64,000 bases of DNA from Candidatus Brocadiales bacterium (GTDB lineage Bacteria > Planctomycetota > Brocadiia > Brocadiales > Bathyanammoxibiaceae). How positions within the stretch are numbered: position 1 is the first letter of the stretch; the number at the start of each line of letters is the position of its first letter. The notes under the pieces were generated by a model. It searched no databases. It was given only the letters and a program-made list of their open reading frames with translations, and was not told the origin of the DNA. A program made the position numbers and the translations under genes. The stretch is taken from positions 7,443 to 71,442 of the forward strand of contig JBHIBD010000001.1 in assembly GCA_046758865.1 (NCBI GenBank), written 5' to 3'. Of the stretch, positions 1 through 64,000 are shown piece after piece.

Positions 1-174
1 CTTAACCTCAAAATCAGGCTTTAAACCGTGTTTCACCTTGTATTCCTGCAAGCGACCAGAAATCTCACGGCGTTTATCTAAAGGACACCATACTGCCCCC
101 AAGACCATTACCTTTTGTCGGTCATTCTCCAGGTGGCAGGATTCATCACAATAAATATTATAAATCTCGCTCAT
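1..174 (-). CDS. DUF3800-like protein, 5' end only (gene continues past the left window edge)
   Basis: Manual minus-strand translation from the ATG at 174..172 stays open to position 1: MSEIYNIYCDESCHLENDRQKVMVLGAVWCPLDKRREISGRLQEYKVKHGLKPDFEVK. The N-terminal IYxDES..H...LG pattern matches my memory of DUF3800 proteins. It is missing from the ORF track because it is open-ended and short. Confidence 0.45.
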   Translation of the reverse strand, partial: MSEIYNIYCDESCHLENDRQKVMVLGAVWCPLDKRREISGRLQEYKVKHGLKPDFEVK

Positions 175-340
175 TCCGTAAACTCTTTAGAAAGAAATTA
201 GGTCTGAATTTCGGATACTGTCTTAGAACACCTTCTAACGTATAGTGTAAAACCCATTTTTTAACCCCCCCTGCCTAAAGCATGCTTTTTGTATCGAGAC
301 TCCTGAGAAAACAAAAAAGAGACACATACCACATAAGCGC

Positions 341-368
341 TTGACATGGGGAAGGCATTTGGTAGTAT
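341..368 (+). promoter_or_regulatory. candidate sigma70-like promoter (TTGACA, 16-nt spacer, TAGTAT)
   Basis: TTGACA at 341..346 and TAGTAT at 363..368 lie in the non-coding gap between the DUF3800-like gene and the integrase 3' end. This is a sequence match only. Confidence 0.3.
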
Positions 369-415
369 ATGACAGAGTTATGCCTGAAAAGACATAGCGA
401 CTACCATCTTACCCT

Positions 416-458
416 GGCTGGGGAGACAAAGGGCCTTCGGGCAACCGTCTCCCTGGCC
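416..458 (+). other. long RNA hairpin enclosing a UUCG-tetraloop mini-hairpin
   Basis: GGCTGGGGAGAC (416..427) pairs with GTCTCCCTGGCC (447..458), giving 12 bp with two G-U pairs. Inside it, GCC-TTCG-GGC (433..442) forms a second hairpin. No U-tract follows on either strand. Confidence 0.5.
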
Positions 459-497
459 ATCCCCTTACTTCTTATGCGGCATTATATTCCTTTCATC

Positions 498-1088
498 TCA
501 AAAAGCAATGGCCTCATAAAATGACCTTGTGTCTTTAGCAAGTACCTGGCAGTATATCATGGTCCTGGCAATAGAGCTGTGGCCTAGCCATTTCTTGAGG
601 ACCGGTAGCGGGACCTGGTTCAAGACACAGTGTACAGCAAAACTATGTCTGAGTGTGTGCGGGTGTGCCCTGGCCTTGTCTATCCCTGCCTTATAGCAAG
701 CCTCACGTATGACCTGGAAGGCCCTCTGCCTGGTAATGGGGAATAGCCTAGCCTTACCCCTCAGGCCTTCCTGGGCAATGTAGGTCCCGAGGAGACCTGT
801 AAGGTGGCCGTTGATAGGTATTACCCTTATCTCCGGCCTCTGCTTCTTGAGGCTCTTGATCCTGATTACCTTACCGTAAAAATCCACGCCCTTGACCTCC
901 AGGGCCAGGGCCTCAGAAACCCTAATTCCTGTCTGCCACAACAGGGACAGAAGGAGCTTGTCTCTACCTTCCACCTGGGCCAATATCCTATCTACCTCAT
1001 CCCTGGTGAAGTAGGCCGGTAGTTCACCGTCACCCAGGGCTATGATGTCTCTATCCCTGGGCACCCTCACTACAGCATTTTTGCTCAT
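498..1088 (-). CDS. tyrosine recombinase / phage-type integrase (short, 196 aa)
   Basis: The catalytic signature is readable: TGIRVSEALAL (Arg), HPHTLRHSFA (H-x-x-R) and LGHSSIARTMIYCQV (His plus nucleophile Tyr). There is no long N-terminal arm-binding domain. Confidence 0.85.
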   Translation of the reverse strand: MSKNAVVRVPRDRDIIALGDGELPAYFTRDEVDRILAQVEGRDKLLLSLLWQTGIRVSEALALEVKGVDFYGKVIRIKSLKKQRPEIRVIPINGHLTGLLGTYIAQEGLRGKARLFPITRQRAFQVIREACYKAGIDKARAHPHTLRHSFAVHCVLNQVPLPVLKKWLGHSSIARTMIYCQVLAKDTRSFYEAIAF

Positions 1089-1216
1089 GGTTCCTACCCT
1101 CCCCTCTTTTACCTTACGCCTAAGCGTAATGTTAAATTTCCAGGCTTAGGTTAGGCCCTGAGATAAGGATTTACAGCTTACCCCAGGGTCTAGATTTGAC
1201 AAAATGTCTCCTTTTG

Positions 1217-1444
1217 TTAAGCATCCCAACGGGTGATTATCCACTCTAAGCCTTCATGGGCGGTAAAAAGGTGTGTAAGTCCCTCCTCGCATTTTTTCAG
1301 GTTGTGCGGCTGCCCCATCAGCTGGTCAAGGTATTTTATTGCCTTAGCAAGGGCCATTTCGATGAGGTTGAGAACGGCTAAATCTTCACCTATTACTTTT
1401 ACTGGGAATTCTTCTTCCTTCTTTTTCTTCTTCTGTTTCGCCAT
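1217..1444 (-). CDS. hypothetical small protein (75 aa, Lys-rich N-terminus)
   Basis: The ORF is on the same strand as its neighbours and tightly packed with them. It starts MAKQKKKKKEEE. I recognise no family. Confidence 0.35.
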   Translation of the reverse strand: MAKQKKKKKEEEFPVKVIGEDLAVLNLIEMALAKAIKYLDQLMGQPHNLKKCEEGLTHLFTAHEGLEWIITRWDA

Positions 1445-1465
1445 TGTAACCTCTCCTGTTAAAGG

Positions 1466-1756
1466 TTAAACCGTTGCCTTTTCTTCTTGCTCTAAATACT
1501 CAACACTACCAAAACGTGTGCGAATCTTATCAAGACTCCAAGGATGCCTTGACTTTTTCCTATACCTTCCGTTGTGATAGTACCAAGCAGATTTTTTCTT
1601 GGACCACTTAAATCCTAAAGCTTTTAATTCAGCTTTAATGGGGAAAGTCTCACCGGTGATCCACAACCAACTACCGCATAACTCAACGTGAATACTCGGT
1701 AGTTTAGTTACTAAGGGGATTAATTCTTGTAGGTCTCTTTTGACAGCTTTTTTCAT
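1466..1756 (-). CDS. hypothetical basic protein (96 aa)
   Basis: The motif CGSWLWITGETFPIKAELKALGFKWSKKKSAWYY resembles a small domain I associate with phage/plasmid proteins but cannot name. Confidence 0.45.
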   Translation of the reverse strand: MKKAVKRDLQELIPLVTKLPSIHVELCGSWLWITGETFPIKAELKALGFKWSKKKSAWYYHNGRYRKKSRHPWSLDKIRTRFGSVEYLEQEEKATV

Positions 1757-1857
1757 AGCCCTTGGCCTCTCTCTTTTGCTAAGTAAGAGAGATAGTCCAG
1801 GGGGTATACCACTTTTCAGCTTCCAAAGCCCGGACTACCCCTCTGTACCTTAGAGTT

Positions 1858-2178
1858 TTAAGTTATCTCTAATTTTTTGTAGACGGTAGGCTCAACGTCT
1901 GCCATGAGTCTATCAGTAGCAGCCCAGCCTACATGACGGATAAAGGCATCCTTCCACCTTACTATCCGCTTTGTAATAACCTTGACGGTGGCCGTCCTTT
2001 GTCCGTTGGCTATTCGGTAGCCGTCCTCGATGGACTTGACAACCTGGTCCTCGGCTGCCCTGAGTACAGCCTTTTCACTCGATAGGGCCTTCTCGAGCTC
2101 TACTACCTTTTGGCGTTGATTAAGGATACTGATGAGGACGGACTGTGATACTTCGTAGTTCTTCGTGAGGATTACCAT
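1858..2178 (-). CDS. hypothetical protein (106 aa)
   Basis: This is the only long ORF here, co-oriented with the element genes and helical or coiled in its N-terminal half. I recognise no family. Confidence 0.45.
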   Translation of the reverse strand: MVILTKNYEVSQSVLISILNQRQKVVELEKALSSEKAVLRAAEDQVVKSIEDGYRIANGQRTATVKVITKRIVRWKDAFIRHVGWAATDRLMADVEPTVYKKLEIT

Positions 2179-2308
2179 TTTGACTTGCCTTTCTAGGACA
2201 CAAACTTATACTGAGGATTAGGTGGTCTTGCGGGTTGCGTCCTCGTGACCGCAGGCCACTTAGGGGTGTTGGGTAGCCTTATACTACCTATCACCCCGCC
2301 TTTACTTC

Positions 2309-2494
2309 CTACTTCTTACAGACTTCCTGCCAGAGCTTGTCTAGAGCCTCTTTTACTATCTGCCCTATTTTAACCTTCTTGCCCTGGCGCAAGTAAGCCA
2401 GCTTGATTTCTTCCAGCTTAATAACTGCCTCTTGCTCAATGTTTATCCCTAGTTTCACCTTCTCCACCTTCCTTGTGGCCTTCTTTTCTTTCAT
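2309..2494 (-). CDS. possible ribbon-helix-helix DNA-binding protein (61 aa)
   Basis: KVKLGINIEQEAVIKLEEIKLAYLRQGKKVKIGQIVKEALDKL reads as strand-helix-helix. The protein is basic. This is a fold inference only. Confidence 0.35.
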   Translation of the reverse strand: MKEKKATRKVEKVKLGINIEQEAVIKLEEIKLAYLRQGKKVKIGQIVKEALDKLWQEVCKK

Positions 2495-2889
2495 TCTACT
2501 AAAGAAGATTTTACCACAAGATAATATTATGTCAAGGGGGAAAATAAAGAAATTTCTCTGAGGTCTTGGGAAGGAGTTAAACAGGGTTAGGTACTGCTTT
2601 GAGAATCCATTTTAAGCTCAAAATGAGTCTACAGGGTAGTGGTTTAGGGCACATTGGAGGGGCCAAGCCTACCTAGACCCCTTCCGAGGGATTTGAGGTC
2701 CCTGAAACCCCTATTCTCAGTACCTTTTTGGTCTCTCGGCTGTATCCCCACGTGACCTATCAGATTCGGGTAAAATAGAGGGCCAAAAACGCAGCATGGG
2801 GGCATTTTCAAGGCTGCCAGAAGCTAGGTTCAAACACGGAAATACTCCTAAGGAACTCGTATATACACACTGGCAAGGGTAAAAGGATG

Positions 2890-3354
2890 TTAGGTAGGCT
2901 TAGGGTCGTTATGCTGTGGTGCGTCTGTAGGCTTGGTTTTGTTGTCCTTCATCCAAGATACATTAACGATTATCAATGTCCTGTGCTCACCCTTATTACT
3001 ATCTGAGGACCGAGACGGGAATGCCCCTGTAAATTCTAATATCTGTTTAGCTGCACGTAGTTGAGTGTCTTGGTCGGGAAGCTCTACGCTTTCCCCTAAG
3101 CAGCCTTGATAAGGTGAGAATTTCTTTTGTGTAGCATTCAATAGTTCTTCACTCTTATTAATGGCTTTCCTAGCCAGTTGTCCTAAATCTTTAGTAGTAA
3201 TCCCTGCTGCCTCTAGTATCTTTTCCCTTAAAGTGTCTCCGAAAGGTATTGTAGGAGAGTGTCGCTTCCGTTTAGGCTTTACAGGTGGCTGTGAGCCGAC
3301 TATCTCTGCCTTGTGCACCTTTGTTTTTGGTACGGTAATCTCTTTCGATGACAT
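2890..3354 (-). CDS. hypothetical protein (154 aa)
   Basis: Long ORF with a basic N-terminus (PVKPKRKRH). Its first 83 nt overlap the 3' end of ORF 3272..3598. Confidence 0.45.
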   Translation of the reverse strand: MSSKEITVPKTKVHKAEIVGSQPPVKPKRKRHSPTIPFGDTLREKILEAAGITTKDLGQLARKAINKSEELLNATQKKFSPYQGCLGESVELPDQDTQLRAAKQILEFTGAFPSRSSDSNKGEHRTLIIVNVSWMKDNKTKPTDAPQHNDPKPT

Positions 3355-3598
3355 AATGGCTCCTTATCTTCTTTATCTCAGTGGCAGTAAGTAGCCTGAT
3401 AAGACTCCTGTAATAGGACGTTGACCGTCTGTATCGTGGTGGGAATTCTTCTTTGTGCCTATACAGGTACTTCCTCAGTGCGTCCACAGATACCATGGGA
3501 ATAAGCGCGCAAGCCGTCTTGAGGTCAAACAACGGCTCTGGCATTAGGCATGTCTGGCATGTTCTATTGTCCATATCTGTAGAGTCCTTCACTGCCAT
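3272..3598 (-). CDS. excisionase/AlpA-like HTH protein candidate (108 aa)
   Basis: LFDLKTACALIPMVSVDALRKYLYRHKEEFP looks like an Xis/MerR-type helix-turn-helix. The gene lies directly next to the iteron block and the tRNA. The 3' end is uncertain because of the 83-nt overlap. Confidence 0.4.
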   Translation of the reverse strand: MAVKDSTDMDNRTCQTCLMPEPLFDLKTACALIPMVSVDALRKYLYRHKEEFPPRYRRSTSYYRSLIRLLTATEIKKIRSHYVIERDYRTKNKGAQGRDSRLTATCKA

Positions 3599-3652
3599 TT
3601 TTATGCTACACCTGTATGCAGTCTCGATGTTACATTCCTACCGCTTAAAGGC

Positions 3653-3696
3653 TGGGCCTAAATTGGGACTATAGTGGGCCCAAAATGGGCCTTTTT
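3653..3696. repeat. four tandem 11-bp iteron-like repeats (TGGGMC core)
   Basis: TGGGCCTAAAT TGGGACTATAG TGGGCCCAAAA TGGGCCTTTTT begin at 3653, 3664, 3675 and 3686. The period is exactly 11 bp. Confidence 0.8.
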
Positions 3697-3751
3697 CAGT
3701 GTCCCCTTCTGTCCGCACCTGCCTTATTTATCCCTATTTGGCAATCACCTT

Positions 3752-3791
3752 AAAACAATAAAAGCCCTGGACTTAAGTCGTAAGTCCAAGG
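3752..3791 (-). terminator. rho-independent terminator downstream of the tRNA-Lys/tRNA-Glu pair
   Basis: The minus strand reads CCTTGGACTTA-cgact-TAAGTCCAGGG (one mismatch) followed by CTTTTATTGTTTT, immediately 3' of tRNA-Glu. Confidence 0.6.
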
Positions 3792-3801
3792 CTCTTAATG
3801 G

Positions 3802-3879
3802 TGGTGACCCCTACGGGATTCGAACCCGTGCTCTCAGATCGAAAATCTGATGTCCTAGACCGGACTAGACGAAGGGGCC
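3802..3879 (-). tRNA. tRNA-Glu(UUC): tRNA-Glu (anticodon UUC), CCA encoded
   Basis: The reverse complement folds by hand into a cloverleaf: acceptor GGCCCCT/AGGGGTC, anticodon stem TCAGA/TCTGA with loop TTTTCGA, T arm ACGGG-TTCGAAT-CCCGT, then ACCA. Confidence 0.9.
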
Positions 3880-3905
3880 AATTTGAGTCGGGTCTACAAT
3901 AGCAG

Positions 3906-3978
3906 TGAGGGCAGGAGGGATCGAACCTCCGACCTACGGCTTAAAAGGCCGTTGCTCTACCAACTGAGCTATGCCCCC
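3906..3978 (-). tRNA. tRNA-Lys(UUU): tRNA-Lys (anticodon UUU), CCA not encoded
   Basis: The reverse complement is GGGGGCATAGCTCAGTTGGTAGAGCAACGGCCTTTTAAGCCGTAGGTCGGAGGTTCGATCCCTCCTGCCCTCA. Anticodon stem is ACGGC/GCCGT with loop CTTTTAA, and the T arm is GGAGG-TTCGATC-CCTCC. Confidence 0.9.
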
Positions 3979-4051
3979 CTAATCAACTTAAGGCTTTAAT
4001 ATTTAGTCGCTTAGCATTATCGGGTTTTTCATGTACTCTCCCAGAAATCTT

Positions 4052-4339
4052 TCAGGTGGGCAAAAAGTGGGCGCTCCCACTCTTGCCCTGACCTGCAGTA
4101 ATAAAGCCATTTATACAGTCAACATTTTCCCAGGTCAAGTCCAGATTCTCTCTCAGGTGCATGTCTGTGTTGAGGGTAGTAAGGACTATGCCGTATGATG
4201 GGTCTTTACATTGGGCAAGGAGCCTTTTTCTCTCCTCTTCGCACAAAATCCGCTCTTTATGGGGTTCTTCTTTAAAGAATCTTGGGTAATCTAGACAAAA
4301 GAACAGCCCACAGACAATGATACCTGCGAATGGTGCCAT
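4052..4339 (-). pseudogene. truncated tyrosine-recombinase fragment
   Basis: ERILCEEERKRLLAQCKDPSYGIVLTTLNTDMHLRENLDLTWENVDCINGFITAGQGKSGSAHFLPT matches the integrase region around the first catalytic Arg (L.TG.R..E...L.W.DVD). The ORF then stops, so the His-x-x-Arg and Tyr regions are absent. Confidence 0.6.
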
Positions 4340-4414
4340 CAGATGGCTCCAAATGAATTCTTCGGGGTGGCATTTACCGACAAGAATGCTTCAAACGCTG
4401 GGGAGAAACAAGGG

Positions 4415-5050
4415 CTACAGCTTCTTCTCTCTGCTTTCCCATTTGCCCTTAAAAGTTATCCAGAAGGAAAGGAGGATCAATTTCAAATCGAGCAAGAACG
4501 ATTGTTTTTTAACATACAATAAGTCGTACCGAAACTTCTTCTGTCTGGGTGCGTCAGCAGGGATATAAATCTGGGCAATCCCTGTTAGTCCTGGCTGTAC
4601 ACGCACCCTTTCCTTATATCCAGGAATCGATTGGATGCTTAGATTTTGGGGGTTGCCCGCACTAACCTCAAGTTCCTCTGGCCTCAGGGCCCTGGGGCCA
4701 ACAAAGCTCATGTCCCCAATGAGGATATTCCAAAGTTGAGGGAGTTCATCCATAGCTGTAGCCCTTAAGAGTCTCCCAACTCTAGTGACTCGTGGGTCAT
4801 TTTCTTGCGCCTGAACTGGTCCTGCGTCTTTTTCTGCATTAGGAATCATAGAACGGAACTTGTAGACCTTGAAAATTTTGCCGTCTTTGCCTACCCTCTC
4901 TTGAAGATAGAAGACAGGCCCTCCGTCTGTCAGTTTTATAACTAAAGAAAACAGGGACCAAAGCGGTAAAGACCCGATAAGACCTGTAAAAGATAGAAGA
5001 ATGTCGAAGGACCTTTTTAAAAAAGGTTGTTTTTCTTCGTAAACAGGCAT
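4415..5050 (-). CDS. small monotopic phosphoglycosyl transferase (Bac_transf family, PglC/WbaP C-terminal type), initiating enzyme
   Basis: One N-terminal hydrophobic helix, then KFRSM...DELPQLWNILIGDMSFVGPRALRPEE and DLLYVKKQSFLLDLKLIL, which are hallmarks of bacterial sugar transferases. Confidence 0.9.
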   Translation of the reverse strand: MPVYEEKQPFLKRSFDILLSFTGLIGSLPLWSLFSLVIKLTDGGPVFYLQERVGKDGKIFKVYKFRSMIPNAEKDAGPVQAQENDPRVTRVGRLLRATAMDELPQLWNILIGDMSFVGPRALRPEELEVSAGNPQNLSIQSIPGYKERVRVQPGLTGIAQIYIPADAPRQKKFRYDLLYVKKQSFLLDLKLILLSFWITFKGKWESREKKL

Positions 5051-5198
5051 GGATGGTGTCTACGCGTTCAGTCTTCGGATTTTAGTTTCTCAGAAGCCTC
5101 AACCTGCGGGCGGCGCTTTATTTGCAGTTCATAATAGCAATATGTACTTAGCAAGAAACCTAAATGTGAGTAATTTCTGCGTGAGATGGTGTATTCGT

Positions 5199-6404
5199 TC
5201 AGATGAACTTATATGTCATATTGTCTTTCAGTATCACATGTTCATAAATCTGGTTGTGTGGTTGGTAAGTACAGCGGGGGCATTCCTGCTCAACCTTTAT
5301 GCTATTGAACATTTCCCAGTGTTTCTTGCTTCCCCAGAGCTTCTCAATTTCACAGGCAGAAACAATGTTTCTTGCTAATTCTAGCTTAGCATCGCCCCTT
5401 CTATCGCAACAAAGCCCAAAGGTAAAGGCATCTTTATCCTGGGATTCAGCCGTCCTGGGCATGAAGACCGCCGACATAAAAACAGCATAGCAGTTTGCAA
5501 AGTAATTCGCTGGGTTGAGCTTTTCATCAAACTTATGGGTTACACCATATATGGAAAAATTCTCGTCCTCTAACTCCCTTGCCATCTGCATCTGCTCAAC
5601 AAATATCTCTAAATCTTCTGAGGCAAAATTAACAAGCTCAGAACCCAACTTGTTCCACGGATTCGAGGCTGGCCTCAAATGGAAACCCCGACAACCGACA
5701 CTTTTCGCCAGCCTTGCAGCCTCATAGATTTCTCTAACATTCTCCGGGTGCAATAGATACTTATAGCTTACACCGTAACCCAGCCCTTCACTCGCCAGTA
5801 ATGTCTTATGGCGTTTTGAATAATTTACAAGACGAACTATATTATTGATTATCCTACTAAAGATATCTTCGGAAGCTACGCGCTTTAGCTTTTTAAAGGT
5901 CTCTGCCCTCCCGGCGTCTACGGAAACCCCAACCCACGTACATTTAGAGAGACTCTCAACAAATGAACCTATTAGTGTGCCATTGGTTACGACCCCCACC
6001 TCAATCCTATTAGAGGTGCACTTCTCAATAAAAAATCCTGTCTCTTTATTTAATAAAGGCTCTCCTCCACCTGCAATACACACAGCCTCAACTCCAGGTT
6101 CCCAAGTAGCACAGCCCCGCCATTTGGGAAGAAAGTCGGCAATCTCGCCAAGGGCCTTGTTGGACAACGCACGATTTCTTGTATCTAGAATAAACTCTGA
6201 GTTACACCATACACACCGGTTGTTGCATACGTTGATTGGGTCCACTGTCACCAGTGCCGGTTGCGGCACCCTTTTAAAGGGTCGAACCTTTCTCCAGCGG
6301 TACACCTGGGCAAGCAATTTATAACTGTTAAAAGGATTCCACCTCTTTGATGCTGCCCATTCCCGATGCTTCAGGGATTGTTGAGTCTCTTCGAGTATAT
6401 CCAT
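5199..6404 (-). CDS. radical SAM enzyme (non-B12, 401 aa), distant paralog of 47884..48951 and 52022..53107
   Basis: CX3CX2C motif in VDPINVCNNRCVWCNS. The glycine-rich IAGGGEPLL matches GEGEPLL/GEAEPLL in the other two. The C-terminus is Cys-containing (ECPRCTYQPHN). Confidence 0.8.
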   Translation of the reverse strand: MDILEETQQSLKHREWAASKRWNPFNSYKLLAQVYRWRKVRPFKRVPQPALVTVDPINVCNNRCVWCNSEFILDTRNRALSNKALGEIADFLPKWRGCATWEPGVEAVCIAGGGEPLLNKETGFFIEKCTSNRIEVGVVTNGTLIGSFVESLSKCTWVGVSVDAGRAETFKKLKRVASEDIFSRIINNIVRLVNYSKRHKTLLASEGLGYGVSYKYLLHPENVREIYEAARLAKSVGCRGFHLRPASNPWNKLGSELVNFASEDLEIFVEQMQMARELEDENFSIYGVTHKFDEKLNPANYFANCYAVFMSAVFMPRTAESQDKDAFTFGLCCDRRGDAKLELARNIVSACEIEKLWGSKKHWEMFNSIKVEQECPRCTYQPHNQIYEHVILKDNMTYKFI

Positions 6405-6444
6405 CTATTGCACCAGTAAATATGTACCTATTGTCTCGCTATTT

Positions 6445-7671
6445 TTAGCTAGACACCACTTCCTGGAACACTTCATTATACTTCTTCAAGGCATGGTCTT
6501 TCGTAAAGTTTTCTTCAAAACACCTTCGAGCGTTTTTCTTAAGAGTCTCCAACAGGTCCTTGTCTTTTTGTAACCGATTAATCGACTCTACAACTCCCCG
6601 TGTATCTCCCTGGTCTACTCTGAATCCACAAGAATAGGTCTTTATAATCTCGGCTATTTCGGAATTTTCACCCACAATCCCAAGGATGGCCTGACCTGCG
6701 GCCAGAGAGCTGTAAAGTTTACCGGGTACAAGCAAACCCTCTGTCCCCCTTTCCATCGTTATTACGGAGACATCACCGCAGGTCAAAGAAAAAGGGGTGT
6801 TTTCCCTGGGTTGATATGGGAGAAACAGTACGTTATCAATGTCATGTTGTTTTACAACATTTACTAATTGATGTTTTTTTGCGCCATCCCCTATAAATAC
6901 AAATCTGATGTCTTTCGAATGTCTTAACTCCCGTGCTGCCACTATAATCGTCTCCAGGTCATGTACTACCCCCATATTCCCGGAGTAGAGTACCACCGTC
7001 TTATCAACTAGGGCATACCTATTGCAAAACCAGTTTCTCTCCTTTTCCCTGGGGGTTATAAGGTCACCGTCTGCCCAGTTATGTATTACTGTGATACTCC
7101 CATTCCTGCCAGTCTCCCACTTCCTCTGCACCGTCTTTTTCATATGGTCTCCCAGCGTTATGACGTGCGTGGCGCCCCCGCAAATGAGGGCGTTTACCCA
7201 CTCCCACAGTCTCACAATGGGACTGTTAGGGCGCAGATAACCCACCTTCGTTGCCACATCCGGGTATATATCCTGGATCAGCAAGACATACCTCTGTCCC
7301 CGAAGTTTTTTAAGCATCCATCCGACAAGACCTAAAAAGGGTGGGTCCGTGCCAATAAACAATAACCCTTCCGCTTTTTTCCGGAACAGGAGATGAAAAA
7401 CTGCTGAGATAAAAAAGGTAAATGCATTAAATATCCTGCCCAGACGGACATTTTTATTTAGCTGTGTCTTAAATACGCGGTATATAATGACCCCCTGATA
7501 AACCTCTCTTCTGGGCATGCGTTTCCTGCCCAGATAGCTCGGCCGGCCAGTATACACGGTCACCTCCCAACCAAGGCGCCTTAGATTAATGGCCAAATCG
7601 GTCAGTTGCTGGGCTGAACCTGCCAGCTCAGGGTAAAAATATTGGTGAACTATGCAAAGCTTTCTCACCAT
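6445..7671 (-). CDS. glycosyltransferase family 4 (WcaI/WbuB-like)
   Basis: The N-terminus KLCIVHQYFYPELAGSAQQLTDLAINLRRLGWEVTVYT and C-terminal EGLLVPGKLYSSLAAGQAIL fit the GT-B/GT4 pattern. The first 44 nt overlap the upstream dehydrogenase. Confidence 0.8.
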   Translation of the reverse strand: MVRKLCIVHQYFYPELAGSAQQLTDLAINLRRLGWEVTVYTGRPSYLGRKRMPRREVYQGVIIYRVFKTQLNKNVRLGRIFNAFTFFISAVFHLLFRKKAEGLLFIGTDPPFLGLVGWMLKKLRGQRYVLLIQDIYPDVATKVGYLRPNSPIVRLWEWVNALICGGATHVITLGDHMKKTVQRKWETGRNGSITVIHNWADGDLITPREKERNWFCNRYALVDKTVVLYSGNMGVVHDLETIIVAARELRHSKDIRFVFIGDGAKKHQLVNVVKQHDIDNVLFLPYQPRENTPFSLTCGDVSVITMERGTEGLLVPGKLYSSLAAGQAILGIVGENSEIAEIIKTYSCGFRVDQGDTRGVVESINRLQKDKDLLETLKKNARRCFEENFTKDHALKKYNEVFQEVVSS

Positions 7672-9022
7672 ACCGTCGACCTATATTGTTAGCGAGCTGT
7701 CCATCCCCCAAACGTACATAGCCGTCCAAATCTTCAGCAAAAGAGTCAGCATCAAAAAGCCCCCATGGGTCAAACACAAGAGAGCGTTTCATCTGTGCCT
7801 TAAAATCTGCGCTTTTAAGCTCCTTAAACTCCTTCCACGGAGTAGTCAAGATACAGAGTTCTGCCCCTCTTAGGGCCTCTATTGCACTAGAGGCATAGAC
7901 GAAACCATTTCCCAGAACTTCTCGACAGTTTCGCATAGCCATGGGGTCGTAGACCCTAACACTTGCACCCTTTTCTTGTATCAGTTTAGTTAGCACCAAA
8001 GAGAAGGAATTTTCAATAATATCTACACCCGGCTTATATGCGAGACCCAGAATTGCTGTAACCCTGCCTTTGAGTTCTCCACTGCTTTCTTCGATTAATC
8101 TTATTATCTCATGGGTATGCCTTACATTGGACTCACCCACCGCACGTATCAGGGTAGGCCTATACCCCATAGTTTCCGAATAAGACAAGAAGAATTTTAA
8201 ATCCCGTGGGAAGCAGGGTCCGCCAAAGCCAAGTCCCGCTGTAAGGAATTTGCCGGCCCTTTCTCCACCATGCTGGAAAAACTTCGTTATTGCCCTTACA
8301 TCTGCCCCAGATAACCGTGAACATAGGACTCCTATCTCATTTATAAAAGCCATCTTGCATGTTGCGAAGGCGTTGTGGGTCATCTTAATTAACTCTGCCG
8401 TTAAGGGGGTTGTCCTTAATATTTGAGGCTTATTCTGGCATAGCCCAGCATAAAAATCTGCCATAGTTTTACCAACTCGTTCGTCACCTTCTCCGAGAAC
8501 CACAACAGGTGGATTCAGGAAGTCTCGAACTACTGTTGCTAGTGCTATGAACACGGGACTTGCACATACTCCAAAATCTTCTCCACACCTCTTGCCTGAG
8601 TACTGCTCTAAAGTGGGCCTAACTAAATCAGTGGTGGTGCCAGGTAAGATAGTGCTGCTTACTGCGACTATGTGGAAGTCTCTCTTGTTTCTTAGGGCAT
8701 TTCCTATAGCCTGAGAAGACTCACGTATTTGGCTCAGATCCATATTTCCGTCAGGGCCGTCAGGAGTGTTTACCGCAATGATGCTTATGCTGGAGTTACC
8801 TACCGCTGTTTGATAATCTGTAGTAATTTGAAACCTCCTGCTTGCAAGGGCTTCTTTAAGTAGGCCATCCATACCCGGTTCAGAGATAGGAGAAGTGCCC
8901 TTGGCAATCGATGCCACCCTTCTCTCATCAACATCAACGCCCACCACCTGATGGCCCATCTTTGCAATCGCAATCGCCATAGGAAGTCCCAACTTTCCCA
9001 ACCCTACCACCGAGATGTTCAT
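7628..9022 (-). CDS. nucleotide-sugar 6-dehydrogenase (UDP-glucose/GDP-mannose dehydrogenase family)
   Basis: Rossmann fold N-terminus ISVVGLGKLGLPMAIAIAKMGHQVVGVDVD and catalytic-Cys motif GFGGPCFPRDL. Substrate not determinable. Confidence 0.85.
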   Translation of the reverse strand: MNISVVGLGKLGLPMAIAIAKMGHQVVGVDVDERRVASIAKGTSPISEPGMDGLLKEALASRRFQITTDYQTAVGNSSISIIAVNTPDGPDGNMDLSQIRESSQAIGNALRNKRDFHIVAVSSTILPGTTTDLVRPTLEQYSGKRCGEDFGVCASPVFIALATVVRDFLNPPVVVLGEGDERVGKTMADFYAGLCQNKPQILRTTPLTAELIKMTHNAFATCKMAFINEIGVLCSRLSGADVRAITKFFQHGGERAGKFLTAGLGFGGPCFPRDLKFFLSYSETMGYRPTLIRAVGESNVRHTHEIIRLIEESSGELKGRVTAILGLAYKPGVDIIENSFSLVLTKLIQEKGASVRVYDPMAMRNCREVLGNGFVYASSAIEALRGAELCILTTPWKEFKELKSADFKAQMKRSLVFDPWGLFDADSFAEDLDGYVRLGDGQLANNIGRRYGEKALHSSPIFLP

Positions 9023-9039
9023 GACGGCTTCCTTATGTT

Positions 9040-10791
9040 TTACGCCCTTGCTTCAAGGACATATGGCCCAAGAACCAGAATATCCATTTTTGTTCGCAGC
9101 AGGCAATCTATTGCCTCTTCCGGGGTACACACGATAGGCTCATTATCATTAAAAGAGGTGTTGAGTAATACTGGGACACCTGTCAGCTTATAGAACTCAT
9201 TTATTAGCCTGGCATAGAGTGGATTGCTTTCAGAGGTCACCGTTTGTAGCCGTCCCGTGCCATCCACATGGGTAGTTGCTGGAATAACCCCACATTTTTC
9301 GGGTCTAACCTTATAGGCCATGAGCATATATGGTGATGGATATGTTTCTTCGAAGTACTCTCCCGTGCTCTCTTCCAAAATGGACGGTGCAAAGGGGCGA
9401 AAAGGCTCGCGGTGCTTTACTCTACTGTTTAAGATGTCTTTCATCTCTGCACGTCTTGGGTCTACCAATATGCTCCTGTTCCCCAGGGCCCTTGGTCCCC
9501 ATTCCATCCTCCCCTGGAACCAGCCCACAACTTTCCCATCCGAGATTGCTTGTGCTGCGTGCCGACATCGCTCACCCTCATCCTTTAACATTTTGACAGA
9601 GAGTGTCTTGGCTAACCGGGCATGTCTTGCATTGACGGCCGTTAACAGCACTTCGTCGGTGTATTCAGGTCCCCAGTAAGCATGTCTCATTTCAAAAACC
9701 CTCTCATTCCCAAGGACCTGGTTCCATACATAATAGGCGGCCCCTAACGCTGTCCCGCCGTCGTGAGCTGCAGGTTGTATATACACCTCGGTAAACGGTG
9801 TTTTCTCAAAAATCTTTCCGTTGACCACACAGTTAAGGGCCACTCCTCCTGCCAGGCAGAGGGTTTTCAACCCGGTTTTTCTGTAAAGTTTTCTTAGGAT
9901 TGAAAGCACCGCCCTTTCAAGGGCATCCTGGAGAGATGAGGCCACATCGTGGTGCCACTTTTCCAGGGCTTCGTCTGGATTCCTTTGTGGTCCCAGACTC
10001 TTTACAAGAGTACCAGAATATGCCTTCCCTATAACGGGGGTGCCACTAAGCCAAGTCATGTTAGACCCTGTCTTGTGGTGCACAAAATAGGAGAGGTTGA
10101 TCCTGTAAGATATGTCTTCAGAAAGATGCAGTATTTTATCAAACTCCGTTCGGTAAACAGCCTCTCCATAGGAGGCCAGGCCCATGACCTTATACTCGTC
10201 CCCATATTTGGGAAATCCCAGATATTGAGTAATCGCCGTATAGAGCTGGCCCAGGGAATGGGGATATTCTACCCAGTCCAAAACCCTAATCCTGTTCCCC
10301 TCACCAACCCCCCACATGGTGCTAACAAAGTCACCGAAACCGTCCATGGATAATACAGCGGCTTTATCAAAGGGTGAGACGAAGAAACTACTTGCCATAT
10401 GCGCCTTGTGATGCTCAACGTTGTGAAGCTGTGCAGTTATCTGGGAGGGTGGCACATCTAGGGCAGTGGCCACCTCTTCCCTCACATTTCCGATTCTCAC
10501 CCTGTTAGAAAGCCTATCGCGGACGAGGTCTATGCTCGGCCACGTGGAGAGTAAAAACCATATCTTTTTGTGCAAATGGGCGTTTGGGTCACGGGATATT
10601 GCTATGTGGCTGATCTCCTCAGGCCTTATCCCTGCTGCCTCTACGCAATACCCAACTGCTTGGTAAGGAAACCCGGCAGAGTTCTTCATCCTGTTAAACC
10701 TCTCCTCTTCCGCCGCGGCCAGCAATCTGCCGCTGTGTACGAGCACAGCCGAGGCATTGCCATGATAGGCATTAACTCCCAGGATATACAT
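9040..10791 (-). CDS. carbamoyltransferase (NodU/CmcH family)
   Basis: 583 aa. N-terminus ILGVNAYHGNASAVLV...AAEEERFNRMK and C-terminal LNTSFNDNEPIVCTPEEA are typical of the NodU/CmcH O-carbamoyltransferase family. Confidence 0.9.
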   Translation of the reverse strand: MYILGVNAYHGNASAVLVHSGRLLAAAEEERFNRMKNSAGFPYQAVGYCVEAAGIRPEEISHIAISRDPNAHLHKKIWFLLSTWPSIDLVRDRLSNRVRIGNVREEVATALDVPPSQITAQLHNVEHHKAHMASSFFVSPFDKAAVLSMDGFGDFVSTMWGVGEGNRIRVLDWVEYPHSLGQLYTAITQYLGFPKYGDEYKVMGLASYGEAVYRTEFDKILHLSEDISYRINLSYFVHHKTGSNMTWLSGTPVIGKAYSGTLVKSLGPQRNPDEALEKWHHDVASSLQDALERAVLSILRKLYRKTGLKTLCLAGGVALNCVVNGKIFEKTPFTEVYIQPAAHDGGTALGAAYYVWNQVLGNERVFEMRHAYWGPEYTDEVLLTAVNARHARLAKTLSVKMLKDEGERCRHAAQAISDGKVVGWFQGRMEWGPRALGNRSILVDPRRAEMKDILNSRVKHREPFRPFAPSILEESTGEYFEETYPSPYMLMAYKVRPEKCGVIPATTHVDGTGRLQTVTSESNPLYARLINEFYKLTGVPVLLNTSFNDNEPIVCTPEEAIDCLLRTKMDILVLGPYVLEARA

Positions 10792-10936
10792 TGTTACCCT
10801 TGACCTTCGGCCATTTCACGTAAGTCCTAGCTACACAAGAATCGGAGGTAAACACATCTAATAGTTCCATAAATAATACACCCAAGAAGCATATAAAAAA
10901 CATGATTACAACAGCAGCCAGAAACCTTCTTTGCAT
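10772..10936 (-). CDS. possible 54-aa single-TM mini-protein (not in ORF track)
   Basis: Manual translation: MQRRFLAAVVIMFFICFLGVLFMELLDVFTSDSCVARTYVKWPKVKGNNVYPGS. The ATG starts 2 nt after the stop of 10938..11858, and the ORF ends 20 nt inside the carbamoyltransferase gene. It fills an otherwise empty 146-bp gap. Confidence 0.3.
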   Translation of the reverse strand: MQRRFLAAVVIMFFICFLGVLFMELLDVFTSDSCVARTYVKWPKVKGNNVYPGS

Positions 10937-10937
10937 A

Positions 10938-11858
10938 TCAGGTTGGCTGGTAAAGCTGTAGAGTCAAGGCTACACCTTCTGAAAAACGTATTGATGGTTC
11001 CCATGCGAGTTGAGTCTCCGCCTTGTCGATATTTAAGCACACCCTGTCAGCTTCACCGGGTCTTTTGCTGCTAAAAATCGGCTCAATTCTAACCCCAAGG
11101 AGGTTTCTCACTGTGTTAAAGACCTCCAGGTCTGCAATCTCACTTCCTGAACCTAAATTAAAGATACCTCCGCTGTCAGGGTTGCGGATGGCTATTAAAT
11201 TGGCCTTTACCACATCGTCAATGTAAATGTAATCCCTTGTTTTGCTACCGTCTCCAAAAATGGTTGGTCTAATACCGGAGCGCATCTGCCCTATGAATAT
11301 AGCCACTACCCCATTTTCGCCGTGAGGGTCCTGTCGAGGCCCATAAACATTTCCATAACGGAAGGCAGTGTAACTGAGTCCATAGGTGTCGTAAAATAGC
11401 CGAAGATAAAGCTCTCCAATATATTTTGTTAAACCATAAACTGACACAGGGTCTCCTCCCTGGCTCTCGTGCAGAGGCAGGGGAATCTTGTCTGAGTAGA
11501 TGGCGCTGCTGGAGGCAAAGGTAACCTTTTTTACACCATATTTAATTGACAAGTTAAATATATTTAGTGAACCCATGACGTTCACCTGTGCATCAAAAAT
11601 AGGGTCGCTCATCGATCTTCTAACATCTGTTTGGGCAGCATGATGATTGACAATATCTGGGCGTTCCTTAGAAAACACCTCATCCAATTTTTCTGCATCT
11701 CTTATGTCTAGCTTGTAAAACCTGGCTTGAGCATTTAAGTTTCTCTCATGCCCGGTGGATAGGTTATCCACAATTATTACTTGGTGCCCGTCTTTGAGCA
11801 ATCCGCCAACAATATGGGAGCCGATAAAACCAGCCCCGCCTGTTACCAATATTTTCAT
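10938..11858 (-). CDS. NAD-dependent epimerase/dehydratase (GalE-like SDR)
   Basis: MKILVTGGAGFIGSHIV and the catalytic YGLTKYIGE (YxxxK). Confidence 0.85.
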   Translation of the reverse strand: MKILVTGGAGFIGSHIVGGLLKDGHQVIIVDNLSTGHERNLNAQARFYKLDIRDAEKLDEVFSKERPDIVNHHAAQTDVRRSMSDPIFDAQVNVMGSLNIFNLSIKYGVKKVTFASSSAIYSDKIPLPLHESQGGDPVSVYGLTKYIGELYLRLFYDTYGLSYTAFRYGNVYGPRQDPHGENGVVAIFIGQMRSGIRPTIFGDGSKTRDYIYIDDVVKANLIAIRNPDSGGIFNLGSGSEIADLEVFNTVRNLLGVRIEPIFSSKRPGEADRVCLNIDKAETQLAWEPSIRFSEGVALTLQLYQPT

Positions 11859-12766
11859 TTACCTGCTATTTCTCTCCTATACCACTCGATAGTTCGTCGG
11901 ATCCCCTCTTCCAGATCAATTCTGGGCTCCCATCCTAACTCTATGTAGGCCTTGTTATTAGAAAGCACCTTGCGAAAATACTGAAATTCCCCTACCCGAG
12001 TAGGTTCTTCCCGATAGATTATCTCAACACCATTGAGGAGTTTTGCAACCCGCTCAGCCAACTCTTTTATAGTAACAAAGCGCATGCCTTCGAGGTTATA
12101 GACCTGATTTTCTGCTACATCCTGTAAGGCCAGGACATGGGCCTGAGCCAGGTCCCCTACATAAACAAATTTCCTGGATGCGCTTCCATCCCCAAAAATA
12201 GTCAGGGGCTTGCCAGCAAAGGCACTATTAAGAAAGTTTTTCAAGACCAGGCCGTCCCACATCCCCGGTCCGTAGGGGATACCGTATCTGAGTATAGTAA
12301 AGGGTAGGCCATATAGCTTATTAAAATCGTGGGCCAGCATTTCACAAGCTATTTTGGCAGTAGTGTATGTGTGGCCCGCACCGGTGTGTAAAAATGGTTG
12401 CGTCTCATCAAGAACACCTGGGCCCATTGCATTAGCAACCCAGCAGGTACTGGCGATTATTACCCTTTTCACGGCGCTCTGGCGCGCGGCCTCAAGGACG
12501 CTGGCCGTTCCCCCTACATTAATATTTACAGCCTTCACGGGGTTGGCCAGGGCATCCCTGGCATCGGCCACAGCAGCAATATGAAATACCACACTGGGAC
12601 CGTATTCCTTAAATTCCTTTGTCAAGGATTCAACGTCACATATATCAATTTTCTTCGCATCATTGCTAACTTTATCTACCGGCAGTACATCGTGACCGTT
12701 GGTTCTTAACTCTCTGACCACGTGGCTTCCAATAAAACCGGAACTACCTGTAACTATGCACTTCAT
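11855..12766 (-). CDS. NAD-dependent epimerase/dehydratase (SDR)
   Basis: MKCIVTGSSGFIGSHVV and YTTAKIACE (YxxxK). ATGA overlap with the downstream gene. Confidence 0.85.
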   Translation of the reverse strand: MKCIVTGSSGFIGSHVVRELRTNGHDVLPVDKVSNDAKKIDICDVESLTKEFKEYGPSVVFHIAAVADARDALANPVKAVNINVGGTASVLEAARQSAVKRVIIASTCWVANAMGPGVLDETQPFLHTGAGHTYTTAKIACEMLAHDFNKLYGLPFTILRYGIPYGPGMWDGLVLKNFLNSAFAGKPLTIFGDGSASRKFVYVGDLAQAHVLALQDVAENQVYNLEGMRFVTIKELAERVAKLLNGVEIIYREEPTRVGEFQYFRKVLSNNKAYIELGWEPRIDLEEGIRRTIEWYRREIAGK

Positions 12767-12815
12767 AACTTTACCTTCTGTCGGGATTAGAAAAGGCTTG
12801 CTCTAATTCATAGGG

Positions 12816-13931
12816 TTAATTAATTGCCCTCTGATATAACACCTCAGTCAATGTCTCCACGGTGTAATGCATCTCTTCATCGGTTATGCCATAATATATG
12901 GGTAAACAGATATGGCGGTTGCATACATCATCAGCTAGAGGAAAATATGCATCAATACTCCCAAGGGCAGGTTGCTTGTGCAAGGGGATATCATAAACTC
13001 CCCCTGAGAGGCTGACACCGTCCCCCTTCATTGCTGTTTTTATTTTTTCCCTCTCGGTTCCTCTTGGAAGTAAGACTATGTATTTATACCAACTACTTTT
13101 CCCTTGGGGCAGCACTAGAGTAAGTCCTGATTTTTCCCTCAAAAGCCCTGAATAAATGTTGGCGGCCCTTTCGCGGGATGAAAGGAAGCTGTCAAGTTTC
13201 TCGAGTTGAACCAAACCTACTGCGGCAGCAAACTCGTTCATCCGCCAATTTGACCCTAAATGGGTGTGATAACTCACCCAGGGCTGGGGTTTGCCATGAT
13301 TGCGAAGCAGCCTGACCTTTTCAGCAAAGTCGTCATTATCGGTAACTACCATTCCTCCTTCACAGCTGGTCATTACCTTGGTGGCAAAGAAGGAGTAACT
13401 TCCGGCTATACCAAAGGTTCCTGCCTTCTTACCAAATATCTCGCTCCCGTGGGCGTGGGCAGCGTCCTCAAATAACCACAGCCCCCTGGCATCACACCAT
13501 GCCTTAATTTCCGCAATTTTGGGGGTTATAATTCCTCCAATATGAACAATGATTACACCCGCAGTATCTTTAGTAACCGCCTTTTCCAACCCTTTCAGGC
13601 TCACTGCAAAGGTATTAGGGTCAGTATCCACGAGTCTGACTTTTCCGCCGGCCAGGAGGACACTGGAGGCGGTGGATAGAAATGTGTTCGTTGGTACAAG
13701 TATCTCCCTATCCTTAACATCAAGTATCCTCATAGAAATCTCAATAGAGCTGGTACCGGAGCTCACTGCCACGGCATGTCTAGAACCTATAAATCTGGCG
13801 AATTCTCTCTCAAATTCCTCAACATTCTTTCCTTGAGCTATCTGGCCAGCGGATAGGCAGTTATCAATTCGCCTGAGGATCTTTTTTCTATCCTCTTCAG
13901 AGAAATATATCTTTACGGGCGGTATCTTCAT
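12816..13931 (-). CDS. DegT/DnrJ/EryC1/StrS-family sugar aminotransferase (PLP lysine present)
   Basis: EDAAHAHGS and SFFATKVMTSCEGGMVVT, with the Schiff-base Lys in ATK. Confidence 0.9.
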   Translation of the reverse strand: MKIPPVKIYFSEEDRKKILRRIDNCLSAGQIAQGKNVEEFEREFARFIGSRHAVAVSSGTSSIEISMRILDVKDREILVPTNTFLSTASSVLLAGGKVRLVDTDPNTFAVSLKGLEKAVTKDTAGVIIVHIGGIITPKIAEIKAWCDARGLWLFEDAAHAHGSEIFGKKAGTFGIAGSYSFFATKVMTSCEGGMVVTDNDDFAEKVRLLRNHGKPQPWVSYHTHLGSNWRMNEFAAAVGLVQLEKLDSFLSSRERAANIYSGLLREKSGLTLVLPQGKSSWYKYIVLLPRGTEREKIKTAMKGDGVSLSGGVYDIPLHKQPALGSIDAYFPLADDVCNRHICLPIYYGITDEEMHYTVETLTEVLYQRAIN

Positions 13932-13967
13932 ATTGCCACTTTTACTGTGCTTGCAACTACAGTCTTT

Positions 13968-14936
13968 TTATGTCCAGGGCTTGGAACCTGTATATTCTAT
14001 CGCTCTTTCGGCCTCGCTAATTCCAAACTTCTTTGCTTCATAAATCTTCGCATCCACATAGAAGCGATACCAGAAGCCCTGAAGGAAATGAAATGTGAGG
14101 CCTTCCTTGCCATCCAGGAAGCCGAGGAGGAAAAAATACCTGTAGCAAAAATACAAAAATGCCCGGAGAAACATGGGACAACGTGCATACACATTCACTT
14201 CAAGCCAGCGTTTATGTTTTTCCTGTGTGCCAAATAAGGATTGCTCAATAGTGCCCTCAGGAAGCTCCCCGTTTCCCATCATGCAAAGGGTATCCTTCAT
14301 TTTACCTATCGCCCAATGATTGTGTTTGTCTGTCCAGAAGGTAAGTCCTTTTCTGTTATAATCTATGAAATCATTTTTTAGCTTAATGGTTTCTCCATCG
14401 GATAGCACTATGTGTTCTTCAGTAATTTCTTCGTAGCGCCCCTTACCCTTTCGGAATGTCCTGAGGAACCAGGTTGGATAATAGCCTCCGTGTTTTATCC
14501 ACCTTCCAAGGAAATACACACGCCTTTTCATATAAATGCCGGTAACCTTTTTTGATAGTTTTGGTAACGTTTCACATATTTCACGGGCAAGCTCGGGGGT
14601 AACCATTTCATCCGCATCCAATCGTATTATCCAGTCATCAGCTATAGGTACATTATCCAGGGCCCAATTGAACTGCTTTGCTTGGTTCTCAAAGGGGTGT
14701 TGATATATCTTGTCCGTATATTTCTTGCAAATCTCCAGGGTCTTATCGGTACTGTAAGAGTCTATTATAATAGTCTCGCTCACCCAATCGTGTGTACTCT
14801 TGAGGCAGTGCTCGATGTTCTTTTCCTCATTGTATGTGAGTATCAGAAGGGATAAAGGACACTTGCCGTTCATCTCTTGTAAAAACCCTCCGTCTACAAC
14901 ATTTTGTGCACGAAGACCAAGCCCAAGGCCTTTCAC
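13968..14936 (-). CDS. glycosyltransferase family 2
   Basis: LSLLILTYNEEKNIEHCL, IIIDSYSTDKT and IRLDADE (DxD). The true start may be the internal Met (MNGKCPLSLL) near 14873. Confidence 0.85.
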   Translation of the reverse strand: MKGLGLGLRAQNVVDGGFLQEMNGKCPLSLLILTYNEEKNIEHCLKSTHDWVSETIIIDSYSTDKTLEICKKYTDKIYQHPFENQAKQFNWALDNVPIADDWIIRLDADEMVTPELAREICETLPKLSKKVTGIYMKRRVYFLGRWIKHGGYYPTWFLRTFRKGKGRYEEITEEHIVLSDGETIKLKNDFIDYNRKGLTFWTDKHNHWAIGKMKDTLCMMGNGELPEGTIEQSLFGTQEKHKRWLEVNVYARCPMFLRAFLYFCYRYFFLLGFLDGKEGLTFHFLQGFWYRFYVDAKIYEAKKFGISEAERAIEYTGSKPWT

Positions 14937-14944
14937 ACCTCAAG

Positions 14945-15655
14945 TTAACTCTTTCCCTGGCGTGCCTCTATGCCAATACAAGGAGACAGGAACCTGGTTC
15001 CCAGAAAGGGATACCTTGCATTGAAAAATCTGATTCTTACAGAAAACCCTGCCTCTTCAAACATGGGCACAAATCCCCGTGGCCAGAAGAGGTACTGGTT
15101 GGGGGAATGGTGTGCGAAGAAGTGTCTACATAATTGTTTAAGCCAGAAAGGGTTGGGCTCGATGCCTATATAAACACCTCCCCTTTTCAATACCCGTTTT
15201 ATCTCTATAAACACCTCCCGAAGGTCGGGGAGCTGGTGGAGTACTAGGGAGCCAAATACAGTACCAAAATAGTTCGATTTTACTGGTAAACGGAAGCAGT
15301 CCCCTACAATGGGCCTTAGTCTGGAATTTTTATTTGCCCTTATTGCAGGAACCATCCTTTCTAGAATCAGCTCAACTGGTACCACCACCTCTGGCCTAAA
15401 GAAGTCTGCAATGTATCTTGAGTGCTGGCACTCTCCTCCACCTATTTCGAGAACTTTCTTCCCCTTGAATGCAGCATCCACATCTAACCAGCTTTTGAAA
15501 TAAGGCCCAAGGTGCAGGTATGGAGCGGCGTCCTTTGGGGGATTCTTAAGATAATAACCTCTCTCTAGTACATAAGAGTAACGCAAGTTTTTCCGTCCAT
15601 ATTCGCTGGTATAAGATATCTCTCTTATGAATCTTTTTTCAAACACTCTACCCAT
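14945..15655 (-). CDS. class I SAM-dependent methyltransferase
   Basis: Motif I VLEIGGGECQH and a post-I/III region LKRGGVYIGIEPN. Confidence 0.8.
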   Translation of the reverse strand: MGRVFEKRFIREISYTSEYGRKNLRYSYVLERGYYLKNPPKDAAPYLHLGPYFKSWLDVDAAFKGKKVLEIGGGECQHSRYIADFFRPEVVVPVELILERMVPAIRANKNSRLRPIVGDCFRLPVKSNYFGTVFGSLVLHQLPDLREVFIEIKRVLKRGGVYIGIEPNPFWLKQLCRHFFAHHSPNQYLFWPRGFVPMFEEAGFSVRIRFFNARYPFLGTRFLSPCIGIEARQGKS

Positions 15656-16272
15656 AATGTAAGTGTCTTATAGCTCCCTTTATGTGTCATCTTAAGGTCT
15701 TCTTCATTAAGATAAGGAGAGTCTTCAAAGGCACACTCAACAATCCTGCTAAAACCGCAGTCCTCTAAAGTTTCCTTTAAGGATTCAAAGGTGAACATAA
15801 GCTTATGCTGACAATAACCAAGGATCCAATTAATGAATGTTCTTGAAATGGTTCTGCTATGAATACTAAATGCTGACCAATCACCCTTTTGACATGCCTC
15901 CCATCCTTTTTCAAAGGAAGGGACACCGATTCGCATTATTCCTCCCATCTTCAGCACCCGTTTACATTCTTTGAGCAAGAAATCCAGATCTTCCAGGTCT
16001 AAGTGTTCAAAAAAAGAGTGTGAGAAGATTGCCTTTACTGAATCATCCCTGAAAGGCAACCCATTCCTCAGGTCCAACCAACAATCTTTGCGCTTAAATG
16101 GGTTAGCTTCTATGTTGACCCAGCCCGGTAAATAGTGATTCCCCGAACCAAGGTGAAGTTTTAAGGGATTCTTGTTTAGTATAGGAGATAGCCATTTTAT
16201 TCTGAAATAGTTGGGAAAGGTAAGTACCCGGATGACTTCAAAGATATAGCTTTTGTAGTACCCTCTTATCAT
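15625..16272 (-). CDS. class I SAM-dependent methyltransferase (Methyltransf_11-like)
   Basis: LHLGSGNHYLPGWVNIE and FSHSFFEHL...LKMGGIMRIGVP. Confidence 0.75.
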   Translation of the reverse strand: MIRGYYKSYIFEVIRVLTFPNYFRIKWLSPILNKNPLKLHLGSGNHYLPGWVNIEANPFKRKDCWLDLRNGLPFRDDSVKAIFSHSFFEHLDLEDLDFLLKECKRVLKMGGIMRIGVPSFEKGWEACQKGDWSAFSIHSRTISRTFINWILGYCQHKLMFTFESLKETLEDCGFSRIVECAFEDSPYLNEEDLKMTHKGSYKTLTLWVECLKKDS

Positions 16273-16283
16273 ATTTAAGTATT

Positions 16284-17444
16284 TTATTGTCTTGGCAAGA
16301 TTGATTTATATAGTCCCACTAACCTGGCACCAATCTTTTCCCAAGAAAACTTTTCTCGCACCAACCTTCTACCATTCTCACCCATTTCTTTACGCAATGA
16401 ATCATCTTTCAAGAGTGTCTCAATCCCTTCTGCTATCTCCATGTGGTTGAGCCTCGTCACAATACCCGCCTCATAGGAGTTTATTTCCTTATGGATGTGA
16501 ACCTGGTCAGAGACCACCACTGGTAGCCTTGATGCCATGGCCTCTGTAACGGCTAGGCCAAAGTTTTCATCGTAAGAGGAAAGGACAAAGATGTCGGCAT
16601 CCCTTAACACACTCAACTTCCCTGCACCCGTAACAAACCCCGTGAATATAGTAATATCCGACAAACCGTGCTCTCTGACCCAGGACTTTACTTTGTGCTC
16701 AAAGGATTTATCTCCACTACCGGCTACAACAAACACAAAGTCTTTATAGCGGCTCCTAAGGGATGCAAGGGCTGGAATCAGGAGGTCCAGCCCCTTTTTG
16801 GGATCAATACGGGAGAGGAAAAGGATAATCTTCTTGTCCCCTGTAAGAGGATACTTTTCTCTGAATTTACCCGAAATCGGAAGCTGAGAGTAAATGTCAT
16901 CCACACCCAGGGGGATGACGACACCTCTCGTGTTATTTCCCAGATATGCCGCTTCACCTTTCTCCCTCTGGCTGGTGAAATGCATCGCTGCTGCACCTTC
17001 CACTAAACGTCTACTTAAAAAATACAGATGCAGTTTCTTTCTGAGAGGATTCCTCCTCAAAGAAAACTGGTTAAGTGCTCCCGCTGGTCGCAGAATGTAG
17101 GGCATTTTAATTTTACCAGCATAGTAAACGGTGGGTAAAATGGCATAACTAAAGAAAGCATCGATATGCACAAGGTCGTAAGAATGTAGGTTCTTTCTCA
17201 ACCACCAAGTAAGATCCCAGGAAAGAGCATACTTGTGGAGAAAAGGACTGTGCGTGTAATGCACCGGTACCCCATCTACATCCGTTGGCCCATACGGGAC
17301 GATAGTTGAACAGTCTTCTACATATGCATCAGTGGTAAGGATTTCTGCCTCGATTCCCTGCCTTCTGAGTTCTTTACATATACCAAGGGCTGCTAAGCCA
17401 CCTGAGGTGGGGACACAAGCAGAAACAAGATAAAGGACCCTCAT
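16284..17444 (-). CDS. glycosyltransferase family 4
   Basis: SSYDENFGLAVTEAMASRLPVVVSD, the GT4 E-x7-E region. Confidence 0.85.
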   Translation of the reverse strand: MRVLYLVSACVPTSGGLAALGICKELRRQGIEAEILTTDAYVEDCSTIVPYGPTDVDGVPVHYTHSPFLHKYALSWDLTWWLRKNLHSYDLVHIDAFFSYAILPTVYYAGKIKMPYILRPAGALNQFSLRRNPLRKKLHLYFLSRRLVEGAAAMHFTSQREKGEAAYLGNNTRGVVIPLGVDDIYSQLPISGKFREKYPLTGDKKIILFLSRIDPKKGLDLLIPALASLRSRYKDFVFVVAGSGDKSFEHKVKSWVREHGLSDITIFTGFVTGAGKLSVLRDADIFVLSSYDENFGLAVTEAMASRLPVVVSDQVHIHKEINSYEAGIVTRLNHMEIAEGIETLLKDDSLRKEMGENGRRLVREKFSWEKIGARLVGLYKSILPRQ

Positions 17445-17458
17445 GGGGCTATCTATGT

Positions 17459-18916
17459 TTATCTATGAATGTAGCTGAGCCTTAGGCCCAGGATTCCCTT
17501 TAACAGCACAGATATAAAGCCAGTGATACCGCCTGCACGTATCCGTCGGAGGACCTCCTTCCTGTAGAAAATAGGATTCAAGTAAAAGGTGGTGCCATAT
17601 CGCATCTTAATTTTAGACATGACAAAACTATTAATTACTTTGTAATAGGCCTCGACCAACTCCTCCTGTGACATGGACTCAGTTCTCATAACAGGTGGAA
17701 AATATCCAATATAGTGAGGGGTGGTATTGTATTTCTCCCAGTTAGTTTCCATTAGCCAGCCTCTTGCCTTCGCAATTTTATAAATTTCCGTGCCTGGGAA
17801 AGGTACTATGATAGAACAGGACACTGAGTCAGCGTCCAGTTCCTTCATAAAATCAATGGTGCGGTTAACTGTCTCCCAGGTCTCACCCAGGTTACCAACC
17901 ATGAAGAATCCATGGGCTATTATGCCGGCCTCTTTTGTTATGGTAACCGCCTTTTTGGCCTGCTCCAGAGAGATGTTCTTCTTGATAAGATTCAATATCT
18001 GAGGGTCACCAGATTCAATTCCGTAGGATATTAGATGGCATCCTGCGTCTTTCATGTATCGCAGTATCTCCGGATCAACAACATTCACACGAGAAGTGCC
18101 ACGCCACGTTATATTCATCCCCGAATCTATAATCATACGACATAAGTCTAAAACATTTTTTCTCTTCAGGGTTAATGTATCATCTACAAAGTTAAAATAG
18201 CGAGCTTCGTAGTTGTCATATAACCATTTGATCTCATTAAATACGTTCTCCGGGCTTCGAACCCTTAATTTTCTCTTAAATATTATATCTGAGGCACAAA
18301 AGTTGCATTGAAACGGACAACCCCTCCCAGTAATGATTGTAAAATAGCGCGTCTCTTTCTCATATCCCGTAGGGAATTCAATATATCTACCTTTGGCGAG
18401 ATCCTTCCAATAAGGCATGGGTAATTTGTCAATATCAGGAATCAATTCCCGAGGTGGATTTATATGTATCTTTCCATCTTTTTTATATCCCAGTCCCTTT
18501 ATATTGTTAAAATCAACTGCACATGATTCTATCGCATCAACCAATTCCACCAGGGTCAATTCACCTTCGCCGATTACTACGAAATCAACATCCTTTTCTG
18601 CTAAAAATTCCATAGGTAGTGCACTTACATGAGCCCCACCCGCAACAGTAATAATTCCGCGACCAAGCGACTTTGAGATCTCACAGCATCTCTTTGCAAG
18701 GTAGTATTGAGGAGTTATAAAGGATATACCCACCATCTCTGGGTCAAAGGCCTCAATTTCTGATTTTAGTTCATCAAGGTGCACATTAATGGCAGCCATA
18801 TCCATTGCGCGCACCTTATGCCCAAGCCCCTCGAGATAAGAGGCGAGATACCCTATACCCAAGGGTGGTTCCGGACTCTCACCTACTGCTGGCGGGTGAA
18901 TGAGCAGAACTCTTAT
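17459..18916 (-). CDS. B12-binding-domain radical SAM enzyme (N-terminus extended beyond the ORF-track start)
   Basis: TGRGCPFQCNFCAS (CX3CX2C) follows an N-terminal Rossmann-like B12-binding region. The reading frame stays open upstream of the track start (IRVLLIHPPAVGESPEPPL-GIGYL) back to an ATA at 18916..18914, which lies 6 nt after AAGGAGG. Confidence 0.8.
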   Translation of the reverse strand: MRVLLIHPPAVGESPEPPLGIGYLASYLEGLGHKVRAMDMAAINVHLDELKSEIEAFDPEMVGISFITPQYYLAKRCCEISKSLGRGIITVAGGAHVSALPMEFLAEKDVDFVVIGEGELTLVELVDAIESCAVDFNNIKGLGYKKDGKIHINPPRELIPDIDKLPMPYWKDLAKGRYIEFPTGYEKETRYFTIITGRGCPFQCNFCASDIIFKRKLRVRSPENVFNEIKWLYDNYEARYFNFVDDTLTLKRKNVLDLCRMIIDSGMNITWRGTSRVNVVDPEILRYMKDAGCHLISYGIESGDPQILNLIKKNISLEQAKKAVTITKEAGIIAHGFFMVGNLGETWETVNRTIDFMKELDADSVSCSIIVPFPGTEIYKIAKARGWLMETNWEKYNTTPHYIGYFPPVMRTESMSQEELVEAYYKVINSFVMSKIKMRYGTTFYLNPIFYRKEVLRRIRAGGITGFISVLLKGILGLRLSYIHR

Positions 18917-18995
18917 TGTTAGCCTCCTTTGTGTTAATGCTTAAGTAATTTTACTTTGGTTTATCTTTACAATGCCAAGAATGAAACGGGGTATT

Positions 18996-19214
18996 TTATA
19001 ATCTGCACCACACATAATACTTGTTACATTGGCTGCAGAGATGAGCAGATTCCTCTTGGCTTTTAAATACATCTCTGGAACCGTTGCACCTAGGGTAGCG
19101 ATTACTAACAAAACAATATGAAAAACACCACGTATTCCATCTTCCCAGCCATTGATTTCCTGCTATCACCGCCCAGTAGCTGTGTGTCTGCATTAAGGGG
19201 TAATAGGCCCTCAA
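18996..19214 (-). CDS. doubtful Cys/Trp-rich 72-aa ORF upstream of the B12 radical SAM gene
   Basis: TTG start with no clear SD. Contains WLG...CFSYC...CSQC..YVW, which loosely echoes the 61-aa zinc-ribbon ORF at 29805..29990. It lies in a region of decayed genes. Confidence 0.2.
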   Translation of the reverse strand: MRAYYPLMQTHSYWAVIAGNQWLGRWNTWCFSYCFVSNRYPRCNGSRDVFKSQEESAHLCSQCNKYYVWCRL

Positions 19215-19364
19215 CCTAAAGATTCTTTGTACTTAATATCATAAATGTAACCCAAATACATAAGAAAATCAAGCAATATCTGTAAAAATAATACATACGC
19301 AGCAACAGTGAAATGTCTATATAAACCAATAATTACGGGGTTGTAGATGCTGAAAGGGGATGCT

Positions 19365-19622
19365 ATATCTCTTTTGTCTTGAGCAGTTCCAGGGCCCTAT
19401 GGTAATCTTCGGGGGGTGTTGAAGTTCAGGAAGGCCTCGTTTTCCAACCTTCTATCCTGCCAATCTCTTCTTTTAATCCATCAAGGGATACGTCACAAGC
19501 CGCCGTATCTATAGCACGCACCGTATGGTCCTGGCTGTCTAAATAAGAGGTGAGATACCCAATGCCTAGAGGGGCGCTTCTGGGATATTGCCTATTGCTG
19601 CCGGGTGGATAAGTAAAATTCT
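19365..19622 (-). pseudogene. decayed N-terminal fragment of a B12-binding radical SAM gene
   Basis: Manual translation RILLIHPAAIGNIPEAPL*ALG / YLTSYLDSQDHTVRAIDTAACDVSLDGLKEEIG parallels RVLLIHPPAVGESPEPPLGIGYLASYLEGLGHKVRAMDMAAINVHLDELKSEIE of 17459..18916. It carries an in-frame TAG (19566..19568) and a frameshift, and the radical-SAM core is absent. Confidence 0.65.
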
Positions 19623-19807
19623 AACAGCGGAGCCCCCAATCTCTTTTTATTGCCTAGGTAAGCCGTTATTTTCATGGAAGAGGACAGAAATTTGTTTTGA
19701 ATACTCGGGAATCTTTCCCAGGGCCTGATTCTGCCAATATATTCTATCGTAGCGAAGCCCATTAAAATCCCTTTTTGCTTTAAGACCCTAATATTCCCTT
19801 ACGTAGT

Positions 19808-20545
19808 TTATATCGCACATTCATCTTTCTTCTTAAGCCTGCCAAAGATATTTGCTCGAAACCTAGACAAACTTTTAAAACGATTAACCGTCCTTTCATA
19901 CATGACACCCACTAAAAACGGAACAGGATGAAACACAAGATAGCTTGGTTCTGCTTCAACAAACCGTAATTCTATCTCTTGAAAACCTGCAGATTTCGAG
20001 TGTTTTAATATATCCTTCTTAGAATTTAATTTATAATAAGTTGGATAAACTTTGTGAACTGCACCTGAAAGACCTGTTACTTTATTTGCTATCAGTTTGT
20101 GGAACCAGTAAGGTGTTCCCCAGCCAATAAGCGAAACATAATGATATTTGTTTGGTGTGCGAAAAAAAAAGGATGCTCCTGGCTTCAAAACTCTGTAAAT
20201 CTCGTTCAAGAAAACTTCAGGTTTCTCAATATGTTCCAGAACATAATCTGTCCATGCCATGTCAAAAATATTGTCTGAAAATGGTAAAGTATCGTTCTCA
20301 ATGAGGAATGACTCATCCATGTCCTTATTATCTAAAACAACTGGATCTACATCAACCCCAACAACCTTTTGAACTTCCCCTCTAAGAGATAGTATCTTAT
20401 TATCGGATGTCGGCCCTGCTCCGATATTTAATACGACAAACTCACTCCGTATATAGGAACGTAACCAACGGTAGAAGATTAAGGTTCCACTCCTTGAGTC
20501 ATCAGGATAATACTTTTTGAATAATTGTAAACTAATCATGCACAA
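19808..20545 (-). CDS. class I SAM-dependent methyltransferase
   Basis: VLNIGAGPTS (motif I), AWTDYVLEHI and LKPGASFFFRTPN. Confidence 0.8.
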   Translation of the reverse strand: MCMISLQLFKKYYPDDSRSGTLIFYRWLRSYIRSEFVVLNIGAGPTSDNKILSLRGEVQKVVGVDVDPVVLDNKDMDESFLIENDTLPFSDNIFDMAWTDYVLEHIEKPEVFLNEIYRVLKPGASFFFRTPNKYHYVSLIGWGTPYWFHKLIANKVTGLSGAVHKVYPTYYKLNSKKDILKHSKSAGFQEIELRFVEAEPSYLVFHPVPFLVGVMYERTVNRFKSLSRFRANIFGRLKKKDECAI

Positions 20546-20675
20546 TGTTACAAGATTCTAAGCTTCCACTATTCCTGCACTTCTTATTTTCCTTGGCAAT
20601 TATTTCTCGAGATGTTTGTTGATTGAAATCAGACTCCCAACCATAAATACCCAGATGTAAAGAACTAGCCATAAC

Positions 20676-20924
20676 CTACCTCTGCAGGCTTATGAGCTGC
20701 TGGTCTTTTCTCTGCTGCGTTACTCGCCTTCTTAGCTCGAGATATTTCACATCAATCAAGAAGGGATACCACAGACCGTGGAGAAAATGATATATGGCCC
20801 CCCTCATTTCCGCCCAGGAAACCAAGCATAAGGAAATAACGATAAGATAAGTAAACAAAGGGCCTTAGAAGCAGCCTAAATCGAGATAAGCCGGAGTCGG
20901 TTAAATATATCCCCTAACAACCTC
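20676..20924 (-). pseudogene. C-terminal remnant of a family-2 glycosyltransferase, frameshifted in a G6 run
   Basis: Two frames together read RLLLRPFVYLSYRYFLMLGFLGGNEGG / IYHFLHGLWYPFLIDVKYLELRR, which matches PMFLRAFLYFCYRYFFLLGFLDGKEGLTFHFLQGFWYRFYVDAKIYEAKK at the end of GT2 13968..14936. The frame switch falls at the G-run 20798..20803. Confidence 0.6.
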
Positions 20925-22463
20925 TTAAGAAAGACCTTTCTTTTGTCTTCTACGCCCAACAATAGTAATAATGGAATTAAGTATAAATAGAAAAACAGTT
21001 ACCCTTATCAATATAGTAATTAATCCTGAAAGTGATCCATGTATTAATAGTAGAAACCATGGTAGGAAACAGCAACATATCATGAACCTATTGAATTTCC
21101 ACCGTCGCAAAAGAATTCTAAACATGAATAGGCAGAACATTCCGATGAGAGGTACTCCAACAAGTACACCAGGATATCCAAAGTTGATATAAAGTTCTCC
21201 CCACATTGTCCCTGCTGGGAGTGTGTGTGCCTGGGGTAAACCCATCTTTTCATACATTTCCCAGACAGATTTGTCCTGCAAATACTCCGGCAATGGCAAA
21301 AGATATGAAGGTAAAAGTCCTCCTATAACAGAGGTGTAAGTATACCCATGTAAGAAGTCCTCTTGTATTATTTGGCTAAGATAAAAATAATCATCTAATG
21401 CAAAACCTCTATGAGCCATAGCCTCGACAACCATCAACGGGTAACTTCTTTCTTCACTGAACCTCCTTGCCTGGGTCATTTTTGCTTCATCCAAACTTGC
21501 TGCAACGCCGTGGGTTCTATATTGACCATACATCGGGTAAAGTAAAAAGAATACTATAAGAAAAACAATAGCTTTTTTACTTATCTTTTGTTTTACCATC
21601 AGTCCCGAAAAAAGAACCGCCAGAACCGTTTGAAGCACACACTGCTTTGTCCCCACGGGGAGATAAAACATTATATCTAGTATCGTAAATATCGTCAGGA
21701 CTAGTTTATATTTTTTGTTCGATTTAAAGGCTGTGTGGCATAATATCCACAATGTAAACATTACAGGGAAATATAAGACAAAAATAAAGAGGTCGTAGCT
21801 CGGAACAAGAAGTGGATACGACCTTCTTATCCCTTCCATCTCCCACTCTGGAAGGTAACCGTAATAATGCCCGGTAAGCACAATTGATAAAATTCTCATA
21901 AGCCAACTCAACGCATAACACACGACCAAGATTGGCAGCCCCCGACGTAACACATTTATAATTTGATAAAATTCTTCTGTTTTTCTTAAATAACTTCTCA
22001 TACCCCTATCAATAGTTATGAATAGCACATTTAAAATAATCACTGAGGCACAAAAAATGGCTAATGGAAGTGAAATATTTCTTGGATCCTTCGTAATAAG
22101 AGAAGTATACCATAACTCCTCAAAAAACAGGTAGAATGTTAGTGGTAGAAAACAATAAAGTATCACCGACAAATTGATATAAAAAGCCGGGTGAATTAAA
22201 TAGGGATTCAGTTGCTTAAAAGTGTAAAGTCTCTTAATTCTTAACATAGTGAATAATTGAAAAAAGAAAGTTAGCAACATTAAACCTAATCTAAAACTAA
22301 TTGAATCGGGGTGAAATACGTTAAGAGAAACAACCACTAAAGACAGTAATAATAAAATAACTGCGGCTGTGAGTAGATTACCTTTTTGTAGATTGTACTT
22401 GACAGTGGCTGAATCTTTTGAAAAAGGTTCGAACTTCTTTTTATAGTAATGAGCCTCTCTCAT
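20925..22463 (-). CDS. polytopic membrane protein, candidate Wzy-type polymerase
   Basis: 512 aa with at least 10 hydrophobic segments and very low GC, next to Wzx. No diagnostic motif, so the function is assigned from context only. Confidence 0.5.
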   Translation of the reverse strand: MREAHYYKKKFEPFSKDSATVKYNLQKGNLLTAAVILLLLSLVVVSLNVFHPDSISFRLGLMLLTFFFQLFTMLRIKRLYTFKQLNPYLIHPAFYINLSVILYCFLPLTFYLFFEELWYTSLITKDPRNISLPLAIFCASVIILNVLFITIDRGMRSYLRKTEEFYQIINVLRRGLPILVVCYALSWLMRILSIVLTGHYYGYLPEWEMEGIRRSYPLLVPSYDLFIFVLYFPVMFTLWILCHTAFKSNKKYKLVLTIFTILDIMFYLPVGTKQCVLQTVLAVLFSGLMVKQKISKKAIVFLIVFFLLYPMYGQYRTHGVAASLDEAKMTQARRFSEERSYPLMVVEAMAHRGFALDDYFYLSQIIQEDFLHGYTYTSVIGGLLPSYLLPLPEYLQDKSVWEMYEKMGLPQAHTLPAGTMWGELYINFGYPGVLVGVPLIGMFCLFMFRILLRRWKFNRFMICCCFLPWFLLLIHGSLSGLITILIRVTVFLFILNSIITIVGRRRQKKGLS

Positions 22464-22514
22464 TTAATATCCTCTCAAACTCTTTCGGCCATCCGGTAAG
22501 TGTTCAGGTTGTGT

Positions 22515-23948
22515 TCATCTTCTTAGCAGTAATTTTGTGTTGCTACGCAAATCGCTAATCTCGAAGGGGATAAGCAACATCCCAAAAAGGACAGGGGCCG
22601 TCAACAGTTTAAACAAAGAAGGTGTATCTTGTAAGACCCCATCTAAGTTCATAAGTACCACTACAGTGATAAGTGAGGCCAGAATAGGCCTCAAGATATA
22701 CAATTGGGGCAAAAGCCCCTCTTTTCTGACAACATGTAGTAGCATTACAGAACCAATAGCAGTTGACACCACAAATGCCAGAGCCGCCCCCTCCAGGCCA
22801 TATACCCTGGCGAGGATAAAGAATAAAGGTATAAAGCTGATAAACCGGAGGGCCTCTGCCTTTATTACTGGGGTAATCTGTCCACAGGCCTGAAGGAGGA
22901 CCCTGAGATTCCAAAAAGGCGGAATAACGAAAATATATAAGGCAAACCATCTCAGCACATCAGCCGCAGGAACCCACTTCTCCCCGCCGAGCATCTTCAT
23001 AATATCTGTAGGGAACAAAAAAATGGTTACTAAAAACATGAGGGACATCCTTGTAAAGAAGAAATTGCTGGTGTTCAATCCCTTTTCTAATCTTCGAGGG
23101 TCGTTCTGAACCCTGGCAAAGGCCGGAAAGCCTATATTTACACTTAATGAAGTCATGCTGCTAGTGGACACTCTGCAAAGATATTGACTCCTTTCGTAAA
23201 ATCCTAGCCCCTTGCTGCCGAACATATAACCTACCAGCAGCTTGTCAATACTATATTGAAAGACTTCAAGACCGGACGAGACAAACATCTTTCCACTGAA
23301 GGCAAAGACCTTTTTTGCGGCCTCTGGATCAAACTTTAGACCATAAGGCCAGGAGGTAAAAAGCCTGAAACCAATATATAATACCCCCTGCAGGACTACC
23401 TCTCCAATAAATAGGCTCCACAGTCCGAACCCTGCAATCGCTGCGCCCAGGGCAGCGCCGGCCGAGAGTACTATTGCAAACCCTTGAATCAGAGACCAAG
23501 ATTTGAAATTAAACTCCCTCCGTAAAAGGGCCCCGTATATCCCACTGAGCAGGCCCATCCCTTTCACCACGACCAGCCCCAGGAAGAGCTTGGCCGTTAC
23601 TGCATCAAGGAGTCTGGCCAGGATTAGACCCCCCAGGAGCGCGAGGACAATAACCAAGGCGAAGGCGAACAGGGATAGAACAAGGATAGTTGACTCAAGA
23701 TTTTTGACACCCTTTATCTGGATAAGCGCAAGGGGGAAACTCCATGAACTTACAAAGAGGAGGATAGTATCAGCAATTGCCACAGTGAAGGCAAACTTAC
23801 CAAAATCCTCCGGGACAAGTATCCTGATTAGGGCAAGTTGACAGGCAAAATTAACAATAAATGTGCCGTATCTGCCGGTACTTACCCAAAGGATGCTTGA
23901 TAGTATACCCTGAGGAGAAGCCCCACCATTTCTAGGACCGATTGGCAT
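22515..23948 (-). CDS. Wzx-type flippase (MOP superfamily, polysaccharide biosynthesis protein)
   Basis: 477 aa and polytopic. The N-terminus IVNFACQLALIRILVPEDFGKFAFTVAI is typical of Wzx/RfbX-like proteins. Confidence 0.8.
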   Translation of the reverse strand: MPIGPRNGGASPQGILSSILWVSTGRYGTFIVNFACQLALIRILVPEDFGKFAFTVAIADTILLFVSSWSFPLALIQIKGVKNLESTILVLSLFAFALVIVLALLGGLILARLLDAVTAKLFLGLVVVKGMGLLSGIYGALLRREFNFKSWSLIQGFAIVLSAGAALGAAIAGFGLWSLFIGEVVLQGVLYIGFRLFTSWPYGLKFDPEAAKKVFAFSGKMFVSSGLEVFQYSIDKLLVGYMFGSKGLGFYERSQYLCRVSTSSMTSLSVNIGFPAFARVQNDPRRLEKGLNTSNFFFTRMSLMFLVTIFLFPTDIMKMLGGEKWVPAADVLRWFALYIFVIPPFWNLRVLLQACGQITPVIKAEALRFISFIPLFFILARVYGLEGAALAFVVSTAIGSVMLLHVVRKEGLLPQLYILRPILASLITVVVLMNLDGVLQDTPSLFKLLTAPVLFGMLLIPFEISDLRSNTKLLLRR

Positions 23949-23950
23949 CC

Positions 23951-24967
23951 TTAGTCTCGCAGCTCCTGGTATACCTCAAGAATCTTCTCTATACGATGCA
24001 AATATGTATACTCCTGAACTCTTTTCCATGCAGCCTCCAAAATCTTAAGTCGCAAGGCCCGCCTTTCCAAATAAAACTTGACCTTGTCTATTAACTCCTC
24101 TACCGTAGAGAAGTAGACCGCACATTCATCCTCTTCAAAGAATTCTAACTGCTCGTCCGTACGATTTGTAATCACGAATCCTCTACAGGCCGGAATCTCA
24201 AAAGTCTTCATGGAATGGGCACACCCATGATCGGCCCTTATAAAGTTAAACATAATAGATGAACCACCGCAGACCTTTGCCAGACTAGGGGCATATCCTT
24301 TCCAGCAGCCTCTCAATGGAGAGGAAAGGGGAAGGTGATTCCACTGATTCCCCCATATCTTCAGACCAAAAGGGACGAGGGCCTTAAACCAGTATTCATA
24401 AAACTCTAGCTGATACGTCCCCACATACCCTACAGGACTCTCGTAGTAATGATACTCACCATCAGACAAGGCGACTGGGTGGTGGATTTCTGGGTCGTGG
24501 GCAAGCGGGAGAACCTCCACCCTGCGGGCCCCGCTCAGATAAAATATGGGCAAGTGGGTTCGAGCAAAAGTAAAGATGCAATCGTAATGTTGGGTTGCCA
24601 ACCCGAAGCTAGAGTGGTGCAGCCCGGGTGCAACCAGAGGACCGTCACTGTAAAGGCAAAATAATAGGGCTGAGTTTTGTTCCTTAAATCTTTTTAGAAG
24701 TACCTCCTCATTAAAGTTGGTAAACAAAATTAAATCGGGCTGAAAGTGCTCTACGACCCTGCCCAGCGTTTCTGCCTCCTTTCTTAGCAGAGCCTGCCGT
24801 GATAGTCCGAATCTAGATATTGCCCTTAAGAGCAAATTATTCCGGTTCCCCCCAAAAAGGAGGTGTAAATGGGCCTCAAGCCCCCTGCGTGAAAAGGCCC
24901 TATAGTAGCAGGCCGCAAGGCTGCCCGGATAAGAGTCTGGTGTCACCAGAAGTATTCTGGGGTTCAT
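23951..24967 (-). CDS. CgeB-family / Glyco_trans_1_2-like glycosyltransferase
   Basis: SMKTFEIPACRGFVITNRTDEQLEFFEEDECAVYFSTVEELIDKVKFYL resembles the CgeB/DUF3880-type GT-B C-terminal half. Confidence 0.65.
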   Translation of the reverse strand: MNPRILLVTPDSYPGSLAACYYRAFSRRGLEAHLHLLFGGNRNNLLLRAISRFGLSRQALLRKEAETLGRVVEHFQPDLILFTNFNEEVLLKRFKEQNSALLFCLYSDGPLVAPGLHHSSFGLATQHYDCIFTFARTHLPIFYLSGARRVEVLPLAHDPEIHHPVALSDGEYHYYESPVGYVGTYQLEFYEYWFKALVPFGLKIWGNQWNHLPLSSPLRGCWKGYAPSLAKVCGGSSIMFNFIRADHGCAHSMKTFEIPACRGFVITNRTDEQLEFFEEDECAVYFSTVEELIDKVKFYLERRALRLKILEAAWKRVQEYTYLHRIEKILEVYQELRD

Positions 24968-25018
24968 ATTCCGCCGCGGACTTGGGAATGTTTCTTCCCT
25001 TTTTTCCTTAGCATCAGT

Positions 25019-27364
25019 TTAATATAATTTAAAAATAAAAATTTTCTTTAAATAATCTACTCTAATCTCTGTACTGCCTGAACTCTCTTCAAGGGCTCTA
25101 GCAAGACTACCTTCCACTTTATTATCGAAGGATAAAAGATTGTATTTACTCCCATTACTTTTAAGAGGATCTAAGTACTCAGACAATTTCTCTGGAGTCA
25201 TGTAGTCAACAATGAAATACCTGAAACCATTATTTAGTGCGCTATCTAATTCTTCAAAGTTTTTCACTCCATGGACATTATCTTTTCCAAAATAAAACAT
25301 CCATACAGGAAGATAACTATCGACAGCTACCTTATCGGTCTTACCCTTCAGATAACAGTATGCCTTATCATAACCTGTAGTTGCAACAGCAGCTTGCCGA
25401 GAGTTTGGAAATCCTATAAGTATAACCAGCGCTAATAAAAGGCCGAAATTTATATACTTTAACTTCACCTTACCTTGTAAGAAAGATGCCAGGTCGCTGA
25501 AGGATTTTCCCAACAAAAGGCTAACAAACACAAGGAGTATCGTCCAGACCCGCGGCACAACCATTCCTCCAGAACCGGCTTGTATTGACCACAGGATAAC
25601 GGGAAAGAGAATAGAGACGAGTACAATAAACGTTGCCAGTTGATAGCCCCGTCTTAACAGAATAAGAAAATATATGATGCCACCACAAAAAGCACTCAGC
25701 ATAATAAGGCCTTCAAAGGAAAGGAATATCTTAAACAAGTATAGAAAATCACCCGGAGGACGACCTGCATCTAGAAGCTTATTATTAGTGAATATGCTGT
25801 AAAGGCCTTTTAAGAAATCAACACTATATACAGTGGGCATGCTCACGGCCAGCTCCCTTATTTTGACCTTAATTTCTGTAGAAAAAGGAGAGAAGTTTGC
25901 AATGAGGTTAGAGAAGAGCTCGGTCAGGTAGGTTTTCTGTGGATTTTCGAAGAGTTGGCTATAGACAACTACGGCTTCGACAAAAACTATTGGAATACAA
26001 AGTCCTAAAGAGAAAACTGCGAAACGCCCTGTCACACCCGAGAAACTGCGCTTTAGTGTCCTCATAGAGTATACTTCATAAAACAGGATCAATAAGAGCT
26101 GTATGGCCATAATATAGTGAAAAGTGAACCCAAATCCTGAGGCTACACCCGCTAAGAAGAGCAGGTGCCAGCTCTTTACATTATTCAGACTCAGATAATA
26201 AAAGTAGATACTGAGCGTAAGAAAGAACATCATTTCAACATAGCCAGTGCCTGCCTTAGAGTAAAAGATGTGTAAGAATGAGGAACCAAGGATGGCCGAG
26301 GAATAAAGCGCCGTCTGAATGTCAAACAGTCTCCTCGCCAGTACAAACATCATGAGTACTGTTAAGACCCCAAACACACAATCAATATATGAAGCCAAGG
26401 AACTTTTTATCCCAAATAGCTTGTAACCCAAGAAGATAATAAAAGTGTATCCCGTCTTGGCCCCCGTGTGAAAAAACTGCCCGTCTGTTTGCAGGTCCCT
26501 TGCAGCACATGAATATGTAGCACTGTCATTGATAAGAAAGGTCTGTTCACTGACCCCATAAGCTCTAAAGAAGAGGCTGGTCGACAAGATAAATAGCAAT
26601 ATTATATGCTCTAAAGAGACACCTGAGGAAATAGGCATTAAGTTATAGTTTCTCCGACCTGTGCGTCCCTCTGAATGGATACAGAAATTCCTGCCGACCC
26701 GTAGTTCCCTCAATAAATACTTTAGAAAAAGTAGTCCAGCTGGGATAGATTTGGCTGTACTCTCCCCGCCGATTCTGTCGCCTTCTATTGTAGGGGTCTC
26801 CGCCACTTTCAACCCTAGCTTCATCGCTCTAATAGACACCTGGTACTCGATAACAAAGCCCGGAGCATCTGGGGCCATTCTCTGGAAAGCTGCTTTAGTA
26901 ATGGCCCGGTAACCGTTTATCGTATCAGTTATTTGGCCTCCCCATATGGAATTTGCAATGAAGGTGAAGGCCCTATTGGCCCAAGCCCGCCAGGGTAATA
27001 GAGCCTCATCTTCCTCATTCCTAGCATTAGCGAGAAAACGGGAGGCGATGGCCATATCAAAGCCCTCTTTCAAAAGCCCAGCAAGTCTGGGAATGTCTTT
27101 GGGGTCTTCGTTTCCATCAGGACTGAAAAACACCAAATGTTCACCCCTGGCCTCTCTCATAGCTATTCGAAAGGCCTCCCCCCTGCCCTTAACATCCTGA
27201 ATTATTACCTTCATACCTTTGCTACGAAAGAATTCCACCGTCCCGTCTACGGAGCCCCCATCAATTACGATGGTCTGGTCCACACTATCAAATGGAATTT
27301 GGTCGAACAGGGCCGTAATGCCCTCAATCTCATTAAGGGTTAAGATAACGAGTGTAGTGCTCAT
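25019..27364 (-). CDS. fusion protein: N-terminal GT2 (polyprenol-phosphate sugar synthase-like) plus C-terminal polytopic GT-C/PMT_2-like domain
   Basis: N-terminus LVILTLNEIEGI, VIDGGSVDGT, FFSPDGNEDP (GT2). From about residue 250 there are more than 10 hydrophobic helices and a soluble tail, as in ArnT/PMT-type transferases. Confidence 0.75.
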   Translation of the reverse strand: MSTTLVILTLNEIEGITALFDQIPFDSVDQTIVIDGGSVDGTVEFFRSKGMKVIIQDVKGRGEAFRIAMREARGEHLVFFSPDGNEDPKDIPRLAGLLKEGFDMAIASRFLANARNEEDEALLPWRAWANRAFTFIANSIWGGQITDTINGYRAITKAAFQRMAPDAPGFVIEYQVSIRAMKLGLKVAETPTIEGDRIGGESTAKSIPAGLLFLKYLLRELRVGRNFCIHSEGRTGRRNYNLMPISSGVSLEHIILLFILSTSLFFRAYGVSEQTFLINDSATYSCAARDLQTDGQFFHTGAKTGYTFIIFLGYKLFGIKSSLASYIDCVFGVLTVLMMFVLARRLFDIQTALYSSAILGSSFLHIFYSKAGTGYVEMMFFLTLSIYFYYLSLNNVKSWHLLFLAGVASGFGFTFHYIMAIQLLLILFYEVYSMRTLKRSFSGVTGRFAVFSLGLCIPIVFVEAVVVYSQLFENPQKTYLTELFSNLIANFSPFSTEIKVKIRELAVSMPTVYSVDFLKGLYSIFTNNKLLDAGRPPGDFLYLFKIFLSFEGLIMLSAFCGGIIYFLILLRRGYQLATFIVLVSILFPVILWSIQAGSGGMVVPRVWTILLVFVSLLLGKSFSDLASFLQGKVKLKYINFGLLLALVILIGFPNSRQAAVATTGYDKAYCYLKGKTDKVAVDSYLPVWMFYFGKDNVHGVKNFEELDSALNNGFRYFIVDYMTPEKLSEYLDPLKSNGSKYNLLSFDNKVEGSLARALEESSGSTEIRVDYLKKIFIFKLY

Positions 27365-28347
27365 AAGGTCTTCTGAGTTAGCGCTTCAGTCCTGTACCAT
27401 TCAATCTGTTTCCTAAGACCGTCCTTCAATCTCACCTGGGCCTCAAACCCTATTTTCTCTTTCGCCTTGCTGGTGTCGCAATTTCTTCTCGGTTGGCCTG
27501 AAGGCTTGGTGGTATCAAAATGTACAGTGGGGTTCTCCCCCGATAGACTAATTATCATCTCAACCAGGTCTTTCATTTTTATCTCTTCATCAGTCCCTAA
27601 GTTAAGTGCGTCTGCGCAGGGATACTTTTCGGTAGCCTCCACCATGCCTCTAGCCAAATCAGTTACATATAGAAACGCCCTAGTCTGCTCTCCATCACCC
27701 CATACCGTCAAAGGGTTCTCCCCGTCGTATATCCGCTTAATTAACGCAGGAATCACATGAGACCTTTCAGGTTCAAAGTGGTCTTTGGGACCGTAGGTAT
27801 TGTAGGGCCTGACTATAGCAATCTTCATCCCGAACTCCTTGGCATAGGCCTCTGCCTGGACTTCTCCCATCCTCTTTGCCCACCCGTACCCCATATTAGT
27901 ATCTTCTGGAACCCCCACAAACCCTTCTGTCTCTGGTGTTGGGACCTTACAGAATCTCTGATATACACAGGCACTGCTTACCATGAGGAACCTCTCTACA
28001 TTGTTAACCCTTGCCATCTCCAACACATTCGTGTTTATCAAGATATTGTCTCGAAACATGGTACCCGGATGTTTCATGTTATAGGTAATGCCTCCCACCT
28101 TGGCCGCAAGGTGCATTACGACCTTCGTCTCTCTAGACACCCTCTCACATTCATTCACGTTTCTCAGATCAGCGTTAACGAACTCAATCCTATCGCTAAC
28201 CTTATGAAGGTTTCTAAGAGTACCATTTTCAAGGTTATCGGTTACCCTAACGCGTGCGCCCTTCTCAATTAGAAGCTCTACTACGTGAGAACCTATGAAT
28301 CCAGCCCCACCAGTGACCAATACAATTTTGTCAGTCCAAAAAGACAC
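27361..28347 (-). CDS. NAD(P)-dependent epimerase/reductase (GDP-fucose-synthase/ColC-like SDR), start moved to a GTG
   Basis: KIVLVTGGAGFIGSHVV and YGWAKRMGE (YxxxK). The track ORF begins inside the upstream gene, whereas the GTG at 28347..28345 lies 1 nt after that gene's stop. Confidence 0.8.
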   Translation of the reverse strand: MSFWTDKIVLVTGGAGFIGSHVVELLIEKGARVRVTDNLENGTLRNLHKVSDRIEFVNADLRNVNECERVSRETKVVMHLAAKVGGITYNMKHPGTMFRDNILINTNVLEMARVNNVERFLMVSSACVYQRFCKVPTPETEGFVGVPEDTNMGYGWAKRMGEVQAEAYAKEFGMKIAIVRPYNTYGPKDHFEPERSHVIPALIKRIYDGENPLTVWGDGEQTRAFLYVTDLARGMVEATEKYPCADALNLGTDEEIKMKDLVEMIISLSGENPTVHFDTTKPSGQPRRNCDTSKAKEKIGFEAQVRLKDGLRKQIEWYRTEALTQKTL

Positions 28348-28348
28348 C

Positions 28349-29800
28349 CTATCTATCCAGTATCTTCTTATGCAAAGAGCCAAGCATGAAAAGTGACGTC
28401 TTTGCAATCCACAAGAATTCTGTAAGCGATTGCACAGAGAACAAAAGTTCAAGCATCTTGGAGGATCGGTAGTAAAAGTCTTGATAGGCCTTTTGGTAGT
28501 ATTTCGCTACATCTTCCTTGCTCAGGCTTCCCAACTCGTAGAACGCTTCACCGCTATAGAACCCCATATCTAGACCGGATGTAGTGTCAACCAAGAATCT
28601 GCCCTCTCTTTGGACCATTTCGAACAATCTAGTACCTGGAAATGGTACCGTAATCGTGAAATTTGCGATGGTGGGATTCATCTTTATGGCAAAATCTATC
28701 GTCTTTTGCATGGTCTGGGCATTATCCCCAGGAAGACCAAACATGAAAAACCCGTATACGATCATACCGCTGTCCTTCGCCAACCTGGTTGCTTCCAATA
28801 CCTTACTGAGGCTAATGCCTTTTCTACAATTCTTTAAAACCCTCTCATCGCCGGATTCGACACCAAACGCTATCTTAAAGACACCTGCCTTTTTCATTTT
28901 CTTGATAATATTCTCATCAAGAGAATCCACGCGAACGCCTAGCTGGAGATTTATGGCTAGATTGTAGTTCCGCTCGATTATCCCATCCAATATCTCCACT
29001 GTCCTTTTACGGATAAGGGAAAAATTATCGTCCAGGATATCTATCTGCTTTACATTTAATTCCTTTACTAGATAATCGATCTCGCTTAGTACGTTTTGGG
29101 GTGACCTTGCGGTAAAGTTTGATAAGAACACATCCTTACTGCAGTACACACACTGGCTGGGACAACCCCTGCTGGTAAGGATTGGGGCAACAGGCGTCTT
29201 CCTGGCCCTGCTCTTGTACAAGTTGAGGTCGGGAAGCATGTACCAGGCCGGAATGGGAAGGGAGTCTAGGTCCTTTATTCTTTTCCGCTGTTCAGTCCTT
29301 ATGATAGTTCCGTTCTCGGCATATGCTACCCCATTGATACCGCTGAAGTTATTGCACTGCCCACGCCTCAAGTTGTGCATTATCTCCAGCATGGTAAGCT
29401 CCCCCTCGCCAATTACAACAACATCTGCCTTTCCCTCCTGCAGGAATTTCTGCGGAAAGGAGGTTGGGAAGGGGCCGCCAACGATAATCTTGGGTGCCTC
29501 ATGACAGGCAGACTTGAGTTTTTCTGCAATTTCGATACATGCATTGCCAGTAAATAAATTTGCGGTAATCCCAACGGCCTTTGGCTTCGACCTCAGAATG
29601 TCCTCTACGACCATGTTAGCGTCTTTTTTCAGGACATTCGCATCAATGACACCACACCGAAACCCTTCATTCTCTAATACAGCGGCTATATAAGCTAGGC
29701 CTATGGGTGGCAATAAGGTTGTTTCACTAACCCCTTTTATATTTCCAGGGAATGGTGCGACCAAGATTATGTCCGGTTCATCCTGCAACATATAATTCAT
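28349..29800 (-). CDS. B12-binding-domain radical SAM enzyme (start moved to the internal ATG)
   Basis: TSRGCPSQCVYCSKD (CX3CX2C) after a B12-binding-like N-domain (IILVAPFPG...IGLAYIAAVLE). The ATG at 29800..29798 lies 5 nt after the zinc-ribbon ORF stop, with GGAAGTGAG upstream. Confidence 0.85.
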   Translation of the reverse strand: MNYMLQDEPDIILVAPFPGNIKGVSETTLLPPIGLAYIAAVLENEGFRCGVIDANVLKKDANMVVEDILRSKPKAVGITANLFTGNACIEIAEKLKSACHEAPKIIVGGPFPTSFPQKFLQEGKADVVVIGEGELTMLEIMHNLRRGQCNNFSGINGVAYAENGTIIRTEQRKRIKDLDSLPIPAWYMLPDLNLYKSRARKTPVAPILTSRGCPSQCVYCSKDVFLSNFTARSPQNVLSEIDYLVKELNVKQIDILDDNFSLIRKRTVEILDGIIERNYNLAINLQLGVRVDSLDENIIKKMKKAGVFKIAFGVESGDERVLKNCRKGISLSKVLEATRLAKDSGMIVYGFFMFGLPGDNAQTMQKTIDFAIKMNPTIANFTITVPFPGTRLFEMVQREGRFLVDTTSGLDMGFYSGEAFYELGSLSKEDVAKYYQKAYQDFYYRSSKMLELLFSVQSLTEFLWIAKTSLFMLGSLHKKILDR

Positions 29801-29804
29801 AAGC

Positions 29805-29990
29805 TCACTTCCAGAATTCCCAGACGTAACGCTCCTTCTTTTTGCCAAAGTCACAGTCTGAATTTGAGCACTTATACATCTCCCAACCGCTTGCGCTGGA
29901 AATAATAAGCTTACTTCCGCACTTGGGACACCTTTTAATCAGTCCCAGCCACCAGGCTAATTTTTTTACGTATGGCAGACTTTCTTTCAT
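29805..29990 (-). CDS. 61-aa zinc-ribbon mini-protein
   Basis: CPKCGS...YKCSNSDC gives two Cys pairs. ATGA start/stop overlap with the upstream dehydrase gene. The ORF ends 5 nt before the radical SAM start. Confidence 0.55.
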   Translation of the reverse strand: MKESLPYVKKLAWWLGLIKRCPKCGSKLIISSASGWEMYKCSNSDCDFGKKKERYVWEFWK

Positions 29991-31219
29991 TGTCTTTTTA
30001 CCGCTAATGGCTCATCCTTGAGAATATCACCGAAGACCTGAGCAATATAATTTAGGTCGTCTTTTTCAAGGTATTGATGGCATCCGATATAGAAGCCATT
30101 TCTTCCCACACGTTCGGCGTTGGGCAGTCTGCCCTTATATATCTCACACAATTGTGCATAGGCGCGTTGTTGGGTGGGTATACATCCAAATAGCGGCCTT
30201 GTTTCTACCCCCCGGTCCTCTAACGCCGCCCGTAAGGCCTTTCTTGTAATGACCCCGGCGTCTCTGATAACAATAGGATATGCCAAGTAACTCACTTGGT
30301 CTGAGTAGAGGGGTAGTTGTAGGAAGGAGGAATATTCTTCTAAGAGACCGTTGAGATATTTGACGTTTTCTTTGCGCCTGGCAAGTATCCACTCCACCTT
30401 TTCCACTTGAGTTACAGCAAGGGCTGCCTGGAATTCCATCGTCTTAAAATTGTATCCAATAAAGTCGTGGGCAAATTTTGGGTCAAAGTCATCCTCATCG
30501 GAGGGTCTGAGCAGGGGGCAATACCCTTTACTTCTGGTACAAACATGGCAGTCGCAGGCCCTTCCCTGGGCCTTTATCTGTCTTACCAGTCTAGCTATCT
30601 CTTCATCATTAGTGACCACGGCCCCCATCTCACCAGCCTGAATATTGTGGGCTATATAAAAAGAAAAGGTCGAAAGCAGTGACATAGTGCCCGTTTTCTT
30701 GCCTCCATAAAGGCTTCCGTGGGCCTGGGCGGAATCTTCAAAGGTCAAGAGGTTATACTCGGCCGATATGTCATTTATCTCGTCCATCCTGGCCGGGAAC
30801 CCCATTAAATGTACTGGCATAATAAGGGCGTAATCCTCTGGGCAGTTCGTATGTCCCAGGTGTTCTCTAATATTCTCGGGGGTTATGCAGAAGGTAACAG
30901 GATCAATGTCCACATACACCGGCTCAAAGCCCGTCACACTTATAGCACTACTGGTAGCTATATAGGTTATTGGTGTGGTAATTACCTTGGCACCGGGTTT
31001 CAGGCCTTTAGCGTATTTGAGCGCAGTCAACCCTGCTATGAGTGCACCCGCGCCAGAACTCGTAGCAACACAGTACTTTGTCCCTACATACTCAGCCCAC
31101 GCCTGTTCGAACCTGTGGACGTATTTCCCCTCAGATATACGACCGGAGTCGAGGACATCCATTACAGCCGAGCGTTCCACCTCTCCCAATCTGAAGTCTC
31201 CGACTGTAACCCGTCGCAT
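29987..31219 (-). CDS. PMP-dependent sugar 3-dehydrase (E1/RfbH- or ColD-like member of the DegT family; Lys replaced by His)
   Basis: EDSAQAHGS, and FSFYIAHNIQAGEMGAVVT aligns with SFFATKVMTSCEGGMVVT of the DegT paralog, placing His where the PLP Lys sits. An additional Cys cluster follows: RACDCHVCTRSKGYC. Confidence 0.7.
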   Translation of the reverse strand: MRRVTVGDFRLGEVERSAVMDVLDSGRISEGKYVHRFEQAWAEYVGTKYCVATSSGAGALIAGLTALKYAKGLKPGAKVITTPITYIATSSAISVTGFEPVYVDIDPVTFCITPENIREHLGHTNCPEDYALIMPVHLMGFPARMDEINDISAEYNLLTFEDSAQAHGSLYGGKKTGTMSLLSTFSFYIAHNIQAGEMGAVVTNDEEIARLVRQIKAQGRACDCHVCTRSKGYCPLLRPSDEDDFDPKFAHDFIGYNFKTMEFQAALAVTQVEKVEWILARRKENVKYLNGLLEEYSSFLQLPLYSDQVSYLAYPIVIRDAGVITRKALRAALEDRGVETRPLFGCIPTQQRAYAQLCEIYKGRLPNAERVGRNGFYIGCHQYLEKDDLNYIAQVFGDILKDEPLAVKRQ

Positions 31220-31373
31220 TTCCTACCCTCTCGAACTATTTATCTAACGAACCGGCGAGCTGAGAATTGGTCTGCCCCTGCAAAGGTAAGATACACACAA
31301 TCCCAATCATTCCTGACCCCAAGTACTGAGTAAAGTAATTGTCATGTGTATCCCGAAAACCCAATAGCTTCAT

Positions 31374-32384
31374 TTAATGATATTCGGCTTCTGGCCAACC
31401 CAGGGCTACTTTGGTTCTTCCTGCCATATCGGAGAGAAGTTTGATATCTTCTTCCACCATTATCTCTATCATTTCCCGGAAGGATGTCTTGGGTCTCCAC
31501 CCAAGTCGTTTATGGGTCTTTGTTGCGTCTCCTACCAGGCAGTCCACCTCGCAAGGCCTGATAAGACGTTGGTCAATATTCACATACTTGCGCCAATCGA
31601 GACCCACACAATTAAATGCTGCCTCTACTAACTCCTTTACGCTATGGGCCTCACCAGTAGCTATTACATAGTCTTCGGCCACTTCCTGCTGGAGCATAAG
31701 CCACATAGCCTCAACATAGTCTTTGGCGTACCCCCAGTCCCTCTTGGCGTCCAAATTGCCCAACATAAGCTCTTCTGAGAGACCTAACTTGATGCTTGCC
31801 ACGCCGTGGGTCACTTTTCTGCTCACAAATTCTAGTCCCCGCCTCGGTGATTCGTGGTTAAAACATATCCCACAAGAGGCGAAAATGTCATAGCTTTCCC
31901 TATAGTTAACGGTGATGTGGTGGCCATAGACCTTTGCCACACCGTAGGGGCTCCTCGGGTAAAATGGGGTGTTTTCGTTCTGGGAAGATTCCCTGACCTT
32001 ACCGAACATCTCACTGCTGGAGGCCTGATAGAATCTCGTGTCTAGCTTGTACTTCCGGATGGCCTCGAGTATGCGGACAACCCCCAGGGCTGTAACCTCA
32101 CCTGTGAATACTGGCTGTACCCAGGAGGTGGGAACAAATGACTGGGCAGCAAGGTTGTAAACCTCATCCGGTTGGATACTCTTAATAATCTCGTCCATAG
32201 AAGACTGATCCAACAAGTCGCCGTTAACTATATTCACCCTATCGAGTATATGCTCAATACGGTGGAAGTGATTCAGGCTCGCCCTTCTAGCCATCCCCGA
32301 TACCTTATAACCTTTGGCCAAGAGAAACTCTGCCAGATATGAACCATCCTGTCCTGTAATGCCTGTAATCAACGCCACTTTCAC
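31374..32384 (-). CDS. gmd: GDP-mannose 4,6-dehydratase
   Basis: [35 protein letters not shown] and NHESPRRG are hallmark Gmd sequences. Confidence 0.9.
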
Positions 32385-32484
32385 TAGTAAGCAACCCCCT
32401 TTCCATAACGCTTTTGAGAACTATCCTCGATGATCAAGTTAACTGTCTCAACAAGAGTCAATACATTAAACCTTACGTCAATGA

Positions 32485-33708
32485 CTAAAGTGCAGGAGAT
32501 ACACTTTGTCTTATAGAACCTCTTACTTTGTGGTTTGTGATGCTTTCAAGGGCCTCCATTATCCCTTTTATAGCCTGCTCATTGCTCCAGTGAGAAATAA
32601 TTTCGTGAGAGCGCCCACCCATCGTTTGTCGAAGCTGAGAGTCAGCAATTAACTTCTCCAGAAAATAAGTTAAGGCCTCCACATCATCCGCTGGGTAGAT
32701 ATATCCGTTTTCTCCATGCCTTACCAGGTCTCTCGCGCCCGCAACCCGATCGGTGGTGACGATGGGAAGACCAAAGCACATGGCCTCGTTAATTACTAGC
32801 CCCCAGGTCTCATAAGAAGAAGGGAGTACAAAGATATCTGCTGCAGCATAATATTTAGGTAGTTCGGTCTGATTTTTGAACCCAAGGAAGAAGACATTCT
32901 TCAATTTCTTTCCCCTTGCATATAGCTCTATAGAAGATTTGAGCTCTCCGTCTCCAACAAAGAGTAAGGCTGCCGGTGTATGGAGTCGCTCAAAAGCCAT
33001 GAGTAGATCAAAAGGCCGCTTCCGCCTGGTAAGCTTTGATACATAAAGAATTACAGGAAAATCCTTGACGATACCGACTTCCTTCCTGGTTTCAACAGCT
33101 CTTGTCCGCTCAATTTCTGCCTGTTTAAAGAAAAATTCATTATCCACTGTATAGGGCGTTAAGAACATCCGGTCTTCAGGGATACCGTAATGGAGATAAA
33201 ATTCTTTGCTCATAGTTCCTATGGGTAAAAAGGCTCTTATGTGCCAAAAGAGTAAAGAGAAAGTTATCCGTTTCAAACTCCTCTTCCATCTGGATCTGTT
33301 TTTTTGAAGGACTGTTTCCCCTCTGAAGATTATGGGCGTTTTTGATGTCAATCCCCCAAGGAGGGCAATCCAATTTGTCGCTACAGTATAGCCATGTATG
33401 AGAAGGGCATCGTATCTATGCCTTCTAAGTTCAGGTATAATCCCTGGATTTATCAAGCTAAAAGGTTCAACCAGAGAAGAGTTGGGGGAGAAGTTCTTCA
33501 GGAATTTATATGAATATCCTTCTAAAAGAGGAATATCCCATTTGTAGGCAATACCGAATCCATGGTCTACCCTCTCAGTTATCCCATAGTCAGTGCAGAA
33601 ATAGACCGTAATCTCGAGCTGGGGATGCTGGGCCAGCTTGCGGAATAGTGGGGCCTGGTACTGGATGGGATGTGTCGTTAGTATCGCAAGTCTATACTTC
33701 TTGCTCAT
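32485..33708 (-). CDS. glycosyltransferase family 4
   Basis: LPSSYETWGLVINEAMCFGLPIVTTD. Confidence 0.85.
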   Translation of the reverse strand: MSKKYRLAILTTHPIQYQAPLFRKLAQHPQLEITVYFCTDYGITERVDHGFGIAYKWDIPLLEGYSYKFLKNFSPNSSLVEPFSLINPGIIPELRRHRYDALLIHGYTVATNWIALLGGLTSKTPIIFRGETVLQKNRSRWKRSLKRITFSLLFWHIRAFLPIGTMSKEFYLHYGIPEDRMFLTPYTVDNEFFFKQAEIERTRAVETRKEVGIVKDFPVILYVSKLTRRKRPFDLLMAFERLHTPAALLFVGDGELKSSIELYARGKKLKNVFFLGFKNQTELPKYYAAADIFVLPSSYETWGLVINEAMCFGLPIVTTDRVAGARDLVRHGENGYIYPADDVEALTYFLEKLIADSQLRQTMGGRSHEIISHWSNEQAIKGIMEALESITNHKVRGSIRQSVSPAL

Positions 33709-34436
33709 TTCTTGGCCGCACAGATTATTGTTTGTGTATAAATCCCATCACTTGAACCTGTTTCAACCAGCATGTAAAATCCTACTATGGTCTCGATTAC
33801 CTTCCATAGTAGAAATCTCACAGCAGACTTTATTCCCTTAGGTACAGGACCCGTTGAATAAAAAGTAATCTCAGTAAAACCCACTATTCTTAACATCTGA
33901 CCCAGACTTTCTTTTGTAAAACTCACCTCGTGCGTTAAATCTCCGTACCGCAGACGGCTACCAAAAGGGGATTCGGCGTTTGGAGTATATATCACTACAC
34001 ATCCCCCTTCTTTCAGAGCGTTATAAAAAGTCTTCGTGGCTCTATATACCTCATCTTTTCCAAAATGCTCAATTGCATCCCTTGCAAAAATGAGGTCATA
34101 CAGTTCTTTCTTATCCTTCAGACACTCTAGAAAATCAGCCTCTTCAACTTTTTTTGCGCCAAGCCTCTTTGCGAGTTCAACCTGCTGAGAGCTTATATCT
34201 ACACCAGAGGCGTTTACATAATCCATCTCCTGAAGCCACAGAAGAAAACCACCATTGCCACACCCTGCATCCAGTATCTTTGCAGACTTATCCCGTGGTA
34301 GAAACCTCCCGTAGTACCACTTCCAGACCGGGAAATGAGTCTCCATCCCCTTAATGGTAGCCTCCCCGTATAAGTGGGATGTGTGGGTTGAAACATAATG
34401 GTTATATAATCTCCTGTGTAATTTATCCTCTAACAT
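33705..34436 (-). CDS. class I SAM-dependent methyltransferase
   Basis: ILDAGCGNGGFLLWL and LKEGGCVVIYTPN. ATGA-type overlaps on both sides. Confidence 0.85.
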   Translation of the reverse strand: MLEDKLHRRLYNHYVSTHTSHLYGEATIKGMETHFPVWKWYYGRFLPRDKSAKILDAGCGNGGFLLWLQEMDYVNASGVDISSQQVELAKRLGAKKVEEADFLECLKDKKELYDLIFARDAIEHFGKDEVYRATKTFYNALKEGGCVVIYTPNAESPFGSRLRYGDLTHEVSFTKESLGQMLRIVGFTEITFYSTGPVPKGIKSAVRFLLWKVIETIVGFYMLVETGSSDGIYTQTIICAAKK

Positions 34437-35526
34437 TTCTCATCAGATGGAGTAACTTCTGCTTATAAATATCAAAAGTAAACTCACTTACTAACCTCTT
34501 ATGCCCTTCTTCACTCATCCTTTTTCTGGTAGTCTCATCTCCAAGAAGGCTTACTATCGCATTACCAATTGCTTCCACATTACCATACTCCACCAATACC
34601 CCTGTCTCTCCATCTTTTACCACTTCAGGTATTCCCCCTGCCCTGGCTCCTATACATGGTTTTTTAAACCACATAGCCTCTAAAAGGACATAGCCAAATC
34701 CTTCCTTTTTGCTGGGAAGTAAAAATACTTCACAAGCCTTGTAATAGCGTGGAAGTTCTTCATTGGAAACATACCCAGTAAATATTACGTGGTTACTTAC
34801 TCCCATCACTCTGCACAGAGATTTTAGCCACTTTACATCATCCCCTTTACCGACGATCACGTAATAAACATCAGGTAAAATTGGAAGAATCTTAGGCATA
34901 GCCATGATAACATGGGCAATCCCTTTATATCTTTCAGAGGGGTCAAGTCGAGATACTGTAAGAAGGATTCTACCTTTTGGGAAGGAAGGATTTATTGTTG
35001 GAGCCCCCCTATTGTCAGCAAAAGATGGGTCCAGGCAATTTGGTAAAATATGAATTTTATCTTTTGTTACACCATTTACGTCCGCCAATCTCTTGGCTGT
35101 GAATCGGCTTACAGAGAAAATAAAATCGGCATTACAAACCGATACCCGCTTAGCAAATGGAAGCGCCTCCCATGCTTCTATCCCGTGTACTATAATTCCA
35201 TATTTCAGTGCCGGTCTGAATATCTTATAAAGAAGCCCAAGAGGGGCCAGGCTTACATGGCCCAAAATAACTACATCTGCCTTAATACTTCTCAAGAGGC
35301 TTAGTAACACCATTTTAAACTTACTTCTTGCCATCCCTCGAAACGAGATGTCTTTAAAAAAACGTTGTTGACCTCTTGGTTTTGCAGAATCGTTTAGAGA
35401 TATAGCCTCTACTCTCATTCCATCTTCATGGTTAAGCTCTGATAAGGCCTTTAAAAAGACCCTATTCCAGAGTTGTATACCACCTGTTGACTCAAAGACC
35501 TCAGGAGCAATAACTAGGAGCCGCAT
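34423..35526 (-). CDS. glycosyltransferase family 4 (first gene of the minus-strand block)
   Basis: LPSKKEGFGYVLLEAMWFKKPCIGARAGGIPEVV. Confidence 0.85.
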   Translation of the reverse strand: MRLLVIAPEVFESTGGIQLWNRVFLKALSELNHEDGMRVEAISLNDSAKPRGQQRFFKDISFRGMARSKFKMVLLSLLRSIKADVVILGHVSLAPLGLLYKIFRPALKYGIIVHGIEAWEALPFAKRVSVCNADFIFSVSRFTAKRLADVNGVTKDKIHILPNCLDPSFADNRGAPTINPSFPKGRILLTVSRLDPSERYKGIAHVIMAMPKILPILPDVYYVIVGKGDDVKWLKSLCRVMGVSNHVIFTGYVSNEELPRYYKACEVFLLPSKKEGFGYVLLEAMWFKKPCIGARAGGIPEVVKDGETGVLVEYGNVEAIGNAIVSLLGDETTRKRMSEEGHKRLVSEFTFDIYKQKLLHLMRNVRG

Positions 35527-35978
35527 GTTAAATACGAACCGTCCTGACCAGTGATTCCCGCAATTAGAGCCTTCTTCAATTCAAAGATCTTCCTAGCACT
35601 GTTAGGGCCCAGGGCTTGGGCCAATTAGCCCCCTGCTTAAGGGAATCTGCCAAGAACCGTCTTACAAAATGACGCTTGAAGATAGAAGAACCAAAAAGAG
35701 ATTCCTCTATAAACCTCTTAGTTCCCCTTTTAGCCACAGGTCAAAAGGGAGTGTAAGGGTCATCTGAAAGATTACGCAAAGAAGTATCTTTAAAGGCATC
35801 TTCTAACTGATAACAACGCTTTTTAGAGAAACCCATTGAGGATACTACTAGATAGTGTTCCTGCCCAAGGGAAGTAATCATCTTATAAATCGTCTTGGGT
35901 GGAGGTATGGAGCTGCAAAGTAGGTAAAGTACTACGGCCTGAAGGTCTTGGTTCCTAAGGCTAGTGAAACACAAATTC

Positions 35979-36542
35979 TTACCCTCTAAGCCTCCAGCTC
36001 TGAAACATCTTCCTGAAGTCGCCAAGGTAGCCCTTAAAATCTTGCTGTTGTGTAACCCCTGTAAAGGAGTAGGCCTTATCTTTGACTACCGTAAGGAGCT
36101 GGATGAACTGGAGGGTATAATCTCCATCCGTGTAGGCATATATCAGCTCCTGCCATTCCGCACCGGCCTGGCTGACCCATCTTTCCAGGAAGAATTTTGT
36201 ATCTGGATACCTTGACCTTATCTGATTTTTTAGCTCCTCTGTGAGGTCTCCCAGGTCCTTTTCTGTATCAGAGACAAGGGCTATAAGGGTGGCCTGGAAC
36301 CCGGAAGGAGGGGTATTTGTGAAGACTACAAGGTCTTCTGCCTCCTGGGGGCTGATTTCCCAGCCCCCGAGGAGGGTAAATCTGAAATACTTACCCCTGT
36401 ACTCCTTTTCCTGTTTTTCTCCCTGTTGGGTCCCAGACAGATTAAATTTGAAGTACTCACTTCTGTATTTCTCTTGGTATTCCTGTGAAAAGGCCTGGAC
36501 AGGAACAAGGAATAAAACAAAGAGGAAGATGAGTTTCTTCAT
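35979..36542 (-). CDS. secreted hypothetical protein (187 aa)
   Basis: Signal peptide MKKLIFLFVLFLVPVQAFS. Internal echo KYRSEYFKFNLSG / EYRGKYFRFTLLGGW. Lies downstream of the 163-aa CarboxypepD_reg-like gene. Confidence 0.6.
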   Translation of the reverse strand: MKKLIFLFVLFLVPVQAFSQEYQEKYRSEYFKFNLSGTQQGEKQEKEYRGKYFRFTLLGGWEISPQEAEDLVVFTNTPPSGFQATLIALVSDTEKDLGDLTEELKNQIRSRYPDTKFFLERWVSQAGAEWQELIYAYTDGDYTLQFIQLLTVVKDKAYSFTGVTQQQDFKGYLGDFRKMFQSWRLRG

Positions 36543-36581
36543 AGCTGTTTTTAAAAGCCGATAGGGATATAGTTTTATGGG

Positions 36582-37073
36582 TTATGGAGATGCGACCCTA
36601 TCCTTGCCGCCGCCTCCGATGGCCCCGGTAGCAGCCGCAGCCCCTAACCCTACACCAGCAGCCGCAAGCACCCCAACTACTACATACACCCATTGACCAG
36701 GATGAGGTGACAAGAAGCCCTTGGTCTTACTCAGCTTTAGGCTCGTCTGCTTGCCTGTGGGGCTTAGCTGTACGTACTCACTGGCCTTATCCAAGCCATG
36801 AGCGGCCTGAATTCTGTAGGTCTTTCCAGCCTCAAGGCCCTTGAACTGGAAGCTCCCGTCTGGCCTAGTAGTTGTAGAGGCCGCCACTACATCAGTAGCT
36901 ACATCCACTGCCTCCACCTTTATTCCCCGCAGGGGCTTACCATCAATGCCCACCACAGTCCCGGTAATCTCTCCAGTGGTCTGGGCAAACAGGCTACTCG
37001 TTTGCCCTGCTACAGGAAACACAGCTGCTAACAGGACCAGACACCACACCAATACCTTTTTTGGTTTGAACAT
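36582..37073 (-). CDS. CarboxypepD_reg-like protein with signal peptide and Gly/Ala-rich C-terminal TM segment (paralog A, 163 aa)
   Basis: GEITGTVVGIDGKPLRGIKVEAVD...RPDGSFQFKGLEAGKTYRIQA fits the carboxypeptidase-regulatory-like fold pattern. C-terminus VYVVVGVLAAAGVGLGAAAATGAIGGGG. SD GGAG upstream. Confidence 0.75.
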   Translation of the reverse strand: MFKPKKVLVWCLVLLAAVFPVAGQTSSLFAQTTGEITGTVVGIDGKPLRGIKVEAVDVATDVVAASTTTRPDGSFQFKGLEAGKTYRIQAAHGLDKASEYVQLSPTGKQTSLKLSKTKGFLSPHPGQWVYVVVGVLAAAGVGLGAAAATGAIGGGGKDRVASP

Positions 37074-37128
37074 TTTGTGATTTCTCCTTTAGTTTGGATT
37101 TCCATTTTTTATGTGTTTATAGCGCCAA

Positions 37129-37193
37129 AGTTTACAGAAAAGAGAAAGAATGTCAAGAAAAAACTTGACATTACTACAAAAAAGGTTTATTTT
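37129..37193. promoter_or_regulatory. back-to-back divergent promoters sharing the palindrome TGTCAAG-A6-CTTGACA (37151..37170)
   Basis: Plus strand: TTGACA 37165..37170, 17 nt, TATTTT 37188..37193, reading toward wza-like 37327. Minus strand: TTGACA (complement of 37151..37156), 16 nt, TAAACT (complement of 37129..37134), reading toward 37073. Confidence 0.5.
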
Positions 37194-37237
37194 CGGGAAG
37201 ATATTGTAGTTCTATTTTTGTGCTCTTATAACACCAA

Positions 37238-37302
37238 AGTTTACATGAAGAAGAAATATTGTCAAGAAAAAACTTGATTCTACCAGAGAGAAGGTTTATT
37301 TT
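37238..37302. promoter_or_regulatory. second, slightly degenerate copy of the divergent promoter cassette
   Basis: TGTCAAG-A6-CTTGATT at 37260..37279. Plus strand: TTGATT, 17 nt, TATTTT (37297..37302). Minus strand: TTGACA, 16 nt, TAAACT (37238..37243). Confidence 0.4.
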
Positions 37303-37326
37303 TGAGAAGATGTTAGGTAGCTCAAG

Positions 37327-38424
37327 ATGTTTCTAAGAAACGGTGTTCTTACAACTCTCATAATAGTTATCTTGGCCTCAGGCTGCGTAGAGGAGTCAAA
37401 GAAGCTGTCTCCCCCCAAGGCCCTGAATAACCCCTCTAAAAATCTTTCTACCCATCCACAATGGAGATATCTGTCTTCTCAATACATGGACAGTAATTAC
37501 ACTATCGGCCCGGAGGATCTCCTAAACATAACAGTCTTCGGGGCGGAGGAGTTTAACCGGGAGGTGAGGGTAAACCATAAGGGCAGCTTTACCTTCCCCC
37601 TAATAGGTTCCGTCTATGCCGAAGGCCGCACTGTGGAACAACTGGAGCAGGCCCTAGCCAGCATGCTCTCTGAGAAATACCTCAAGGACCCCCAGGTGAG
37701 CGTCTTTGTGGAGCAGTACAAGAGTAAGAAGGTGGCCATAGTAGGCCATGTGGTAAATCCACAGATAGTAAAGCTAACAAGGAACAGGAGCACCCTCTTT
37801 GAAGTACTGGGCATGGTGGGGGGACTAGGGGAAAAGGCGGGTAAGGTAATATATGTCATCAGGCCCGCAGAGGTGGTCATGTCCACCTTGAGGGAGGCCA
37901 GGGCTGGTCAGGACCTCGGTCAAGCGTTTCTTAACGGAGGACAGGATGAAGAAATAATAGCCAGAATCAGAGATGAGGTTATACCAATAAACGTAGTTGA
38001 GCTTATGGAATATAGAAATCCCATGAGCAATATGGAGATAATGCCTGGCGATATAATAAGCGTGCCCCAAGGGGAATATTTCTTTATCCTGGGGGAGGTG
38101 AATAAGCCTGGGGCCTACGCCACGAGGGAGGGGCTCACTGCCTTGCAGGCAATCTCCTTCGGGGGCAAATTCTCCCCCATTGCCAAGTACAAAGATGTGA
38201 GGCTCCTGCGGAGACAACCTGCCGGAGAGGTTCAAATAGCCTCTCTTAATATAAAGAAGATAGCAAAAGGGGAGGAGGAGGACATCCTTATTGAGCCTGG
38301 GGACGTCCTGCTGGTAGGCAAAAGCACCCTTAAGACAGTTGCATTGCAGGCCGCACAGGTAGCAAACGTGGCCCTGAACGCCTTCACCAACGCCTATGCC
38401 TGGGATTTTATAACAAAGGATTAA
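37327..38424 (+). CDS. outer-membrane polysaccharide export protein (Wza/OPX family: Poly_export + SLBB)
   Basis: Lipoprotein-like signal (ILASGC). YTIGPEDLLNITVFG and PLIGSVYAEGRTVEQLEQALASML...DPQVSVFV fit Poly_export. GDIISVP and GDVLLV are SLBB-like. Confidence 0.85.
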   Translation: MFLRNGVLTTLIIVILASGCVEESKKLSPPKALNNPSKNLSTHPQWRYLSSQYMDSNYTIGPEDLLNITVFGAEEFNREVRVNHKGSFTFPLIGSVYAEGRTVEQLEQALASMLSEKYLKDPQVSVFVEQYKSKKVAIVGHVVNPQIVKLTRNRSTLFEVLGMVGGLGEKAGKVIYVIRPAEVVMSTLREARAGQDLGQAFLNGGQDEEIIARIRDEVIPINVVELMEYRNPMSNMEIMPGDIISVPQGEYFFILGEVNKPGAYATREGLTALQAISFGGKFSPIAKYKDVRLLRRQPAGEVQIASLNIKKIAKGEEEDILIEPGDVLLVGKSTLKTVALQAAQVANVALNAFTNAYAWDFITKD

Positions 38425-38699
38425 GGGTGGAGTGGAGATTGGCTGTATGAAGTTGAGAGTGATCTACAATATGTCTGAAATGATCATAGAAAGTGAACAA
38501 CAGAAGGTTATCGTCACATACACCGATGAACCGATGAAAGGAGGAAAGAAAGGCTCGCCAGAACTGTAACCGTTAAGATATGAATACAGTGGGTATTGTT
38601 GGACCACAGCCAAGATTTGATGCCTGATTGCCGGAGGCAAGCCTTATCATCTAAACTAGAGTCCCCAATATATCCTTACTAAGCAGTGACTCTTTTCTT

Positions 38700-40187
38700 A
38701 TGGAATCCCAAGAGAAGTCCAAAGAAGGTTATTACCCAATAGCTCCACCCCCTCCTGCGGAAGAGGAGGAGATGCACCTGCTCGACTACTTGCGGGTGGT
38801 CCTTAGGAGGCTATGGATACTGGTCACCTTCTTCTGCGTCACGGTGGTTACCGCTACCATTTACACCTTCCTCCAGACCCCCATCTACCAGGCAGTCTGC
38901 ACCATCAGCATCTTTAGGGAGGAGCCGAAGATACTCACCAAGAAAATTGAAAAGATACTGCCCTTCAGGGCCTGGGGCCAGGAGGATTTAATAAGGACCG
39001 AGTGCGCGGTAATCAAGAGCCGGGCTGTAGCCACTAGAGTCATCAAGAGACTAAACCTCGACCTCCATCCGGAATTCGCTGAAGGGACCCCAAGCATACC
39101 CGGTAGAGAAATCAACCCCCCTAAGGAGGGTTCCTCTCCATACCATCCCCTGGCAATGGCCATCCTGGGTAGATTAGAGGTAGACCCTACCCGCCTGAGC
39201 CAAATTGTTAAGATAAAATTCCAGAGCAAGTACCCCCGGCTTTCGGCCCAGGTTGCTAACGCCTTTGCTGAGGAGTACATCCAGCAAGACCTGGAAAAGC
39301 AGGCGTTCCTCTCCGGAGATGTCTCCGTAGACCTCTCTCTGCAGCTAGTGGAATACAAAGACAAGCTGGAGAAATCTGAAAAAAAGCTCTACGCCTACGC
39401 CAAGGAGCATAATGTCGTGGACCTGGGGGAAAAGGAGAACCTTTTCACGAGGAAGATAATCGCGATGGACAACCAGCTTAGCAAGGCAGTGGCCGACCGC
39501 ATAAAGGCAGAGAGCCGCTACCTCCAGTCCCAGCGGGGCAATCCAGGCTTTCTGCCTGAGGCCCTCGAATCATCGGTCATAAGCAATCTTGAGCTCCGGT
39601 ATGCCGAGGCCAACTCAGAGTATCTGCGGGAACTTGAGAGGGTGAAGCCCCAACACCCCGAGGCCATCCAGCTCAAGGCCAAGCTGGAGACCATAAACAA
39701 GGCCCTGAGGAACGAGACGCAGAAGATTTCGGCCAGCATAAGGGACGAATATCAGGAGGCGGTGGAGAGGGAGAAAAATTTCAGGGAACAACTGAATGAC
39801 CTCTTCACCCAGAAGCAGGCCCTGGAAGGTAAGCTGGTGGAGTACAGGATGCTCAAAAGGGATGTCGACACCAACGCCCAGCTTTATAACCACTTACTCA
39901 AGAGGATGAAGGAGACTGCACTTTCTTCTGAGGTAACTTCTGGGACAAGGACTGCCAACATTCAGATTTTAGAGAAGGCAGAGGTACCCAAGACACCCTA
40001 CAGGCCCAGGAAGAAGCTGAATATCCTTCTCAGCGTGATAGTGGGCCTGACCATGGGCACCGGATTATGTTTCTTTATTGAGTATCTGGACAAGAGCGTC
40101 AAAACCCAGGAAGATATTGAGAGGCGCATAGGCCTGGTCTGCCTGGGCGCTATACCCAACATCAAACATGCCCCCAGTAAGAGATAA
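38700..40187 (+). CDS. polysaccharide co-polymerase / chain-length determinant (Wzz-GumC type, kinase on a separate polypeptide)
   Basis: N-terminal TM after LLDYLRVVLRRLW, a long coiled-coil periplasmic region, and a C-terminal PRKKLNILLSVIVGLTMGTGLCFFIEYLD segment. Confidence 0.85.
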   Translation: MESQEKSKEGYYPIAPPPPAEEEEMHLLDYLRVVLRRLWILVTFFCVTVVTATIYTFLQTPIYQAVCTISIFREEPKILTKKIEKILPFRAWGQEDLIRTECAVIKSRAVATRVIKRLNLDLHPEFAEGTPSIPGREINPPKEGSSPYHPLAMAILGRLEVDPTRLSQIVKIKFQSKYPRLSAQVANAFAEEYIQQDLEKQAFLSGDVSVDLSLQLVEYKDKLEKSEKKLYAYAKEHNVVDLGEKENLFTRKIIAMDNQLSKAVADRIKAESRYLQSQRGNPGFLPEALESSVISNLELRYAEANSEYLRELERVKPQHPEAIQLKAKLETINKALRNETQKISASIRDEYQEAVEREKNFREQLNDLFTQKQALEGKLVEYRMLKRDVDTNAQLYNHLLKRMKETALSSEVTSGTRTANIQILEKAEVPKTPYRPRKKLNILLSVIVGLTMGTGLCFFIEYLDKSVKTQEDIERRIGLVCLGAIPNIKHAPSKR

Positions 40188-40947
40188 TACTAATCCCTAC
40201 TTAATTGCCCAGCAAATGCCTAATTCGTTGGTGGCAGAATCCTTCCGTTCTATCCGCACCCATCTCCTTTTTTCTTCCCCAGACGTCCAGCTCCGTACCC
40301 TCATTATAACCGCCGCCCGCGCCGAAGAGGGGAAGACCTTCACCACCCTAAACCTGGGGACAGCGATCGCCCAGGCGGGAAAGAGTGTGCTCCTGGTAGA
40401 GGCAGATATGCGACGACCTAGTTTCTCAAAGCTCTTTTCCCTGGGGACGCCCGGGAAGACCTTTGGGCTCTCAAGCCTTGTAATGAAGAGGTGCCGGCCA
40501 GAGGAGGTGATAATAAAAATGCCTAAGAACGACCATATGGCCGTACTACCCTGCGGACCCAAGCCACCTAACCCCTCGGAGCTCCTAAGCTCAAAGAGCA
40601 TGGATGCAGTGATAGCTGAACTGAGGGAGAGGTTTGATATAGTATTGATGGATTGCCCTCCTGTGCTCGGCCTGGCCGATGCAAGGGTTCTCTCTACTAA
40701 GGTAGATGGTTGTTTGGTAGTTATTAGACACCACAAGACCTCCCTGAAGGACGTTACCAAGACAAAGGAGTCCATCCAGGCGATAGGGGGACGCATAGTG
40801 GGGGCCATATTAAACCGCGTAAAACCAGAGCCCTTTGGCTACTATTACGGCGGCTACCCCTACTATAGCTACCATCATGATGAGGCAAAGGAAGGAAAGA
40901 AAAAGGGGGTTAAGAAACGGTTCTGGCGGAAAAAGACGAAGTCATGA
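40168..40947 (+). CDS. BY-kinase (CpsD/CapB-type tyrosine autokinase) with C-terminal Tyr cluster
   Basis: Walker A ARAEEGKTFTTLNL, Walker A' LLVEADMRRP, Walker B IVLMDCPP, and a tail FGYYYGGYPYYSYHH. Confidence 0.85.
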   Translation: MPPVRDNTNPYLIAQQMPNSLVAESFRSIRTHLLFSSPDVQLRTLIITAARAEEGKTFTTLNLGTAIAQAGKSVLLVEADMRRPSFSKLFSLGTPGKTFGLSSLVMKRCRPEEVIIKMPKNDHMAVLPCGPKPPNPSELLSSKSMDAVIAELRERFDIVLMDCPPVLGLADARVLSTKVDGCLVVIRHHKTSLKDVTKTKESIQAIGGRIVGAILNRVKPEPFGYYYGGYPYYSYHHDEAKEGKKKGVKKRFWRKKTKS

Positions 40948-41300
40948 GGAAATCTACCATTAAATTTACCTATGAAGACTACCTGCACCCGCCGGCAGAT
41001 GGGAGGTATGAGCTCATAGAGGGGGAGCTTTTTACGGTACCTGCACCGGAGACTTACCATCAGAAGGTCCTAGGGGATTTAGAATTTATCCTCTGGAGTT
41101 ATGTGAGAGAAAAGGGTCCAGGTGGGATTTATGTTGCCCCAACTGACGTAGCCCTCTCTGAGGAGGACGTAGTACAGCCACATATCCTTTTTATCTGCAA
41201 GGGCAGGTAAAGAACATCAAGGGTGTTCCCAATCTGGCGGTGGAGAGAGTCTCGATCCCTTGTAGACTGCAAAGAAGGGAAAAACGTCTCCCCAGGCCTG
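40944..41300 (+). pseudogene. Uma2-family (DUF820) endonuclease pseudogene
   Basis: YELIEGELFTVPAPETYHQ...VAPTDVALSEEDVVQPHILFI matches the Uma2 N-terminal half. The 88-aa ORF stops early. The next conserved block (KGVPNLAVERVS, compare gaPDLvvEvlS) continues in another frame, and the C-terminus is degenerate. Confidence 0.6.
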
Positions 41301-41367
41301 AATCTCCTTAGTTCCCTATGGTGGAATTAAAACAGAGCCTGGCCAATCTTTCCGGGCAGCATAACTC

Positions 41368-42819
41368 ATGAAACAAAAGTTTACGGATTTATGTGAGTAC
41401 ATCATAACAGGGGGTGTCATTTTCCTTGTAATCTTTGCGCCCATATTTTATGGGGGTTTCCAGGTATGGGCCTACTCAGTGATTGAATTCGTTATTATAT
41501 TTCTCCTTCTAATATGGGTGGGCAAGCTGGTGGCGGGCTTGCTTAGTAAATCGCGCAGGGCAAGGTCTGAAGGTACGTCTTTAAATCCCTTGGGCCTGGT
41601 AAAGAATCCATTAAACCTCCCGATATGTATCTTTATAGGATTTATGCTCTTTCAAATGACGCCCCTTCCAGAAAGGATGCTAAAGAATATATCCCCTAAA
41701 ACATACGAACTCTACAGGGATTCCTTAATAGAAGGCCCTGCGGCCTATGATAATGGGGCCTCTGAGGCTCCCAGCCGACCTGCTATATGGAGGCCCCTCA
41801 GCCTTTACTCTCATGCTACGAGGACAGAGACCCTAAAGATTTTAAGCTGTATGGGTTTGTTCCTCCTTATTGTGAATAATTTTAGAAAGGTATGGCAGAT
41901 AAATCTCTTGGTGATCGCAATCGTTGCCCTGGGCTTCCTGGAGGCGGTCTTTGGGCTGGTTCAATATCTTGCAGGGGAGTCCCTGTGGATTTTCAGAAAC
42001 TCGGGAAGGGCCAATGGCACGTACATAAACCCCAACCACTTCTGTGGCTACCTGGAGATGGTTGTACCCCTGGGCCTGGGCCTCTGGGCCTATCAAACCT
42101 GGGGAGTCAGAGAAGCCCAGGGTACACCTCCACGGTGGAAAGACCCAAAGGGATTATTACTGGGTTATAGTATCATGGTCACCTCAGCCGCCCTCATAAT
42201 GTCGCAGTCCAGGACAGGTATTGGGGCCTTCCTGGCCGTTATTATAGGCTTCGCACTTTATGCCTCTCTTCGGGGTAGATTGAGGAAATGGAAGATCATC
42301 TCCATAGGGGCATGGTCGGGTCTTGCAACACTATTCTTTATATGGATAGGGCTCCAGCCCGTTATCCAACGTTTCCAGGGGAGTATATTTACAGATGAAC
42401 GCCCCTTGCTCTGGGCAGATACATGCAGGCTTTTCCTAGACTTTCCTGTTTTTGGGACGGGCCTGGCAACCTTTATAAACACCTTTCCCCAATATCAAAG
42501 TGTAGAGAAATACTATATTTACGATTATACGCACAATGATTATCTACAGCTCTTGGCGGAAGGTGGGACAATAGGGTTTTTAATAGTATTAACCGGGGCC
42601 GTGCTCTTCCTCCAAAAGACCCTCCGGGATTGGCTCCACAGCACTGGTCCTCTAGCCAGGTGGATAGGACTGGGGAGCCTGCTGGGCATACTTGCCCTCT
42701 TGTTACACAGTATTGCAGATTTTAATATGCATATCCCTTCAAATGCCATGTTATTCGCAACTTTACTGGCCATAGCATGGACAAGTGTACATCTCCCACA
42801 CGAAGGAGTTGCAGACTGA
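41368..42819 (+). CDS. O-antigen ligase/polymerase-family membrane protein (Wzy_C domain)
   Basis: SQSRTGIGAFLAV and YTHNDYLQLLAEGGTIGFLIVL are characteristic of Wzy_C. About 10-12 TM segments. Confidence 0.8.
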   Translation: MKQKFTDLCEYIITGGVIFLVIFAPIFYGGFQVWAYSVIEFVIIFLLLIWVGKLVAGLLSKSRRARSEGTSLNPLGLVKNPLNLPICIFIGFMLFQMTPLPERMLKNISPKTYELYRDSLIEGPAAYDNGASEAPSRPAIWRPLSLYSHATRTETLKILSCMGLFLLIVNNFRKVWQINLLVIAIVALGFLEAVFGLVQYLAGESLWIFRNSGRANGTYINPNHFCGYLEMVVPLGLGLWAYQTWGVREAQGTPPRWKDPKGLLLGYSIMVTSAALIMSQSRTGIGAFLAVIIGFALYASLRGRLRKWKIISIGAWSGLATLFFIWIGLQPVIQRFQGSIFTDERPLLWADTCRLFLDFPVFGTGLATFINTFPQYQSVEKYYIYDYTHNDYLQLLAEGGTIGFLIVLTGAVLFLQKTLRDWLHSTGPLARWIGLGSLLGILALLLHSIADFNMHIPSNAMLFATLLAIAWTSVHLPHEGVAD

Positions 42820-42848
42820 AGCAACCTTAAGAGGACGAAGTTTATGAT

Positions 42849-43508
42849 ATGCCGAGGACATCTCTCATCTACAGAAGAAAACGCTTAGCCAGGTGGCTAC
42901 TACCCGTGTTCTTATTCATAGGGACAATTCTTATGGGCATATGGGTGACAAAGCAGTTCCTGGGTAATCTCAGTTATCAAGGGTTTAGCAATAACGAAGA
43001 GGGAGATAACCCTCTCCAGCTAGATTGGCTCTTACTGGCTATTAGAAGGGATTCTACCAACGCCCTTTACCATCGAAGGCTGGCCGCGCACTCCGCACGC
43101 ATCCTCACAGACCCTTACAAGCTCAGGGCTTATGCAGAAAGGATGGGCTACTTAAATTCCCCTTACAAGAGTTACCCATTGTGGGAATATTTAGAGACTC
43201 CCGAGCGTCAGGCCCTATGGTTATTGATAGAGGTAATTATACCCCACTATAAACGAGCCCTGGAGCTAAGTCCTCTTGATGCAGAGGCGTGCATTGAACT
43301 AGGCTGGGCATATCACTCTCTTGCCACCCTGATGGAGGTGCATCCAGGGGGATACAGATTGTCCAGACACTATATAGATATGTCTAAGGCCTGTTTCCAG
43401 AGGGCCCTGGAGCTTGCCCCAAAAGATACCGTGATAAAGAAGTATGTTGAGGAATGGCAGAAAGAAACAAAGGTGGATGTCTCTGAGGTGCACATTTCAA
43501 GAGATTGA
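42849..43508 (+). CDS. membrane-anchored TPR-like protein
   Basis: N-terminal TM (WLLPVFLFIGTILMGIWV). YKRALELSPLDAEACIELGWAY and FQRALELAPKD are TPR-like. Confidence 0.6.
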   Translation: MPRTSLIYRRKRLARWLLPVFLFIGTILMGIWVTKQFLGNLSYQGFSNNEEGDNPLQLDWLLLAIRRDSTNALYHRRLAAHSARILTDPYKLRAYAERMGYLNSPYKSYPLWEYLETPERQALWLLIEVIIPHYKRALELSPLDAEACIELGWAYHSLATLMEVHPGGYRLSRHYIDMSKACFQRALELAPKDTVIKKYVEEWQKETKVDVSEVHISRD

Positions 43509-43589
43509 GGAAGCTACTAAAAGGCTCATTAAATCCTATGACCCTAGGAAGATGTCTTTGCGACACTCAGTCAGAAAGGTGATATTTAC

Positions 43590-44744
43590 ATGTATGATGT
43601 CATCACCGTAGGTGGAGGCCCTTCAGGGGCTTACACCTCGTATCTACTAGCCAAAGAAGGCCTTAAGGTGCTGCTGCTGGACAAGGGCCAGCCCGGCGGG
43701 AAGTTGTGCACAGGGGTGATAAGCGAAGAGGCCTTCCAGAGCTTCTCCTTGGATAGGAGGTGTATTCTGAGGGGGATACGTTCTATTGAGTTTGTGTCTC
43801 CTTTGGGAGGGGGCTTCATATACGAGCACCCAACACCTTTTGCCCACGCAGTGGATAGAAAGGCCTTTGATTCCCTGCTTCTAGACATGGCACAGGAGGC
43901 AGGGGTATCCTTCTTGGGGGAAGCGGTGGTTACCTCCCTGGAGGTGGCAAAGGAGGGGGTAAGGGTACGATACGGAAAAAATGGCCAATTTCAAACTACC
44001 GCACAGGCCTTGGCTTTAGCCACAGGGCTAAACCGGCGTCTTTTAAGAATGGTAGGATTAAAACCTCCAGATTATTTAAACGCTGTGCAGATAGAGACTG
44101 ACTTTGGCGGCGAAGACCAGGTTAAGGTCTTTCTTGGGAATAAGATTGCCCCGGGTTCTTTTGCCTGGGTGGTACCTCTAGGAGATGGTACGGCCAAGAT
44201 GGGCATGAGCACTAGAAGGCTCATTATGCCTAACTTCAGACGGTTTCTGAGATCGCTTGGGATAAAAGACGGAATTGCTGATATAAGGTCACGGTCCATC
44301 CCTTATGGAATGGCAGCTCGAACCTACACCAATAGGACTCTGGTGATAGGTGATGCCGCCGGCCATGCAAAGACCACTACCGGAGGCGGAATATACTATG
44401 GGCTTATCGGAGCTAGTATAGCCGCCGAGGTACTCAAAGAGGCCCTCTCAAAGGGAGATTTCAGCGAGGATTACCTCCAGGGCTATGAAGAAAGGTGGAA
44501 GGAGAGGCTGGCCCCAGAGATAGAGATGGGCATGAGGCTAAGAGGCGTCTTTTCCAGCTTTGATGATGAAAGAATAAACAAATTTATACAGTTTGCCAGG
44601 AACGATGGGATAGCCACCTTGATAAACCTACAGGCCAAATTTGACTGGCAGAGGCCCTTCTTCTCCTCTCTTTTACGAAGGCTCGACGTTAAAAGACTTC
44701 TGGGCAAAAACTTCTTTAAGCTTACACAACAGTTTTTTCCATGA
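43590..44744 (+). CDS. FAD-dependent oxidoreductase, geranylgeranyl-reductase family
   Basis: YDVITVGGGPSGAYTSYLLAKEGLKVLLLDK (FAD GxGxxG) and LVIGDAAGHAKTTTGGGIYYGLIGASIAAEV. Confidence 0.75.
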   Translation: MYDVITVGGGPSGAYTSYLLAKEGLKVLLLDKGQPGGKLCTGVISEEAFQSFSLDRRCILRGIRSIEFVSPLGGGFIYEHPTPFAHAVDRKAFDSLLLDMAQEAGVSFLGEAVVTSLEVAKEGVRVRYGKNGQFQTTAQALALATGLNRRLLRMVGLKPPDYLNAVQIETDFGGEDQVKVFLGNKIAPGSFAWVVPLGDGTAKMGMSTRRLIMPNFRRFLRSLGIKDGIADIRSRSIPYGMAARTYTNRTLVIGDAAGHAKTTTGGGIYYGLIGASIAAEVLKEALSKGDFSEDYLQGYEERWKERLAPEIEMGMRLRGVFSSFDDERINKFIQFARNDGIATLINLQAKFDWQRPFFSSLLRRLDVKRLLGKNFFKLTQQFFP

Positions 44745-45736
44745 AAGCACTAAGATATATAGTTACTGGCGGGGCTGGCTTTATAGGGAGCCATCTAGTT
44801 GATCACCTTGTAGCGGAAGGGCATGAGGTTACTGTCGTTGATAATTTTTCAACCGGAAGACCTGAAAATCTTGCCCATATCGGTAACCGCCTAAAGGTGC
44901 TTGAGGCGGATACTTCTGATTTTGAAAAAATTATGCCTTTCTTCAAGGATATTGATGTGGTTTTCCATCTCGCAGCCCTCGCTGACATTGTTCCATCTGT
45001 TTTAAGGCCGATGGACTACTATAAATCCAATGTCACCGGGACAGCACGTGTTGTTGAAGCGGCGCGTTTGGCAGGGGTAAAACGTTTAATATACGCTGCC
45101 TCGTCCTCTTGTTACGGAATTCCGGACATTTATCCCACACCTGAAACAGCAGAAATCCGTCCACAATACCCCTATGCATTGACAAAGTATTTAGGGGAAC
45201 AAATTGTTCTTCACTGGGGGAAAGTATATAAATTGCCAGTTGTGTCCCTCAGACTATTTAATGTATATGGGCCCCATTCTCGTACGTCGGGGGCATACGG
45301 TGCTGTGTTTGGTGTCTTCCTTGCACAGAAATTGAATAACATGCCATTCACAATAATAGGGGATGGAACACAAGTCAGGGATTTTACATTTGTAACCGAC
45401 ATTGTGAAGGCCTTTGTAATGTCTGCTAATTCAAATCTAAGAGGCGAAGTAATAAATGTGGGTTCTGGGAAAACACACAGCATTAATTACCTGGCTGAGT
45501 TATTGGGTTGTAATGGCAATATTGTATATATACCAAAACGCCCTGGAGAGCCAGAGTGTACTTGCGCTGACACAACCAAAATAAAGAGCCTCTTGAACTG
45601 GAAACCCACTGTATCTTTTGAGAATGGGGTAAAGATTATCCTTGAAAATATAGAATACTGGAGAAAAGCACCCGTCTGGACACCTGAGACAATTAAAGAG
45701 ACAACAAAAGAGTGGGTTCGGTATCTTTCGGAATAA
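44741..45736 (+). CDS. NAD-dependent epimerase/dehydratase (SDR)
   Basis: YIVTGGAGFIGSHLV and YALTKYLGE (YxxxK). Confidence 0.85.
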   Translation: MKALRYIVTGGAGFIGSHLVDHLVAEGHEVTVVDNFSTGRPENLAHIGNRLKVLEADTSDFEKIMPFFKDIDVVFHLAALADIVPSVLRPMDYYKSNVTGTARVVEAARLAGVKRLIYAASSSCYGIPDIYPTPETAEIRPQYPYALTKYLGEQIVLHWGKVYKLPVVSLRLFNVYGPHSRTSGAYGAVFGVFLAQKLNNMPFTIIGDGTQVRDFTFVTDIVKAFVMSANSNLRGEVINVGSGKTHSINYLAELLGCNGNIVYIPKRPGEPECTCADTTKIKSLLNWKPTVSFENGVKIILENIEYWRKAPVWTPETIKETTKEWVRYLSE

Positions 45737-45761
45737 ACTGTAAGGGAACTGATAGAGAATA

Positions 45762-47297
45762 ATGAAGGCATACAGAAAAGATGGGAAGATAAGAAGTCTC
45801 GATGAGTTAGAGAAAATAGTGCAAAGACTGAAAAAAAAGAATAAGACCGTAGTCCATTGTCATGGTGTTTTTGATCTTATGCATCCTGGTCACATTAAAC
45901 ACCTAGAGGCGGCGAAAAGAGAAGGTGATGTCCTGATTGTAACATTGACACAAGATAAATATGTTGGCAAAGGTCCGGGGAGGCCCGTATTTAACCAGCA
46001 TCTCAGGGCAGAATCTATAGTTGCACTCGAATGCGCTGATTATGTGGCAATAAATGAGTGGCAGACGGCGGTAGAAACTATCAAAAAGATAAAACCCGAT
46101 ATATATGCAAAGGGAAGTGATTACGCAGCCCCAGAGACAGACATAACGGGTGAGATATACCACGAAAAAGAAGCTATAGAGTCTATAGGTGGAAAGATTC
46201 ATTTCACAAATGAGACTACCTTTAGCTCATCACAGCTTTTAAATAAATTCTTTGATGTATATCCTGATGAGTCAAGAAAGTTTCTTCAAGATTTCCGTTC
46301 AAGATTTTCTTCATTCGATGTTATTGATAAATTGAAAGCCGTAAGGGATTTAAAGATACTTGTAATAGGAGATACTATTATTGATGAATACCACTACTGT
46401 GTACCAATGGGTAAGTCTCCTAAGGAGAGCATAATCTCAACAAAATACATCAGTGAAGAAAGATTTGCCGGAGGCGTGTTGGCATGTGCTAATCACATAG
46501 CAGGATTTTGCGATAATGTGCATTTAGTAACTTGTTTAGGAACTATGGATTCGAAAGAGGGCTATATCTTAGACCACTTAAAATCTCACATAGACTCTAA
46601 GTTCTTCTATCGCGATGATGCGTGTACTATTGTAAAGAGGAGATTTGTTGAATCTGCATTTCTAACCAAGATGTTTGAAATATCTTCCTTGGAAGACCGT
46701 CCGCTCCCTCAAGCCGTAAATCTTGCAGTTTGTGACTACCTGCACGCTGTAGCTGCGAATTATGACCTTGTTATTGTAGCCGATTTTGGGCACGGTTTTA
46801 TTGACCGGAATATTGTAAACGTTTTATGTGAGAAGGCGAGGTTTCTTGCCGTTAATACTCAGACTAACAGCGCAAACATCGGTTTTAACCTGGTAACTAA
46901 ATATCCGAGGGCAGATTTTGTGTGTATTGATGAGCCAGAAATAAGGCATGCCGCACATAGTAAGCATGGAGAAATTAAAGATATAATCCAAGAGATTGCA
47001 AAGAAACTAAAGAGCAAAAAGGTAGCTGTAACAAGGGGACACTTAGGATCGATTACTTACGATGAGACGGGCAGTTTTTATGAGATACCCGTTTTCTCAG
47101 GAAAAGTTGTTGACAGAGTAGGTGCAGGTGATGCCTTTCTTTCCCTAACATCACCGATAGTCACTTTGGGTTGCTCGATGGAACTGGCTGGTTTTGTAGG
47201 AAATGCTGTGGGGGCAATAGCGGTCGGTATTGTATGCAACAGGTCATCCGTTGAGCCTATTAGTCTATATAAATTTATTACCACCCTTCTTAAATGA
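45762..47297 (+). CDS. bifunctional nucleotidyltransferase (CTP_transf_like, N-terminal) / PfkB sugar kinase (C-terminal); HldE-like with reversed domain order
   Basis: N-terminus HCHGVFDLMHPGHIKHLEAAKREGDVLIV (HxGH). C-terminus DRVGAGDAFLS (PfkB signature 2). 511 aa. Confidence 0.8.
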   Translation: MKAYRKDGKIRSLDELEKIVQRLKKKNKTVVHCHGVFDLMHPGHIKHLEAAKREGDVLIVTLTQDKYVGKGPGRPVFNQHLRAESIVALECADYVAINEWQTAVETIKKIKPDIYAKGSDYAAPETDITGEIYHEKEAIESIGGKIHFTNETTFSSSQLLNKFFDVYPDESRKFLQDFRSRFSSFDVIDKLKAVRDLKILVIGDTIIDEYHYCVPMGKSPKESIISTKYISEERFAGGVLACANHIAGFCDNVHLVTCLGTMDSKEGYILDHLKSHIDSKFFYRDDACTIVKRRFVESAFLTKMFEISSLEDRPLPQAVNLAVCDYLHAVAANYDLVIVADFGHGFIDRNIVNVLCEKARFLAVNTQTNSANIGFNLVTKYPRADFVCIDEPEIRHAAHSKHGEIKDIIQEIAKKLKSKKVAVTRGHLGSITYDETGSFYEIPVFSGKVVDRVGAGDAFLSLTSPIVTLGCSMELAGFVGNAVGAIAVGIVCNRSSVEPISLYKFITTLLK

Positions 47298-47309
47298 AAC
47301 AGAAGCGTT

Positions 47310-47891
47310 ATGCAATTAGACCTTAAAAATTATCTTGACCAGCTTGAAAATACTTTATTAGAAATTCAGGTAACAAATTCTGATAATGCTAATATAGATT
47401 TGATTAATGGCATCGAGGAAGTTACAAAAATAATATCTGCTCAATCGGAGAAAGGCAACAAAGTTATAATGATTGGAAATGGCGGTAGCTCATCAATCGC
47501 AAGCCACATAACAGTCGATTTATGGAAAAACGGAGGAGTGAGGGCGATTACTTTTGGTGACCCAGCATTACTTACCTGTGTGAGTAATGACTTGGGTTAT
47601 GAGTGTGTCTTTGAAAAACCTATAAGGATGTTTGGTGATGCAGGGGATGTTCTTATTGCCATAAGCAGTTCTGGAAGATCAGAGAATATTCTAAATGGGG
47701 TTAGTGCAGCGGAGAAAAGATTGTGTAAAGTTATTACGATGTCTGGATTTGAACCAGATAATCCACTTCGCTCAGCTGGAGAGATAAACTTTTATGTCCC
47801 GTCCAATTCCTATGGATATGTGGAGATAGCCCATTTAGTTCTTTGTCATTATGTTGTGGATATAATAATAAACAAGAATTCACATGGATAG
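47310..47891 (+). CDS. gmhA: SIS-domain sedoheptulose-7-phosphate isomerase (GmhA-like)
   Basis: MIGNGGSSSIASHITVDL and LIAISSSGRSENIL. 193 aa. Confidence 0.8.
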   Translation: MQLDLKNYLDQLENTLLEIQVTNSDNANIDLINGIEEVTKIISAQSEKGNKVIMIGNGGSSSIASHITVDLWKNGGVRAITFGDPALLTCVSNDLGYECVFEKPIRMFGDAGDVLIAISSSGRSENILNGVSAAEKRLCKVITMSGFEPDNPLRSAGEINFYVPSNSYGYVEIAHLVLCHYVVDIIINKNSHG

Positions 47892-48951
47892 ATTCAGAAT
47901 AGATAGTCATAAGCTAATTTACCATGTGGGCAGGGTAAATGATTGGCTTGCAGGAATACCTGTCTATCCAATCTATACTGAGATAGCGACTTCAGGTGCA
48001 TGTAACCACCGATGTGCTTACTGTGCGCTTGACTATATGGGGTATCAGCAAAGGTTCCTGGACAAAAAGGTATTGATGGACAGGCTCTCTGAAATGGCGT
48101 CTCTTGGATTAAAGAGTGTTATGTATGCGGGGGAGGGTGAACCGCTTCTGCACAAGGATATTGTTGAGATAGTCAATCACACAAAGAAGGTCGGTATTGA
48201 TGTAGCCGTAACCACGAATGGGGTGCTGTTAAAGAAAGGTTTTGTTGACTCTGCGCTCAGTAATATTGCATGGATAAAGGTGAGCATAAATGGAGCAACA
48301 AAAGGAACCTATGCAAAGATTCACAGAGCAAGCCCTGATGATTTTGACAGGGTGATGGAAAACATGTCTTATGCAGCAAGGTTGAGAGATGAGAAGGGTT
48401 ATGACTGCGTTCTTGGTGTGCAGCTAATCCTCTTGCCAGAAAACTGCCCCGAGGTGACCCTTCTAGCACAAAAGGCCAAGGATATAGGCATGGATTATTT
48501 AGTTGTGAAGCCTTATTCACAGCATCCACTGAGTAAAACAACAAAGTATAAGGATATAAAATACAGTAAGTATCTTCATTTAGCAGACAGCCTAAATGGT
48601 CTTAACGATAGAAAGTTCAGCGTAATATTCCGCATTAACACAATGAAAAAGTGGGATGAAGGTATACGCAATTATAGACACTGCTATGCCCTTCCCTTCT
48701 GGTCATACATCGATGCTGGGGGCAATGTGTGGGGGTGTAGCGCTTATCTCTCCGACGAGCGTTTTCGATATGGCAACATTTATGAGAATACATTCAAGGA
48801 GATTTGGGAGGGCAAAAAAAGGATTCAGTCAGTTCGTTGGGCAGATGGGGAACTTGATACAAATCAGTGTAGGGTAAACTGCAGGATGGACGAAGTAAAC
48901 AAATATTTATGGGAATTAAAGCACCCCCCTGAACACGTAAATTTTATCTAG
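47884..48951 (+). CDS. radical SAM enzyme (non-B12), paralog 1 (355 aa)
   Basis: SGACNHRCAYC (CX3CX2C), YAGEGEPLL, a Cys-rich C-terminal part, and the tail WELKHPPEHVNFI. Confidence 0.85.
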   Translation: MDRFRIDSHKLIYHVGRVNDWLAGIPVYPIYTEIATSGACNHRCAYCALDYMGYQQRFLDKKVLMDRLSEMASLGLKSVMYAGEGEPLLHKDIVEIVNHTKKVGIDVAVTTNGVLLKKGFVDSALSNIAWIKVSINGATKGTYAKIHRASPDDFDRVMENMSYAARLRDEKGYDCVLGVQLILLPENCPEVTLLAQKAKDIGMDYLVVKPYSQHPLSKTTKYKDIKYSKYLHLADSLNGLNDRKFSVIFRINTMKKWDEGIRNYRHCYALPFWSYIDAGGNVWGCSAYLSDERFRYGNIYENTFKEIWEGKKRIQSVRWADGELDTNQCRVNCRMDEVNKYLWELKHPPEHVNFI

Positions 48952-48973
48952 GAATTGGGGCCGTAAATAAATA

Positions 48974-49417
48974 TTGGAAGCAAAGTACAGGGTAGCACTC
49001 ATTATTTTGTACGATCCCGGAAGAAGATTATTGCTTCAACACAGAACCAAAGATGCCAAAATACTACCCGATTATTGGGCGTTCTTTGGTGGTAGTGTTA
49101 GACAAGGAGAGACGCCACATGAAGCTGTTCGCAGAGAGGCACTTGAAGAGTTGAATTACAAACTCAAGGCACCTCAACTTTTTATTGAACAGGATTTCAA
49201 AATTGGCAGCACGGAAGGTTACATGTACGTATATATCGAAGCTTTTGATAGTGATAAGTCGTTGCTTAACTTACAGGAAGGACAAGGGTGGGGTTGGTAT
49301 AAAGCATCCGAGGTTGATGGCCTGAGAATGATCGACCATGATAGAAAGCTGGTAAAGTCAATAACACGCTATTTGGAAAATAGTACAAATACAAATTCTG
49401 AAAGGGCCGAGAGTTAA
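48974..49417 (+). CDS. NUDIX hydrolase
   Basis: Nudix box GGSVRQGETPHEAVRREALEELN. Confidence 0.85.
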   Translation: MEAKYRVALIILYDPGRRLLLQHRTKDAKILPDYWAFFGGSVRQGETPHEAVRREALEELNYKLKAPQLFIEQDFKIGSTEGYMYVYIEAFDSDKSLLNLQEGQGWGWYKASEVDGLRMIDHDRKLVKSITRYLENSTNTNSERAES

Positions 49418-49434
49418 AGATAAAGATGTAAAAG

Positions 49435-50265
49435 TTGCAAATGAGAATGAAAACAAAAGCAGAAGAAAAACTAAGTCTAATTGCAAAAGAGGTTAGAAAA
49501 TTAATTATAGAAGTTGCACACAGGTCAAAAAGCGCTCACGTAGGAACTTCATTGTCATGTGTTGATTTGATGGTTTCTCTTTATTTTCATGAACTACATA
49601 TCGATGAGAAGAGTTGGCACAATAGAGATATATTTGTGTTGAGCAAGGCACATGCGGCAATGGCCTTGTATGCCGTTTTAACGATTAAGGGTTTCATAGA
49701 CAAAGAAACTTTCTTAAATTATATGCAAGACGACGGAACATTACCAGCACATCTTGACCGGTTCACGGCTAAAGGTATAGAAGTTTCTGCCGGCTCGCTA
49801 GGGCATGGCTTCAATACGGCTTTAGGCATGGCTTATGGCTTTAAGACTAAAGGCGACAAGAGAAATGTTTTTGTATTGATAGGCGATGGAGAATCCGAAG
49901 AAGGGTCAATATGGGAGGGTGCTTTATTTGCACCGAAACTCGGTATCAACAATTTTACCGCAATTTTAGATTACAATAATTTGCAGGGATATGGCCGGCC
50001 CAATGAAATCTGTCACTACGAGCCTGTTGAGGACAAATGGAAGGCATTTGGATGGGAAGTTTGCAGGATAAACGGGCATAATTTCTCTGAAATTATTCAG
50101 GCTCTTAAAAGACCCAATAATGGAAGGCCCAAAATAATTATTGCTGATACCACAAAGGGAAAGGGCGTGTCCTTTATGGAGGATGAATTGAAGTGGCACT
50201 ATTTTATTGTTACTAAAGATTATAAGGAAAAGGCAATGCGGGACTTTAAGTCAGGGCAAGAATGA
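49435..50265 (+). CDS. transketolase, N-terminal (ThDP-binding) subunit
   Basis: AHVGTSLSCVDLM and GDGESEEGSIWEGALFA (GDG...EG ThDP motif). TTG start. Confidence 0.85.
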   Translation: MQMRMKTKAEEKLSLIAKEVRKLIIEVAHRSKSAHVGTSLSCVDLMVSLYFHELHIDEKSWHNRDIFVLSKAHAAMALYAVLTIKGFIDKETFLNYMQDDGTLPAHLDRFTAKGIEVSAGSLGHGFNTALGMAYGFKTKGDKRNVFVLIGDGESEEGSIWEGALFAPKLGINNFTAILDYNNLQGYGRPNEICHYEPVEDKWKAFGWEVCRINGHNFSEIIQALKRPNNGRPKIIIADTTKGKGVSFMEDELKWHYFIVTKDYKEKAMRDFKSGQE

Positions 50266-51173
50266 GGAATACCGTTATCAATAGAATTGCAAAATATGCA
50301 GAAGAGGATAAGAGCGTTTTTTTAGTAAGTGGCGATGCCGGCTTCGGCGTTCTTGATAAATATAAGAAATGTTTTCCGGACAAATATCTAAATCTAGGTG
50401 TTGCTGAGCAGAACATGATAAGCTTTGCTGCCGGACTGGGATTGGCTGGATATAACGTGTTTGTTTATAACATCATACCTTTTGTTCTTTATAGGTGTTA
50501 CGAGCAGGTGAGAAATGACATCTGTTATCAACGCTTACCAATAACATTAATAGGAATAGGAAGTGGTGTCACTTATGCACCACAGGGTATTACCCATTAC
50601 GGGGTAGAAGATATTGCAATAGCAAGGACTTTACCAAATTTAGTGATCCTTTCTCCATCCGACCCAGTGGAGGCAGAAAAGTGTGCAGAATTCGCATTTA
50701 AAAGCGATAGACCCGTTTATATAAGGGTAGCAAAAAGAGGAGAGCCTGCAATCCATAAAAATGGCATTGAAAGTATAACAGAACCCATAGTTATAAAAGA
50801 AGGTGAAGAAGTAGCCCTATTATTTCACGGCTCTATAAGCTATGAAGTAATTACGGCGCTAGGGAACTTGCAAAGCCTCCCCATGCTTATTTCCATTCCA
50901 ATGATCCAACCCTTGAATTTCACTTCACTCTTAAAAAAGCTGAAGAACGTTCACACCCTGATAACTGTTGAAGAACATTTCGTTGAGGGTGGCCTCGGCA
51001 GTGTTATATCAGAGTGGCTCACAAAGGAGAGACTGCCCTTCAGATTAAAAAGACTTGGAATAAAAAATGAATTTATTCATGCAATTCAAAGCAATAGCGG
51101 AATGAGGAGCATCTACGGCATCTCCAGTGCCAGTATTGGAAAAGCTGTTACGGAGGCCTTGGAGAGTGGCTAA
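50262..51173 (+). CDS. transketolase, C-terminal (pyrimidine-binding) subunit
   Basis: LNLGVAEQNMISFAAGLGLAG. ATGA overlap with the N-terminal subunit gene. Confidence 0.85.
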   Translation: MRNTVINRIAKYAEEDKSVFLVSGDAGFGVLDKYKKCFPDKYLNLGVAEQNMISFAAGLGLAGYNVFVYNIIPFVLYRCYEQVRNDICYQRLPITLIGIGSGVTYAPQGITHYGVEDIAIARTLPNLVILSPSDPVEAEKCAEFAFKSDRPVYIRVAKRGEPAIHKNGIESITEPIVIKEGEEVALLFHGSISYEVITALGNLQSLPMLISIPMIQPLNFTSLLKKLKNVHTLITVEEHFVEGGLGSVISEWLTKERLPFRLKRLGIKNEFIHAIQSNSGMRSIYGISSASIGKAVTEALESG

Positions 51174-52032
51174 AAAGGTTTTACTACTCGGCTCTACCGG
51201 CAAGATGGGGATGGCATTAAGAGAGGTCTTTGAGGACGGCTATACCGTTATCGGAAAAAACACCAGGGACTTTGACGCCCTCCGGCCGGAAAGCATTCGG
51301 AATCTGGTAGAGGAAAATAGACCGGACATGGTCATAAATACCGTCGCATTCTTAGGTATAGACCCGTGTGAAAGAGAGCCCGAAAAGGCCCTTAGGCTGA
51401 ATACACTTTATCCGAGAATGCTGGCAGAACTCTCAAACGAGAAAAGGTTTTTACTTATAAACTTTAGTACGGATGCCGTCTTTGACGATGGGGCGAGGGG
51501 GTTTTATACCGAAACCGACCGCCCGAGACCATTAAATTTGTATGGGTTTACAAAACACGGAGGGGATTGTTTTGTACAAACGATTTCAAAAAATTATTAT
51601 GTATTCAGACTCTCTGTCATATTTGGAAAGACTACCAAGAACACCCAGTTTGTAGAGAAGATGTTGCAAAAGGTGTGTGAGGGCCAGAAAGTCTTAAGGG
51701 TTGCAGACGACATTGTTTCTTCCCCCAGCTACAGTGTTGACATTGCCAAAGAAGTAAGGCGACTTACAGAGGCTTCATCAGAGTTCGGGCTTTACCATAT
51801 AGCGAATGAAGGGATGGCCACTCTATACGATTTAATGAATGAAATCGTCAAAAACCTCAATCTTGATGTCGAGGTGGAAAGGGCTTCCTACAAGGACTTC
51901 CCTTATTTAGGGAGAAAGAATACATTTACACCAATCAAATCAGAAAAAGTAGCCCCCCTGCGGCCATGGAGGGAGGCTGTTAAAGAGTATTGTGACGAAA
52001 AATTGAGAGGAGAAGTAACCCTTGCCAGATAA
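51127..52032 (+). CDS. RmlD-like NAD(P)H-dependent 4-keto-sugar reductase (RmlD_sub_bind family)
   Basis: KKVLLLGSTGKMG and YGFTKHGGD (YxxxK). The real start is probably the GTG (VAKKVLLLG) or ATG (MGMAL) 35-75 nt inside the track ORF. Confidence 0.75.
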   Translation: MPVLEKLLRRPWRVAKKVLLLGSTGKMGMALREVFEDGYTVIGKNTRDFDALRPESIRNLVEENRPDMVINTVAFLGIDPCEREPEKALRLNTLYPRMLAELSNEKRFLLINFSTDAVFDDGARGFYTETDRPRPLNLYGFTKHGGDCFVQTISKNYYVFRLSVIFGKTTKNTQFVEKMLQKVCEGQKVLRVADDIVSSPSYSVDIAKEVRRLTEASSEFGLYHIANEGMATLYDLMNEIVKNLNLDVEVERASYKDFPYLGRKNTFTPIKSEKVAPLRPWREAVKEYCDEKLRGEVTLAR

Positions 52033-53107
52033 ATACATAATGAATGGTCACAAGCTCTATTGGCACCTGGATAGAGTAATGGACTGGTTAAATGGGGAAA
52101 GGGTGGCGCCCATACATATTGATGTTGGTCTAAGTAAAGGATGCAATATCAGGTGCCAGTATTGCTTTGGTGTTATACAAGGCAACTTTTATAGAAAAGG
52201 TTCAGAGGTTTACTTCCCCCGCAAACCTTTATTGAGATATTTGAAAGAGGCAGGAAAAATAGGGGTGCGGTCTATGGCATTCGTTGGGGAGGCGGAACCA
52301 CTCTTGAATCCCTATGTCTATGAGGCAATCGCAGAAGGCAAGAGGGCTGGTGTTGATATTGCACTGGGGACGAACGGGATATTATTTGACACCGGAAAGA
52401 GGGGAGAAGAGGCGTTAGAACTTCTAAGCTGGATAAGGTTTAATATCAGTGCGGCTTCGGATGAGGCCTACAGAAGAATTCATGCCAGTAAGGAGTTCTC
52501 AACGGTTGTTGAGAAGATAAAGTTTTGCGTGGATTTGAAACGTCGAAAGGGCCTGAATGCCACAATCGGCCTCCAAATGGTTCTAACTCCAGCTAATGTT
52601 GACCAGGCCGTCCCCCTGGCCAAACTGGGAAGACAGCTGGGGGTAGACTACTGTGTTATAAAACAGTGCAGTGATACGGTTGAGAATGCTCTTGGGATAT
52701 ACGGTAGACTTCAGGAATACGACAATTTTGCAGACGTTCTCCAAGAGGCTGAAGGTATAAGCTCGAATGGTTACAACGTAATAGTAAAATGGGGAAAGAT
52801 TACAAACAAAGGAGAGAGGAGTTACGACCAGTGTATCGGTGTCCCGCTTCTGTTATATTCAAGCGGCGATGGAAGGTTGTACCCGTGTGGAGCATTTTTC
52901 GACTTCAAAGAGGAAGAATATAGAATGGGGGACCTTGTAAAACAATCTTTTAAAGAAATCTTTGAGAGTGACAGATACTGGGAGGTTGTGGAAAAGGTCA
53001 AGAGAATAGATGTTCACAAAGAGTGCTATTCAAACTGCAGGACGCATTGTATAAACAAATTTCTCTGGCAATTGACTCATCCACCGGAACACGTCAATTT
53101 TGTTTAG
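52022..53107 (+). CDS. radical SAM enzyme (non-B12), paralog 2 (361 aa)
   Basis: SKGCNIRCQYC (CX3CX2C), FVGEAEPLL, and the tail WQLTHPPEHVNFV. The N-terminus GHKLYWHLDRVMDWLNG parallels SHKLIYHVGRVNDWLAG of paralog 1. Confidence 0.85.
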   Translation: MPDKYIMNGHKLYWHLDRVMDWLNGERVAPIHIDVGLSKGCNIRCQYCFGVIQGNFYRKGSEVYFPRKPLLRYLKEAGKIGVRSMAFVGEAEPLLNPYVYEAIAEGKRAGVDIALGTNGILFDTGKRGEEALELLSWIRFNISAASDEAYRRIHASKEFSTVVEKIKFCVDLKRRKGLNATIGLQMVLTPANVDQAVPLAKLGRQLGVDYCVIKQCSDTVENALGIYGRLQEYDNFADVLQEAEGISSNGYNVIVKWGKITNKGERSYDQCIGVPLLLYSSGDGRLYPCGAFFDFKEEEYRMGDLVKQSFKEIFESDRYWEVVEKVKRIDVHKECYSNCRTHCINKFLWQLTHPPEHVNFV

Positions 53108-53112
53108 GCAAA

Positions 53113-53895
53113 ATGCAACCAACGGATAATAACAAAATCGATCTAACGGTTGTAATGCCAGCACTTAACGAGGGGGAAAATATCCTGGCTGCTGTTAACA
53201 ATACCTTGAGGGCCTTTGAAGATTTTAGCATTAATGGCGAGATTATTGTGATTAATGATGGGAGTACCGATGGGACAGAGGATGTAGTAAAGGATATAAT
53301 AAAAAAAGATAACCGTGTCAGGTTAATCAGGCATGACACCCCTAAAGGCATAGGCACATCGTTTTGGAATGGGGTCGATGCCGCGGATGGAGATATAGTG
53401 ACCTGGATCCCCGGCGATAATGAAAACGACCCGTGGGAAATTTTCCGTTATTACAAGTTACTCGAACAGGTAGATGTTGTTGTCCCCTTTGTCTATAATA
53501 GAGAAGTACGGCCACTCTTCAGGAATGCACTCTCATTTGTTTACCGCTTCATTGTCAACACCACCTTCTTGGTAAATTTTAATTATACAAACGGAACAGT
53601 CCTCTACCGTAGATCCATCTTAAAAGAACTGGATTATAGGAGTGAGGGCTTCTTCTTTCAAACCGACATTTTGATAAGAACCGTAAAAAAGGGCTATCTC
53701 TTTGCTGAAGTCCCCTATAGGCTTGGCTTGAGAAAAGAAGGGGTGTCTAATGCGGTATCCTTTCCTTCCCTGTTGCAAGTTATAAAGGGCTACCTGCGCC
53801 TAATGAAAGATCAGTATTTTGACAAAGACAGAGAGAGTAAACCGCATTTTTCGGATGATTCCTTAACAACAACCAGACGGCAAATTAAGCAATGA
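53113..53895 (+). CDS. GT2 polyprenol-phosphate sugar synthase-like transferase (Dpm1/GtrB/ArnC-like), start moved to the internal ATG
   Basis: LTVVMPALNEGENI, VINDGSTDGT and IPGDNENDP. The ATG at 53113 lies just after the stop of the upstream gene. Confidence 0.8.
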   Translation: MQPTDNNKIDLTVVMPALNEGENILAAVNNTLRAFEDFSINGEIIVINDGSTDGTEDVVKDIIKKDNRVRLIRHDTPKGIGTSFWNGVDAADGDIVTWIPGDNENDPWEIFRYYKLLEQVDVVVPFVYNREVRPLFRNALSFVYRFIVNTTFLVNFNYTNGTVLYRRSILKELDYRSEGFFFQTDILIRTVKKGYLFAEVPYRLGLRKEGVSNAVSFPSLLQVIKGYLRLMKDQYFDKDRESKPHFSDDSLTTTRRQIKQ

Positions 53896-53923
53896 CAGAG
53901 ATCATAATTGCAAAAAGAGTTAC

Positions 53924-54451
53924 TTGGTCATGAGGGTTCTATTTTGGGGCTCAGCCATTTTTTGCGCATCTTTCTTTTTACATCTGGTTATCTGGAAAGT
54001 ACGTCTGCCCAAAAGACAGTCAAAGGCTCTGTTCCAAATCTTTTTTGGAGTCTTAGTTGCAAGTATTTCTATTCTATGGGGCACATCGGCATTTCTTGCG
54101 AACCGTGAGTCTTCTGCTCCGGGAAGTCATTTAGAATACCTGCACATTTGCCTGTTTTTTACTTCACTTACACTAGCTTACATACTTACTTACGTTGCCG
54201 TTGAGGTGGACAGCCCTTCCCTCGTAATGGTAATGAGCATTGCCATGGCCGGTTCAGAAGGGTTAGATGAGAAACGATTCAACCAGAGAATGACTGACGA
54301 CCTGTTGATAAAACCAAGAATAAGAGACCTCGTTCATGATGAGCTAATCTATATGGAAGGAAACAAATATAAGCTAACTTCAAAAGGATTTCTGGTTGTA
54401 CGCATATTTAGCTTATATCGTAGATTGCTAAATGCAGAAATTGGTGGTTGA
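53924..54451 (+). CDS. small membrane protein (about 3-4 TM) with winged-helix-like C-terminal domain, paralog 1
   Basis: Hydrophobic N-terminal half, then C-terminal LIKPRIRDLVHDELIYMEGNKYKLTSKGFLVV. Confidence 0.6.
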   Translation: MVMRVLFWGSAIFCASFFLHLVIWKVRLPKRQSKALFQIFFGVLVASISILWGTSAFLANRESSAPGSHLEYLHICLFFTSLTLAYILTYVAVEVDSPSLVMVMSIAMAGSEGLDEKRFNQRMTDDLLIKPRIRDLVHDELIYMEGNKYKLTSKGFLVVRIFSLYRRLLNAEIGG

Positions 54452-54986
54452 GTTTCTTATGCCTTATAGCCTTTTGCATGTTCTAAACCCAATTTTAGGT
54501 CTAATTATTAATGTACTGATGCAGGTTGTCAGTTTCAGGTATATTCCCAGGTTGGGATTATTAAAGTCGATAATTTTAGGTTTTGCTACGGGTCTTACTG
54601 TCGTTTTGACACTTGAACTGTGTGTTTTCTCCACGCAGTCAACATCTACAGATGATTTTGTGCCTATTTTTATTGTCAACTTTATAATGTATTCTTCACT
54701 GGGATATTGTTATTTTCATTTCGCAAATCTTGGGGAGACAGCCCGCCGCATCAGGATATTGAGAGAATTATATGATTCAAAAGAGGGATTATCAATGCAG
54801 GAAATTCTGCAAAGATATAACGCCAGAAAAATTGTTGAAGTAAGAATAAATAGGCTTATTAACAACGGACAAATTATATACAAAAGTGGCAGATATTATA
54901 TTGGAAACCCCGTCATGCTGATAATAGCGAAGATTGTAGTAATGATGAAGCTAATCATTCTTGGGAAAAGAAGCGAATTTGATTGA
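54432..54986 (+). CDS. small membrane protein (about 3 TM) with winged-helix-like C-terminal domain, paralog 2
   Basis: RRIRILRELYDSKEGLSMQEILQRYNARKIVEVRINRLINNGQIIYKSGRYYIG. An alternative start is MPYSLL at 54459. Confidence 0.6.
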   Translation: MQKLVVEFLMPYSLLHVLNPILGLIINVLMQVVSFRYIPRLGLLKSIILGFATGLTVVLTLELCVFSTQSTSTDDFVPIFIVNFIMYSSLGYCYFHFANLGETARRIRILRELYDSKEGLSMQEILQRYNARKIVEVRINRLINNGQIIYKSGRYYIGNPVMLIIAKIVVMMKLIILGKRSEFD

Positions 54987-55017
54987 CACTGCACCATGAG
55001 TAATATTCTAAAAGACG

Positions 55018-55281
55018 GTGTACTATAAATCGCTCCTTGACGATGGTATGTTTAAGAAGGATTACTGGGCAGAGTTTATCAAGAAGCCCACAAAAGATTT
55101 TGAGTTACCTCTCCCGAGAAGCAAGGAGTTACAACTGGTAGATTCTTATCATCGTGTCTTCTTCTTGAACCCCACGTTCATATTACGAGAGCTACGTGGG
55201 TCTATTCTTACATGGAAAATGTTTTTTATCGCTTTTTTCACTGAAAGAACTATTGATAAAATCTTTGCTTCGAGGCCTTAG
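55018..55281 (+). pseudogene. C-terminal remnant of a B12-binding radical SAM gene
   Basis: GMFKKDYWAEFIKKPTKDFELPLP...SYHRVFFLNPTFILRELRG matches the usual tail of this family (compare TTFYLNPIFYRKEVLRRIR in 17459..18916). There is no catalytic core, and the ORF begins right after the upstream gene's stop. Confidence 0.6.
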
Positions 55282-55298
55282 GAAGGATGTAAAAAGAA

Positions 55299-56813
55299 AT
55301 GTATGATTTACTCCTAATCTCTCCACGAAACACACAGCTCGGACGTTTTAAGAGGTTTGTGCCGAGAAGTGTGCCTATTGGAATAGGCATCTTGGCCGGG
55401 TTTCTTAGAGGGAAGGGTATTTCCGCCAAGATACTTGACCAGGAGTTGACAGATATAAGTACGGAAACATTGCGGAGCTGCCTAGCGCAATGCAAAAAAC
55501 CTTGGATCGTTGGCATTAGCGTCATGACAGCGAATGTTGCCAGTGGATATCACATAGCTAAATTGGTGAAGTCTGTTAGTAAAGAAGCAGTTGTCGTATT
55601 CGGGGGCATTCACGCCACAGTAATGCCAGATGAGATTCTTCTGTCGGGTTGCGTTGACTTTGTTGTTCAAGGGGAGGCGGAATATACACTTTTGGAACTA
55701 ATCCGTCAGATTAAGGGTGGTAGAATTCAACGAGATACGCTTGAAAACATCAGTTACGTGGAAGACGGACAAATCATTTACACAAAGCCCTCAACAAAGA
55801 CGGTAGATGTAAATGAGGTTCCCATGTTTCCTTATGACATGTTTGACCCATCAAAATATAACCTTGGTTTCATCCTGACATCCAGGGGATGCCCGTTTGA
55901 TTGTATCTTTTGCAGTCAGAAGGCCATTACGAAGAGGGTTTATAGGTACGTTTCGTCAGAAAGAGTAGTCGAAGAGCTTGATTACATAATAAATGAGATG
56001 CACCAACCAAACATTACCTTTTTTGATGATTATTTTACCGGGAATAAAAAAAGGGTATTTGAGCTGTGCAACATGATTCAAGAAAGAGGGCTGCACAAAA
56101 AGGCCTCTTTTGGAGTCCAAACCCGTGGCGATAGCATTGACAAGGAACTTATGATAGCTATGAAAGCGGCTAACTTTGACAGTCTGATGTTCGGTGTCGA
56201 AACTGCTTCGGAAGATTTGATGAAGTTAATTAATAAGAATGAAACTGTCCAGGAAAATATCGATGCAATAAGATTAGCCAAGGAGATTGGTTTTACAGTA
56301 GAAGCTACATTCATCTACGGGTTTCCGACCGAGACCTTCAAGGACAGACTTGCAGCCCTCTCTCTTGCAGTGAGTATTGGGATAGACAGGGCCAGGTTTA
56401 ATAATGCCACACCGTACCCTGGCACACAAATGTATAAAATGGTTAGGGACAAGATTAATTTCGCACCTCAGTGGGTGAACTTTAGCTCTGCCGGTGCAGT
56501 TACAGCAGGTATTAGGAAGAAATACCCTCTTCCATATATTCCGGAAGGCTGCACAGAGAATGAACTTGAAGGAAGTGTTCTTTTGGCAAATCTTTTGTTT
56601 TATCTAAATCTCGTCAACTTAAAAAAACTTTTCAACCCCGGACAGAGAGGCAGTGGTAAATGGTTTGAAGTATCTAAGAATGACCTTCTATCACCAAGCG
56701 CGCTATTTGGACTATTGATACTGGGGGGAACAGTTTTATTAAGAACTCTTTATTATCTACTTTCGTGCGGCAATTGCCGCAGATTTTTCCTCAAGGGTCT
56801 CAGGGTAACGTAA
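55299..56813 (+). CDS. B12-binding-domain radical SAM enzyme
   Basis: TSRGCPFDCIFCSQ (CX3CX2C) after a B12-binding-like N-domain (LLLISPRN...PIGIGILAGFL). Confidence 0.85.
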   Translation: MYDLLLISPRNTQLGRFKRFVPRSVPIGIGILAGFLRGKGISAKILDQELTDISTETLRSCLAQCKKPWIVGISVMTANVASGYHIAKLVKSVSKEAVVVFGGIHATVMPDEILLSGCVDFVVQGEAEYTLLELIRQIKGGRIQRDTLENISYVEDGQIIYTKPSTKTVDVNEVPMFPYDMFDPSKYNLGFILTSRGCPFDCIFCSQKAITKRVYRYVSSERVVEELDYIINEMHQPNITFFDDYFTGNKKRVFELCNMIQERGLHKKASFGVQTRGDSIDKELMIAMKAANFDSLMFGVETASEDLMKLINKNETVQENIDAIRLAKEIGFTVEATFIYGFPTETFKDRLAALSLAVSIGIDRARFNNATPYPGTQMYKMVRDKINFAPQWVNFSSAGAVTAGIRKKYPLPYIPEGCTENELEGSVLLANLLFYLNLVNLKKLFNPGQRGSGKWFEVSKNDLLSPSALFGLLILGGTVLLRTLYYLLSCGNCRRFFLKGLRVT

Positions 56814-56846
56814 GACCTCTCATAGAAATCCGATGCGAGGTTTTGT

Positions 56847-58244
56847 TTGACTTCTAACATGGACGCAAGTGGGTTCGGTAAGAGTAGCCTTATCCTGACT
56901 GCTGTGCTGGTGGCGGCATTTACTCTAAGAGTACTTGTTGGACTTAGTCTTTACTCGGGTAATATGCCATTGTTCAAAGACTTTCAGGGCAGTTTTTGGG
57001 ATAGCGGGTATACCGCTTACGGTGTGCTAGCCATAAACGTTGTCGAAGGCAGGGGATTTCGTTTGCAGCACGGAGGTAAAAATGGCGTTTATTTCATGGG
57101 AGAGACGAGGGCTGAACGGATGCCCTTATATCCCTTATTCCTGTCAGTGTTATATGTTGGATTCGGTAAGAGCACCACGGCTCCAGTACTCGCTCAATCC
57201 ATTATAGGAACATTGACCGTTTTAATTACCTTTTTGATAGGACGGCAGCTTTTCAATGAGAAGGTAGGAATAGCAGCCTCTTCGTTGACAGCAATTTATC
57301 CCTATTATGTTGTCCATGACACAGCCCTCCAAGAAACGAGCCTTCTCACGTTGCTGACAGGTGTCAGCGTTCTATGCCTTATAAAATGTATCCGGTACAA
57401 TTCATTGCGCTACTATGTCCTAGCTGGCGTTTCCCTGGGAATTGGATCCCTCTGCAAAAATATTCTACTAGGTTTTGTACCTTTTGCAGTCTTTTGGATT
57501 CTCTTAAATCCCATAAAAGACAAGACTAGAAAGATTTCAATCCTGTTACTCAGTTTTGCCATAGTAATGTCTCCATGGGTAATTCGCAACACACTTGTTC
57601 TCGGTAAACCTATTATTGGTACCACCCAGACCGGCGGTGTTTTGTGGCAGGGGAACAATCCCTTCGTTTTATCTTACTACCCGTGGAAAAGTATCGATAA
57701 CAGTACAGGGAAGGCATTGGAGGCCCTCACAACAAAAGATAAAAAAGAGTTGCTTGGCCTGGATGAGTTAGGAAAACAGCGCTGGTACAGGCAAAAGGCG
57801 GTTAAGTTTATGAGAGAAAACCCAGTGCTTACCATAAAGGCTGCGTTTATCAAGGCCTTTGCCGGCATGGGTTGGATTCTTTCACCACAAAAAGATAGGC
57901 CAATTTTAAACTTTATCTACACAGCATCTTATCTCCCTTTGCTTATATTTGGAATTGCTGGTGCCATCCTTACCAGGAAGACCTGGAGAGAGATTTCCAT
58001 CATCTATTTTTTATTTGTTCCTTTTCTGCTGATAACGATGCTCTTCTTTGCTCATACCTCAAGCCGGGTGTATTTAGACATATACCTTATGGTTTTAGCT
58101 GCTTTCACGTTGGTGAAGGTTGGAGAATGGCTGTGGCTTAACTTGACTCAGACACCGTTACGGGCAAGTACGAAAACCGCCCCCCCAGCTCAAAACACGA
58201 ATTTTACTACAAAAAGAATTTTATCGCAAGAGAATAATTTATGA
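56847..58244 (+). CDS. GT-C fold polytopic glycosyltransferase (ArnT/PMT_2-like)
   Basis: 465 aa with more than 10 TM segments, TTG start and a loop-rich N-terminal third as in family-39/83 enzymes. Assignment is by architecture and context. Confidence 0.6.
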   Translation: MTSNMDASGFGKSSLILTAVLVAAFTLRVLVGLSLYSGNMPLFKDFQGSFWDSGYTAYGVLAINVVEGRGFRLQHGGKNGVYFMGETRAERMPLYPLFLSVLYVGFGKSTTAPVLAQSIIGTLTVLITFLIGRQLFNEKVGIAASSLTAIYPYYVVHDTALQETSLLTLLTGVSVLCLIKCIRYNSLRYYVLAGVSLGIGSLCKNILLGFVPFAVFWILLNPIKDKTRKISILLLSFAIVMSPWVIRNTLVLGKPIIGTTQTGGVLWQGNNPFVLSYYPWKSIDNSTGKALEALTTKDKKELLGLDELGKQRWYRQKAVKFMRENPVLTIKAAFIKAFAGMGWILSPQKDRPILNFIYTASYLPLLIFGIAGAILTRKTWREISIIYFLFVPFLLITMLFFAHTSSRVYLDIYLMVLAAFTLVKVGEWLWLNLTQTPLRASTKTAPPAQNTNFTTKRILSQENNL

Positions 58245-58282
58245 CAATTTAAAAATATTTTTACTTACAGAAGAAAAAAGTG

Positions 58283-58311
58283 TTGACAAGTTTAGAGAAA
58301 TAACGTACATT
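58283..58311 (+). promoter_or_regulatory. candidate sigma70-like promoter for paralog B
   Basis: TTGACA 58283..58288, 17-nt spacer, TACATT 58306..58311. About 50 nt upstream of the GTG at 58364, which has a GAGG SD. Confidence 0.4.
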
Positions 58312-58363
58312 GCTTTCTTGTTTGGAAGAATTTCCATATAGTTAGACTTGTAGAGGTACTTAA

Positions 58364-58855
58364 GTGCTGATAAAGTCAAGGCTTGTGACCTTCCTTCCTG
58401 TGTTCCTCTCTTTGGTGTTTCCCATTGCAGGCCATATGGGGGCAGTGCTGGCCCAGACACTAGGGGACATTTCTGGAACCGTGGTTGGTGTTGACGGCAG
58501 GCCTCTAATGGGGGTGGAAGCGAGACTTGTGGACATTAATACGGGAAACGCGGTAGCCTCCATAAAAACTGCCAAAGATGGTTCGTTTAGTTTTAGTGGG
58601 CTAAAGGCAGGAAATACATACAAGGTACAGGCCTTGCACGGTAAGGATGTGGATAGTGCCCTAGTAACCGTTTCATCTGGCCCCTCAAAACCTGTTGCCT
58701 TGAAGCTTAGCCAGACCAAAGGTTTCATGGCCTTGGCCGGTGCTGGTGGGGGCTTTCCCGTTTGGGGCTATGTCCTAATAGGTTTGGCCGTAGCTGGAGC
58801 AGCAGCAGGTGCCGCCGCCGCTTCTGGTCTGGTGGCGGGGGGGGCCTTGGGCTAG
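58364..58855 (+). CDS. CarboxypepD_reg-like protein with signal peptide and Gly/Ala-rich C-terminal TM segment (paralog B, 163 aa)
   Basis: GDISGTVVGVDGRPLMGVEARLVD...AKDGSFSFSGLKAGNTYKVQA. C-terminus VWGYVLIGLAVAGAAAGAAAASGLVAGGALG. Collinear with 36582..37073. Confidence 0.75.
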   Translation: MLIKSRLVTFLPVFLSLVFPIAGHMGAVLAQTLGDISGTVVGVDGRPLMGVEARLVDINTGNAVASIKTAKDGSFSFSGLKAGNTYKVQALHGKDVDSALVTVSSGPSKPVALKLSQTKGFMALAGAGGGFPVWGYVLIGLAVAGAAAGAAAASGLVAGGALG

Positions 58856-59113
58856 CTTATCCTTTGAGCCCATAGCATTCTCCTACGACAGTTCTGGATG
58901 GTCAGGCTTTGACGAGATTTATTTTGTCCGTTTTATCAGTAACATTATCCCTTTTGCAGAGTGAGACTGCCAATTCAGGTGCCTTTAAGGCTGAAACTTT
59001 CACTACAAAACTGTCGGGGAATTGGGACAGTAGTCCTCAGGAAAACAGATTTTCAGCATCTGGCAATTTAGATGAGTAATTCTTTCCTATCTACTTCCAA
59101 TGGAGGGTTTTTT

Positions 59114-61156
59114 ATGCAAGTCCGATTACTCCTTGGTTTAGTTTTACTTGTAGCTTTTTACTGTTTTAGCCTAGTTGGATGTCAGTCTACTGCCCTACAG
59201 CGAAAAGATACCCACTACGCAAAGCTTAGTTCATTACCGACTGACGTAAAATTCCCAGAAAATCTCAAAAGCAAGATACGCTACGACACGGATAATGAGC
59301 GCCTGGTTCTTAAGGGGGTTATGACTGAAGATGAAAGAGACAAATTGCTGAAGTTGTCCAAAAACGTTCCGTATACGGCAGCTATCGGAACACTTTACCA
59401 TAAACAGCAGAATAATACAAAAAGAAAACAACGGCCCTCCAGTGAAACTGATACTTCTAAAAGCATGACAGCACTAAAGGATACAACGAAGGAAGCTACA
59501 AAGGATATCCAAGAGAAGGAAATTTTGAAAGAACTTGCTGAAGAATCGCCAAAAGGACATAAAAAACCTCGTGCGAGTGCTACAGGCCTGGAAGAGCAAA
59601 AAGACATTGATCCGGTGGAAAAATGGGTTTCAGAGCCTCCAACCATCGAGGAGGGAAGCAAGGATTTCATAGAGGTTGCCGCCGCGCAAATAGTGCGTAA
59701 GTTTGAAGAGAGCTTTCCACCAACAAAGGGAAAGGACTTCACCGTCCTAGTGAAATCATTTACGACTCTTGACGGAAATCTGACTATGCTTTCGAGCCTT
59801 CTGGCAGAGGAACTTTTTACGCAACTCTCAAATAGCCCATGGGTGGGCGGTAGCCTGCGAATCTGTTGTAATCCCATAGATGGTGGCCTAGCACCTAATC
59901 GACTAGACGGGATAATAACGGGAAGCTTGGCAAAAATAGGAAAGGAAATAAAGATTAATGCTAGACTTGTCTCAGCAGATACTCACATATTAATATCCTC
60001 AATCTCAACAAGAATACCCGCGTCCGAAACCGCTGTGAGCCTTTTAGGGGCCGAAATAACCCCCAAAAGGCCCATAGAAAGTGAAGACCTGAATACGAGG
60101 CTGGACTCTCTGGCCTGGCAGGTGGAACAGATCTTGTACGACCTCCAGGGAGATAAGGAAGTTCCGCAAAGGCTATGTGTCCTGGATTTCCGCACGCTGG
60201 GAGGCAAGAAGAATTTCCTGGGGAAATTCTTGGCTGAAGAATGTAAACTAAGGCTTTCTAAGAATAAATTATGGAAGTTTGTTCCCACCGCTAGAGTTGA
60301 AAAACTTCTTGGCAGAGAGATCTCATCCATCTCAGATTTGACCATTACGGACCTTACAGAAGGACTGGCTGGAGGGTTGGGTATAGAGGCCATTATCGAA
60401 GGAACGGTCACAGACCTAGGCAACGGCGTTAAGGTGAACGTAAAGGTAGGTGATATAATGGAGGGTTTGACCTGGGGTACTGCTTCTGTGGATATACTAA
60501 GGGATAGAAGCGTCGAATTCCTTTTAAATAAAGACAATGGGCGAGTTCTAACCTCTGGCAGTTCCGTTAATGCGGGTGTGGTCAAGGAGGGTTTGAAGAC
60601 CGCTTACTCTGGGCAGAAAAGTGAGGTTTCTGTAGTAAACAGACTTGGAGAGGACTTTTTCCTGAGGGAAGATTTTTCCGACCCCGAGGTAGTACACCGC
60701 CTGCTCGAATGGGGTAATGATTTAATCATTACCAGTGAGGGAGAGAAGCGTTTCTTGGCATCACAAGAACCCAGATTCGTAAATGTGGGGAAGAAAATAG
60801 ATTTTCCAACAAACTTCACCCTGGGGTTTGAAGTGAAAGGAAGCAGCAAATATTGGAATACGTTGAAGTTTGCCGATGTTTCTGGTAATGAGTTTGGCTT
60901 AGATTTCCAACTCAACGAAGGCAACTGTTACATAGTGCTCCCCGGACCAAAGAGTGTAAGAGTAAGAGTAGACACCAACTCGGCTAATAAATTCAAGCTG
61001 GTCAGAAAGAATGGCTTTTATGAGGTATACGTAAATGATACCCTGGCATTAGCAGGGCCTTATTCCAAGTATACCCAGTTCAAGAGCTTCACTATAACAG
61101 CTCGATTAGACCAGATTCGTTTTACAGGTTTCCTGGGGAAGGTAATTAAGGGATAA
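59114..61156 (+). CDS. large lipoprotein (680 aa from the internal ATG), function unknown
   Basis: GGAGG lies 7 nt before the ATG at 59114. Lipobox LVGC. Lys/Glu-rich linker. Two copies of a hydrophobic-x-x-F..L.G...L...LAEE...LS motif. The beta-rich C-terminal domain looks like a lectin/LamG-type jelly roll. Confidence 0.7.
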   Translation: MQVRLLLGLVLLVAFYCFSLVGCQSTALQRKDTHYAKLSSLPTDVKFPENLKSKIRYDTDNERLVLKGVMTEDERDKLLKLSKNVPYTAAIGTLYHKQQNNTKRKQRPSSETDTSKSMTALKDTTKEATKDIQEKEILKELAEESPKGHKKPRASATGLEEQKDIDPVEKWVSEPPTIEEGSKDFIEVAAAQIVRKFEESFPPTKGKDFTVLVKSFTTLDGNLTMLSSLLAEELFTQLSNSPWVGGSLRICCNPIDGGLAPNRLDGIITGSLAKIGKEIKINARLVSADTHILISSISTRIPASETAVSLLGAEITPKRPIESEDLNTRLDSLAWQVEQILYDLQGDKEVPQRLCVLDFRTLGGKKNFLGKFLAEECKLRLSKNKLWKFVPTARVEKLLGREISSISDLTITDLTEGLAGGLGIEAIIEGTVTDLGNGVKVNVKVGDIMEGLTWGTASVDILRDRSVEFLLNKDNGRVLTSGSSVNAGVVKEGLKTAYSGQKSEVSVVNRLGEDFFLREDFSDPEVVHRLLEWGNDLIITSEGEKRFLASQEPRFVNVGKKIDFPTNFTLGFEVKGSSKYWNTLKFADVSGNEFGLDFQLNEGNCYIVLPGPKSVRVRVDTNSANKFKLVRKNGFYEVYVNDTLALAGPYSKYTQFKSFTITARLDQIRFTGFLGKVIKG

Positions 61157-61356
61157 CCTGTGAGCTTGCGATTCTTTTATTGTTTAACCCCTCCCTCACC
61201 TTTACAGAAGCCCCCCTTTTCGGGACCGTCTGCCCTTCCTTCTCATAAATCACACCCAATGTAGATAGAAAAAGCCTGCTTGCCGAGGTTCCCAAAGGTA
61301 TGTCATCGGATAATAGAGGGCTTTATTATTTTCCTATGTGAATATGACGTTATAAG

Positions 61357-62454
61357 ATGTATAGGGTTATGGAAAAGTCAATGTATGCAGTTATTCTCGC
61401 CGGTGGGTCAGGTACAAGACTGTGGCCGCTAAGCCGTCGAAACAAACCCAAGCACCAGATTAAGATGTCTTGCGGCCGATCACTACTTCAGCAGGCCTAT
61501 GACAGAATATATCCCACTATTGACCCAAGCAACATCCTTGTAGTGACTACCTTGGAACAGGAAAGCGATATAAGGGCACAACTGCCCACTCTTCCCGCCG
61601 AGAACCTCCTGGTGGAGCCACTTGGCAGAAATACTGCAGCCTGTGTAGGGCTCGCTGCTGTTGCCATCAATAAGAGGTCTGAAGACTCGGTTGTGGCGGT
61701 ACTCACTGCAGACCACCTCATAAAGCCAAAAGAGAGATTTATCGAAATCCTAAGGTTTGGTGCACTTATGGCTTCAAGTTGTGAATGCCCTATAATCTTT
61801 GGCATAAAACCATCTTTTCCGTCAACCAATTATGGTTATGTTAAAAGGGGTGAAATGTTGCTAAGGGAGAAAGGCTTCAGGGTCTTCCAGTGTGAAGCTT
61901 TTACGGAAAAACCGGACCAAGAACTAGCAAAGAAACTACTGGACACGAAGGAATATTACTGGAACAGTGGCATGTTTGTGTGGAGGGTGGATTCGGTCCT
62001 TGACACGTTGAATAAATTAATGCCGCCACTTGCAAAGGCATTGCAGAGGATCGAGAGCAGCTTGGGTACTCCTACCGAAGGCCCAACCTTACGTGAGGAA
62101 TATGAAAAGCTCGATAGTGTCTCTATAGACTGTGGTGTTATGGAGAAGGTGAAAAATATTAGGGTGATTGAAGCGAATTTCGAATGGGCGGATGTAGGGG
62201 ACTGGAGCATTTTCGGAGAATTCTATGGCAAAAAACACGGTACAAATATTGTCATTGGCAAGCATTATGGCATTGATACATCAAATTGTGCTAGTATTGG
62301 CAACTCAGATGGTCTCTTAGTGACAGTTGGTGTCAAAGACCTTATAGTAATTCACACCCACGATGTTACCCTGGTCTGCCATAGAGATAGGGCAGGAGAG
62401 GCTAAAAGGCTCGTAGAAGAGTTGAAGGGAAAAGGATTTGAAGCGTACATCTAA
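61357..62454 (+). CDS. manC: mannose-1-phosphate guanylyltransferase (NTP_transferase only, no PMI/cupin domain)
   Basis: AVILAGGSGTRLWPLSRRNKPK and GYVKRGE...YWNSGMFVW. The start may be an internal Met (MEKSMY or MYAV). Confidence 0.8.
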   Translation: MYRVMEKSMYAVILAGGSGTRLWPLSRRNKPKHQIKMSCGRSLLQQAYDRIYPTIDPSNILVVTTLEQESDIRAQLPTLPAENLLVEPLGRNTAACVGLAAVAINKRSEDSVVAVLTADHLIKPKERFIEILRFGALMASSCECPIIFGIKPSFPSTNYGYVKRGEMLLREKGFRVFQCEAFTEKPDQELAKKLLDTKEYYWNSGMFVWRVDSVLDTLNKLMPPLAKALQRIESSLGTPTEGPTLREEYEKLDSVSIDCGVMEKVKNIRVIEANFEWADVGDWSIFGEFYGKKHGTNIVIGKHYGIDTSNCASIGNSDGLLVTVGVKDLIVIHTHDVTLVCHRDRAGEAKRLVEELKGKGFEAYI

Positions 62455-62470
62455 ATATTTCCAAGTGTAC

Positions 62471-62516
62471 GTTTGATACAGTACCACAAGGTGGAGCAGA
62501 CGAGACTGTATCAAAC
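62471..62516. other. perfect 12-bp inverted repeat with 22-nt spacer
   Basis: GTTTGATACAGT (62471..62482) and ACTGTATCAAAC (62505..62516). An A-run follows on the plus strand. It does not have the form of a canonical terminator for either convergent gene. Confidence 0.6.
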
Positions 62517-62761
62517 AAAAATGGAAAAGCAAAAAAGGCGTGGGTTAAAAACTGACTATGCTGGTGAAACAACATCTTGCAAAGGGTTTTTAGCCAAGTT
62601 AGCTCATTTACTACGGCCTGCGAAGCCGGGAAGGGTCCTTACGCTGTTGCATTAGGCATCCCCCTAAAATATCTCTATATAATATTTATGTCTGCCGAGT
62701 TGGGAATCCAGGCCTGTTTGTCCTGTGCACTACATTATTACTATAGTTTGGAAGATAATGT

Positions 62762-63334
62762 TTATTTTTTCTCCTTTGGTCTGGCAGCTGGATATTTTGC
62801 GTAGAGTTTTTCCAGTTTATTCTCGAGTTTGGCTATCTTCTCTTTCATACTAGCCGCCGCCTTGGCGGCGGAACTGGCCTTTTTAGCAAGTTCCTTATTT
62901 TGTTCCAGTAAGAGCATGTGCAACCGTTTATTTTCATGGACGGTATCGTAGTATTCCAAACCCTGGCGCACTACCTTCTCAAGATGGTACCTATCCCACG
63001 GTTTAAGTATAAATTTAAATACGTCCACATTGTTTATTGCATCGGCCGCGGCCCGGATGTCTGCATAGCCAGTTATTGCTATCCTTACGGCATCGGGCGC
63101 AATCTCTTTGGTCTTCTCTAAGAATCCAACACCTGACATCACCGGCATCCTAATGTCCGAGATTATCAGCTCTACATTCTCATTGCGCAGGATATCCAGC
63201 CCTTCCTGGCCACTTCTCGCTGTAAGTACATTATAACCAAGCCTTGTAAAGGTCCTCTCCAATGAACCCAATACCTGTTCATCATCATCCACTATCATTA
63301 TTGTGTACTTTTTTTGCTTCATCGGCCGCAGCAC
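62762..63334 (-). CDS. response regulator: receiver domain plus coiled-coil tail, no recognisable output domain
   Basis: IMIVDDDEQVL...LIISDIRMPVMSG...AITGYAD...KPW, then a Lys/Ala-rich helical tail. Confidence 0.85.
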   Translation of the reverse strand: MLRPMKQKKYTIMIVDDDEQVLGSLERTFTRLGYNVLTARSGQEGLDILRNENVELIISDIRMPVMSGVGFLEKTKEIAPDAVRIAITGYADIRAAADAINNVDVFKFILKPWDRYHLEKVVRQGLEYYDTVHENKRLHMLLLEQNKELAKKASSAAKAAASMKEKIAKLENKLEKLYAKYPAARPKEKK

Positions 63335-63343
63335 CTATCTGCG

Positions 63344-64000
63344 TTATGTTGCAGAGATATCAGATTCTGTTCTAAGGGGAAGAGTTATCTTGAACGTCGT
63401 ACCTTTTCCGACGGTGCTCGTCACCTCTATGTTGCCTTCCACCTGTGTAACCAGATTGTAAACGATGCTCAATCCGAGTCCTGTGCCCTTACCTACATCT
63501 TTTGTAGTAAAAAACGGGTCAAAGACCCTCTTTAAATCTTCTTCTGGGATGCCCACACCCGTATCACTTATTTCGGCACAGACCGTTTGCCCTTGCTGGT
63601 AGGTTTTAATATGTATTTCTCCATACTCGGGGATTGCGTGGGTCGCATTTACAAGCAGGTTTGTAAATATCTGGGCAAGGTAGTGAGGATAACACAGTAT
63701 CCGTGGGAGTTCGGCATAATCCTTCGTTATCTTTGCCTTGTGTTTGAGTTCGTGCCATGCAATCCTTAGAGCAGCTTCCATTGTTTTGTTTATGTCAACG
63801 TAGTCAAGTCTATCCTGTCCGGGATGCGAAAACTCAGATACCGCAGAAATCGTCCTACGTATCTGCTCTGTTCCCACCTTGGAGTCTTCCAGACAGGCCT
63901 TCATTTCCTCTAATGTGGGAAGAAGCTTTTTCTTATCTATTTGCTGCTCCTTGATGGAAATAATGTCCATAATGTAATCCTTCATCAGTTCGGCGTTATT
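63344..64000 (-). CDS. sensor histidine kinase, C-terminal part (gene continues past the right window edge)
   Basis: HATPase_c boxes QIFTNLLVNATHAI (N), DTGVGIPEE (G1) and GKGTGLGLSIV (G2). The frame stays open upstream of the track Met to position 64000. Confidence 0.85.
   Translation of the reverse strand, partial: NNAELMKDYIMDIISIKEQQIDKKKLLPTLEEMKACLEDSKVGTEQIRRTISAVSEFSHPGQDRLDYVDINKTMEAALRIAWHELKHKAKITKDYAELPRILCYPHYLAQIFTNLLVNATHAIPEYGEIHIKTYQQGQTVCAEISDTGVGIPEEDLKRVFDPFFTTKDVGKGTGLGLSIVYNLVTQVEGNIEVTSTVGKGTTFKITLPLRTESDISAT

Follow-up and report, generated by a model that had tools for sequence, protein, structure and literature searches.

Between about 4.4 and 62.5 kb of the window, by which we mean the whole 64,000-nucleotide stretch of DNA analysed here, an uncultured Candidatus Brocadiales bacterium carries a surface-glycan locus of 58 kb that includes six radical SAM genes. 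On balance we favour reading it as a single large locus whose six radical SAM enzymes probably tailor nucleotide-activated or lipid-linked sugars, in a repeat-unit arm, a deoxyhexose module and a conserved cassette with its own membrane proteins. It appears to be a mosaic in which a Wzx/Wzy repeat-unit arm with Wza/Wzc-type export is combined with two candidate Arn/Gtr-like modules, each of which reads as a GT2 polyprenyl-phosphate sugar synthase plus a GT-C transferase supplied by a radical SAM-containing nucleotide-sugar pathway. The GT2/GT-C modules may serve different acceptors. A preliminary description of this DNA had predicted one polysaccharide with several radical modifications, which in view of the mosaic is probably too simple.

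The six radical SAM genes

All six genes have a PF04055 match above the Pfam cutoff and a CxxxCxxC motif. Three also encode a B12-binding domain, PF02310 (B12a, 17459–18916; B12b, 28349–29800; B12c, 55299–56813), two a SPASM domain, PF13186 (SP1, 47884–48951; SP2, 52022–53107), and one the radical SAM core alone (rSAM1, 5199–6404), so that the three B12 and three non-B12 enzymes are where the preliminary description had placed them. None of the six proteins reaches the cutoff of a named NCBIfam family, and they are therefore not housekeeping enzymes; the housekeeping assignment that the preliminary description had named as a refutation does not appear in the profile search. We infer that they represent widespread, uncharacterised sugar-tailoring families, whose chemistry is predicted. 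What is established is which genes are present, their motifs, their synteny and how the families are distributed.

The radical SAM genes run in the same direction as the glycan genes that they overlap or nearly touch, with overlaps of 8 nt (SIS isomerase/SP1) and 11 nt (RmlD-like gene/SP2) and gaps of 14 nt (B12a–GT4), 33 nt (B12c–PMT_2) and 40 nt (rSAM1–GT4), and relatives of five of the six have glycan-gene surroundings in other phyla. This agrees with the earlier view that they are part of the glycan locus; co-expression with their neighbours is suggested by gene spacing only. The claim that the locus is exceptionally dense in such genes does not stand, since related Planctomycetota and Omnitrophota loci have 7 or 5 in 21 kb. 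A manual count over 406.5 kb of related loci gives 41 additional radical SAM genes (1.0 per 10 kb, with up to 7 in 21 kb), and the density here, 0.78 per 10 kb, is ordinary among them and not exceptional for the class. Loci of a similar kind with an equal or higher number recur in several anaerobic phyla.

B12a (minus strand; PF02310 and PF04055) has a GT4 gene directly downstream (16284..17444, minus; PF00534, 132.6 bits). The B12a reading frame starts with ATA behind a perfect AAAGGAGG, and 9 codons before it there is an in-frame stop. Translation from the first canonical start, a TTG at 18862, would cost 18 residues, and no such product is on record. That all six genes are intact, as first described, is therefore uncertain for B12a, which may be decaying. 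It is 31% identical to B12b, and a metagenome scan returned no close relative. A remnant at 19462..19625 (minus; tblastn, 63–65% identity in two frames, with visible stops) is a decayed duplicate of the first ~54 residues of B12a. Two B12-type remnants had been claimed; with the six window proteins and 240 homologues as queries, this is the only radical SAM remnant detectable. The Pfam-less ORFs at 53924–54986 were rejected as remnants and encode conserved membrane proteins.

The right edge of the locus is formed by a mannose-1-phosphate guanylyltransferase gene (61357..62454, plus; PF00483 and PF22640), with a two-component system downstream. At the island borders there are tRNA genes and integrase fragments, GC content is a mosaic of 38–51%, and two paralogous 163-aa CarboxypepD_reg proteins, small and secreted, are encoded on either side of the plus arm.

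A recombination-prone glycan island in a radical SAM-rich anaerobe genome might have gathered unrelated or decaying radical SAM genes that share no function. The border elements and GC mosaic would fit such a history, as would the remnant, the start-less gene and two B12b-family contexts that are not clearly glycan-related. We nevertheless regard it as very improbable: six in about 52 genes is an enrichment with P = 6e-4 at a background rate of 2% and 5e-3 at 3%, both generous assumptions, reading frames overlap glycan genes, the synteny of SP1 and SP2 is kept across at least eight lineages, and both the B12b family and rSAM1 show neighbour enrichment.

Repeat-unit arm and deoxyhexose module

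The minus-strand arm, assigned by Pfam except where noted, starts with an initiating polyprenyl-phosphate phosphoglycosyl transferase of the small Bac_transf type (4415..5050; PF02397, 207 bits; TIGR03025, 246 bits, below the cutoff of 295.55) and rSAM1 (5199..6404; PF04055), which has CNNRCVWC at residue 60 and a Cys-rich C-terminus. There follow a GT4 (6445–7671), a UDP-sugar dehydrogenase (7628–9022), a carbamoyltransferase (9040–10791), two SDRs (10938–12766), a DegT aminotransferase with its catalytic Lys (12816–13931), a GT2 (13968–14936), SAM methyltransferases at 14945–15655 and 15625–16272 (both from their sequences) and at 19808–20545, a Wzy-like polymerase (20925–22463; partial TIGR04370 match and ~12 hydrophobic segments), a Wzx flippase (22515–23948) and a glycosyltransferase (23951–24967). 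A GT4 (32485–33708), a fourth methyltransferase (33705–34436) and another GT4 (34423–35526) lie further along the same strand. The four methyltransferases, the carbamoyltransferase and the aminotransferase of the preliminary description are thus all present, as is its 3-dehydrase (29987–31219).

The divergent plus-strand arm encodes a Wza-type OPX protein (37327–38424), a Wzz/GNVR co-polymerase (38700–40187), a tyrosine autokinase ATPase (40168–40947; TIGR01007 for the block, 160 bits, above cutoff) and a Wzy_C-domain protein (41368–42819), all assigned by Pfam, and a geranylgeranyl-reductase family flavoprotein (43590..44744; TIGR02032, 193.5 bits, cutoff 158.8). The divergent intergenic region contains a tandem repeat of a ~109-bp unit (37106..37314; 78% identity by self-blastn), each unit with the palindrome TGTCAAG-A6-CTTGACA, -35-like hexamers on both strands and promoter-like matches; matches in the promoter and terminator scans are at chance level.

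The rSAM1 family is 53–84% identical across phyla. Its relatives have glycan-gene neighbours in all three distant contexts, one directly adjoining a UDP-sugar dehydrogenase, and BlsE is the sole PDB match (E = 0.006). All substrates and reactions proposed here, like the Arn/Gtr-like route, are predictions. The initiating transferase, the GT4 and GT2 enzymes and the candidate flippase and polymerase would form a Wzx/Wzy-dependent repeat-unit arm, with Wza/Wzz/tyrosine-kinase export supplied by the divergent arm. rSAM1, two genes from the UDP-sugar dehydrogenase, and B12a, beside a GT4 and methyltransferases, would each tailor a repeat-unit sugar.

B12b (28349..29800; Pfam) lies in a minus-strand deoxyhexose module. 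GDP-mannose 4,6-dehydratase (31374..32384; PF16363, 439 bits) is encoded beside a PMP-dependent NDP-4-keto-6-deoxyhexose 3-dehydrase of the E1/ColD type (29987..31219), whose best PDB matches are E1 (3bcx, E = 3e-52) and ColD and which has His in place of Lys, aligned with E1 His220, and an E1-type Cys-rich insert. Downstream of B12b are an SDR epimerase/reductase (27361..28452; PF01370, 210 bits) and a GT2 fused to a PMT_2 GT-C membrane domain (25019..27364; PF00535, PF13231 and hydrophobic segments). The GT2 part is AglJ/Dol-P-hexose-transferase-like, at 97 bits against TIGR04182 (AglJ), below the cutoff of 325.

A Ca. Brocadiales MAG has an annotated protein of 483 aa that is identical to B12b, and members of the family are found widely across Omnitrophota, CPR bacteria, Elusimicrobiota and Nanoarchaeota. 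In 20 of 42 loci the immediate neighbour of the B12b-family gene is a GT2 or GT-C gene, compared to ~7% of distant genes; by Pfam, 128 neighbours include 27 GT2, 14 PMT_2, 13 methyltransferases, 11 radical SAM proteins and 8 SDRs. The weak contexts are loci L002 and L003, with housekeeping neighbours, and L004 and L005, where a weak GT2 alone is adjacent. We propose that Gmd dehydrates GDP-mannose and that the dehydrase then takes off the 3-hydroxyl; B12b would act on the resulting intermediate, most likely by C-methylation, and the SDR would reduce the product. The fusion protein would load the sugar on polyprenyl phosphate and then transfer it outside the cytoplasm.

The SP1 cassette and its membrane module

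The hallmark of the plus-strand cassette is SP1 (47884..48951; Pfam), a 355-aa radical SAM protein with a reduced SPASM/twitch domain. Before it come an SDR (44741–45736), a nucleotidyltransferase–PfkB kinase with the HldE domains reversed (45762–47297) and a GmhA-like SIS isomerase (47310–47891), a block assigned by Pfam and by partial NCBIfam matches below cutoff and syntenic in other phyla. After it come a NUDIX hydrolase (48974–49417), a split transketolase-like ThDP enzyme (49435–50265 and 50262–51173) and an RmlD-like reductase (51127–52032), a block assigned by Pfam and partial NCBIfam matches. The conserved cassette consists of the SDR, the nucleotidyltransferase-kinase, the SIS isomerase, SP1, a second SPASM radical SAM enzyme and, in many cases, a split transketolase, and recurs in Brocadiales, Omnitrophota, Nitrospirota, Elusimicrobiota and the cultured Desulfobacter latus. 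SP1 orthologues (56–78% identity) occur in eight or more lineages: Brocadia, Anammoxibacter, Nitrospirota, Omnitrophota, Elusimicrobiota, Nitrospinota, Lentisphaeria and Desulfobacter latus. The neighbours kept beside them include SDR, nucleotidyltransferase-kinase, SIS, transketolase, SP2, GT2b, the 175- and 184-aa membrane proteins, a B12-type radical SAM enzyme and PMT_2, and locus L031 repeats the full gene order of the window, NUDIX–transketolase–RmlD included. The transketolase pair is missing from Elusimicrobiales versions. Next to the cassette in Desulfobacter latus are genes for a 1247-aa flagellin and a Maf-like protein, a setting that makes it recognisable as a portable sugar-synthesis unit. 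A literature search of incomplete coverage found no published description of the cassette, in line with the earlier statement that this system had not been described as a unit.

The SP1 family is 66–84% identical across more than 120 clusters, with invariant Cys at 40/44/47 and 267/285/329/333. Its AF2 model (pLDDT 86) has DesII as best fold match. SP1 has further matches to BlsE, BtrN, viperin and MoaA, whose substrates are sugars or nucleotides; by fold, the peptide-modifying SPASM enzymes SuiB, SkfB and anSME fit nearly as well as DesII. SP1 and SP2 could be protein or peptide maturases whose target, for cross-linking or oxidation, is not a sugar but a secreted locus protein or an S-layer protein. 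The SPASM domain, Foldseek matches to SuiB, SkfB, CteB-type enzymes and anSME (E = 1e-11 to 1e-13) and the two small secreted CarboxypepD_reg proteins, as possible targets, speak for this. However, in nearly every locus the neighbours of SP1 are SIS, kinase-nucleotidyltransferase, SDR and transketolase genes and no precursor peptide, the CarboxypepD_reg genes are not recovered in most related loci, and SP1, whose best sequence match is BlsE and best fold match DesII, retains four auxiliary Cys only, as do single-cluster sugar-acting enzymes such as BtrN. We therefore consider a maturase role quite unlikely and a sugar substrate the better reading.

SP2 (52022..53107, plus; Pfam) is 31% identical to SP1 and present in 14 of the 23 SP1 loci that span at least 9 kb, in most cases adjacent to a homologue of GT2b (53023..53895, plus; PF00535), a protein of the polyprenyl-phosphate sugar synthase class whose top PDB matches are ArnC, Dol-P-Man synthase and GtrB. 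Next are the two conserved membrane proteins of 175 and 184 aa (53924..54986, plus; hydrophobic segments), weakly paralogous to each other and with no Pfam or NCBIfam match; copies 39–66% identical lie downstream of GT2b in L016, L017, L021 and L027. B12c (55299..56813, plus; Pfam) has a C-terminal hydrophobic segment at residues 462–490, and B12-type genes occupy its position in L021 and L027. It is followed by a PMT_2 (GT-C fold) membrane glycosyltransferase (56847..58244, plus; PF13231, 60 bits) with multiple hydrophobic segments.

In the proposed pathway, a ketose phosphate, possibly from the transketolase-like enzyme, would be isomerised by the SIS protein and phosphorylated and nucleotidylated by the reversed HldE-like enzyme, and the nucleotide sugar would be remodelled by the SDR, SP1, the RmlD-like reductase and SP2. 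GT2b would load it on polyprenyl phosphate, the 175- and 184-aa proteins and a membrane-tethered B12c would work at the membrane, and the PMT_2 GT-C would attach the sugar to an acceptor, for example a polysaccharide, LPS or an S-layer protein.

The B12-type enzymes, perhaps with others, might act not on the sugar but on its lipid carrier, or on some other isoprenoid or membrane lipid, for example by methylating or cyclising a polyprenol that the geranylgeranyl-reductase homologue would saturate. The presence of that gene in the locus, the hydrophobic segment of B12c, the association of the B12b family mainly with GT2 and GT-C, users of lipid carriers, and best partial NCBIfam matches to HpnJ, HpnR and the lipid-biosynthesis B12 radical SAM family TIGR04072 are consistent with this, and radical SAM-linked lipid chemistry is, according to a review, reportedly known in anammox bacteria. 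These matches are, however, far below cutoff (HpnJ, 223 vs 577; ladderane-type family, 146 vs 360), and the substrate of HpnJ itself is probably a sugar moiety. Pfam finds no fatty-acid or isoprenoid synthesis genes within the window, and B12b sits between the 3-dehydrase and the SDR of a GDP-sugar pathway. A lipid substrate is thus unlikely.

Comparison with known systems

DesII, BlsE and BtrN are radical SAM enzymes of antibiotic pathways, where their substrates are TDP-sugars, nucleoside-sugars and aminocyclitols. Like them, SP1 combines a radical SAM core with a C-terminal auxiliary-cluster domain and is encoded among sugar-nucleotide enzymes; its best match by sequence among solved structures is BlsE and by fold DesII, and rSAM1 matches BlsE only. 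In contrast, SP1 is just 15–19% identical to these enzymes, scores far below the TIGR04426 and TIGR04466 cutoffs and occurs in surface-glycan loci, not antibiotic clusters. To our knowledge, none of its partners (SIS isomerase, kinase-nucleotidyltransferase, transketolase) accompanies DesII, BlsE or BtrN.

With their N-terminal B12-binding Rossmann domain and radical SAM core, B12a, B12b and B12c resemble class B (cobalamin-dependent) enzymes such as AprD4, GenK/Fom3-type methyltransferases, OxsB, TokK, CysS and HpnJ. Their closest solved relatives are AprD4, OxsB, CysS and TokK, and their best profiles HpnJ and BchE, but they reach no curated family cutoff, and the B12b family typically adjoins GT2 and PMT_2 genes, an adjacency that we know of for no characterised class B enzyme.

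As in the CDP-ascarylose (E1/E3) and GDP-colitose (ColD) pathways, Gmd, a DegT-family His-for-Lys enzyme and an SDR reductase are encoded in a row. The dehydrase has the E1-type Cys cluster yet adjoins a GDP-mannose dehydratase, which we take to be a ColD-type context. Unlike in ascarylose synthesis, an E3 reductase to go with the E1-type dehydrase was not found here, and unlike in 3,6-dideoxyhexose pathways a B12-radical SAM gene is inserted between dehydrase and reductase.

The SIS, PfkB kinase, nucleotidyltransferase and SDR proteins of the cassette are homologous to GmhA, HldE and HldD of the ADP/GDP-heptose pathway (GmhA, HldE or HddA/HddC, GmhB, HldD). However, they score well below the equivalog cutoffs (those of GmhA and HldE for the SIS and nucleotidyltransferase-kinase proteins), the HldE domain order is reversed, GmhB phosphatase is absent, and the cassette includes as integral parts a radical SAM enzyme and, in most cases, a transketolase-like pair. 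Its sugar would not need to be a heptose. In anammox Kuenenia, heptose chains, methylated HexNAc and dimethyl-deoxyhexose are constituents of the S-layer glycans, and ADP-heptose as well as GDP-heptose has been detected (bioRxiv 10.1101/2020.12.03.409086). The transketolase-like pair may do no more than provide sedoheptulose-7-phosphate.

YerE (yersiniose) and E1-alpha/beta-like pairs (avilamycin and aldgamycin sugars) add two-carbon branches to NDP-keto sugars in a ThDP-dependent reaction. The split transketolase/E1-type ThDP enzyme here likewise lies inside a sugar-nucleotide pathway beside SDRs, but the Elusimicrobiales versions of the cassette do without it.

Finally, the Arn (ArnC/ArnE-F/ArnT) and Gtr (GtrB/GtrA/GtrC) systems, which decorate acceptors with lipid-linked monosaccharides, have a counterpart in GT2b, with ArnC, Dol-P-Man synthase and GtrB as closest solved relatives, and the PMT_2 GT-C encoded with it. 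A dedicated sugar-nucleotide pathway lies upstream as in the arn operon, and the GT2–PMT_2 fusion repeats the same logic in a second copy. That the sugar passes to polyprenyl phosphate is predicted only by remote homology (E ~1e-9). In contrast to Arn and Gtr, no GtrA or ArnE/F-type flippase is recognisable here, two conserved membrane proteins occupy its position, and the module includes radical SAM enzymes.

The radical SAM genes and the layout of the locus

The six radical SAM (rSAM) genes recognized in the preliminary description all score above the PF04055 cutoff (44.8–97.2 bits versus 29.5) and all contain a CxxxCxxC motif (CNNRCVWC, CPFQCNFC, CPSQCVYC, CNHRCAYC, CNIRCQYC and CPFDCIFC). 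Three proteins combine the rSAM domain with a B12-binding domain, namely B12a (17459–18916, minus strand), B12b (28349–29800, minus strand) and B12c (55299–56813, plus strand). SP1 (47884–48951, plus strand) and SP2 (52022–53107, plus strand) carry a SPASM domain, with PF13186 above cutoff in both, and rSAM1 (5199–6404, minus strand) consists of the rSAM core only. PF02310 matches an N-terminal Rossmann domain in B12a, B12b (scanned as 28349–29854) and B12c with 68–78 bits against a cutoff of 32.1, and this predicted cobalamin-binding domain makes the three proteins putative class B enzymes. Some class B members, for example AprD4 and OxsB, are not methyltransferases.

A profile scan of the six proteins against NCBIfam, the housekeeping check that the preliminary description had proposed, gave no match above any curated cutoff, which rules out a housekeeping assignment. 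The cutoffs for HpnJ, BchE, TIGR04072 (ladderane-type), TIGR04295, viperin, MoaA, BlsE, DesII, AprD4 and tungsten-cofactor maturase were not reached in NCBIfam; the best ratios were 223.5 versus 577.6 for HpnJ, 146.5 versus 360 for TIGR04072, 90 versus 380 for W_rSAM_matur and 59 versus 180 for viperin. Relative to the score needed, the matches to HpnJ and BchE reach ~40% for the B12 types and those to the tungsten-cofactor maturase ~20% for the SPASM types, and rSAM1 scores ~50 bits against viperin and MoaA. The accompanying genes claimed earlier (four SAM methyltransferases, a carbamoyltransferase, an aminotransferase and a 3-dehydrase) are likewise all present. The DegT aminotransferase (DegT1, 12816–13931, minus strand) keeps the catalytic Lys, and a second DegT protein has His there.

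The locus comprises ~52 genes in two divergent arms, running from 37073 to 4415 on the minus strand and from 37327 to 62454 on the plus strand. The minus arm contains Wzx/Wzy components (an initiating transferase, a flippase, a candidate polymerase and at least six glycosyltransferases), and the plus arm opens with Wza, a Wzz/GNVR protein, a tyrosine autokinase and a Wzy_C protein. Matches to PF02397, PF13440, PF04932, PF02563 with SLBB and PF02706 with PF13807, together with TIGR01007 above cutoff, identify a Wzx/Wzy system with OPX and PCP proteins; the match to TIGR04370 is partial (35.2 bits versus a cutoff of 40). An XrtA/PEP-CTERM system was rejected, as the window contains no exosortase and the relevant models score 123.5 versus 180, 113.7 versus 278.85 and 128.3 versus 230.65. 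Proteins identical to B12b and SP1 are annotated in NCBI under a Candidatus Brocadiales bacterium MAG, where they lie on a 94-kb contig, and Logan assemblies of SRR29324601 contain parts of the locus.

All six rSAM genes lie in same-strand runs with glycan genes. The gaps are small (14 nt from a GT4 gene to B12a, 33 nt from B12c to the PMT_2 gene and 40 nt from rSAM1 to a GT4 gene), and the SIS gene overlaps SP1 by 8 nt and the RmlD-like gene overlaps SP2 by 11 nt. Consensus promoter and terminator scans for operon boundaries gave counts near shuffle expectation, so we infer co-transcription of the rSAM and glycan genes from gene spacing only. At the gathering threshold, Rfam found two tRNAs in the window and no riboswitch or other RNA element that might regulate the B12 or SAM enzymes. 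The intergenic region between the arms is filled by a tandem repeat of ~109 bp (37106–37314, 78% identity), each unit of which has the palindrome TGTCAAG-AAAAAA-CTTGACA, giving TTGACA –35-like hexamers on both strands; it is possible that a bidirectional promoter or operator has been duplicated here.

At the left edge of the locus, tRNA-Glu and tRNA-Lys genes are flanked by two phage-integrase fragments (498–1088, 3802–3978 and 4052–4339), and the GC content varies along the locus from 38 to 51%, which suggests island-type integration or a recombination hotspot. The right edge is formed by a mannose-1-phosphate guanylyltransferase (ManC) gene, followed by a two-component system. Two paralogous 163-aa proteins with 46% identity, encoded at 36582–37073 (minus strand) and 58364–58855 (plus strand), each combine a signal peptide and a CarboxypepD_reg domain with a hydrophobic C-terminal tail rich in Gly and Ala. 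They match no NCBIfam or sorting-signal model and could be glycosylation targets or anchors. Between the second of these genes and ManC lies a gene for a 694-aa protein (59072–61156) with an N-terminal hydrophobic segment and only a faint FlgO-domain match.

Counted by homology plus motif, the window has six rSAM genes in 64 kb, and the locus is enriched in such genes relative to classical O-antigen loci. The exceptional density claimed for it does not hold within its class, where related loci match or exceed the value of the window. Seven rSAM genes lie in 21 kb of an uncultured Planctomycetota contig (L030, 500–15474), and an Omnitrophota locus has five in 21 kb (L007, 10001–21080), a count that precomputed Pfam confirms independently; two of these five are B12 types placed back to back. 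Two further loci have four in 11 kb (L008) and four in 13 kb (L018). A hand sum over the 27 loci with SP1 (406.5 kb) gives 41 additional rSAM genes, which equals 1.0 per 10 kb, versus 0.78 per 10 kb in the window; the rSAM density of the locus is average for its own class. Set against an assumed genomic background of 2%, the enrichment has P = 6e-4, and we regard a fortuitous clustering of these genes as extremely unlikely.

The SP1 cassette

SP1, a 355-aa protein, is encoded in a cassette with an SDR (44741–45736), an HldE-like NT-kinase (45762–47297), a SIS protein (47310–47891), a split transketolase, an RmlD-like reductase and SP2. Its family is tightly conserved, the best 120 clusters being nearly all ~355 aa with 66–84% identity. 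A scan with one genome per species revealed orthologues with 56–78% identity in Brocadia, Anammoxibacter, Wunengus and other Planctomycetota, and further in Nitrospirota, Omnitrophota, Elusimicrobiota, Nitrospinota, Lentisphaeria, a Deltaproteobacteria MAG and the cultured Desulfobacter latus AcRS2. The conserved neighbours are the SDR, a GmhA-like SIS isomerase and the 510-aa NT-kinase, in which a cytidylyltransferase-like domain precedes a PfkB kinase, the reverse of the HldE domain order. A split transketolase or an E1-type ThDP enzyme is usually present as well, and often also SP2, a homologue of the GT2 protein encoded at 53023–53895 on the plus strand (GT2b), two family-less membrane proteins, B12-type rSAM genes and PMT_2 GT-C proteins. 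In one Omnitrophota locus (L031), the gene order of the window is preserved in full from the SDR through GT2b. Overlapping the start of the cassette by 4 nt is a gene for a geranylgeranyl-reductase family flavoprotein (43590–44744; TIGR02032 above the NCBIfam cutoff), which hints that saturation of a polyprenyl carrier lipid may be involved.

In D. latus AcRS2, a cultured sulfate reducer, a SIS-SDR-SP1-transketolase-SPASM cassette is found at 984–14014 of NZ_JACADJ010000021.1. It directly adjoins genes for a 1247-aa flagellin with a hexapeptide-repeat insert and a 1071-aa Maf-like protein (MptE-like plus TPR), and this setting is probably a flagellin glycosylation island. Because it is found beside a flagellin and a Maf-type protein, the cassette behaves as a portable sugar-synthesis unit that is coupled to different transferases.

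The predicted structure of SP1 (pLDDT 86) has DesII as its top structural match, and BlsE, BtrN, viperin and MoaA match too. Peptide-modifying SPASM enzymes score almost as well as DesII; the conserved partners of SP1 resemble sugar-phosphate enzymes, and we consider it very unlikely that the SPASM enzymes act on protein or peptide. SP1 has four conserved C-terminal cysteines (267, 285, 329 and 333, in 20 sequences), versus the seven-Cys SPASM motif for two auxiliary clusters, which would fit a single auxiliary cluster. We favour a mechanism in which SP1 would abstract hydrogen from a nucleotide-activated sugar made by the neighbouring enzymes, the outcome being oxidation, deoxygenation or epimerization. 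The transketolase pair may provide sedoheptulose-7-phosphate or, alternatively, extend a keto-sugar by a two-carbon branch, by analogy with the known ThDP-dependent branching of such sugars.

Relatives of rSAM1 and of the B12-type enzymes

In each of the three distant contexts examined, relatives of rSAM1 (53–84% identity) have glycan genes around them. In a Geobacter MAG the neighbours encode methyltransferases, a UDP-sugar dehydrogenase and a further SPASM enzyme; in the second context the gene is between GT2 genes and next to GT4 genes; and in the third it adjoins a B12-rSAM gene, and genes for PMT_2 and GT2 proteins are close by. The presence of a UDP-sugar dehydrogenase partner in two genomes, with BlsE as the sole PDB match, suggests that rSAM1 acts on a UDP-uronic acid.

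Since the first two contexts examined for the B12b family were unconvincing as glycan settings, 80 metagenome loci were gathered with a family alignment. Of these, 42 were non-redundant and had three or more neighbours; a gene for a GT2 or GT-C protein lies immediately next to the family member in 20 of the 42 and within two genes in 25, compared to 7% (18/258) of the genes located farther off than three positions. In an unbiased census of neighbours by Pfam (n = 128), GT2 leads with 27, followed by PMT_2 (14), SAM methyltransferases (13), rSAM (11) and NDP-sugar SDRs (8). An action of the B12 enzymes on a lipid rather than a sugar seems to us quite unlikely.

B12a has no close relatives in the JGI metagenome scan and is judged only by its position and 31% identity to B12b. 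Its reading frame opens with ATA, which a perfect AAAGGAGG precedes by 6 nt, and has an in-frame stop nine codons upstream. Between this stop and the TTG at 18862 there is no ATG, GTG or TTG (18862–18949). The TTG is thus the first canonical start, and its use would cost the first strand of the Rossmann domain; such a shorter product is not on record. Either a non-canonical start is in use or the start codon may have been damaged recently.

Where the preliminary description had seen remnants of two further B12-type genes, we find only one, at 19462–19625. Here the N-terminal ~54 residues of the adjacent B12a recur in a decayed copy that is split over two frames. A tblastn search with word size 2 and E up to 20, extended with 240 homologues as queries, returned this segment and no second remnant. 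The segment lies in an 892-bp non-coding gap (18917–19807) in an otherwise tightly packed arm, and looks like a scar left by an earlier duplication or recombination event. The ORFs at 53924–54986 (plus strand) were rejected as rSAM remnants because they are conserved, if Pfam-less, membrane proteins. These two weak paralogues (unk175 and unk184, 175 and 184 aa) each have some three hydrophobic segments near the N terminus, and their soluble part resembles a winged helix. They belong to no Pfam or NCBIfam family. In loci of Nitrospirota, Nitrospinota and Elusimicrobia they are conserved, directly following the GT2b homologue.

Putative decoration modules and their likeness to known pathways

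The glycan genes around the rSAM enzymes include two modules whose logic differs from that of the Wzx/Wzy pathway. Module 1 consists of Gmd, an E1-type 3-dehydrase, B12b, an SDR and a GT2–PMT_2 GT-C fusion. The best solved relative of the His-type DegT protein (29987–31219) is E1, the CDP-4-keto-6-deoxyglucose 3-dehydrase (E = 3e-52), and a Cys-rich insert is common to both. FYIAHNIQ of the 3-dehydrase aligns with FYPAHHIT of E1; the H220K mutant 3bb8 shows K there, and DegT1 has Lys at the same position. An E3-type partner is required for E1-type enzymes, and Pfam found no ferredoxin-NADP-reductase-like gene in the window. Most plausibly, B12b would C-methylate a 3,6-dideoxy-4-keto intermediate. 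The fusion is a single 781-aa protein (25019–27364) in which an AglJ/Dol-P-hexose-transferase-like GT2 precedes a PMT_2 GT-C membrane domain; from its domain composition, it would be a candidate lipid-sugar synthase joined in one polypeptide to the transferase that uses its product.

Module 2 consists of the SP1 cassette, GT2b, the two family-less membrane proteins, B12c, whose C-terminal part contains a hydrophobic segment, and a PMT_2 GT-C protein (56847–58244, plus strand). Three ArnC entries and Dol-P-Man synthase make up the top four PDB matches of GT2b, and GtrB comes next, all at E ~1e-9 to 6e-7, which denotes remote homology; against NCBIfam ArnC it scores 43 bits versus a cutoff of 529. 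PF13231 (PMT_2) is above cutoff in both 56847–58244 and 25019–27364, which identifies both as GT-C proteins, and no sequence match to a solved structure was found. On balance, sequence comparison leads us to favour slightly the view that both modules match the Arn/Gtr scheme, in which a dedicated nucleotide sugar would be loaded on polyprenyl phosphate, flipped, and then transferred by the GT-C protein outside the cytoplasm.

The six proteins are a real, glycan-linked set of uncharacterized rSAM enzymes. A joint reading of these data, which we offer tentatively and consider rather unlikely in its entirety, is that the cassette (SDR, reversed HldE-like protein, SIS, SP1 and usually the transketolase pair and SP2) makes a novel NDP-sugar by radical chemistry, perhaps a higher-carbon, branched or carbocyclic, heptose-derived one. 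At least eight anaerobe lineages would put this product on differing surface structures, via polyprenyl phosphate and GT-C proteins in Brocadiales and Omnitrophota and via a Maf-type protein onto flagellin in D. latus, and B12-rSAM enzymes with GT2/GT-C proteins would represent a general, undescribed tailoring of lipid-linked sugars in uncultivated bacteria, including CPR.

Sugar tailoring by radical SAM enzymes is well studied in antibiotic pathways and almost unknown in bacterial surface glycans. No description of such a locus or cassette turned up in the literature searched, which lacked most subscription journals, so this absence is weak evidence. The conserved cassette and the link of B12-rSAM to GT2/GT-C genes are new and can be tested, also in a cultured organism. 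The window provides three testable handles: SP1 itself, a 355-aa enzyme whose sharp conservation and constant sugar-phosphate partners extend across phyla; the statistical link of one B12-rSAM family with GT2/GT-C lipid-carrier glycosylation; and D. latus AcRS2 as a cultured host with the cassette in a probable flagellin glycosylation island. The cassette product, once solved, would put a name on thousands of proteins now annotated just as “radical SAM protein”.

Knowing this product could also shed light on the unusual sugars that mass spectrometry has revealed on anammox S-layers, structures of importance for the formation of granules and biofilms in wastewater treatment. The S-layer glycans are reported to contain heptose chains, methylated HexNAc and dimethyl-deoxyhexose, and both ADP- and GDP-heptose were detected (bioRxiv 10.1101/2020.12.03.409086), so the products proposed for the locus would not be out of place. 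The same paper makes no mention of radical SAM genes. The cassette differs from the NDP-heptose pathway in that the SIS matches GmhA at 91–100 bits versus 209–265, below equivalog level, the HldE domains score 97 versus 345 and 107 versus 181, and HldD scores 123 versus 275, all below cutoff. Equivalog matches to the four steps were thus not obtained, and no HAD phosphatase for the GmhB step is present. Unlike Arn/Gtr, the locus has no recognizable small flippase, as no GtrA or ArnE/F-type match to Pfam or NCBIfam was found among the ORFs scanned; what its modules share with those systems is the logic of a GT2 paired with a GT-C protein.

Follow-up and report, generated by a model that had tools for sequence, protein, structure and literature searches.

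The described sugar 3-dehydrases closest to the locus reported here are E1, ColD and SpnQ. E1 (RfbH/AscC/DdhC) is the CDP-6-deoxy-L-threo-D-glycero-4-hexulose 3-dehydrase of Yersinia and Salmonella. ColD is the GDP-4-keto-6-deoxy-D-mannose 3-dehydratase that goes with ColC, the GDP-L-colitose synthase, and SpnQ is the TDP-4-keto-2,6-dideoxyglucose 3-dehydrase of an actinomycete natural-product pathway. E1 and SpnQ have a four-Cys [2Fe-2S] cluster and ColD has none (PMC8987622). Carrier-lipid glycosylation is represented by ArnC/ArnT, GtrB/GtrC, CsbB/YfhO and the archaeal/eukaryotic DPM synthase + PMT pairs. In each pair, the product of a small GT2 is a polyprenyl-phosphate sugar, which a polytopic GT-C enzyme then uses on the outside of the membrane. 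Two further systems provide precedents for radical SAM chemistry on sugars. In hopanoid cyclitol-ether formation, the B12-domain radical SAM enzyme HpnJ acts on a lipid-linked sugar right after the GT2 HpnI, and in apramycin 3'-deoxygenation the radical SAM enzyme AprD4 is paired with the SDR reductase AprD3.

We analysed a 64,000-nucleotide stretch of DNA (the window) from Candidatus Brocadiales, the anammox order. Six tightly packed genes run on the minus strand from 32384 down to 25019, and a seventh gene of interest lies further away. Related loci are given L numbers.

31374..32384, minus strand: GDP-mannose 4,6-dehydratase (Gmd); TIGR01472 437 bits (cutoff 415), PF16363 439 bits
29987..31219, minus strand: third-lineage PMP-dependent sugar 3-dehydrase; PF01041 302 bits, His191, four-Cys loop
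29805..29990, minus strand: 61-aa four-Cys zinc-ribbon-like protein; counterparts in L006, L009 and P0242, weak Pfam matches
28349..29800, minus strand: class B (B12-binding domain) radical SAM enzyme; PF02310 72 bits, PF04055 87 bits
27361..28347, minus strand: GDP-fucose-synthase (GFS)/ColC-type SDR, predicted epimerase/4-reductase; 7ll6 162 bits, active-site residues
25019..27364, minus strand: GT2-PMT_2 (GT-C) fusion, 781 aa; PF00535 54 bits, PF13231 40.6 bits, both above cutoff
61357..62454, plus strand: mannose-1-phosphate guanylyltransferase (ManC-like); PF00483 119.5 bits with PF22640 ManC beta-helix

The most likely reading is that this operon makes a GDP-3,6-dideoxy sugar with an Fe-S-type dehydrase, subjects it to a radical SAM step, loads it onto a lipid carrier and attaches it outside the cell. 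Taken as a whole, this explanation, with all six genes in one operon and two modules joined through a common SDR, has in our judgement a little better than an even chance of being right. The first five genes and their order on the minus strand were as described in a first-pass annotation. The unit extends beyond 27361 to a sixth gene, the GT2-PMT_2 fusion, which that annotation lacked. Junctions were −4 nt (ribbon start overlapping the dehydrase stop), +4 nt (radical SAM ATG past the ribbon stop), +1 nt, and −4 nt (GT2-PMT_2 start overlapping the SDR stop). The most likely starts are ATG 29800 rather than GTG 29854 for the radical SAM gene, and GTG 28347 rather than TTG 28452 for the SDR. The radical SAM gene is translationally coupled to its neighbours and is placed exactly between the dehydrase side and the SDR.

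We observed that the dehydrase contains the sequences FSFYIAHNIQ and CDCHVCTRSKGYC. A DegT paralog at 12816-13931 reads SYSFFATK and has the Lys. HMMER alignment against solved structures placed His191 opposite E1 His220 and ColD His188, which bears out the earlier claim that His replaces the catalytic Lys. Entry 3bb8, the H220K mutant of E1, has K at the same column. His191 was invariant together with Cys222, Cys224, Cys227 and Cys234 (120/120 homologs), far beyond chance. These cysteines form a loop, C222-x-C224-x2-C227-x6-C234, that aligned to E1 C251, C253, C257 and C261 and is missing in ColD, in agreement with the proposed E1-like Cys cluster. The position of Cys193, which we take to be one of the four E1 ligands (Agnihotri et al. 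2004), is Ala in the dehydrase. The cluster motif is therefore not that of E1. The loop had low confidence in the AF2 model, with the remainder high. Presumably the loop holds an Fe-S cluster, and it could instead bind zinc or have a structural role.

The best solved relatives of the dehydrase were E1 (3bcx, 181 bits) and ColD (2gms, 158 bits), and RfbH was its best NCBIfam model (226.6, below the cutoff of 423). With 32% identity to E1 and 28% to ColD, the protein is nearly as far from one as from the other, and we therefore assign it to a third dehydrase lineage. As reported earlier, we did not find an E3-type reductase: Pfam scans of 58 ORFs in the window gave no Fer2, FAD_binding_6 or NAD_binding_1 domain. 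The missing E3 poses no problem, because SpnQ works with general ferredoxin or flavodoxin reductases; SpnQ without a reductase transaminates (PMC8987622). That behaviour is compatible with an aminotransferase or a ColD-type hydrolytic dehydrase here, in either case with the four-Cys loop as a zinc site of structural role. In a fold search, GDP-perosamine synthase and other aminotransferases ranked as high as E1 and ColD, and the absence of Cys193 points the same way. However, the catalytic Lys is replaced by the invariant His, the loop matches the cluster-binding cysteines of E1 and is missing in ColD, and the same cluster has the Lys-type paralog for amination. We consider both of these assignments highly improbable, and retain a PMP-dependent 3-dehydrase.

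Members of the dehydrase family occurred most often within a contiguous gmd-dehydrase-SDR set, which supports a colitose-like GDP pathway here. In many loci the gene just before the dehydrase was a Gmd homolog (51-69% identity). Among related loci with enough upstream DNA, Gmd lay within 1.5 kb upstream of the dehydrase in 18/52, and a GFS-like SDR directly followed the dehydrase in 28/58 related loci. The ManC noted at 61.4 kb was upheld by its PF00483 and PF22640 matches, and we propose it as the distal GDP-mannose supply for the cluster on the strength of its sequence. With Gmd adjoining and this synteny, the GDP-linked substrate suggested earlier is the most economical reading for a family that is not exclusively GDP-linked.

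The dehydrase family was also found in CDP-glucose contexts (L001, L104, L108 and L144) and with another 4,6-dehydratase type, and GDP specificity is therefore suggested by local context only. In Scalindua, the neighbours of a glucose-1-phosphate cytidylyltransferase that scores above cutoff include homologs of the dehydrase (67% identical) and of the SDR (69% identical). This arrangement favours a CDP- or dTDP-linked 4-keto-6-deoxyglucose as the substrate of dehydrase and SDR, with Gmd serving a different sugar of the polysaccharide cluster around it. The pairing of the same SDR type with RmlA/RmlB in L006, and RfbH as the top NCBIfam model, lean in that direction. We regard this substrate as improbable. 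The 58 Pfam-scanned ORFs of the window held no cytidylyl- or thymidylyltransferase except an HldE-like cytidylyltransferase-fold domain in heptose genes, ManC is present, and Gmd directly precedes the dehydrase here as it does in many related loci.

The SDR matched GDP-L-fucose synthase (7ll6) best and GDP-mannose 3,5-epimerase (GME) almost as well (160 bits). The GFS/ColC-type Ser-x-Cys, YxxxK and His were all present, as expected from its earlier description as GDP-fucose-synthase/ColC-like, and the His aligned with GME Lys217 and with the GFS 'SHV' motif. Its score against the GDP-fucose-synthase model NF047922 was 206, below the cutoff of 500. Homologs of the SDR (59-69%) followed a dehydrase (L001, L093 and others) or preceded a radical SAM gene (L006, L009, L011).

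A relative of the ribbon or the radical SAM enzyme was found in only one of 82 other dehydrase loci (L011). The earlier description of the gene set as interrupted is therefore accurate, and the two genes are a true insertion. The ribbon ORF is a real gene, with counterparts of the same Cys pattern (CPKC...C-x4-C) in L006, L009 and P0242 (52-61% identical); its Pfam zinc-ribbon matches were weak and sub-threshold. When 1.8 billion proteins were searched exhaustively with HMMER, P0242 (61%) was the single close relative. In L006 and L009, the ribbon homologs (52-56%) immediately precede the genes of the closest radical SAM homologs. We propose the 61-aa protein as a putative accessory partner of the radical SAM enzyme.

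The GT2 domain of the sixth gene covers residues 1 to about 235 of the fusion, and the part beyond residue 240 has at least 8 hydrophobic segments. The fusion matched AglJ (97 bits), and its only solved relative was dolichol-phosphate mannose synthase 5mlz. From this weak AglJ/DPMS similarity, we propose that the GT2 domain is polyprenyl-phosphate sugar synthase-like. We also observed a second, paralogous set, GT2 ... B12 radical SAM-PMT_2, elsewhere in the window.

The identity of the B12 radical SAM enzyme was confirmed by PF02310, PF04055 and a CxxxCxxC motif (CPSQCVYC). A DPM-synthase-like GT2 lay within 400 nt of 18/40 copies of its family, compared to 10/81 dehydrase loci (Fisher p = 1.5e-4). 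The dehydrase is not a conserved partner of the family; this GT2 and a large GT-C-type membrane protein are. The order SDR-ribbon-radical SAM-GT2(-PMT_2) or radical SAM-GT2-PMT_2 recurred in L006, L009, L011, L171 and L172, where separate GT2 genes (60-69% identical), some then followed by PMT_2, come after the radical SAM gene. L006 has radical SAM, ribbon, SDR and GT2 genes behind RmlA/RmlB and lacks a 3-dehydrase; its sole DegT is a Lys-type aminotransferase. L171 and L172 have radical SAM, GT2 and PMT_2 without any DegT gene. The 3-deoxy intermediate therefore cannot be the defining substrate of the radical SAM family. At L007, L010, L012 and L170, close homologs (52-56% identical) stand without adjacent sugar genes, and the family may lack one single function.

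The enzyme probably tailors the sugar. On class priors alone, methylation is its most likely chemistry: annotated cobalamin radical SAM enzymes are mostly methylases, and the sugar C-methylases GenK, GenD1 and MoeK5 exist (PMC9204698). The first-pass annotation had suggested that the enzyme C-methylates the 4-keto-3,6-dideoxy intermediate to give a branched dideoxy sugar, which would put the methylation after the dehydrase and before the reductase. The coupled position of the gene between dehydrase and SDR fits this GDP-linked scheme, and L011 likewise unites radical SAM gene, SDR and dehydrase. The suggestion found no direct support, and against it stand the GT2/GT-C partnership, the sets of L006, L171 and L172, and the absence of the radical SAM gene from 81/82 other dehydrase loci. 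In addition, the closest curated families, BchE (189 bits, cutoff 481) and HpnJ (188 bits, cutoff 578), are non-methylases. We consider this specific methylation rather unlikely.

These top NCBIfam matches favour instead a radical dehydration, epimerisation or ring rearrangement, possibly on a lipid-linked sugar after the GT2. For HpnJ, the proposed reaction is a ring contraction on lipid-linked glucosamine, the product of HpnI (PMC9204698, PMC13459092). AprD4, a sugar 1,2-diol dehydratase, was the best solved relative by sequence and fold, and the GT2 is a persistent neighbour of the family, as is the SDR in the closest loci. However, every similarity was far below family cutoffs and AprD4 does not use cobalamin. 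The best folds for the AF2 model (pLDDT 91) were AprD4, MgmA, TsrM, OxsB, CysS and TokK, a set that is not discriminating, and the methylases MgmA, TsrM, CysS and TokK matched equally well. A non-methylase role of this kind is possible, at odds as long as those of the specific methylation.

In the preferred reading, the first module (gmd, dehydrase, SDR) would follow a colitose-type route. Gmd would form GDP-4-keto-6-deoxy-D-mannose, and the His-type PMP enzyme would remove the C3 hydroxyl, probably in the manner of E1 or SpnQ and probably without the glutamate-recycling route of ColD. The four invariant loop cysteines would carry an Fe-S cluster reduced by general cellular ferredoxin/flavodoxin systems. 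The SDR would then epimerise and reduce C4, yielding a GDP-3,6-dideoxyhexose. The second module (ribbon, B12 radical SAM, SDR, GT2, PMT_2), a type that also exists without a 3-dehydrase, would be a carrier-lipid glycosylation unit. The radical SAM enzyme may tailor a 6-deoxy or dideoxy sugar at the nucleotide-linked or lipid-linked stage. Polyprenyl phosphate would receive the sugar from the GT2 domain; the GT-C part of the fusion would then pass the sugar on to an acceptor beyond the cytoplasmic membrane.

The sugar pathway belongs to a known type, unlike the radical SAM step. With E1, its top-scoring solved relative, the dehydrase shares the DegT fold, the His for Lys and a Cys-rich loop at the same place with four aligned cysteines. 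However, the two are only 31.6% identical, the RfbH equivalog cutoff is not reached, Cys193 is lacking, and the adjacent genes are those for Gmd and a GFS-like SDR in place of CDP-glucose genes, with no E3 partner. The ColD/ColC system has the same succession of Gmd, His-type PMP dehydrase and GFS-like epimerase/reductase; the His lines up with ColD His188, and the SDR has the GFS-type residues. In contrast, ColD is 28.4% identical, has a deletion at the site of the four-Cys loop and no Fe-S cluster, and here the ribbon and B12 radical SAM genes separate dehydrase from SDR. SpnQ, likened by description, is Fe-S-type and has no dedicated E3, as proposed here, but is dTDP-linked. HpnJ and AprD4 differ in scores far below thresholds (188 vs 578 and 86 vs 500, respectively). 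The carrier-lipid pairs are similar at the superfamily level only; a B12 radical SAM enzyme is absent from all of them, as is a 3,6-dideoxyhexose donor. Their two functions, adjacent separate genes in L009, L171 and L172, are fused here in one protein.

The five genes that the first-pass annotation had described as a GDP-3,6-dideoxyhexose (colitose-like) set were all found where it had placed them, all on the minus strand, and a sixth gene follows them:

31374..32384, minus strand, gmd
29987..31219, minus strand, dehydrase of the DegT fold
29805..29990, minus strand, zinc ribbon of 61 aa
28349..29800, minus strand, B12 radical SAM enzyme
27361..28347, minus strand, SDR resembling GDP-fucose synthase (GFS) and ColC
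25019..27364, minus strand, GT2-PMT_2 fusion of 781 aa

We observed gene junctions of -4 nt (dehydrase/ribbon), +4 nt (ribbon/radical SAM, ATG start at 29800), +1 nt (radical SAM/SDR, GTG start at 28347) and -4 nt (SDR/fusion), so the translationally coupled unit reaches 25019. The earlier extent of 27361-32384 held for its five genes but not for its end at 27361, which left the fusion out. Promoter and terminator counts were no higher than the shuffled expectation and therefore gave no operon boundaries; an Rfam scan of the window returned two tRNAs only and no cobalamin riboswitch. At the sequence level the observation is correct, well beyond chance. The operon is best seen as two modules sharing one SDR: the first is a pathway of known type whose dehydrase represents a new lineage, the second an uncharacterised radical SAM/GT2/GT-C module, GT-C being the PMT_2-type membrane glycosyltransferase.

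The dehydrase (410 aa) matched PF01041 at 301.8 bits (Pfam), which places it in the DegT/DnrJ/EryC1 fold-type I group. Its best solved relatives were E1, the RfbH-type CDP-linked 3-dehydrase (3bcx, 181 bits), and ColD, the GDP-linked 3-dehydrase (2gms, 158 bits). Alignments with HMMER and MAFFT put the His of FSFYIAHNIQ (His191) on the columns of E1 His220 and ColD His188, and the H220K mutant entry 3bb8 has Lys in this column. Conservation was counted in the best 120 of >2,300 homologs at E ≤ 1e-20; these 120, at 60-69% identity, derive from a wide range of environments, with Scalindua and Dehalococcoidia among them. His191 was invariant (120/120), and the paralog at 12816-13931 keeps its Lys, as SYSFFATK. 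Both results bear out the Lys-to-His replacement proposed in the first-pass annotation. As a putative member of the PMP-dependent 3-dehydrases, the enzyme would deoxygenate C3 of an NDP-4-keto-6-deoxyhexose.

Cys222, Cys224, Cys227 and Cys234 were also invariant across the best 120 homologs, and they aligned with E1 C251, C253, C257 and C261 (MAFFT). We take the E1 [2Fe-2S] motif to be C193-x57-C251-x-C253-x7-C261, with the ligands so assigned. The Cys cluster had been called E1-like; this stood for the four loop positions but not for the E1 C193 column, which is Ala in 115 of the 120 homologs. The four local Cys could bind a cluster despite the missing C193 equivalent. ColD, which has no Fe-S loop, shows a gap across the whole Cys-loop region where the dehydrase homologs have an invariant four-Cys insertion, and this difference sets the dehydrase outside the ColD subtype at the sequence level. 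The dehydrase also fell outside the E1/RfbH subtype (226.6 bits on the RfbH equivalog NF011936 of NCBIfam, under the cutoff of 423). It was 31.6% identical to E1 and 28.4% to ColD, with E1 and ColD 30.5% identical to each other. The dehydrase is a third lineage and belongs with neither E1 nor ColD.

The AF2 model of the dehydrase (pLDDT 84) matched ColD, E1 and GDP-perosamine synthase at E ~1e-30 with TM 0.77-0.79; in this search E1, ColD and ordinary aminotransferases came out about level, without discrimination between them. Low confidence was confined to two places, the Cys loop and the stretch surrounding His191. For the Cys loop this would fit, without proving, a cofactor-dependent loop.

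As the first-pass annotation had noted, no E3-type reductase, the dedicated partner of E1, was visible: we found no Fer2, FAD_binding_6 or NAD_binding_1 protein among the 58 window ORFs scanned, and none of these ORFs was an RfbF/RfbG gene for CDP-glucose. E1 and the dTDP-linked 3-dehydrase SpnQ carry a four-Cys [2Fe-2S] cluster and ColD is without one (PMC8987622). Because SpnQ draws on general ferredoxin or flavodoxin reductases in place of E3 (PMC8987622), an E1/SpnQ-like mechanism is compatible with the lack of E3 among the scanned ORFs.

We then asked which nucleotide carries the sugar. Gmd scored 437.1 bits on TIGR01472 (NCBIfam), over the equivalog cutoff of 415, in agreement with the annotated identity of gmd. 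The comparison set comprised 82 other non-redundant loci encoding dehydrase relatives ≥50% identical. Of the 52 loci that extend far enough upstream, 18 had Gmd (≥45% identical) ≤1.5 kb ahead of the dehydrase; of the 58 that extend far enough downstream, 28 had a GFS-like SDR directly after it. These SDRs were of type A (≥55% identical to the SDR of the window; 11 loci) or type B (38-55%; 17 loci); the type B SDR of locus L116, the sole one scanned with NCBIfam, outscored type A on the GDP-fucose-synthase model. Among the clustered neighbour ORFs, Gmd-like proteins (37 loci) and the window-type SDR (30 loci) ranked as the top two, and none of the clusters was E3-like. Given this survey with its gmd-dehydrase-SDR synteny, the adjacent Gmd and the ManC at 61.4 kb, the GDP-linked substrate favoured in the first-pass annotation is the best reading here.

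GDP linkage is a reading at the level of the window, not a property of the entire dehydrase family. Another 4,6-dehydratase type was present in 16 of the dehydrase loci. At locus L001 (Candidatus Scalindua, DRGJ01000082.1, 7001-14683), the dehydrase (67%) and SDR (69%) stand beside a glucose-1-phosphate cytidylyltransferase scoring over its cutoff, together with a CDP-glucose-dehydratase-like SDR, an MBL-fold protein, another SDR, a 586-aa ThDP enzyme and a DegT gene. This looks like a yersiniose-type pathway for a branched 3,6-dideoxyhexose. A yersiniose residue (C8H14O4, 174.09 Da by our arithmetic) would equal in mass the 174-Da sugar of the Kuenenia S-layer O-glycan (PMC5088730).

The SDR of the window scored alike to GDP-L-fucose synthase (162 bits) and GDP-mannose 3,5-epimerase (GME; 160 bits), and its 206.1 bits on the GDP-L-fucose synthase equivalog NF047922 (NCBIfam) were under the cutoff of 500. 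Its Ser-x-Cys (SSACVY), YxxxK (YGWAK) and the His of RSHVIPAL aligned to the motifs of GFS 7ll6, whose E. coli counterparts are S107/C109/Y136/K140/H179. The column of this His, where GFS has His and GME has Lys217, is marked by the K217A mutant entry. Because all three motifs were found, we assign the SDR as a GFS/ColC-type epimerase-reductase, as first annotated, though below the GFS cutoff. Overall, conserved residues and synteny support the reading of the dehydrase as a putative colitose-like, GDP-linked, Fe-S-type enzyme.

The radical SAM enzyme matched PF02310 (72.2 bits) and PF04055 (87.5 bits), both over cutoff (Pfam), as in class B, and its N-terminal B12-binding domain predicts cobalamin binding. 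The CxxxCxxC motif reads CPSQCVYC, with C213, C217 and C220 invariant in our alignment A1. All 43 matches to NCBIfam subfamilies (BchE, HpnJ, PhpK, HpnR, GenK-like and others) were below cutoff, and the best were the non-methylases BchE (188.6/481) and HpnJ (187.5/578). The best solved relative was the sugar diol-dehydratase AprD4. In the fold search AprD4, MgmA, TsrM, OxsB, CysS and TokK matched the model about equally, without discrimination; the methylases MgmA, TsrM, CysS and TokK thus fit it about as well as AprD4. Methylases make up most of the annotated class B enzymes, HpnJ, BchE and OxsB being exceptions, and function prediction from sequence is unreliable in this class (PMC9204698). 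Methylation stands only slightly above other radical chemistry for this enzyme. The proposed C-methylation to a branched dideoxy sugar becomes one possibility among several, and the comparative context does not favour it.

That context came from the loci of the closest radical SAM homologs (53-57% identical), taken one by one:

L006: RmlA and RmlB (both over cutoff), type A SDR (62%), ribbon (56%), radical SAM, GT2 (67% to the N-terminal domain of the fusion); the sole DegT gene is Lys-type, without a Cys loop
L009: type A SDR (68%), ribbon (52%), radical SAM, GT2 (69%), PMT_2; YfhO further downstream
L011 (Omnitrophota): SDR, radical SAM, GT2, 9-TM protein, then a dehydrase with the His and Cys loop
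L171 and L172: radical SAM, GT2, PMT_2 of ~960 aa, with overlapping stops and starts
L041 (Nanohalarchaeota): radical SAM, GT2 (55%), Gmd (53%)

Among 40 radical SAM copies ≥38% identical, a GT2 resembling dolichol-phosphate mannose (DPM) synthase lay ≤400 nt away in 18 and ≤3 kb away in 27, and a membrane protein of ≥350 aa with ≥7 TM segments lay ≤4 kb away in 27. GT2 proximity (≤400 nt) was higher for the radical SAM copies (18/40) than for the dehydrase loci (10/81; P = 1.5e-4, Fisher), a rough control because the dehydrase contigs are shorter. We conclude that the radical SAM enzyme probably belongs functionally with a carrier-lipid glycosylation module and tailors its sugar. Homologs 52-56% identical in L007, L008, L010, L012 (Woesebacteria) and L170 had no adjacent sugar genes. 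Three of these (L007, L008 and L010, 55-56% identical, from Smithella and other delta-proteobacterial MAGs) stand beside fatty-acid genes (ketoacyl synthases, a thioesterase) and PlsY; the family may include lipid-directed members.

A GT2 of ~238 aa also adjoins the dehydrase itself in about one-eighth of loci (10/81 by tblastn, 11 by ORF clustering), as at 9216-9932 in locus L119, where it directly follows the dehydrase and is DPM-synthase-like by tblastn. Carrier-lipid loading of dideoxy sugars may therefore be a wider theme, independent of the radical SAM gene.

The gene set had been described as interrupted, an accurate description: we observed a ribbon or radical SAM relative in none of the other 82 dehydrase loci except L011. 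Four Cys of the ribbon are invariant (CPKC ... C-x4-C), and a W-W-x-G-x-I segment is conserved. A word-index search returned the ribbon itself alone, and an exhaustive HMMER search gave one close relative plus generic zinc-ribbon repeats, so the family is rare. Two of its three relatives have a known context, and in both cases the next gene downstream is one of the closest radical SAM homologs. No ribbon gene lies upstream of the second or third B12 radical SAM gene in the window. In this radical SAM clade the ribbon is an accessory that occurs rarely; that it acts as a partner or redox helper is speculation. We also considered the ribbon and radical SAM enzyme as the missing E3-like electron donor, and rejected this because the pair occurs without the dehydrase in L006 and the dehydrase family normally lacks the pair.

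The GT2 domain of the fusion matched PF00535 (54 bits). Its only solved relative was DPM synthase (5mlz, 37.7 bits, a weak similarity), and its best NCBIfam model was AglJ (97 against a cutoff of 325); it is a candidate polyprenyl-phosphate glycosyltransferase of the DPM1/AglJ/GtrB/ArnC type. The PMT_2 part is of the GT-C type, with 40.6 bits on PF13231 against a gathering score of 26.1 and ≥8 hydrophobic segments. A second, paralogous set without a ribbon gene occupies 53023-58244 on the plus strand:

53023-53895, plus strand, DPM-synthase-like GT2, 28% identical to the GT2 domain of the fusion
53924-54986, plus strand, two unannotated membrane-like ORFs
55299-56813, plus strand, B12 radical SAM enzyme, 30% identical to that of the operon
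56847-58244, plus strand, PMT_2 GT-C gene

Both sets belong to a single, very large surface-glycan locus (~4.4 to 35.5 kb, minus strand, and 37 to 58 kb, plus strand). It encodes a Bac_transf initiating transferase, Wzx-like flippases, Wzy_C, Wza/Wzc-like export genes, many GT4 and GT2 genes, methyltransferases and a carbamoyltransferase. Its six radical SAM genes, three with B12-binding and two with SPASM domains, are an unusual density of radical chemistry for one 64-kb polysaccharide cluster:

5199-6404, minus strand, radical SAM gene
17459-18862, minus strand, B12 radical SAM gene
28349-29800, minus strand, B12 radical SAM gene of the operon
47884-48951, plus strand, radical SAM gene
52022-53107, plus strand, radical SAM gene
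55299-56813, plus strand, B12 radical SAM gene of the paralogous set

The ORF at 17459-18862 has a TTG start, lacks ~30-50 residues before the PIG(L/I) motif relative to the other two B12 enzymes, and is preceded by an AT-rich, ORF-free gap of ~950 nt (18863-19807); truncation of the gene or a frameshift could account for this. Heptose-like nucleotide-sugar genes lie at 45762-53107 (plus strand), among them an HldE-like PfkB plus cytidylyltransferase, a SIS/GmhA-like protein, a NUDIX protein, an RmlD-like reductase and a split transketolase (49435-51173), and two radical SAM-SPASM genes are interspersed between them. Beyond the left end of the cluster lie tRNA-Glu and tRNA-Lys (3802-3978, minus strand) and a short phage-integrase-family ORF of 196 aa (498-1088, minus strand). 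An integrated island may adjoin or include the cluster.

Anammox surface glycans are unusually modified, and the operon bears on these glycans. In Kuenenia, as many as five methyl groups are present on the S-layer O-glycan, along with an unidentified 174-Da sugar (PMC5088730). We found no paper on a B12 radical SAM enzyme in polysaccharide or carrier-lipid glycosylation. Our tentative proposal, which we hold to be possible though somewhat unlikely, is that the ribbon, B12 radical SAM enzyme, DPM-synthase-like GT2 and GT-C form an undescribed glycosylation module. The radical SAM enzyme would remodel a 6-deoxy or 3,6-dideoxy sugar (by C-methylation or an HpnJ/AprD4-type rearrangement), possibly on a polyprenyl-phosphate carrier, and the donor would be supplied by what would be the first 3-dehydrase that is both GDP-linked and Fe-S-dependent (E1 mechanism). 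If true, anammox-order bacteria and many uncultured anaerobes would carry a surface sugar that is new. New enzymology is also possible, B12 radical SAM genes being frequent in glycan clusters of uncultured anaerobes, with three in the window; the recurrent radical SAM, GT2 and GT-C set is a concrete, testable entry point.

The textbook pairs CDP, an Fe-S cluster and E3 against GDP, no cluster and glutamate, the mechanism of ColD being hydrolytic with PMP regenerated via glutamate. This dichotomy of E1 and ColD may be incomplete: a large lineage joins the E1 Cys loop to a Gmd/GFS-like context, without E3. For the radical SAM and GT2 pair, the nearest known analogy is HpnI/HpnJ, in which HpnJ works on a lipid-linked sugar once the GT2 HpnI has acted (PMC13459092).

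Follow-up and report, generated by a model that had tools for sequence, protein, structure and literature searches.

A conserved envelope operon beside Wza/Wzz-type export genes in Brocadiales, probably divided by reciprocal gene loss between two loci of one genome

The window analysed here, a 64,000-nucleotide stretch of a Candidatus Brocadiales contig, carries two diverged copies of what appears to be a conserved, previously undescribed three-protein envelope module, which is tied to a Wza/Wzz/tyrosine-kinase exporter and a Wzy_C-domain protein. Gene order and sequence comparison make it highly probable that this module is an operon conserved beside wza-wzz-kinase genes, and that its two copies in the window have undergone reciprocal gene loss. 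The features on which this reading is based are listed in Table 1.

Table 1. Positions of the module genes, their remnants, the neighbouring export genes and the intergenic elements in the window.
Feature	Position	Strand	Basis or remark
Copy A, 163 aa	36582..37073	-	ATG start; ORF call; Pfam 43.2 bits vs 32.3
PsbP/DcrB-fold periplasmic protein, 187 aa, A-type second module gene (predicted)	35979..36542	-	Homology, AlphaFold2, Foldseek
Two tandem ~100-nt repeats	37106..37314		Copy A / wza intergenic; spacing 109 nt, 78% identical
Wza-type outer-membrane polysaccharide export protein	37327..38424	+	Divergent from copy A; Poly_export/SLBB
Wzz/GNVR chain-length determinant	38700-40187	+	Within 38700..40947
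Separate tyrosine autokinase	40168-40947	+	160 bits vs cut-off 108
Wzy_C-domain protein, 483 aa	41368-42819	+	Pfam Wzy_C 75.7 bits
219-aa protein	42849-43508	+	Sub-threshold TPR matches
Promoter-like site TTGACA-N17-TACATT	58283..58311	+	81 nt 5' of copy B start codon
Copy B, 163 aa, B type	58364..58855	+	GTG start; Pfam 36.0 bits
B-type PsbP-like pseudogene remnant	58909..59079	+	First ~45 + last ~10 codons
FlgO-domain lipoprotein, third module gene	59114..61156	+	680 aa, lipobox LVGC
Wzy_C gene remnant	61265..61390	+	First ~44 codons; overlaps ManC-like gene start

Results

Two paralogous CarboxypepD_reg-like proteins

Copy A and copy B are true paralogues with a CarboxypepD_reg-like domain. 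A previous sequence-only reading of this DNA had described two collinear ORFs of 163 aa, and both are found where it placed them. In a BLASTP comparison the proteins share 46% identity (65% positives) along 123 aa, interrupted by a single gap (E 9e-37), which is close to the 40-45% estimated by eye over the first 120 or so residues; the C-terminal tails stay unaligned. The three motifs quoted by the same reading occur in both copies, and both exceed the gathering score of the Pfam CarboxypepD_reg model (PF13620; 32.3 bits for the whole protein), the comparison it had proposed, with 43.2 bits for copy A and 36.0 bits for copy B. The signal peptide ascribed to each copy agrees with a signal-peptide-like hydrophobic N-terminus in both (Kyte-Doolittle 19-residue mean 1.9-2.1). 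Their C-terminal Gly/Ala-rich stretches reach 1.8-2.1 by the same measure. Copy A is built of a signal peptide, a CarboxypepD_reg beta-sandwich, an LKLSKTKG motif, a Gly/Ala-rich hydrophobic segment and a short tail (KDRVASP). In its AlphaFold2 model the sandwich strands (residues 33-121) have block-mean pLDDT values of 80-92, and the Foldseek match to carboxypeptidase D domain II (E 5.3e-5) assigns the domain to the prealbumin-like beta-sandwich fold. The protein P0001, whose named source is a Candidatus Brocadiales MAG, is identical to copy A; copy B is 57-71% identical to B-type proteins of other loci.

The best NCBIfam match of both copies is ECF_sub_HI1622, which runs from the signal peptide to the middle of the domain. 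By this match each copy could be a nickel/cobalt ECF transporter subunit of the small, membrane-anchored, prealbumin-like kind. Like NikL/HI1622 (NF058648), the copies are small proteins in which an N-terminal hydrophobic segment precedes a prealbumin-like domain; unlike it, they score about 22 bits (23.1 and 21.6) where the cut-off is 100, and neither the window nor the related loci contain ECF or Nik transporter genes. A NikL-like role in metal uptake is extremely unlikely and was rejected on the low score and the absent transporter context. With the model of the Kustd1514-type anammox S-layer glycoprotein (NF052345; cut-off 1400), copy A scored 15.6 bits over one domain and copy B gave no match.

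A conserved operon head-to-head with wza-wzz

In other genomes the CarboxypepD_reg protein gene is followed by genes for a PsbP-fold periplasmic protein, an FlgO-domain lipoprotein and, where the contig reaches that far, a Wzy_C protein. This order recurs in independent lineages (L001/L012-15, L002, L007, L008 and L011), and the first two genes lie 13-39 nt apart. Wherever the flank of a homologous locus is long enough to tell (L001/L012-14, L002, L008, L011 and the window), the family gene stands head-to-head with wza-wzz(-kinase), which shows that the family is linked to Wza/Wzz loci, as the sequence-only reading needed in order to stand.

The copies had also been seen as a pair that brackets the 37.3-58.2 kb block. 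They do flank it, but 7/7 other lineages have one family copy per locus, so that bracketing is not a conserved design and the flanking arrangement is specific to the window genome. Likewise, the 187-aa secreted protein and the 680-aa lipoprotein noted as followers of copies A and B are present, but not as independent partners: as their homologues elsewhere show, their genes take second and third place in a single conserved operon, which is split here between two decayed copies.

The named sources of the family are Brocadiales MAGs only. We regard this small-protein family as provisionally rare, since the pattern-based scans may have missed divergent members. A pattern scan of the GTDB species genomes returned only the Brocadiaceae contig already found, and a similar scan of JGI metagenomes gave six weak matches (28-38% identity over ~70-90 residues). 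Two long metagenome loci were rejected as family members because they encode unrelated multi-domain or TonB-receptor-type proteins. In a profile search against 1.84 billion representatives, giant multi-repeat CarboxypepD_reg proteins dominate, and the best 150 include only three small full-length clusters (P0011, P0001 and P0103), so that the search carries little information on distant small relatives. Searches of the anammox literature for the family, and of work on Wza systems for a PsbP-like component, gave nothing specific.

The PsbP-like protein and the FlgO-domain lipoprotein

The 187-aa protein encoded behind copy A has a signal-peptide-like N-terminus and is homologous to the products of the second gene of L001, L002 and L007. 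Its AlphaFold2 model (pLDDT 75.7) shows a PsbP-type alpha/beta sandwich, for which the best Foldseek match is 2xb3 (CyanoP, a cyanobacterial PsbP; E 2.6e-8, TM-score 0.61/0.72). Weak matches to the PsbP models (PF01789 / PF18933) occur across the partner family, with PsbP in 8/15 members (best E 6.3e-6) and PsbP_2 in 7/15, and one relative has a precomputed PF01789 match; the window protein itself has no Pfam match at E up to 1.

The lipoprotein is 680 aa long when read from the ATG at 59114, or 694 aa if from 59072, and is 51-65% identical to its orthologues. It scores 34.4 bits with the FlgO model (PF17680) against a gathering cut-off of 22.6, and the domain is found in 6/6 orthologues (best E 5.6e-12), although only positions 88-128 of the 130 in the model, its C-terminal third, are matched. 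Comparison of the lipoprotein family profile with PDB sequences gave nothing useful.

Complementary losses at the two loci

Locus A has kept copy A and the PsbP-like gene and has no lipoprotein gene, and locus B has kept copy B and the lipoprotein gene together with stubs of the PsbP-like and Wzy_C genes. Protein alignment and a DNA alignment to L007 show that, between the two parts of the PsbP-like stub, ~319 nt have been deleted and the reading frame has shifted: residues 1-45 are recovered by tblastn (E 2e-9), and residues 152-161 are 80% identical in another frame. The Wzy_C stub was detected by tblastn with the L007 protein (41% identity over 44 aa, E 6.5e-5). The window thus most likely holds two diverged modules left by reciprocal, complementary gene loss, and this loss, not a functional framing of the block, most likely accounts for one copy at each end of it. 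The gene order would also allow a simple inversion between copies A and B, which was considered as a source of the arrangement but set aside.

The closest relatives of the A pair (copy A and its PsbP-like partner) are in L022 and L023, where the pair is directly followed by the lipoprotein gene of the module, and homology to the window stops within 6 nt of the stop codon of the partner. Synonymous sites of the A pair have diverged from L023 by 0.14-0.36, and those at the 5' end of the lipoprotein gene by 0.89. With dN/dS values of 0.30-0.54, the A pair is under purifying selection. Copy A and its partner are sequence outliers, as are Wza (43-50% identical to the other loci, vs 52-60% among those loci), Wzz (48-50% vs 64-70%), the kinase (54-56% vs 68-72%) and the Wzy_C protein, while copy B, the lipoprotein and an FAD oxidoreductase fall within the group. 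This contrast and the uneven synonymous divergence point to a mosaic history. The GC content of the A cassette is 0.49 vs 0.44, but the GMD, DegT and FAD oxidoreductase genes are equally GC-rich, so that GC and GC3 are not decisive for a foreign origin; by its sequence the A cassette would be either foreign or merely fast-evolving.

Copy B shows possible signs of decay and may no longer function: it has a GTG start and a weak Shine-Dalgarno sequence, and has lost the tail that follows the hydrophobic segment in its relatives. Taken further, copy B would be a non-functional relic at a locus that has lost two of its four genes, only the locus A protein would work, and the promoter and reading frame of copy B would serve to drive expression of the downstream lipoprotein gene. 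In favour of this reading, if translation shifted to the +1 frame at a run of 8 G, the protein would end in LSP, at a stop that seems to match L007 in position. Against it, the ORF is intact across 163 codons and keeps 33/33 invariant family positions, although copy B itself is part of that alignment; its dN/dS vs L007 is 0.14, a value that mostly reflects older history because dS is saturated. On balance we judge the relic reading rather unlikely.

Export genes and the question of a glycoprotein substrate

The window encodes the components of a Wzx/Wzy-dependent Wza-Wzc pathway: Poly_export, Wzz/GNVR, a tyrosine autokinase, Wzy_C, a Polysacc_synt_3 flippase and a Bac_transf initiating transferase. 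A candidate repeat-unit polymerase and a flippase are located elsewhere in the window (20925-22463 and 22515-23948). The 483-aa Wzy_C protein aligns with residues 8-472 of its L007 counterpart at 34% identity, and together with the 219-aa protein it resembles the Wzy_C proteins of 717-739 aa that end the module elsewhere. The possibility that this 219-aa protein is the C-terminal part of a long Wzy_C protein that has been split was rejected, as it has no direct similarity to the L007 C-terminus and its TPR matches are sub-threshold. A PMT_2 enzyme is encoded upstream of copy B.

In Pseudomonas and Acinetobacter, pilin genes adjoin the genes of their TfpO/PilO transferases. By this parallel, the family protein could be a glycoprotein substrate that accepts and carries or anchors the glycan of the locus, with the co-transcribed Wzy_C protein as a PglL/TfpO-like O-oligosaccharyltransferase, or with PMT_2 in that role. 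The family gene is co-transcribed with that of a Wzy_C-domain protein in L001, L002, L007, L008 and L012-15, and the separate candidate polymerase and flippase would leave the Wzy_C protein of the window free to act as a ligase. Many members of the family end in Ala/Ser/Pro motifs (ASP, ASPASP or SPSTP), and the GT and GS motifs in the domain recall the probable G-T/S-X sites at which the Kuenenia S-layer protein is heavily O-glycosylated (PMC5088730). Against this reading, a membrane-spanning segment would put the Ala-Ser-Pro tail in the cytoplasm, beyond a periplasmic transferase, and the tail is missing from the window copy B and different in L008 and L011. Depending on the member, the invariant G38 is followed by T, N, V, S or I, which means that the GT motif is not conserved, and a pattern as short as G-T/S-X is uninformative. 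The Wzy_C proteins also score only 31-35 bits with the O-glycosylation ligase model (cut-off 188). We therefore consider a glycoprotein substrate unlikely.

The C-terminal Gly/Ala-rich segment

The hydrophobic Gly/Ala tail pointed out in the sequence-only reading is kept in both types. Its Kyte-Doolittle 19-residue mean is 1.4-2.1 across 7/7 lineages, and W128, G144, A147 and A148 are invariant in A and B types alike, which indicates that the segment is not an irrelevant stretch. In the AlphaFold2 model of copy A the tail has pLDDT <50 and forms no helix. Two lineages have values of 1.40 and 1.54, below the classical threshold of 1.6, and in L001 the segment is followed by acidic residues (DDDDDH), so that a type I topology is not certain.

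The same region might be read as a cleavable PEP-CTERM-like sorting signal (motif, hydrophobic helix and basic cluster), through which exosortase-type processing would tether the beta-sandwich to the surface of the cell or to the polysaccharide. Most members do show a three-part layout of P-x-x-W or FPxW, ~24 hydrophobic residues and a near-terminal K/R/H, and the window Wza, Wzz and kinase resemble XrtA-system models below their cut-offs (for Wza, NCBIfam EpsE and pepcterm_export). However, the post-helix cluster is acidic in L001 and missing from copy B. Among five tails compared with the curated C-terminal sorting models of NCBIfam at E up to 10, none matched at the cut-off; one gave a faint PEPxxWA-CTERM match of 15.8 bits vs 35 and the other four had zero matches. 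Neither the window ORFs that were scanned (140 aa or longer) nor the gene tables for the related loci contain an exosortase, rhombosortase or sortase gene, and such signals usually occur on many proteins per genome, compared with one or two here. A sorting signal is thus quite unlikely.

Promoters and intergenic repeats

Each copy had been credited with its own strong promoter, a view that the data support with qualification. A perfect TTGACA is located 75-93 nt 5' of the start codon in 6/6 loci with enough upstream sequence, and it is this conserved position, not the number of consensus matches, that argues for a real promoter. Sigma-70 matches of 10/12 lie upstream of both copies, but the match counts do not exceed those of shuffled sequences (3 vs mean 2.2; 5 vs mean 4.0). 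Both tandem repeats between copy A and wza bear TTGACA-N16-TAAACT on the minus strand (37156-37129 and 37265-37238), and the TTGACA of the proximal repeat lies within the palindrome TGTCAAG-N6-CTTGACA.

Discussion

We propose that family members are small proteins of the envelope, each with a signal peptide that can be cleaved off and one periplasm-facing prealbumin-like (CarboxypepD_reg) beta-sandwich, which would be followed by the conserved LKLSKTKG strand, a short linker, the Gly/Ala-rich segment with its GxxxG-type motif and a very short C-terminal tail. The segment would hold the protein in the cytoplasmic membrane in a type I (N-out) orientation, and the glycine-rich helix possibly mediates oligomerisation. 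The beta-sandwich would then act as a periplasmic adaptor that, together with the PsbP-like protein and the lipoprotein, forms a lineage-specific accessory scaffold linking the inner-membrane Wzy_C/Wzz machinery to the Wza export step. This role, in which the protein is anchored in the membrane and works as a periplasmic adaptor within a complex that assists a Wza/Wzz-type polysaccharide pathway, is a tentative assignment, somewhat short of an even chance, as it is drawn from gene order and folds only. The explanation as a whole, with operon, reciprocal loss and adaptor mechanism taken together, is slightly favoured.

The EagT6/SciW chaperones bind transmembrane helices, and the PsbP-fold partner could by analogy shield the Gly/Ala-rich segment in the periplasm and pass the family protein to the FlgO-domain lipoprotein, with the Wzy_C protein as a dedicated O-oligosaccharyltransferase that loads glycan onto the family protein, for example on the Ala-Ser-Pro terminus, and with no permanent inner-membrane anchor. 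This chain of steps is very unlikely; if true, it would amount to a protein-primed or protein-anchored surface polysaccharide in anammox-order bacteria.

Anammox-order bacteria form dense biofilms and granules by means of extracellular glycans and glycoproteins, but their envelope machinery is hardly known and they are not amenable to genetic manipulation. The module proteins are concrete candidates for the accessory steps that take place in the periplasm and at the outer membrane when Brocadiales export polysaccharide, and the window offers a natural experiment in the loss of module genes: the complementary losses imply that components from different versions of the module are able to cooperate, and that the cell needs no fewer than one PsbP-like and one lipoprotein function. 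The value of the finding is limited in that the domain is common, the family tiny and the function inferred.

Comparison with known systems

The GfcABCD (group 4 capsule) and YjbEFGH systems of E. coli comprise small secreted, periplasmic and lipoprotein components encoded beside wza/wzc-type genes, which presumably help in polymer assembly or surface retention. The module resembles them as a set of accessory envelope proteins next to such genes; in contrast to them, its folds are prealbumin-like, PsbP-like and FlgO-like, and it shows no homology to them, as no Gfc or Yjb family appeared when its three proteins were compared with Pfam at E up to 1.

The sandwich model matches the prealbumin-like structures of carboxypeptidase D domain II (1qmu), Sulfolobus SlaB (8qox_B) and the small subunit of the Kuenenia hydrazine dehydrogenase complex (6hif_Y) with Foldseek E values of 1e-5 to 2e-4 at 12-27% sequence identity. 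SlaB, the Sulfolobus S-layer anchor, joins beta-sandwich domains to a C-terminal membrane anchor. Unlike these three proteins, members of the family consist of 160-210 aa in which a single domain stands between a signal peptide of their own and a C-terminal hydrophobic segment rich in Gly and Ala; none of the three shares the fixed operon context.

The 187-aa partner shares the PsbP/DcrB/Eag-chaperone (DUF1795) fold, with further Foldseek matches to DcrB, LpqN and EagT6/SciW, but it is encoded in a polysaccharide-export operon, in contrast to PsbP (photosystem) and Eag proteins (type VI secretion). Two ring-forming outer-membrane lipoproteins offer parallels for the third protein: FlgO of the Vibrio flagellar H-ring (bioRxiv 10.1101/358820), through the above-threshold domain match in the window protein and its orthologues, and PelC of the Pel exporter (PMC12141448), which it recalls by gene context, as a lipoprotein encoded alongside a polysaccharide exporter. 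The module lipoprotein differs from both in being far larger, with a charged linker and a further C-terminal domain.

Sequence, fold and family range of the two copies

The two collinear 163-aa ORFs of the sequence-only reading, copy A and copy B, are both present, and their paralogy, put by eye at about 40–45% identity, is borne out by BLASTP, which pairs residues 1–122 of copy A with 1–123 of copy B (46% identity, 65% positives, one gap, E 9e-37). The C-terminal 40 residues are similar in composition and do not align, and each of the three motifs noticed earlier occurs in both copies. Both score above the Pfam gathering score of 32.3 for CarboxypepD_reg (43.2 bits for copy A and 36.0 bits for copy B), and NCBI annotates both as carboxypeptidase-like regulatory domain proteins. 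In the AlphaFold2 model of copy A, which rests on an 11-sequence alignment, residues 33–121 form a confident β-sandwich that resembles prealbumin-like domains in the PDB, including carboxypeptidase D domain II and those of the Sulfolobus S-layer anchor SlaB and the small subunit of the Kuenenia hydrazine dehydrogenase complex. A domain of this type is common.

The family to which the copies belong is very narrow. Word-indexed searches of 5.8 billion proteins returned only three close relatives of copy A (A type, 72–100% identical) and eight of copy B (B type, 57–100%), and neighbouring-gene look-ups added two members, from the homologous loci L008 (181 aa) and L011 (208 aa, identical to database protein P0103). 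Proteins identical to the copies occur in the public collection on a 94-kb contig, named from a Candidatus Brocadiales MAG, and Brocadiales or Brocadiaceae MAGs are the only named sources of family members. An exhaustive profile search mostly returned giant multi-repeat proteins sharing the CarboxypepD_reg domain, with three small full-length clusters among the best 150 matches, and scanning GTDB species genomes and JGI metagenomes for sequence patterns yielded no new members.

The family alignment revealed that both types begin with basic residues and a hydrophobic stretch with A-Q-T/A at its end. After the sandwich come the invariant L-x-L-x-x-T-K-G, a short linker that varies, an invariant Trp and about 24 Gly/Ala/Val-rich residues, in which G140, G144, A147 and A148 are conserved; the short tail beyond them contains basic residues in most members and finishes there in Ala/Ser/Pro. 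In the 208-aa member (L011, 4554–5180), an insertion of ~40 residues rich in Asn, Gly and Glu separates the LKLS-x-TKG strand from the hydrophobic segment, which indicates that linker length is not constrained. The hydropathy of the segment (Kyte-Doolittle 19-residue mean of 1.4–2.1 across seven lineages) is compatible with a single membrane-spanning helix, borderline in two lineages; the copy A model has no helix there (pLDDT < 50). Alternatively, the hydrophobic C-terminus might be a PEP-CTERM-like sorting signal, against which stand the lack of a sorting-model match at cut-off in the five tails scanned and of a sortase gene among the scanned window ORFs of at least 140 aa and the genes of the related loci.

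A conserved operon next to wza, wzz and kinase genes

In five independent lineages with longer contigs (L001/L012–15, L002, L007, L008 and L011), the CarboxypepD_reg gene (170–208 aa) is the first of the same plus-strand operon, followed by genes for an unannotated protein (160–188 aa), a lipoprotein with a FlgO-domain match (663–683 aa) and a Wzy_C protein (717–739 aa), except in L011, where gene 4 extends past the contig end and has no Pfam record. The wza, wzz and tyrosine-kinase genes are divergent from the operon in every locus that has upstream flank, so the family is not scattered without linkage to glycan loci; its association with export (Wza), chain-length (Wzz), kinase and Wzy_C genes is constant. 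The secreted protein and lipoprotein said to follow the two copies both exist, and turn out to be genes 2 and 3 of one operon. The bracketing pair, read earlier as framing the block, is not a conserved architecture.

The 187-aa partner of copy A is homologous to gene 2 elsewhere (31–39% identity), with common motifs such as FLLER-x-V-x-Q-x-G-x-E-W, and a profile built from four members found 15 relatives, with only Brocadiales names. The window partner has no Pfam match, and eight of the 15 relatives match PsbP weakly. Its AlphaFold2 model (pLDDT 75.7) best matches cyanobacterial PsbP (E 2.6e-8), and also DcrB, LpqN and the Eag/SciW chaperones, which hold transmembrane helices. The PsbP fold serves in protein-protein adaptation and in Eag chaperones holds hydrophobic helices. 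In the window partner the first strand region is duplicated in tandem over ~22 residues (SEYFKFNLSG... / GKYFRFTLLGG; residues ~25–55), with low pLDDT in the insert; the L023 homologue has the duplication too, and that of L022 (164 aa) lacks it. The lipoprotein downstream of copy B is operon gene 3; its orthologues are 51–65% identical and all six contain FlgO.

All six loci that extend far enough have a perfect TTGACA 75–93 nt ahead of the start codon, with a –10-like hexamer 16–18 nt after it. Single-sequence scans of copies A and B gave no excess over shuffled controls; of the strong promoter ascribed to each copy, a dedicated promoter is thus better supported by the conserved TTGACA position than by such scans. 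Between wza and copy A, two ~100-nt repeats stand in tandem, 78% identical and with a spacing of 109 nt; the minus strand of each has a promoter-like TTGACA-N16-TAAACT. The –35 of the proximal one falls within a palindrome, TGTCAAG-N6-CTTGACA, which also supplies a plus-strand TTGACA; this arrangement may be a promoter acting in both directions or the binding site of a regulator.

Features of the window
Feature	Position	Strand	Description
Phage-integrase-family ORF	498-1088		196 aa
Initiating sugar transferase	4415-5050
Radical SAM enzymes	5199-6404, 17459-18862, 28349-29854, 47884-48951, 52022-53107, 55299-56813
Candidate polymerase and flippase	20925-23948
PMT_2 glycosyltransferases	25019-27364, 56847-58244
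Non-coding segment	35527-35978		between partner and GT4 genes
Partner duplication	36380-36470
Outlier stretch (A cassette)	35979-43508
Copy A	36582..37073	-	163 aa, ATG start
Intergenic repeats	37106-37314		wza / copy A
Copy B	58364..58855	+	163 aa, GTG start
8-G run	58837-58844		near copy B end
PsbP-like gene remnant	58909-59079		56-codon ORF between copy B and lipoprotein gene
Wzy_C remnant	61265-61390		directly 3' of lipoprotein gene; 41% identity, E 6.5e-5

Two complementary halves of a module

Two close relatives of the A pair (copy A and its partner), L022 (GCA_044343095.1) and L023, have a lipoprotein gene immediately after the A-type copy and its PsbP-like partner. L023 is 89.7% identical in nucleotides to window 37037-35985, and its next 360 nt are 78.9% identical to window 59046-59406. 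Homology to L023 ends at most 6 nt from the partner stop codon, beyond which the window has 452 nt of unrelated non-coding DNA with no convincing ORF, then a GT4 gene. The homology to L022 and L023 ends exactly at this segment, which marks it as a rearrangement breakpoint, and since the lipoprotein gene follows the pair in both relatives, locus A has lost it. The only intact Wzy_C gene of the window (483 aa) lies 3' of the kinase gene, is 29–34% identical to the long Wzy_C proteins, and precedes a gene for a 219-aa protein with sub-threshold TPR matches. In L022, positions 1-760 upstream of the A-type copy are 82.8% identical to the window wza-wzz intergenic region and wzz start, and the 1.1-kb wza gene is missing between them and the copy.

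Locus B is a decayed module. Residues 1–45 of the PsbP-like remnant share 56% identity with the N-terminal part of the L007 PsbP-like protein. The final 30 nt of the remnant correspond, in a different frame, to the 3' end of the L007 gene, and the DNA alignment places an internal deletion of about 319 nt between the two parts. The Wzy_C remnant corresponds to the first 44 residues of a long Wzy_C protein. Copy B, which could alternatively be a relic itself, has a weak ribosome-binding site besides its GTG start and lacks the tail of its relatives. After its 8-G run, the +1 frame would end the protein in ...LGLAYPLSP, at a TAG within CCCATAG, a short motif that the DNA alignment also shows at the L007 gene end; one extra G would extend copy B to ...GGGLGLAYPLSP. 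Possible readings of the run are a slippage site, a frameshift that has become fixed and an error in sequencing. Loss was thus reciprocal: the lipoprotein gene from locus A, the PsbP-like gene from locus B.

Identity (%) of window proteins to other loci, and of other loci among themselves
Protein	Window vs other loci	Others among themselves
Copy A	38-45	42-62
PsbP-like partner (A)	31-39	50-67
Wza	43-50	52-60
Wzz	48-50	64-70
Kinase	54-56	68-72
Wzy_C	29-34	54-68
Copy B	51-71	42-62
Lipoprotein	50-64	47-57
FAD oxidoreductase	69-70	65

The outliers, copy A through Wzy_C, form one contiguous stretch; copy B, the lipoprotein and the FAD oxidoreductase are in-group. Synonymous divergence from L023 is 0.14–0.36 for the A pair and reaches 0.89 in the 5' portion of the lipoprotein gene, so adjacent L023 genes have different histories relative to the window. 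The A pair is under purifying selection (dN/dS 0.30–0.54). The A cassette was either acquired from elsewhere or is fast-evolving, between which GC content does not decide. An inversion between the inverted copies would yield the observed gene order and is compatible with, rather than demonstrated by, the data. The bracketing arrangement itself is securely explained as two modules that merged and then lost genes reciprocally.

The surrounding glycan locus

Next to a Polysacc_synt_3 flippase is a 512-aa membrane protein whose score of 35.2 bits for an oligosaccharide repeat-unit polymerase is close to the threshold of 40 set for that model. The locus may thus have a separate Wzy polymerase, which would make the Wzy_C-domain protein at 41368 a possible ligase. 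Radical SAM enzymes are unusually numerous, three with B12-binding domains and two of those without with SPASM matches, and several SAM methyltransferases are present; this richness may relate to the methylated sugars that have been reported in the Kuenenia S-layer glycan (PMC5088730). One PMT_2 (GT-C type) membrane glycosyltransferase is fused to a GT2 domain with a sub-threshold AglJ-like match; the other, directly upstream of copy B, faintly matches archaeal STT3 and Agl23 models. The phage-integrase-family ORF, which shortly precedes the initiating sugar transferase on the left edge of the ~58-kb locus, may be the boundary of an island.

A proposed periplasmic accessory scaffold

In the reading that we favour, the signal peptide would be cleaved and a type I anchor would leave one small β-sandwich in the periplasm, co-expressed with a PsbP-fold protein and a FlgO-domain lipoprotein; the three would form a lineage-specific accessory scaffold for the machinery that assembles and exports the polysaccharide. 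The CarboxypepD_reg protein could instead be a glycoprotein substrate of the neighbouring Wzy_C protein, a reading to which its Ala-Ser-Pro ending and the O-glycosylation of the Kuenenia S-layer (PMC5088730) lend some room; against it, the tail is expected in the cytoplasm and is poorly conserved. NikL-like metal uptake was rejected. We found no description in the literature of the three-protein module (tethered sandwich, PsbP-fold protein and FlgO lipoprotein) tied to Wza, Wzz, kinase and Wzy_C, nor of its split state in this genome. In Vibrio flagella, FlgO belongs to the H-ring that is associated with the outer membrane (bioRxiv 10.1101/358820), and PelC forms a lipoprotein ring that guides Pel export (PMC12141448). 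The proposed scaffold would be functionally comparable, and not homologous, to the accessory proteins of Wza/Wzc in other bacteria.
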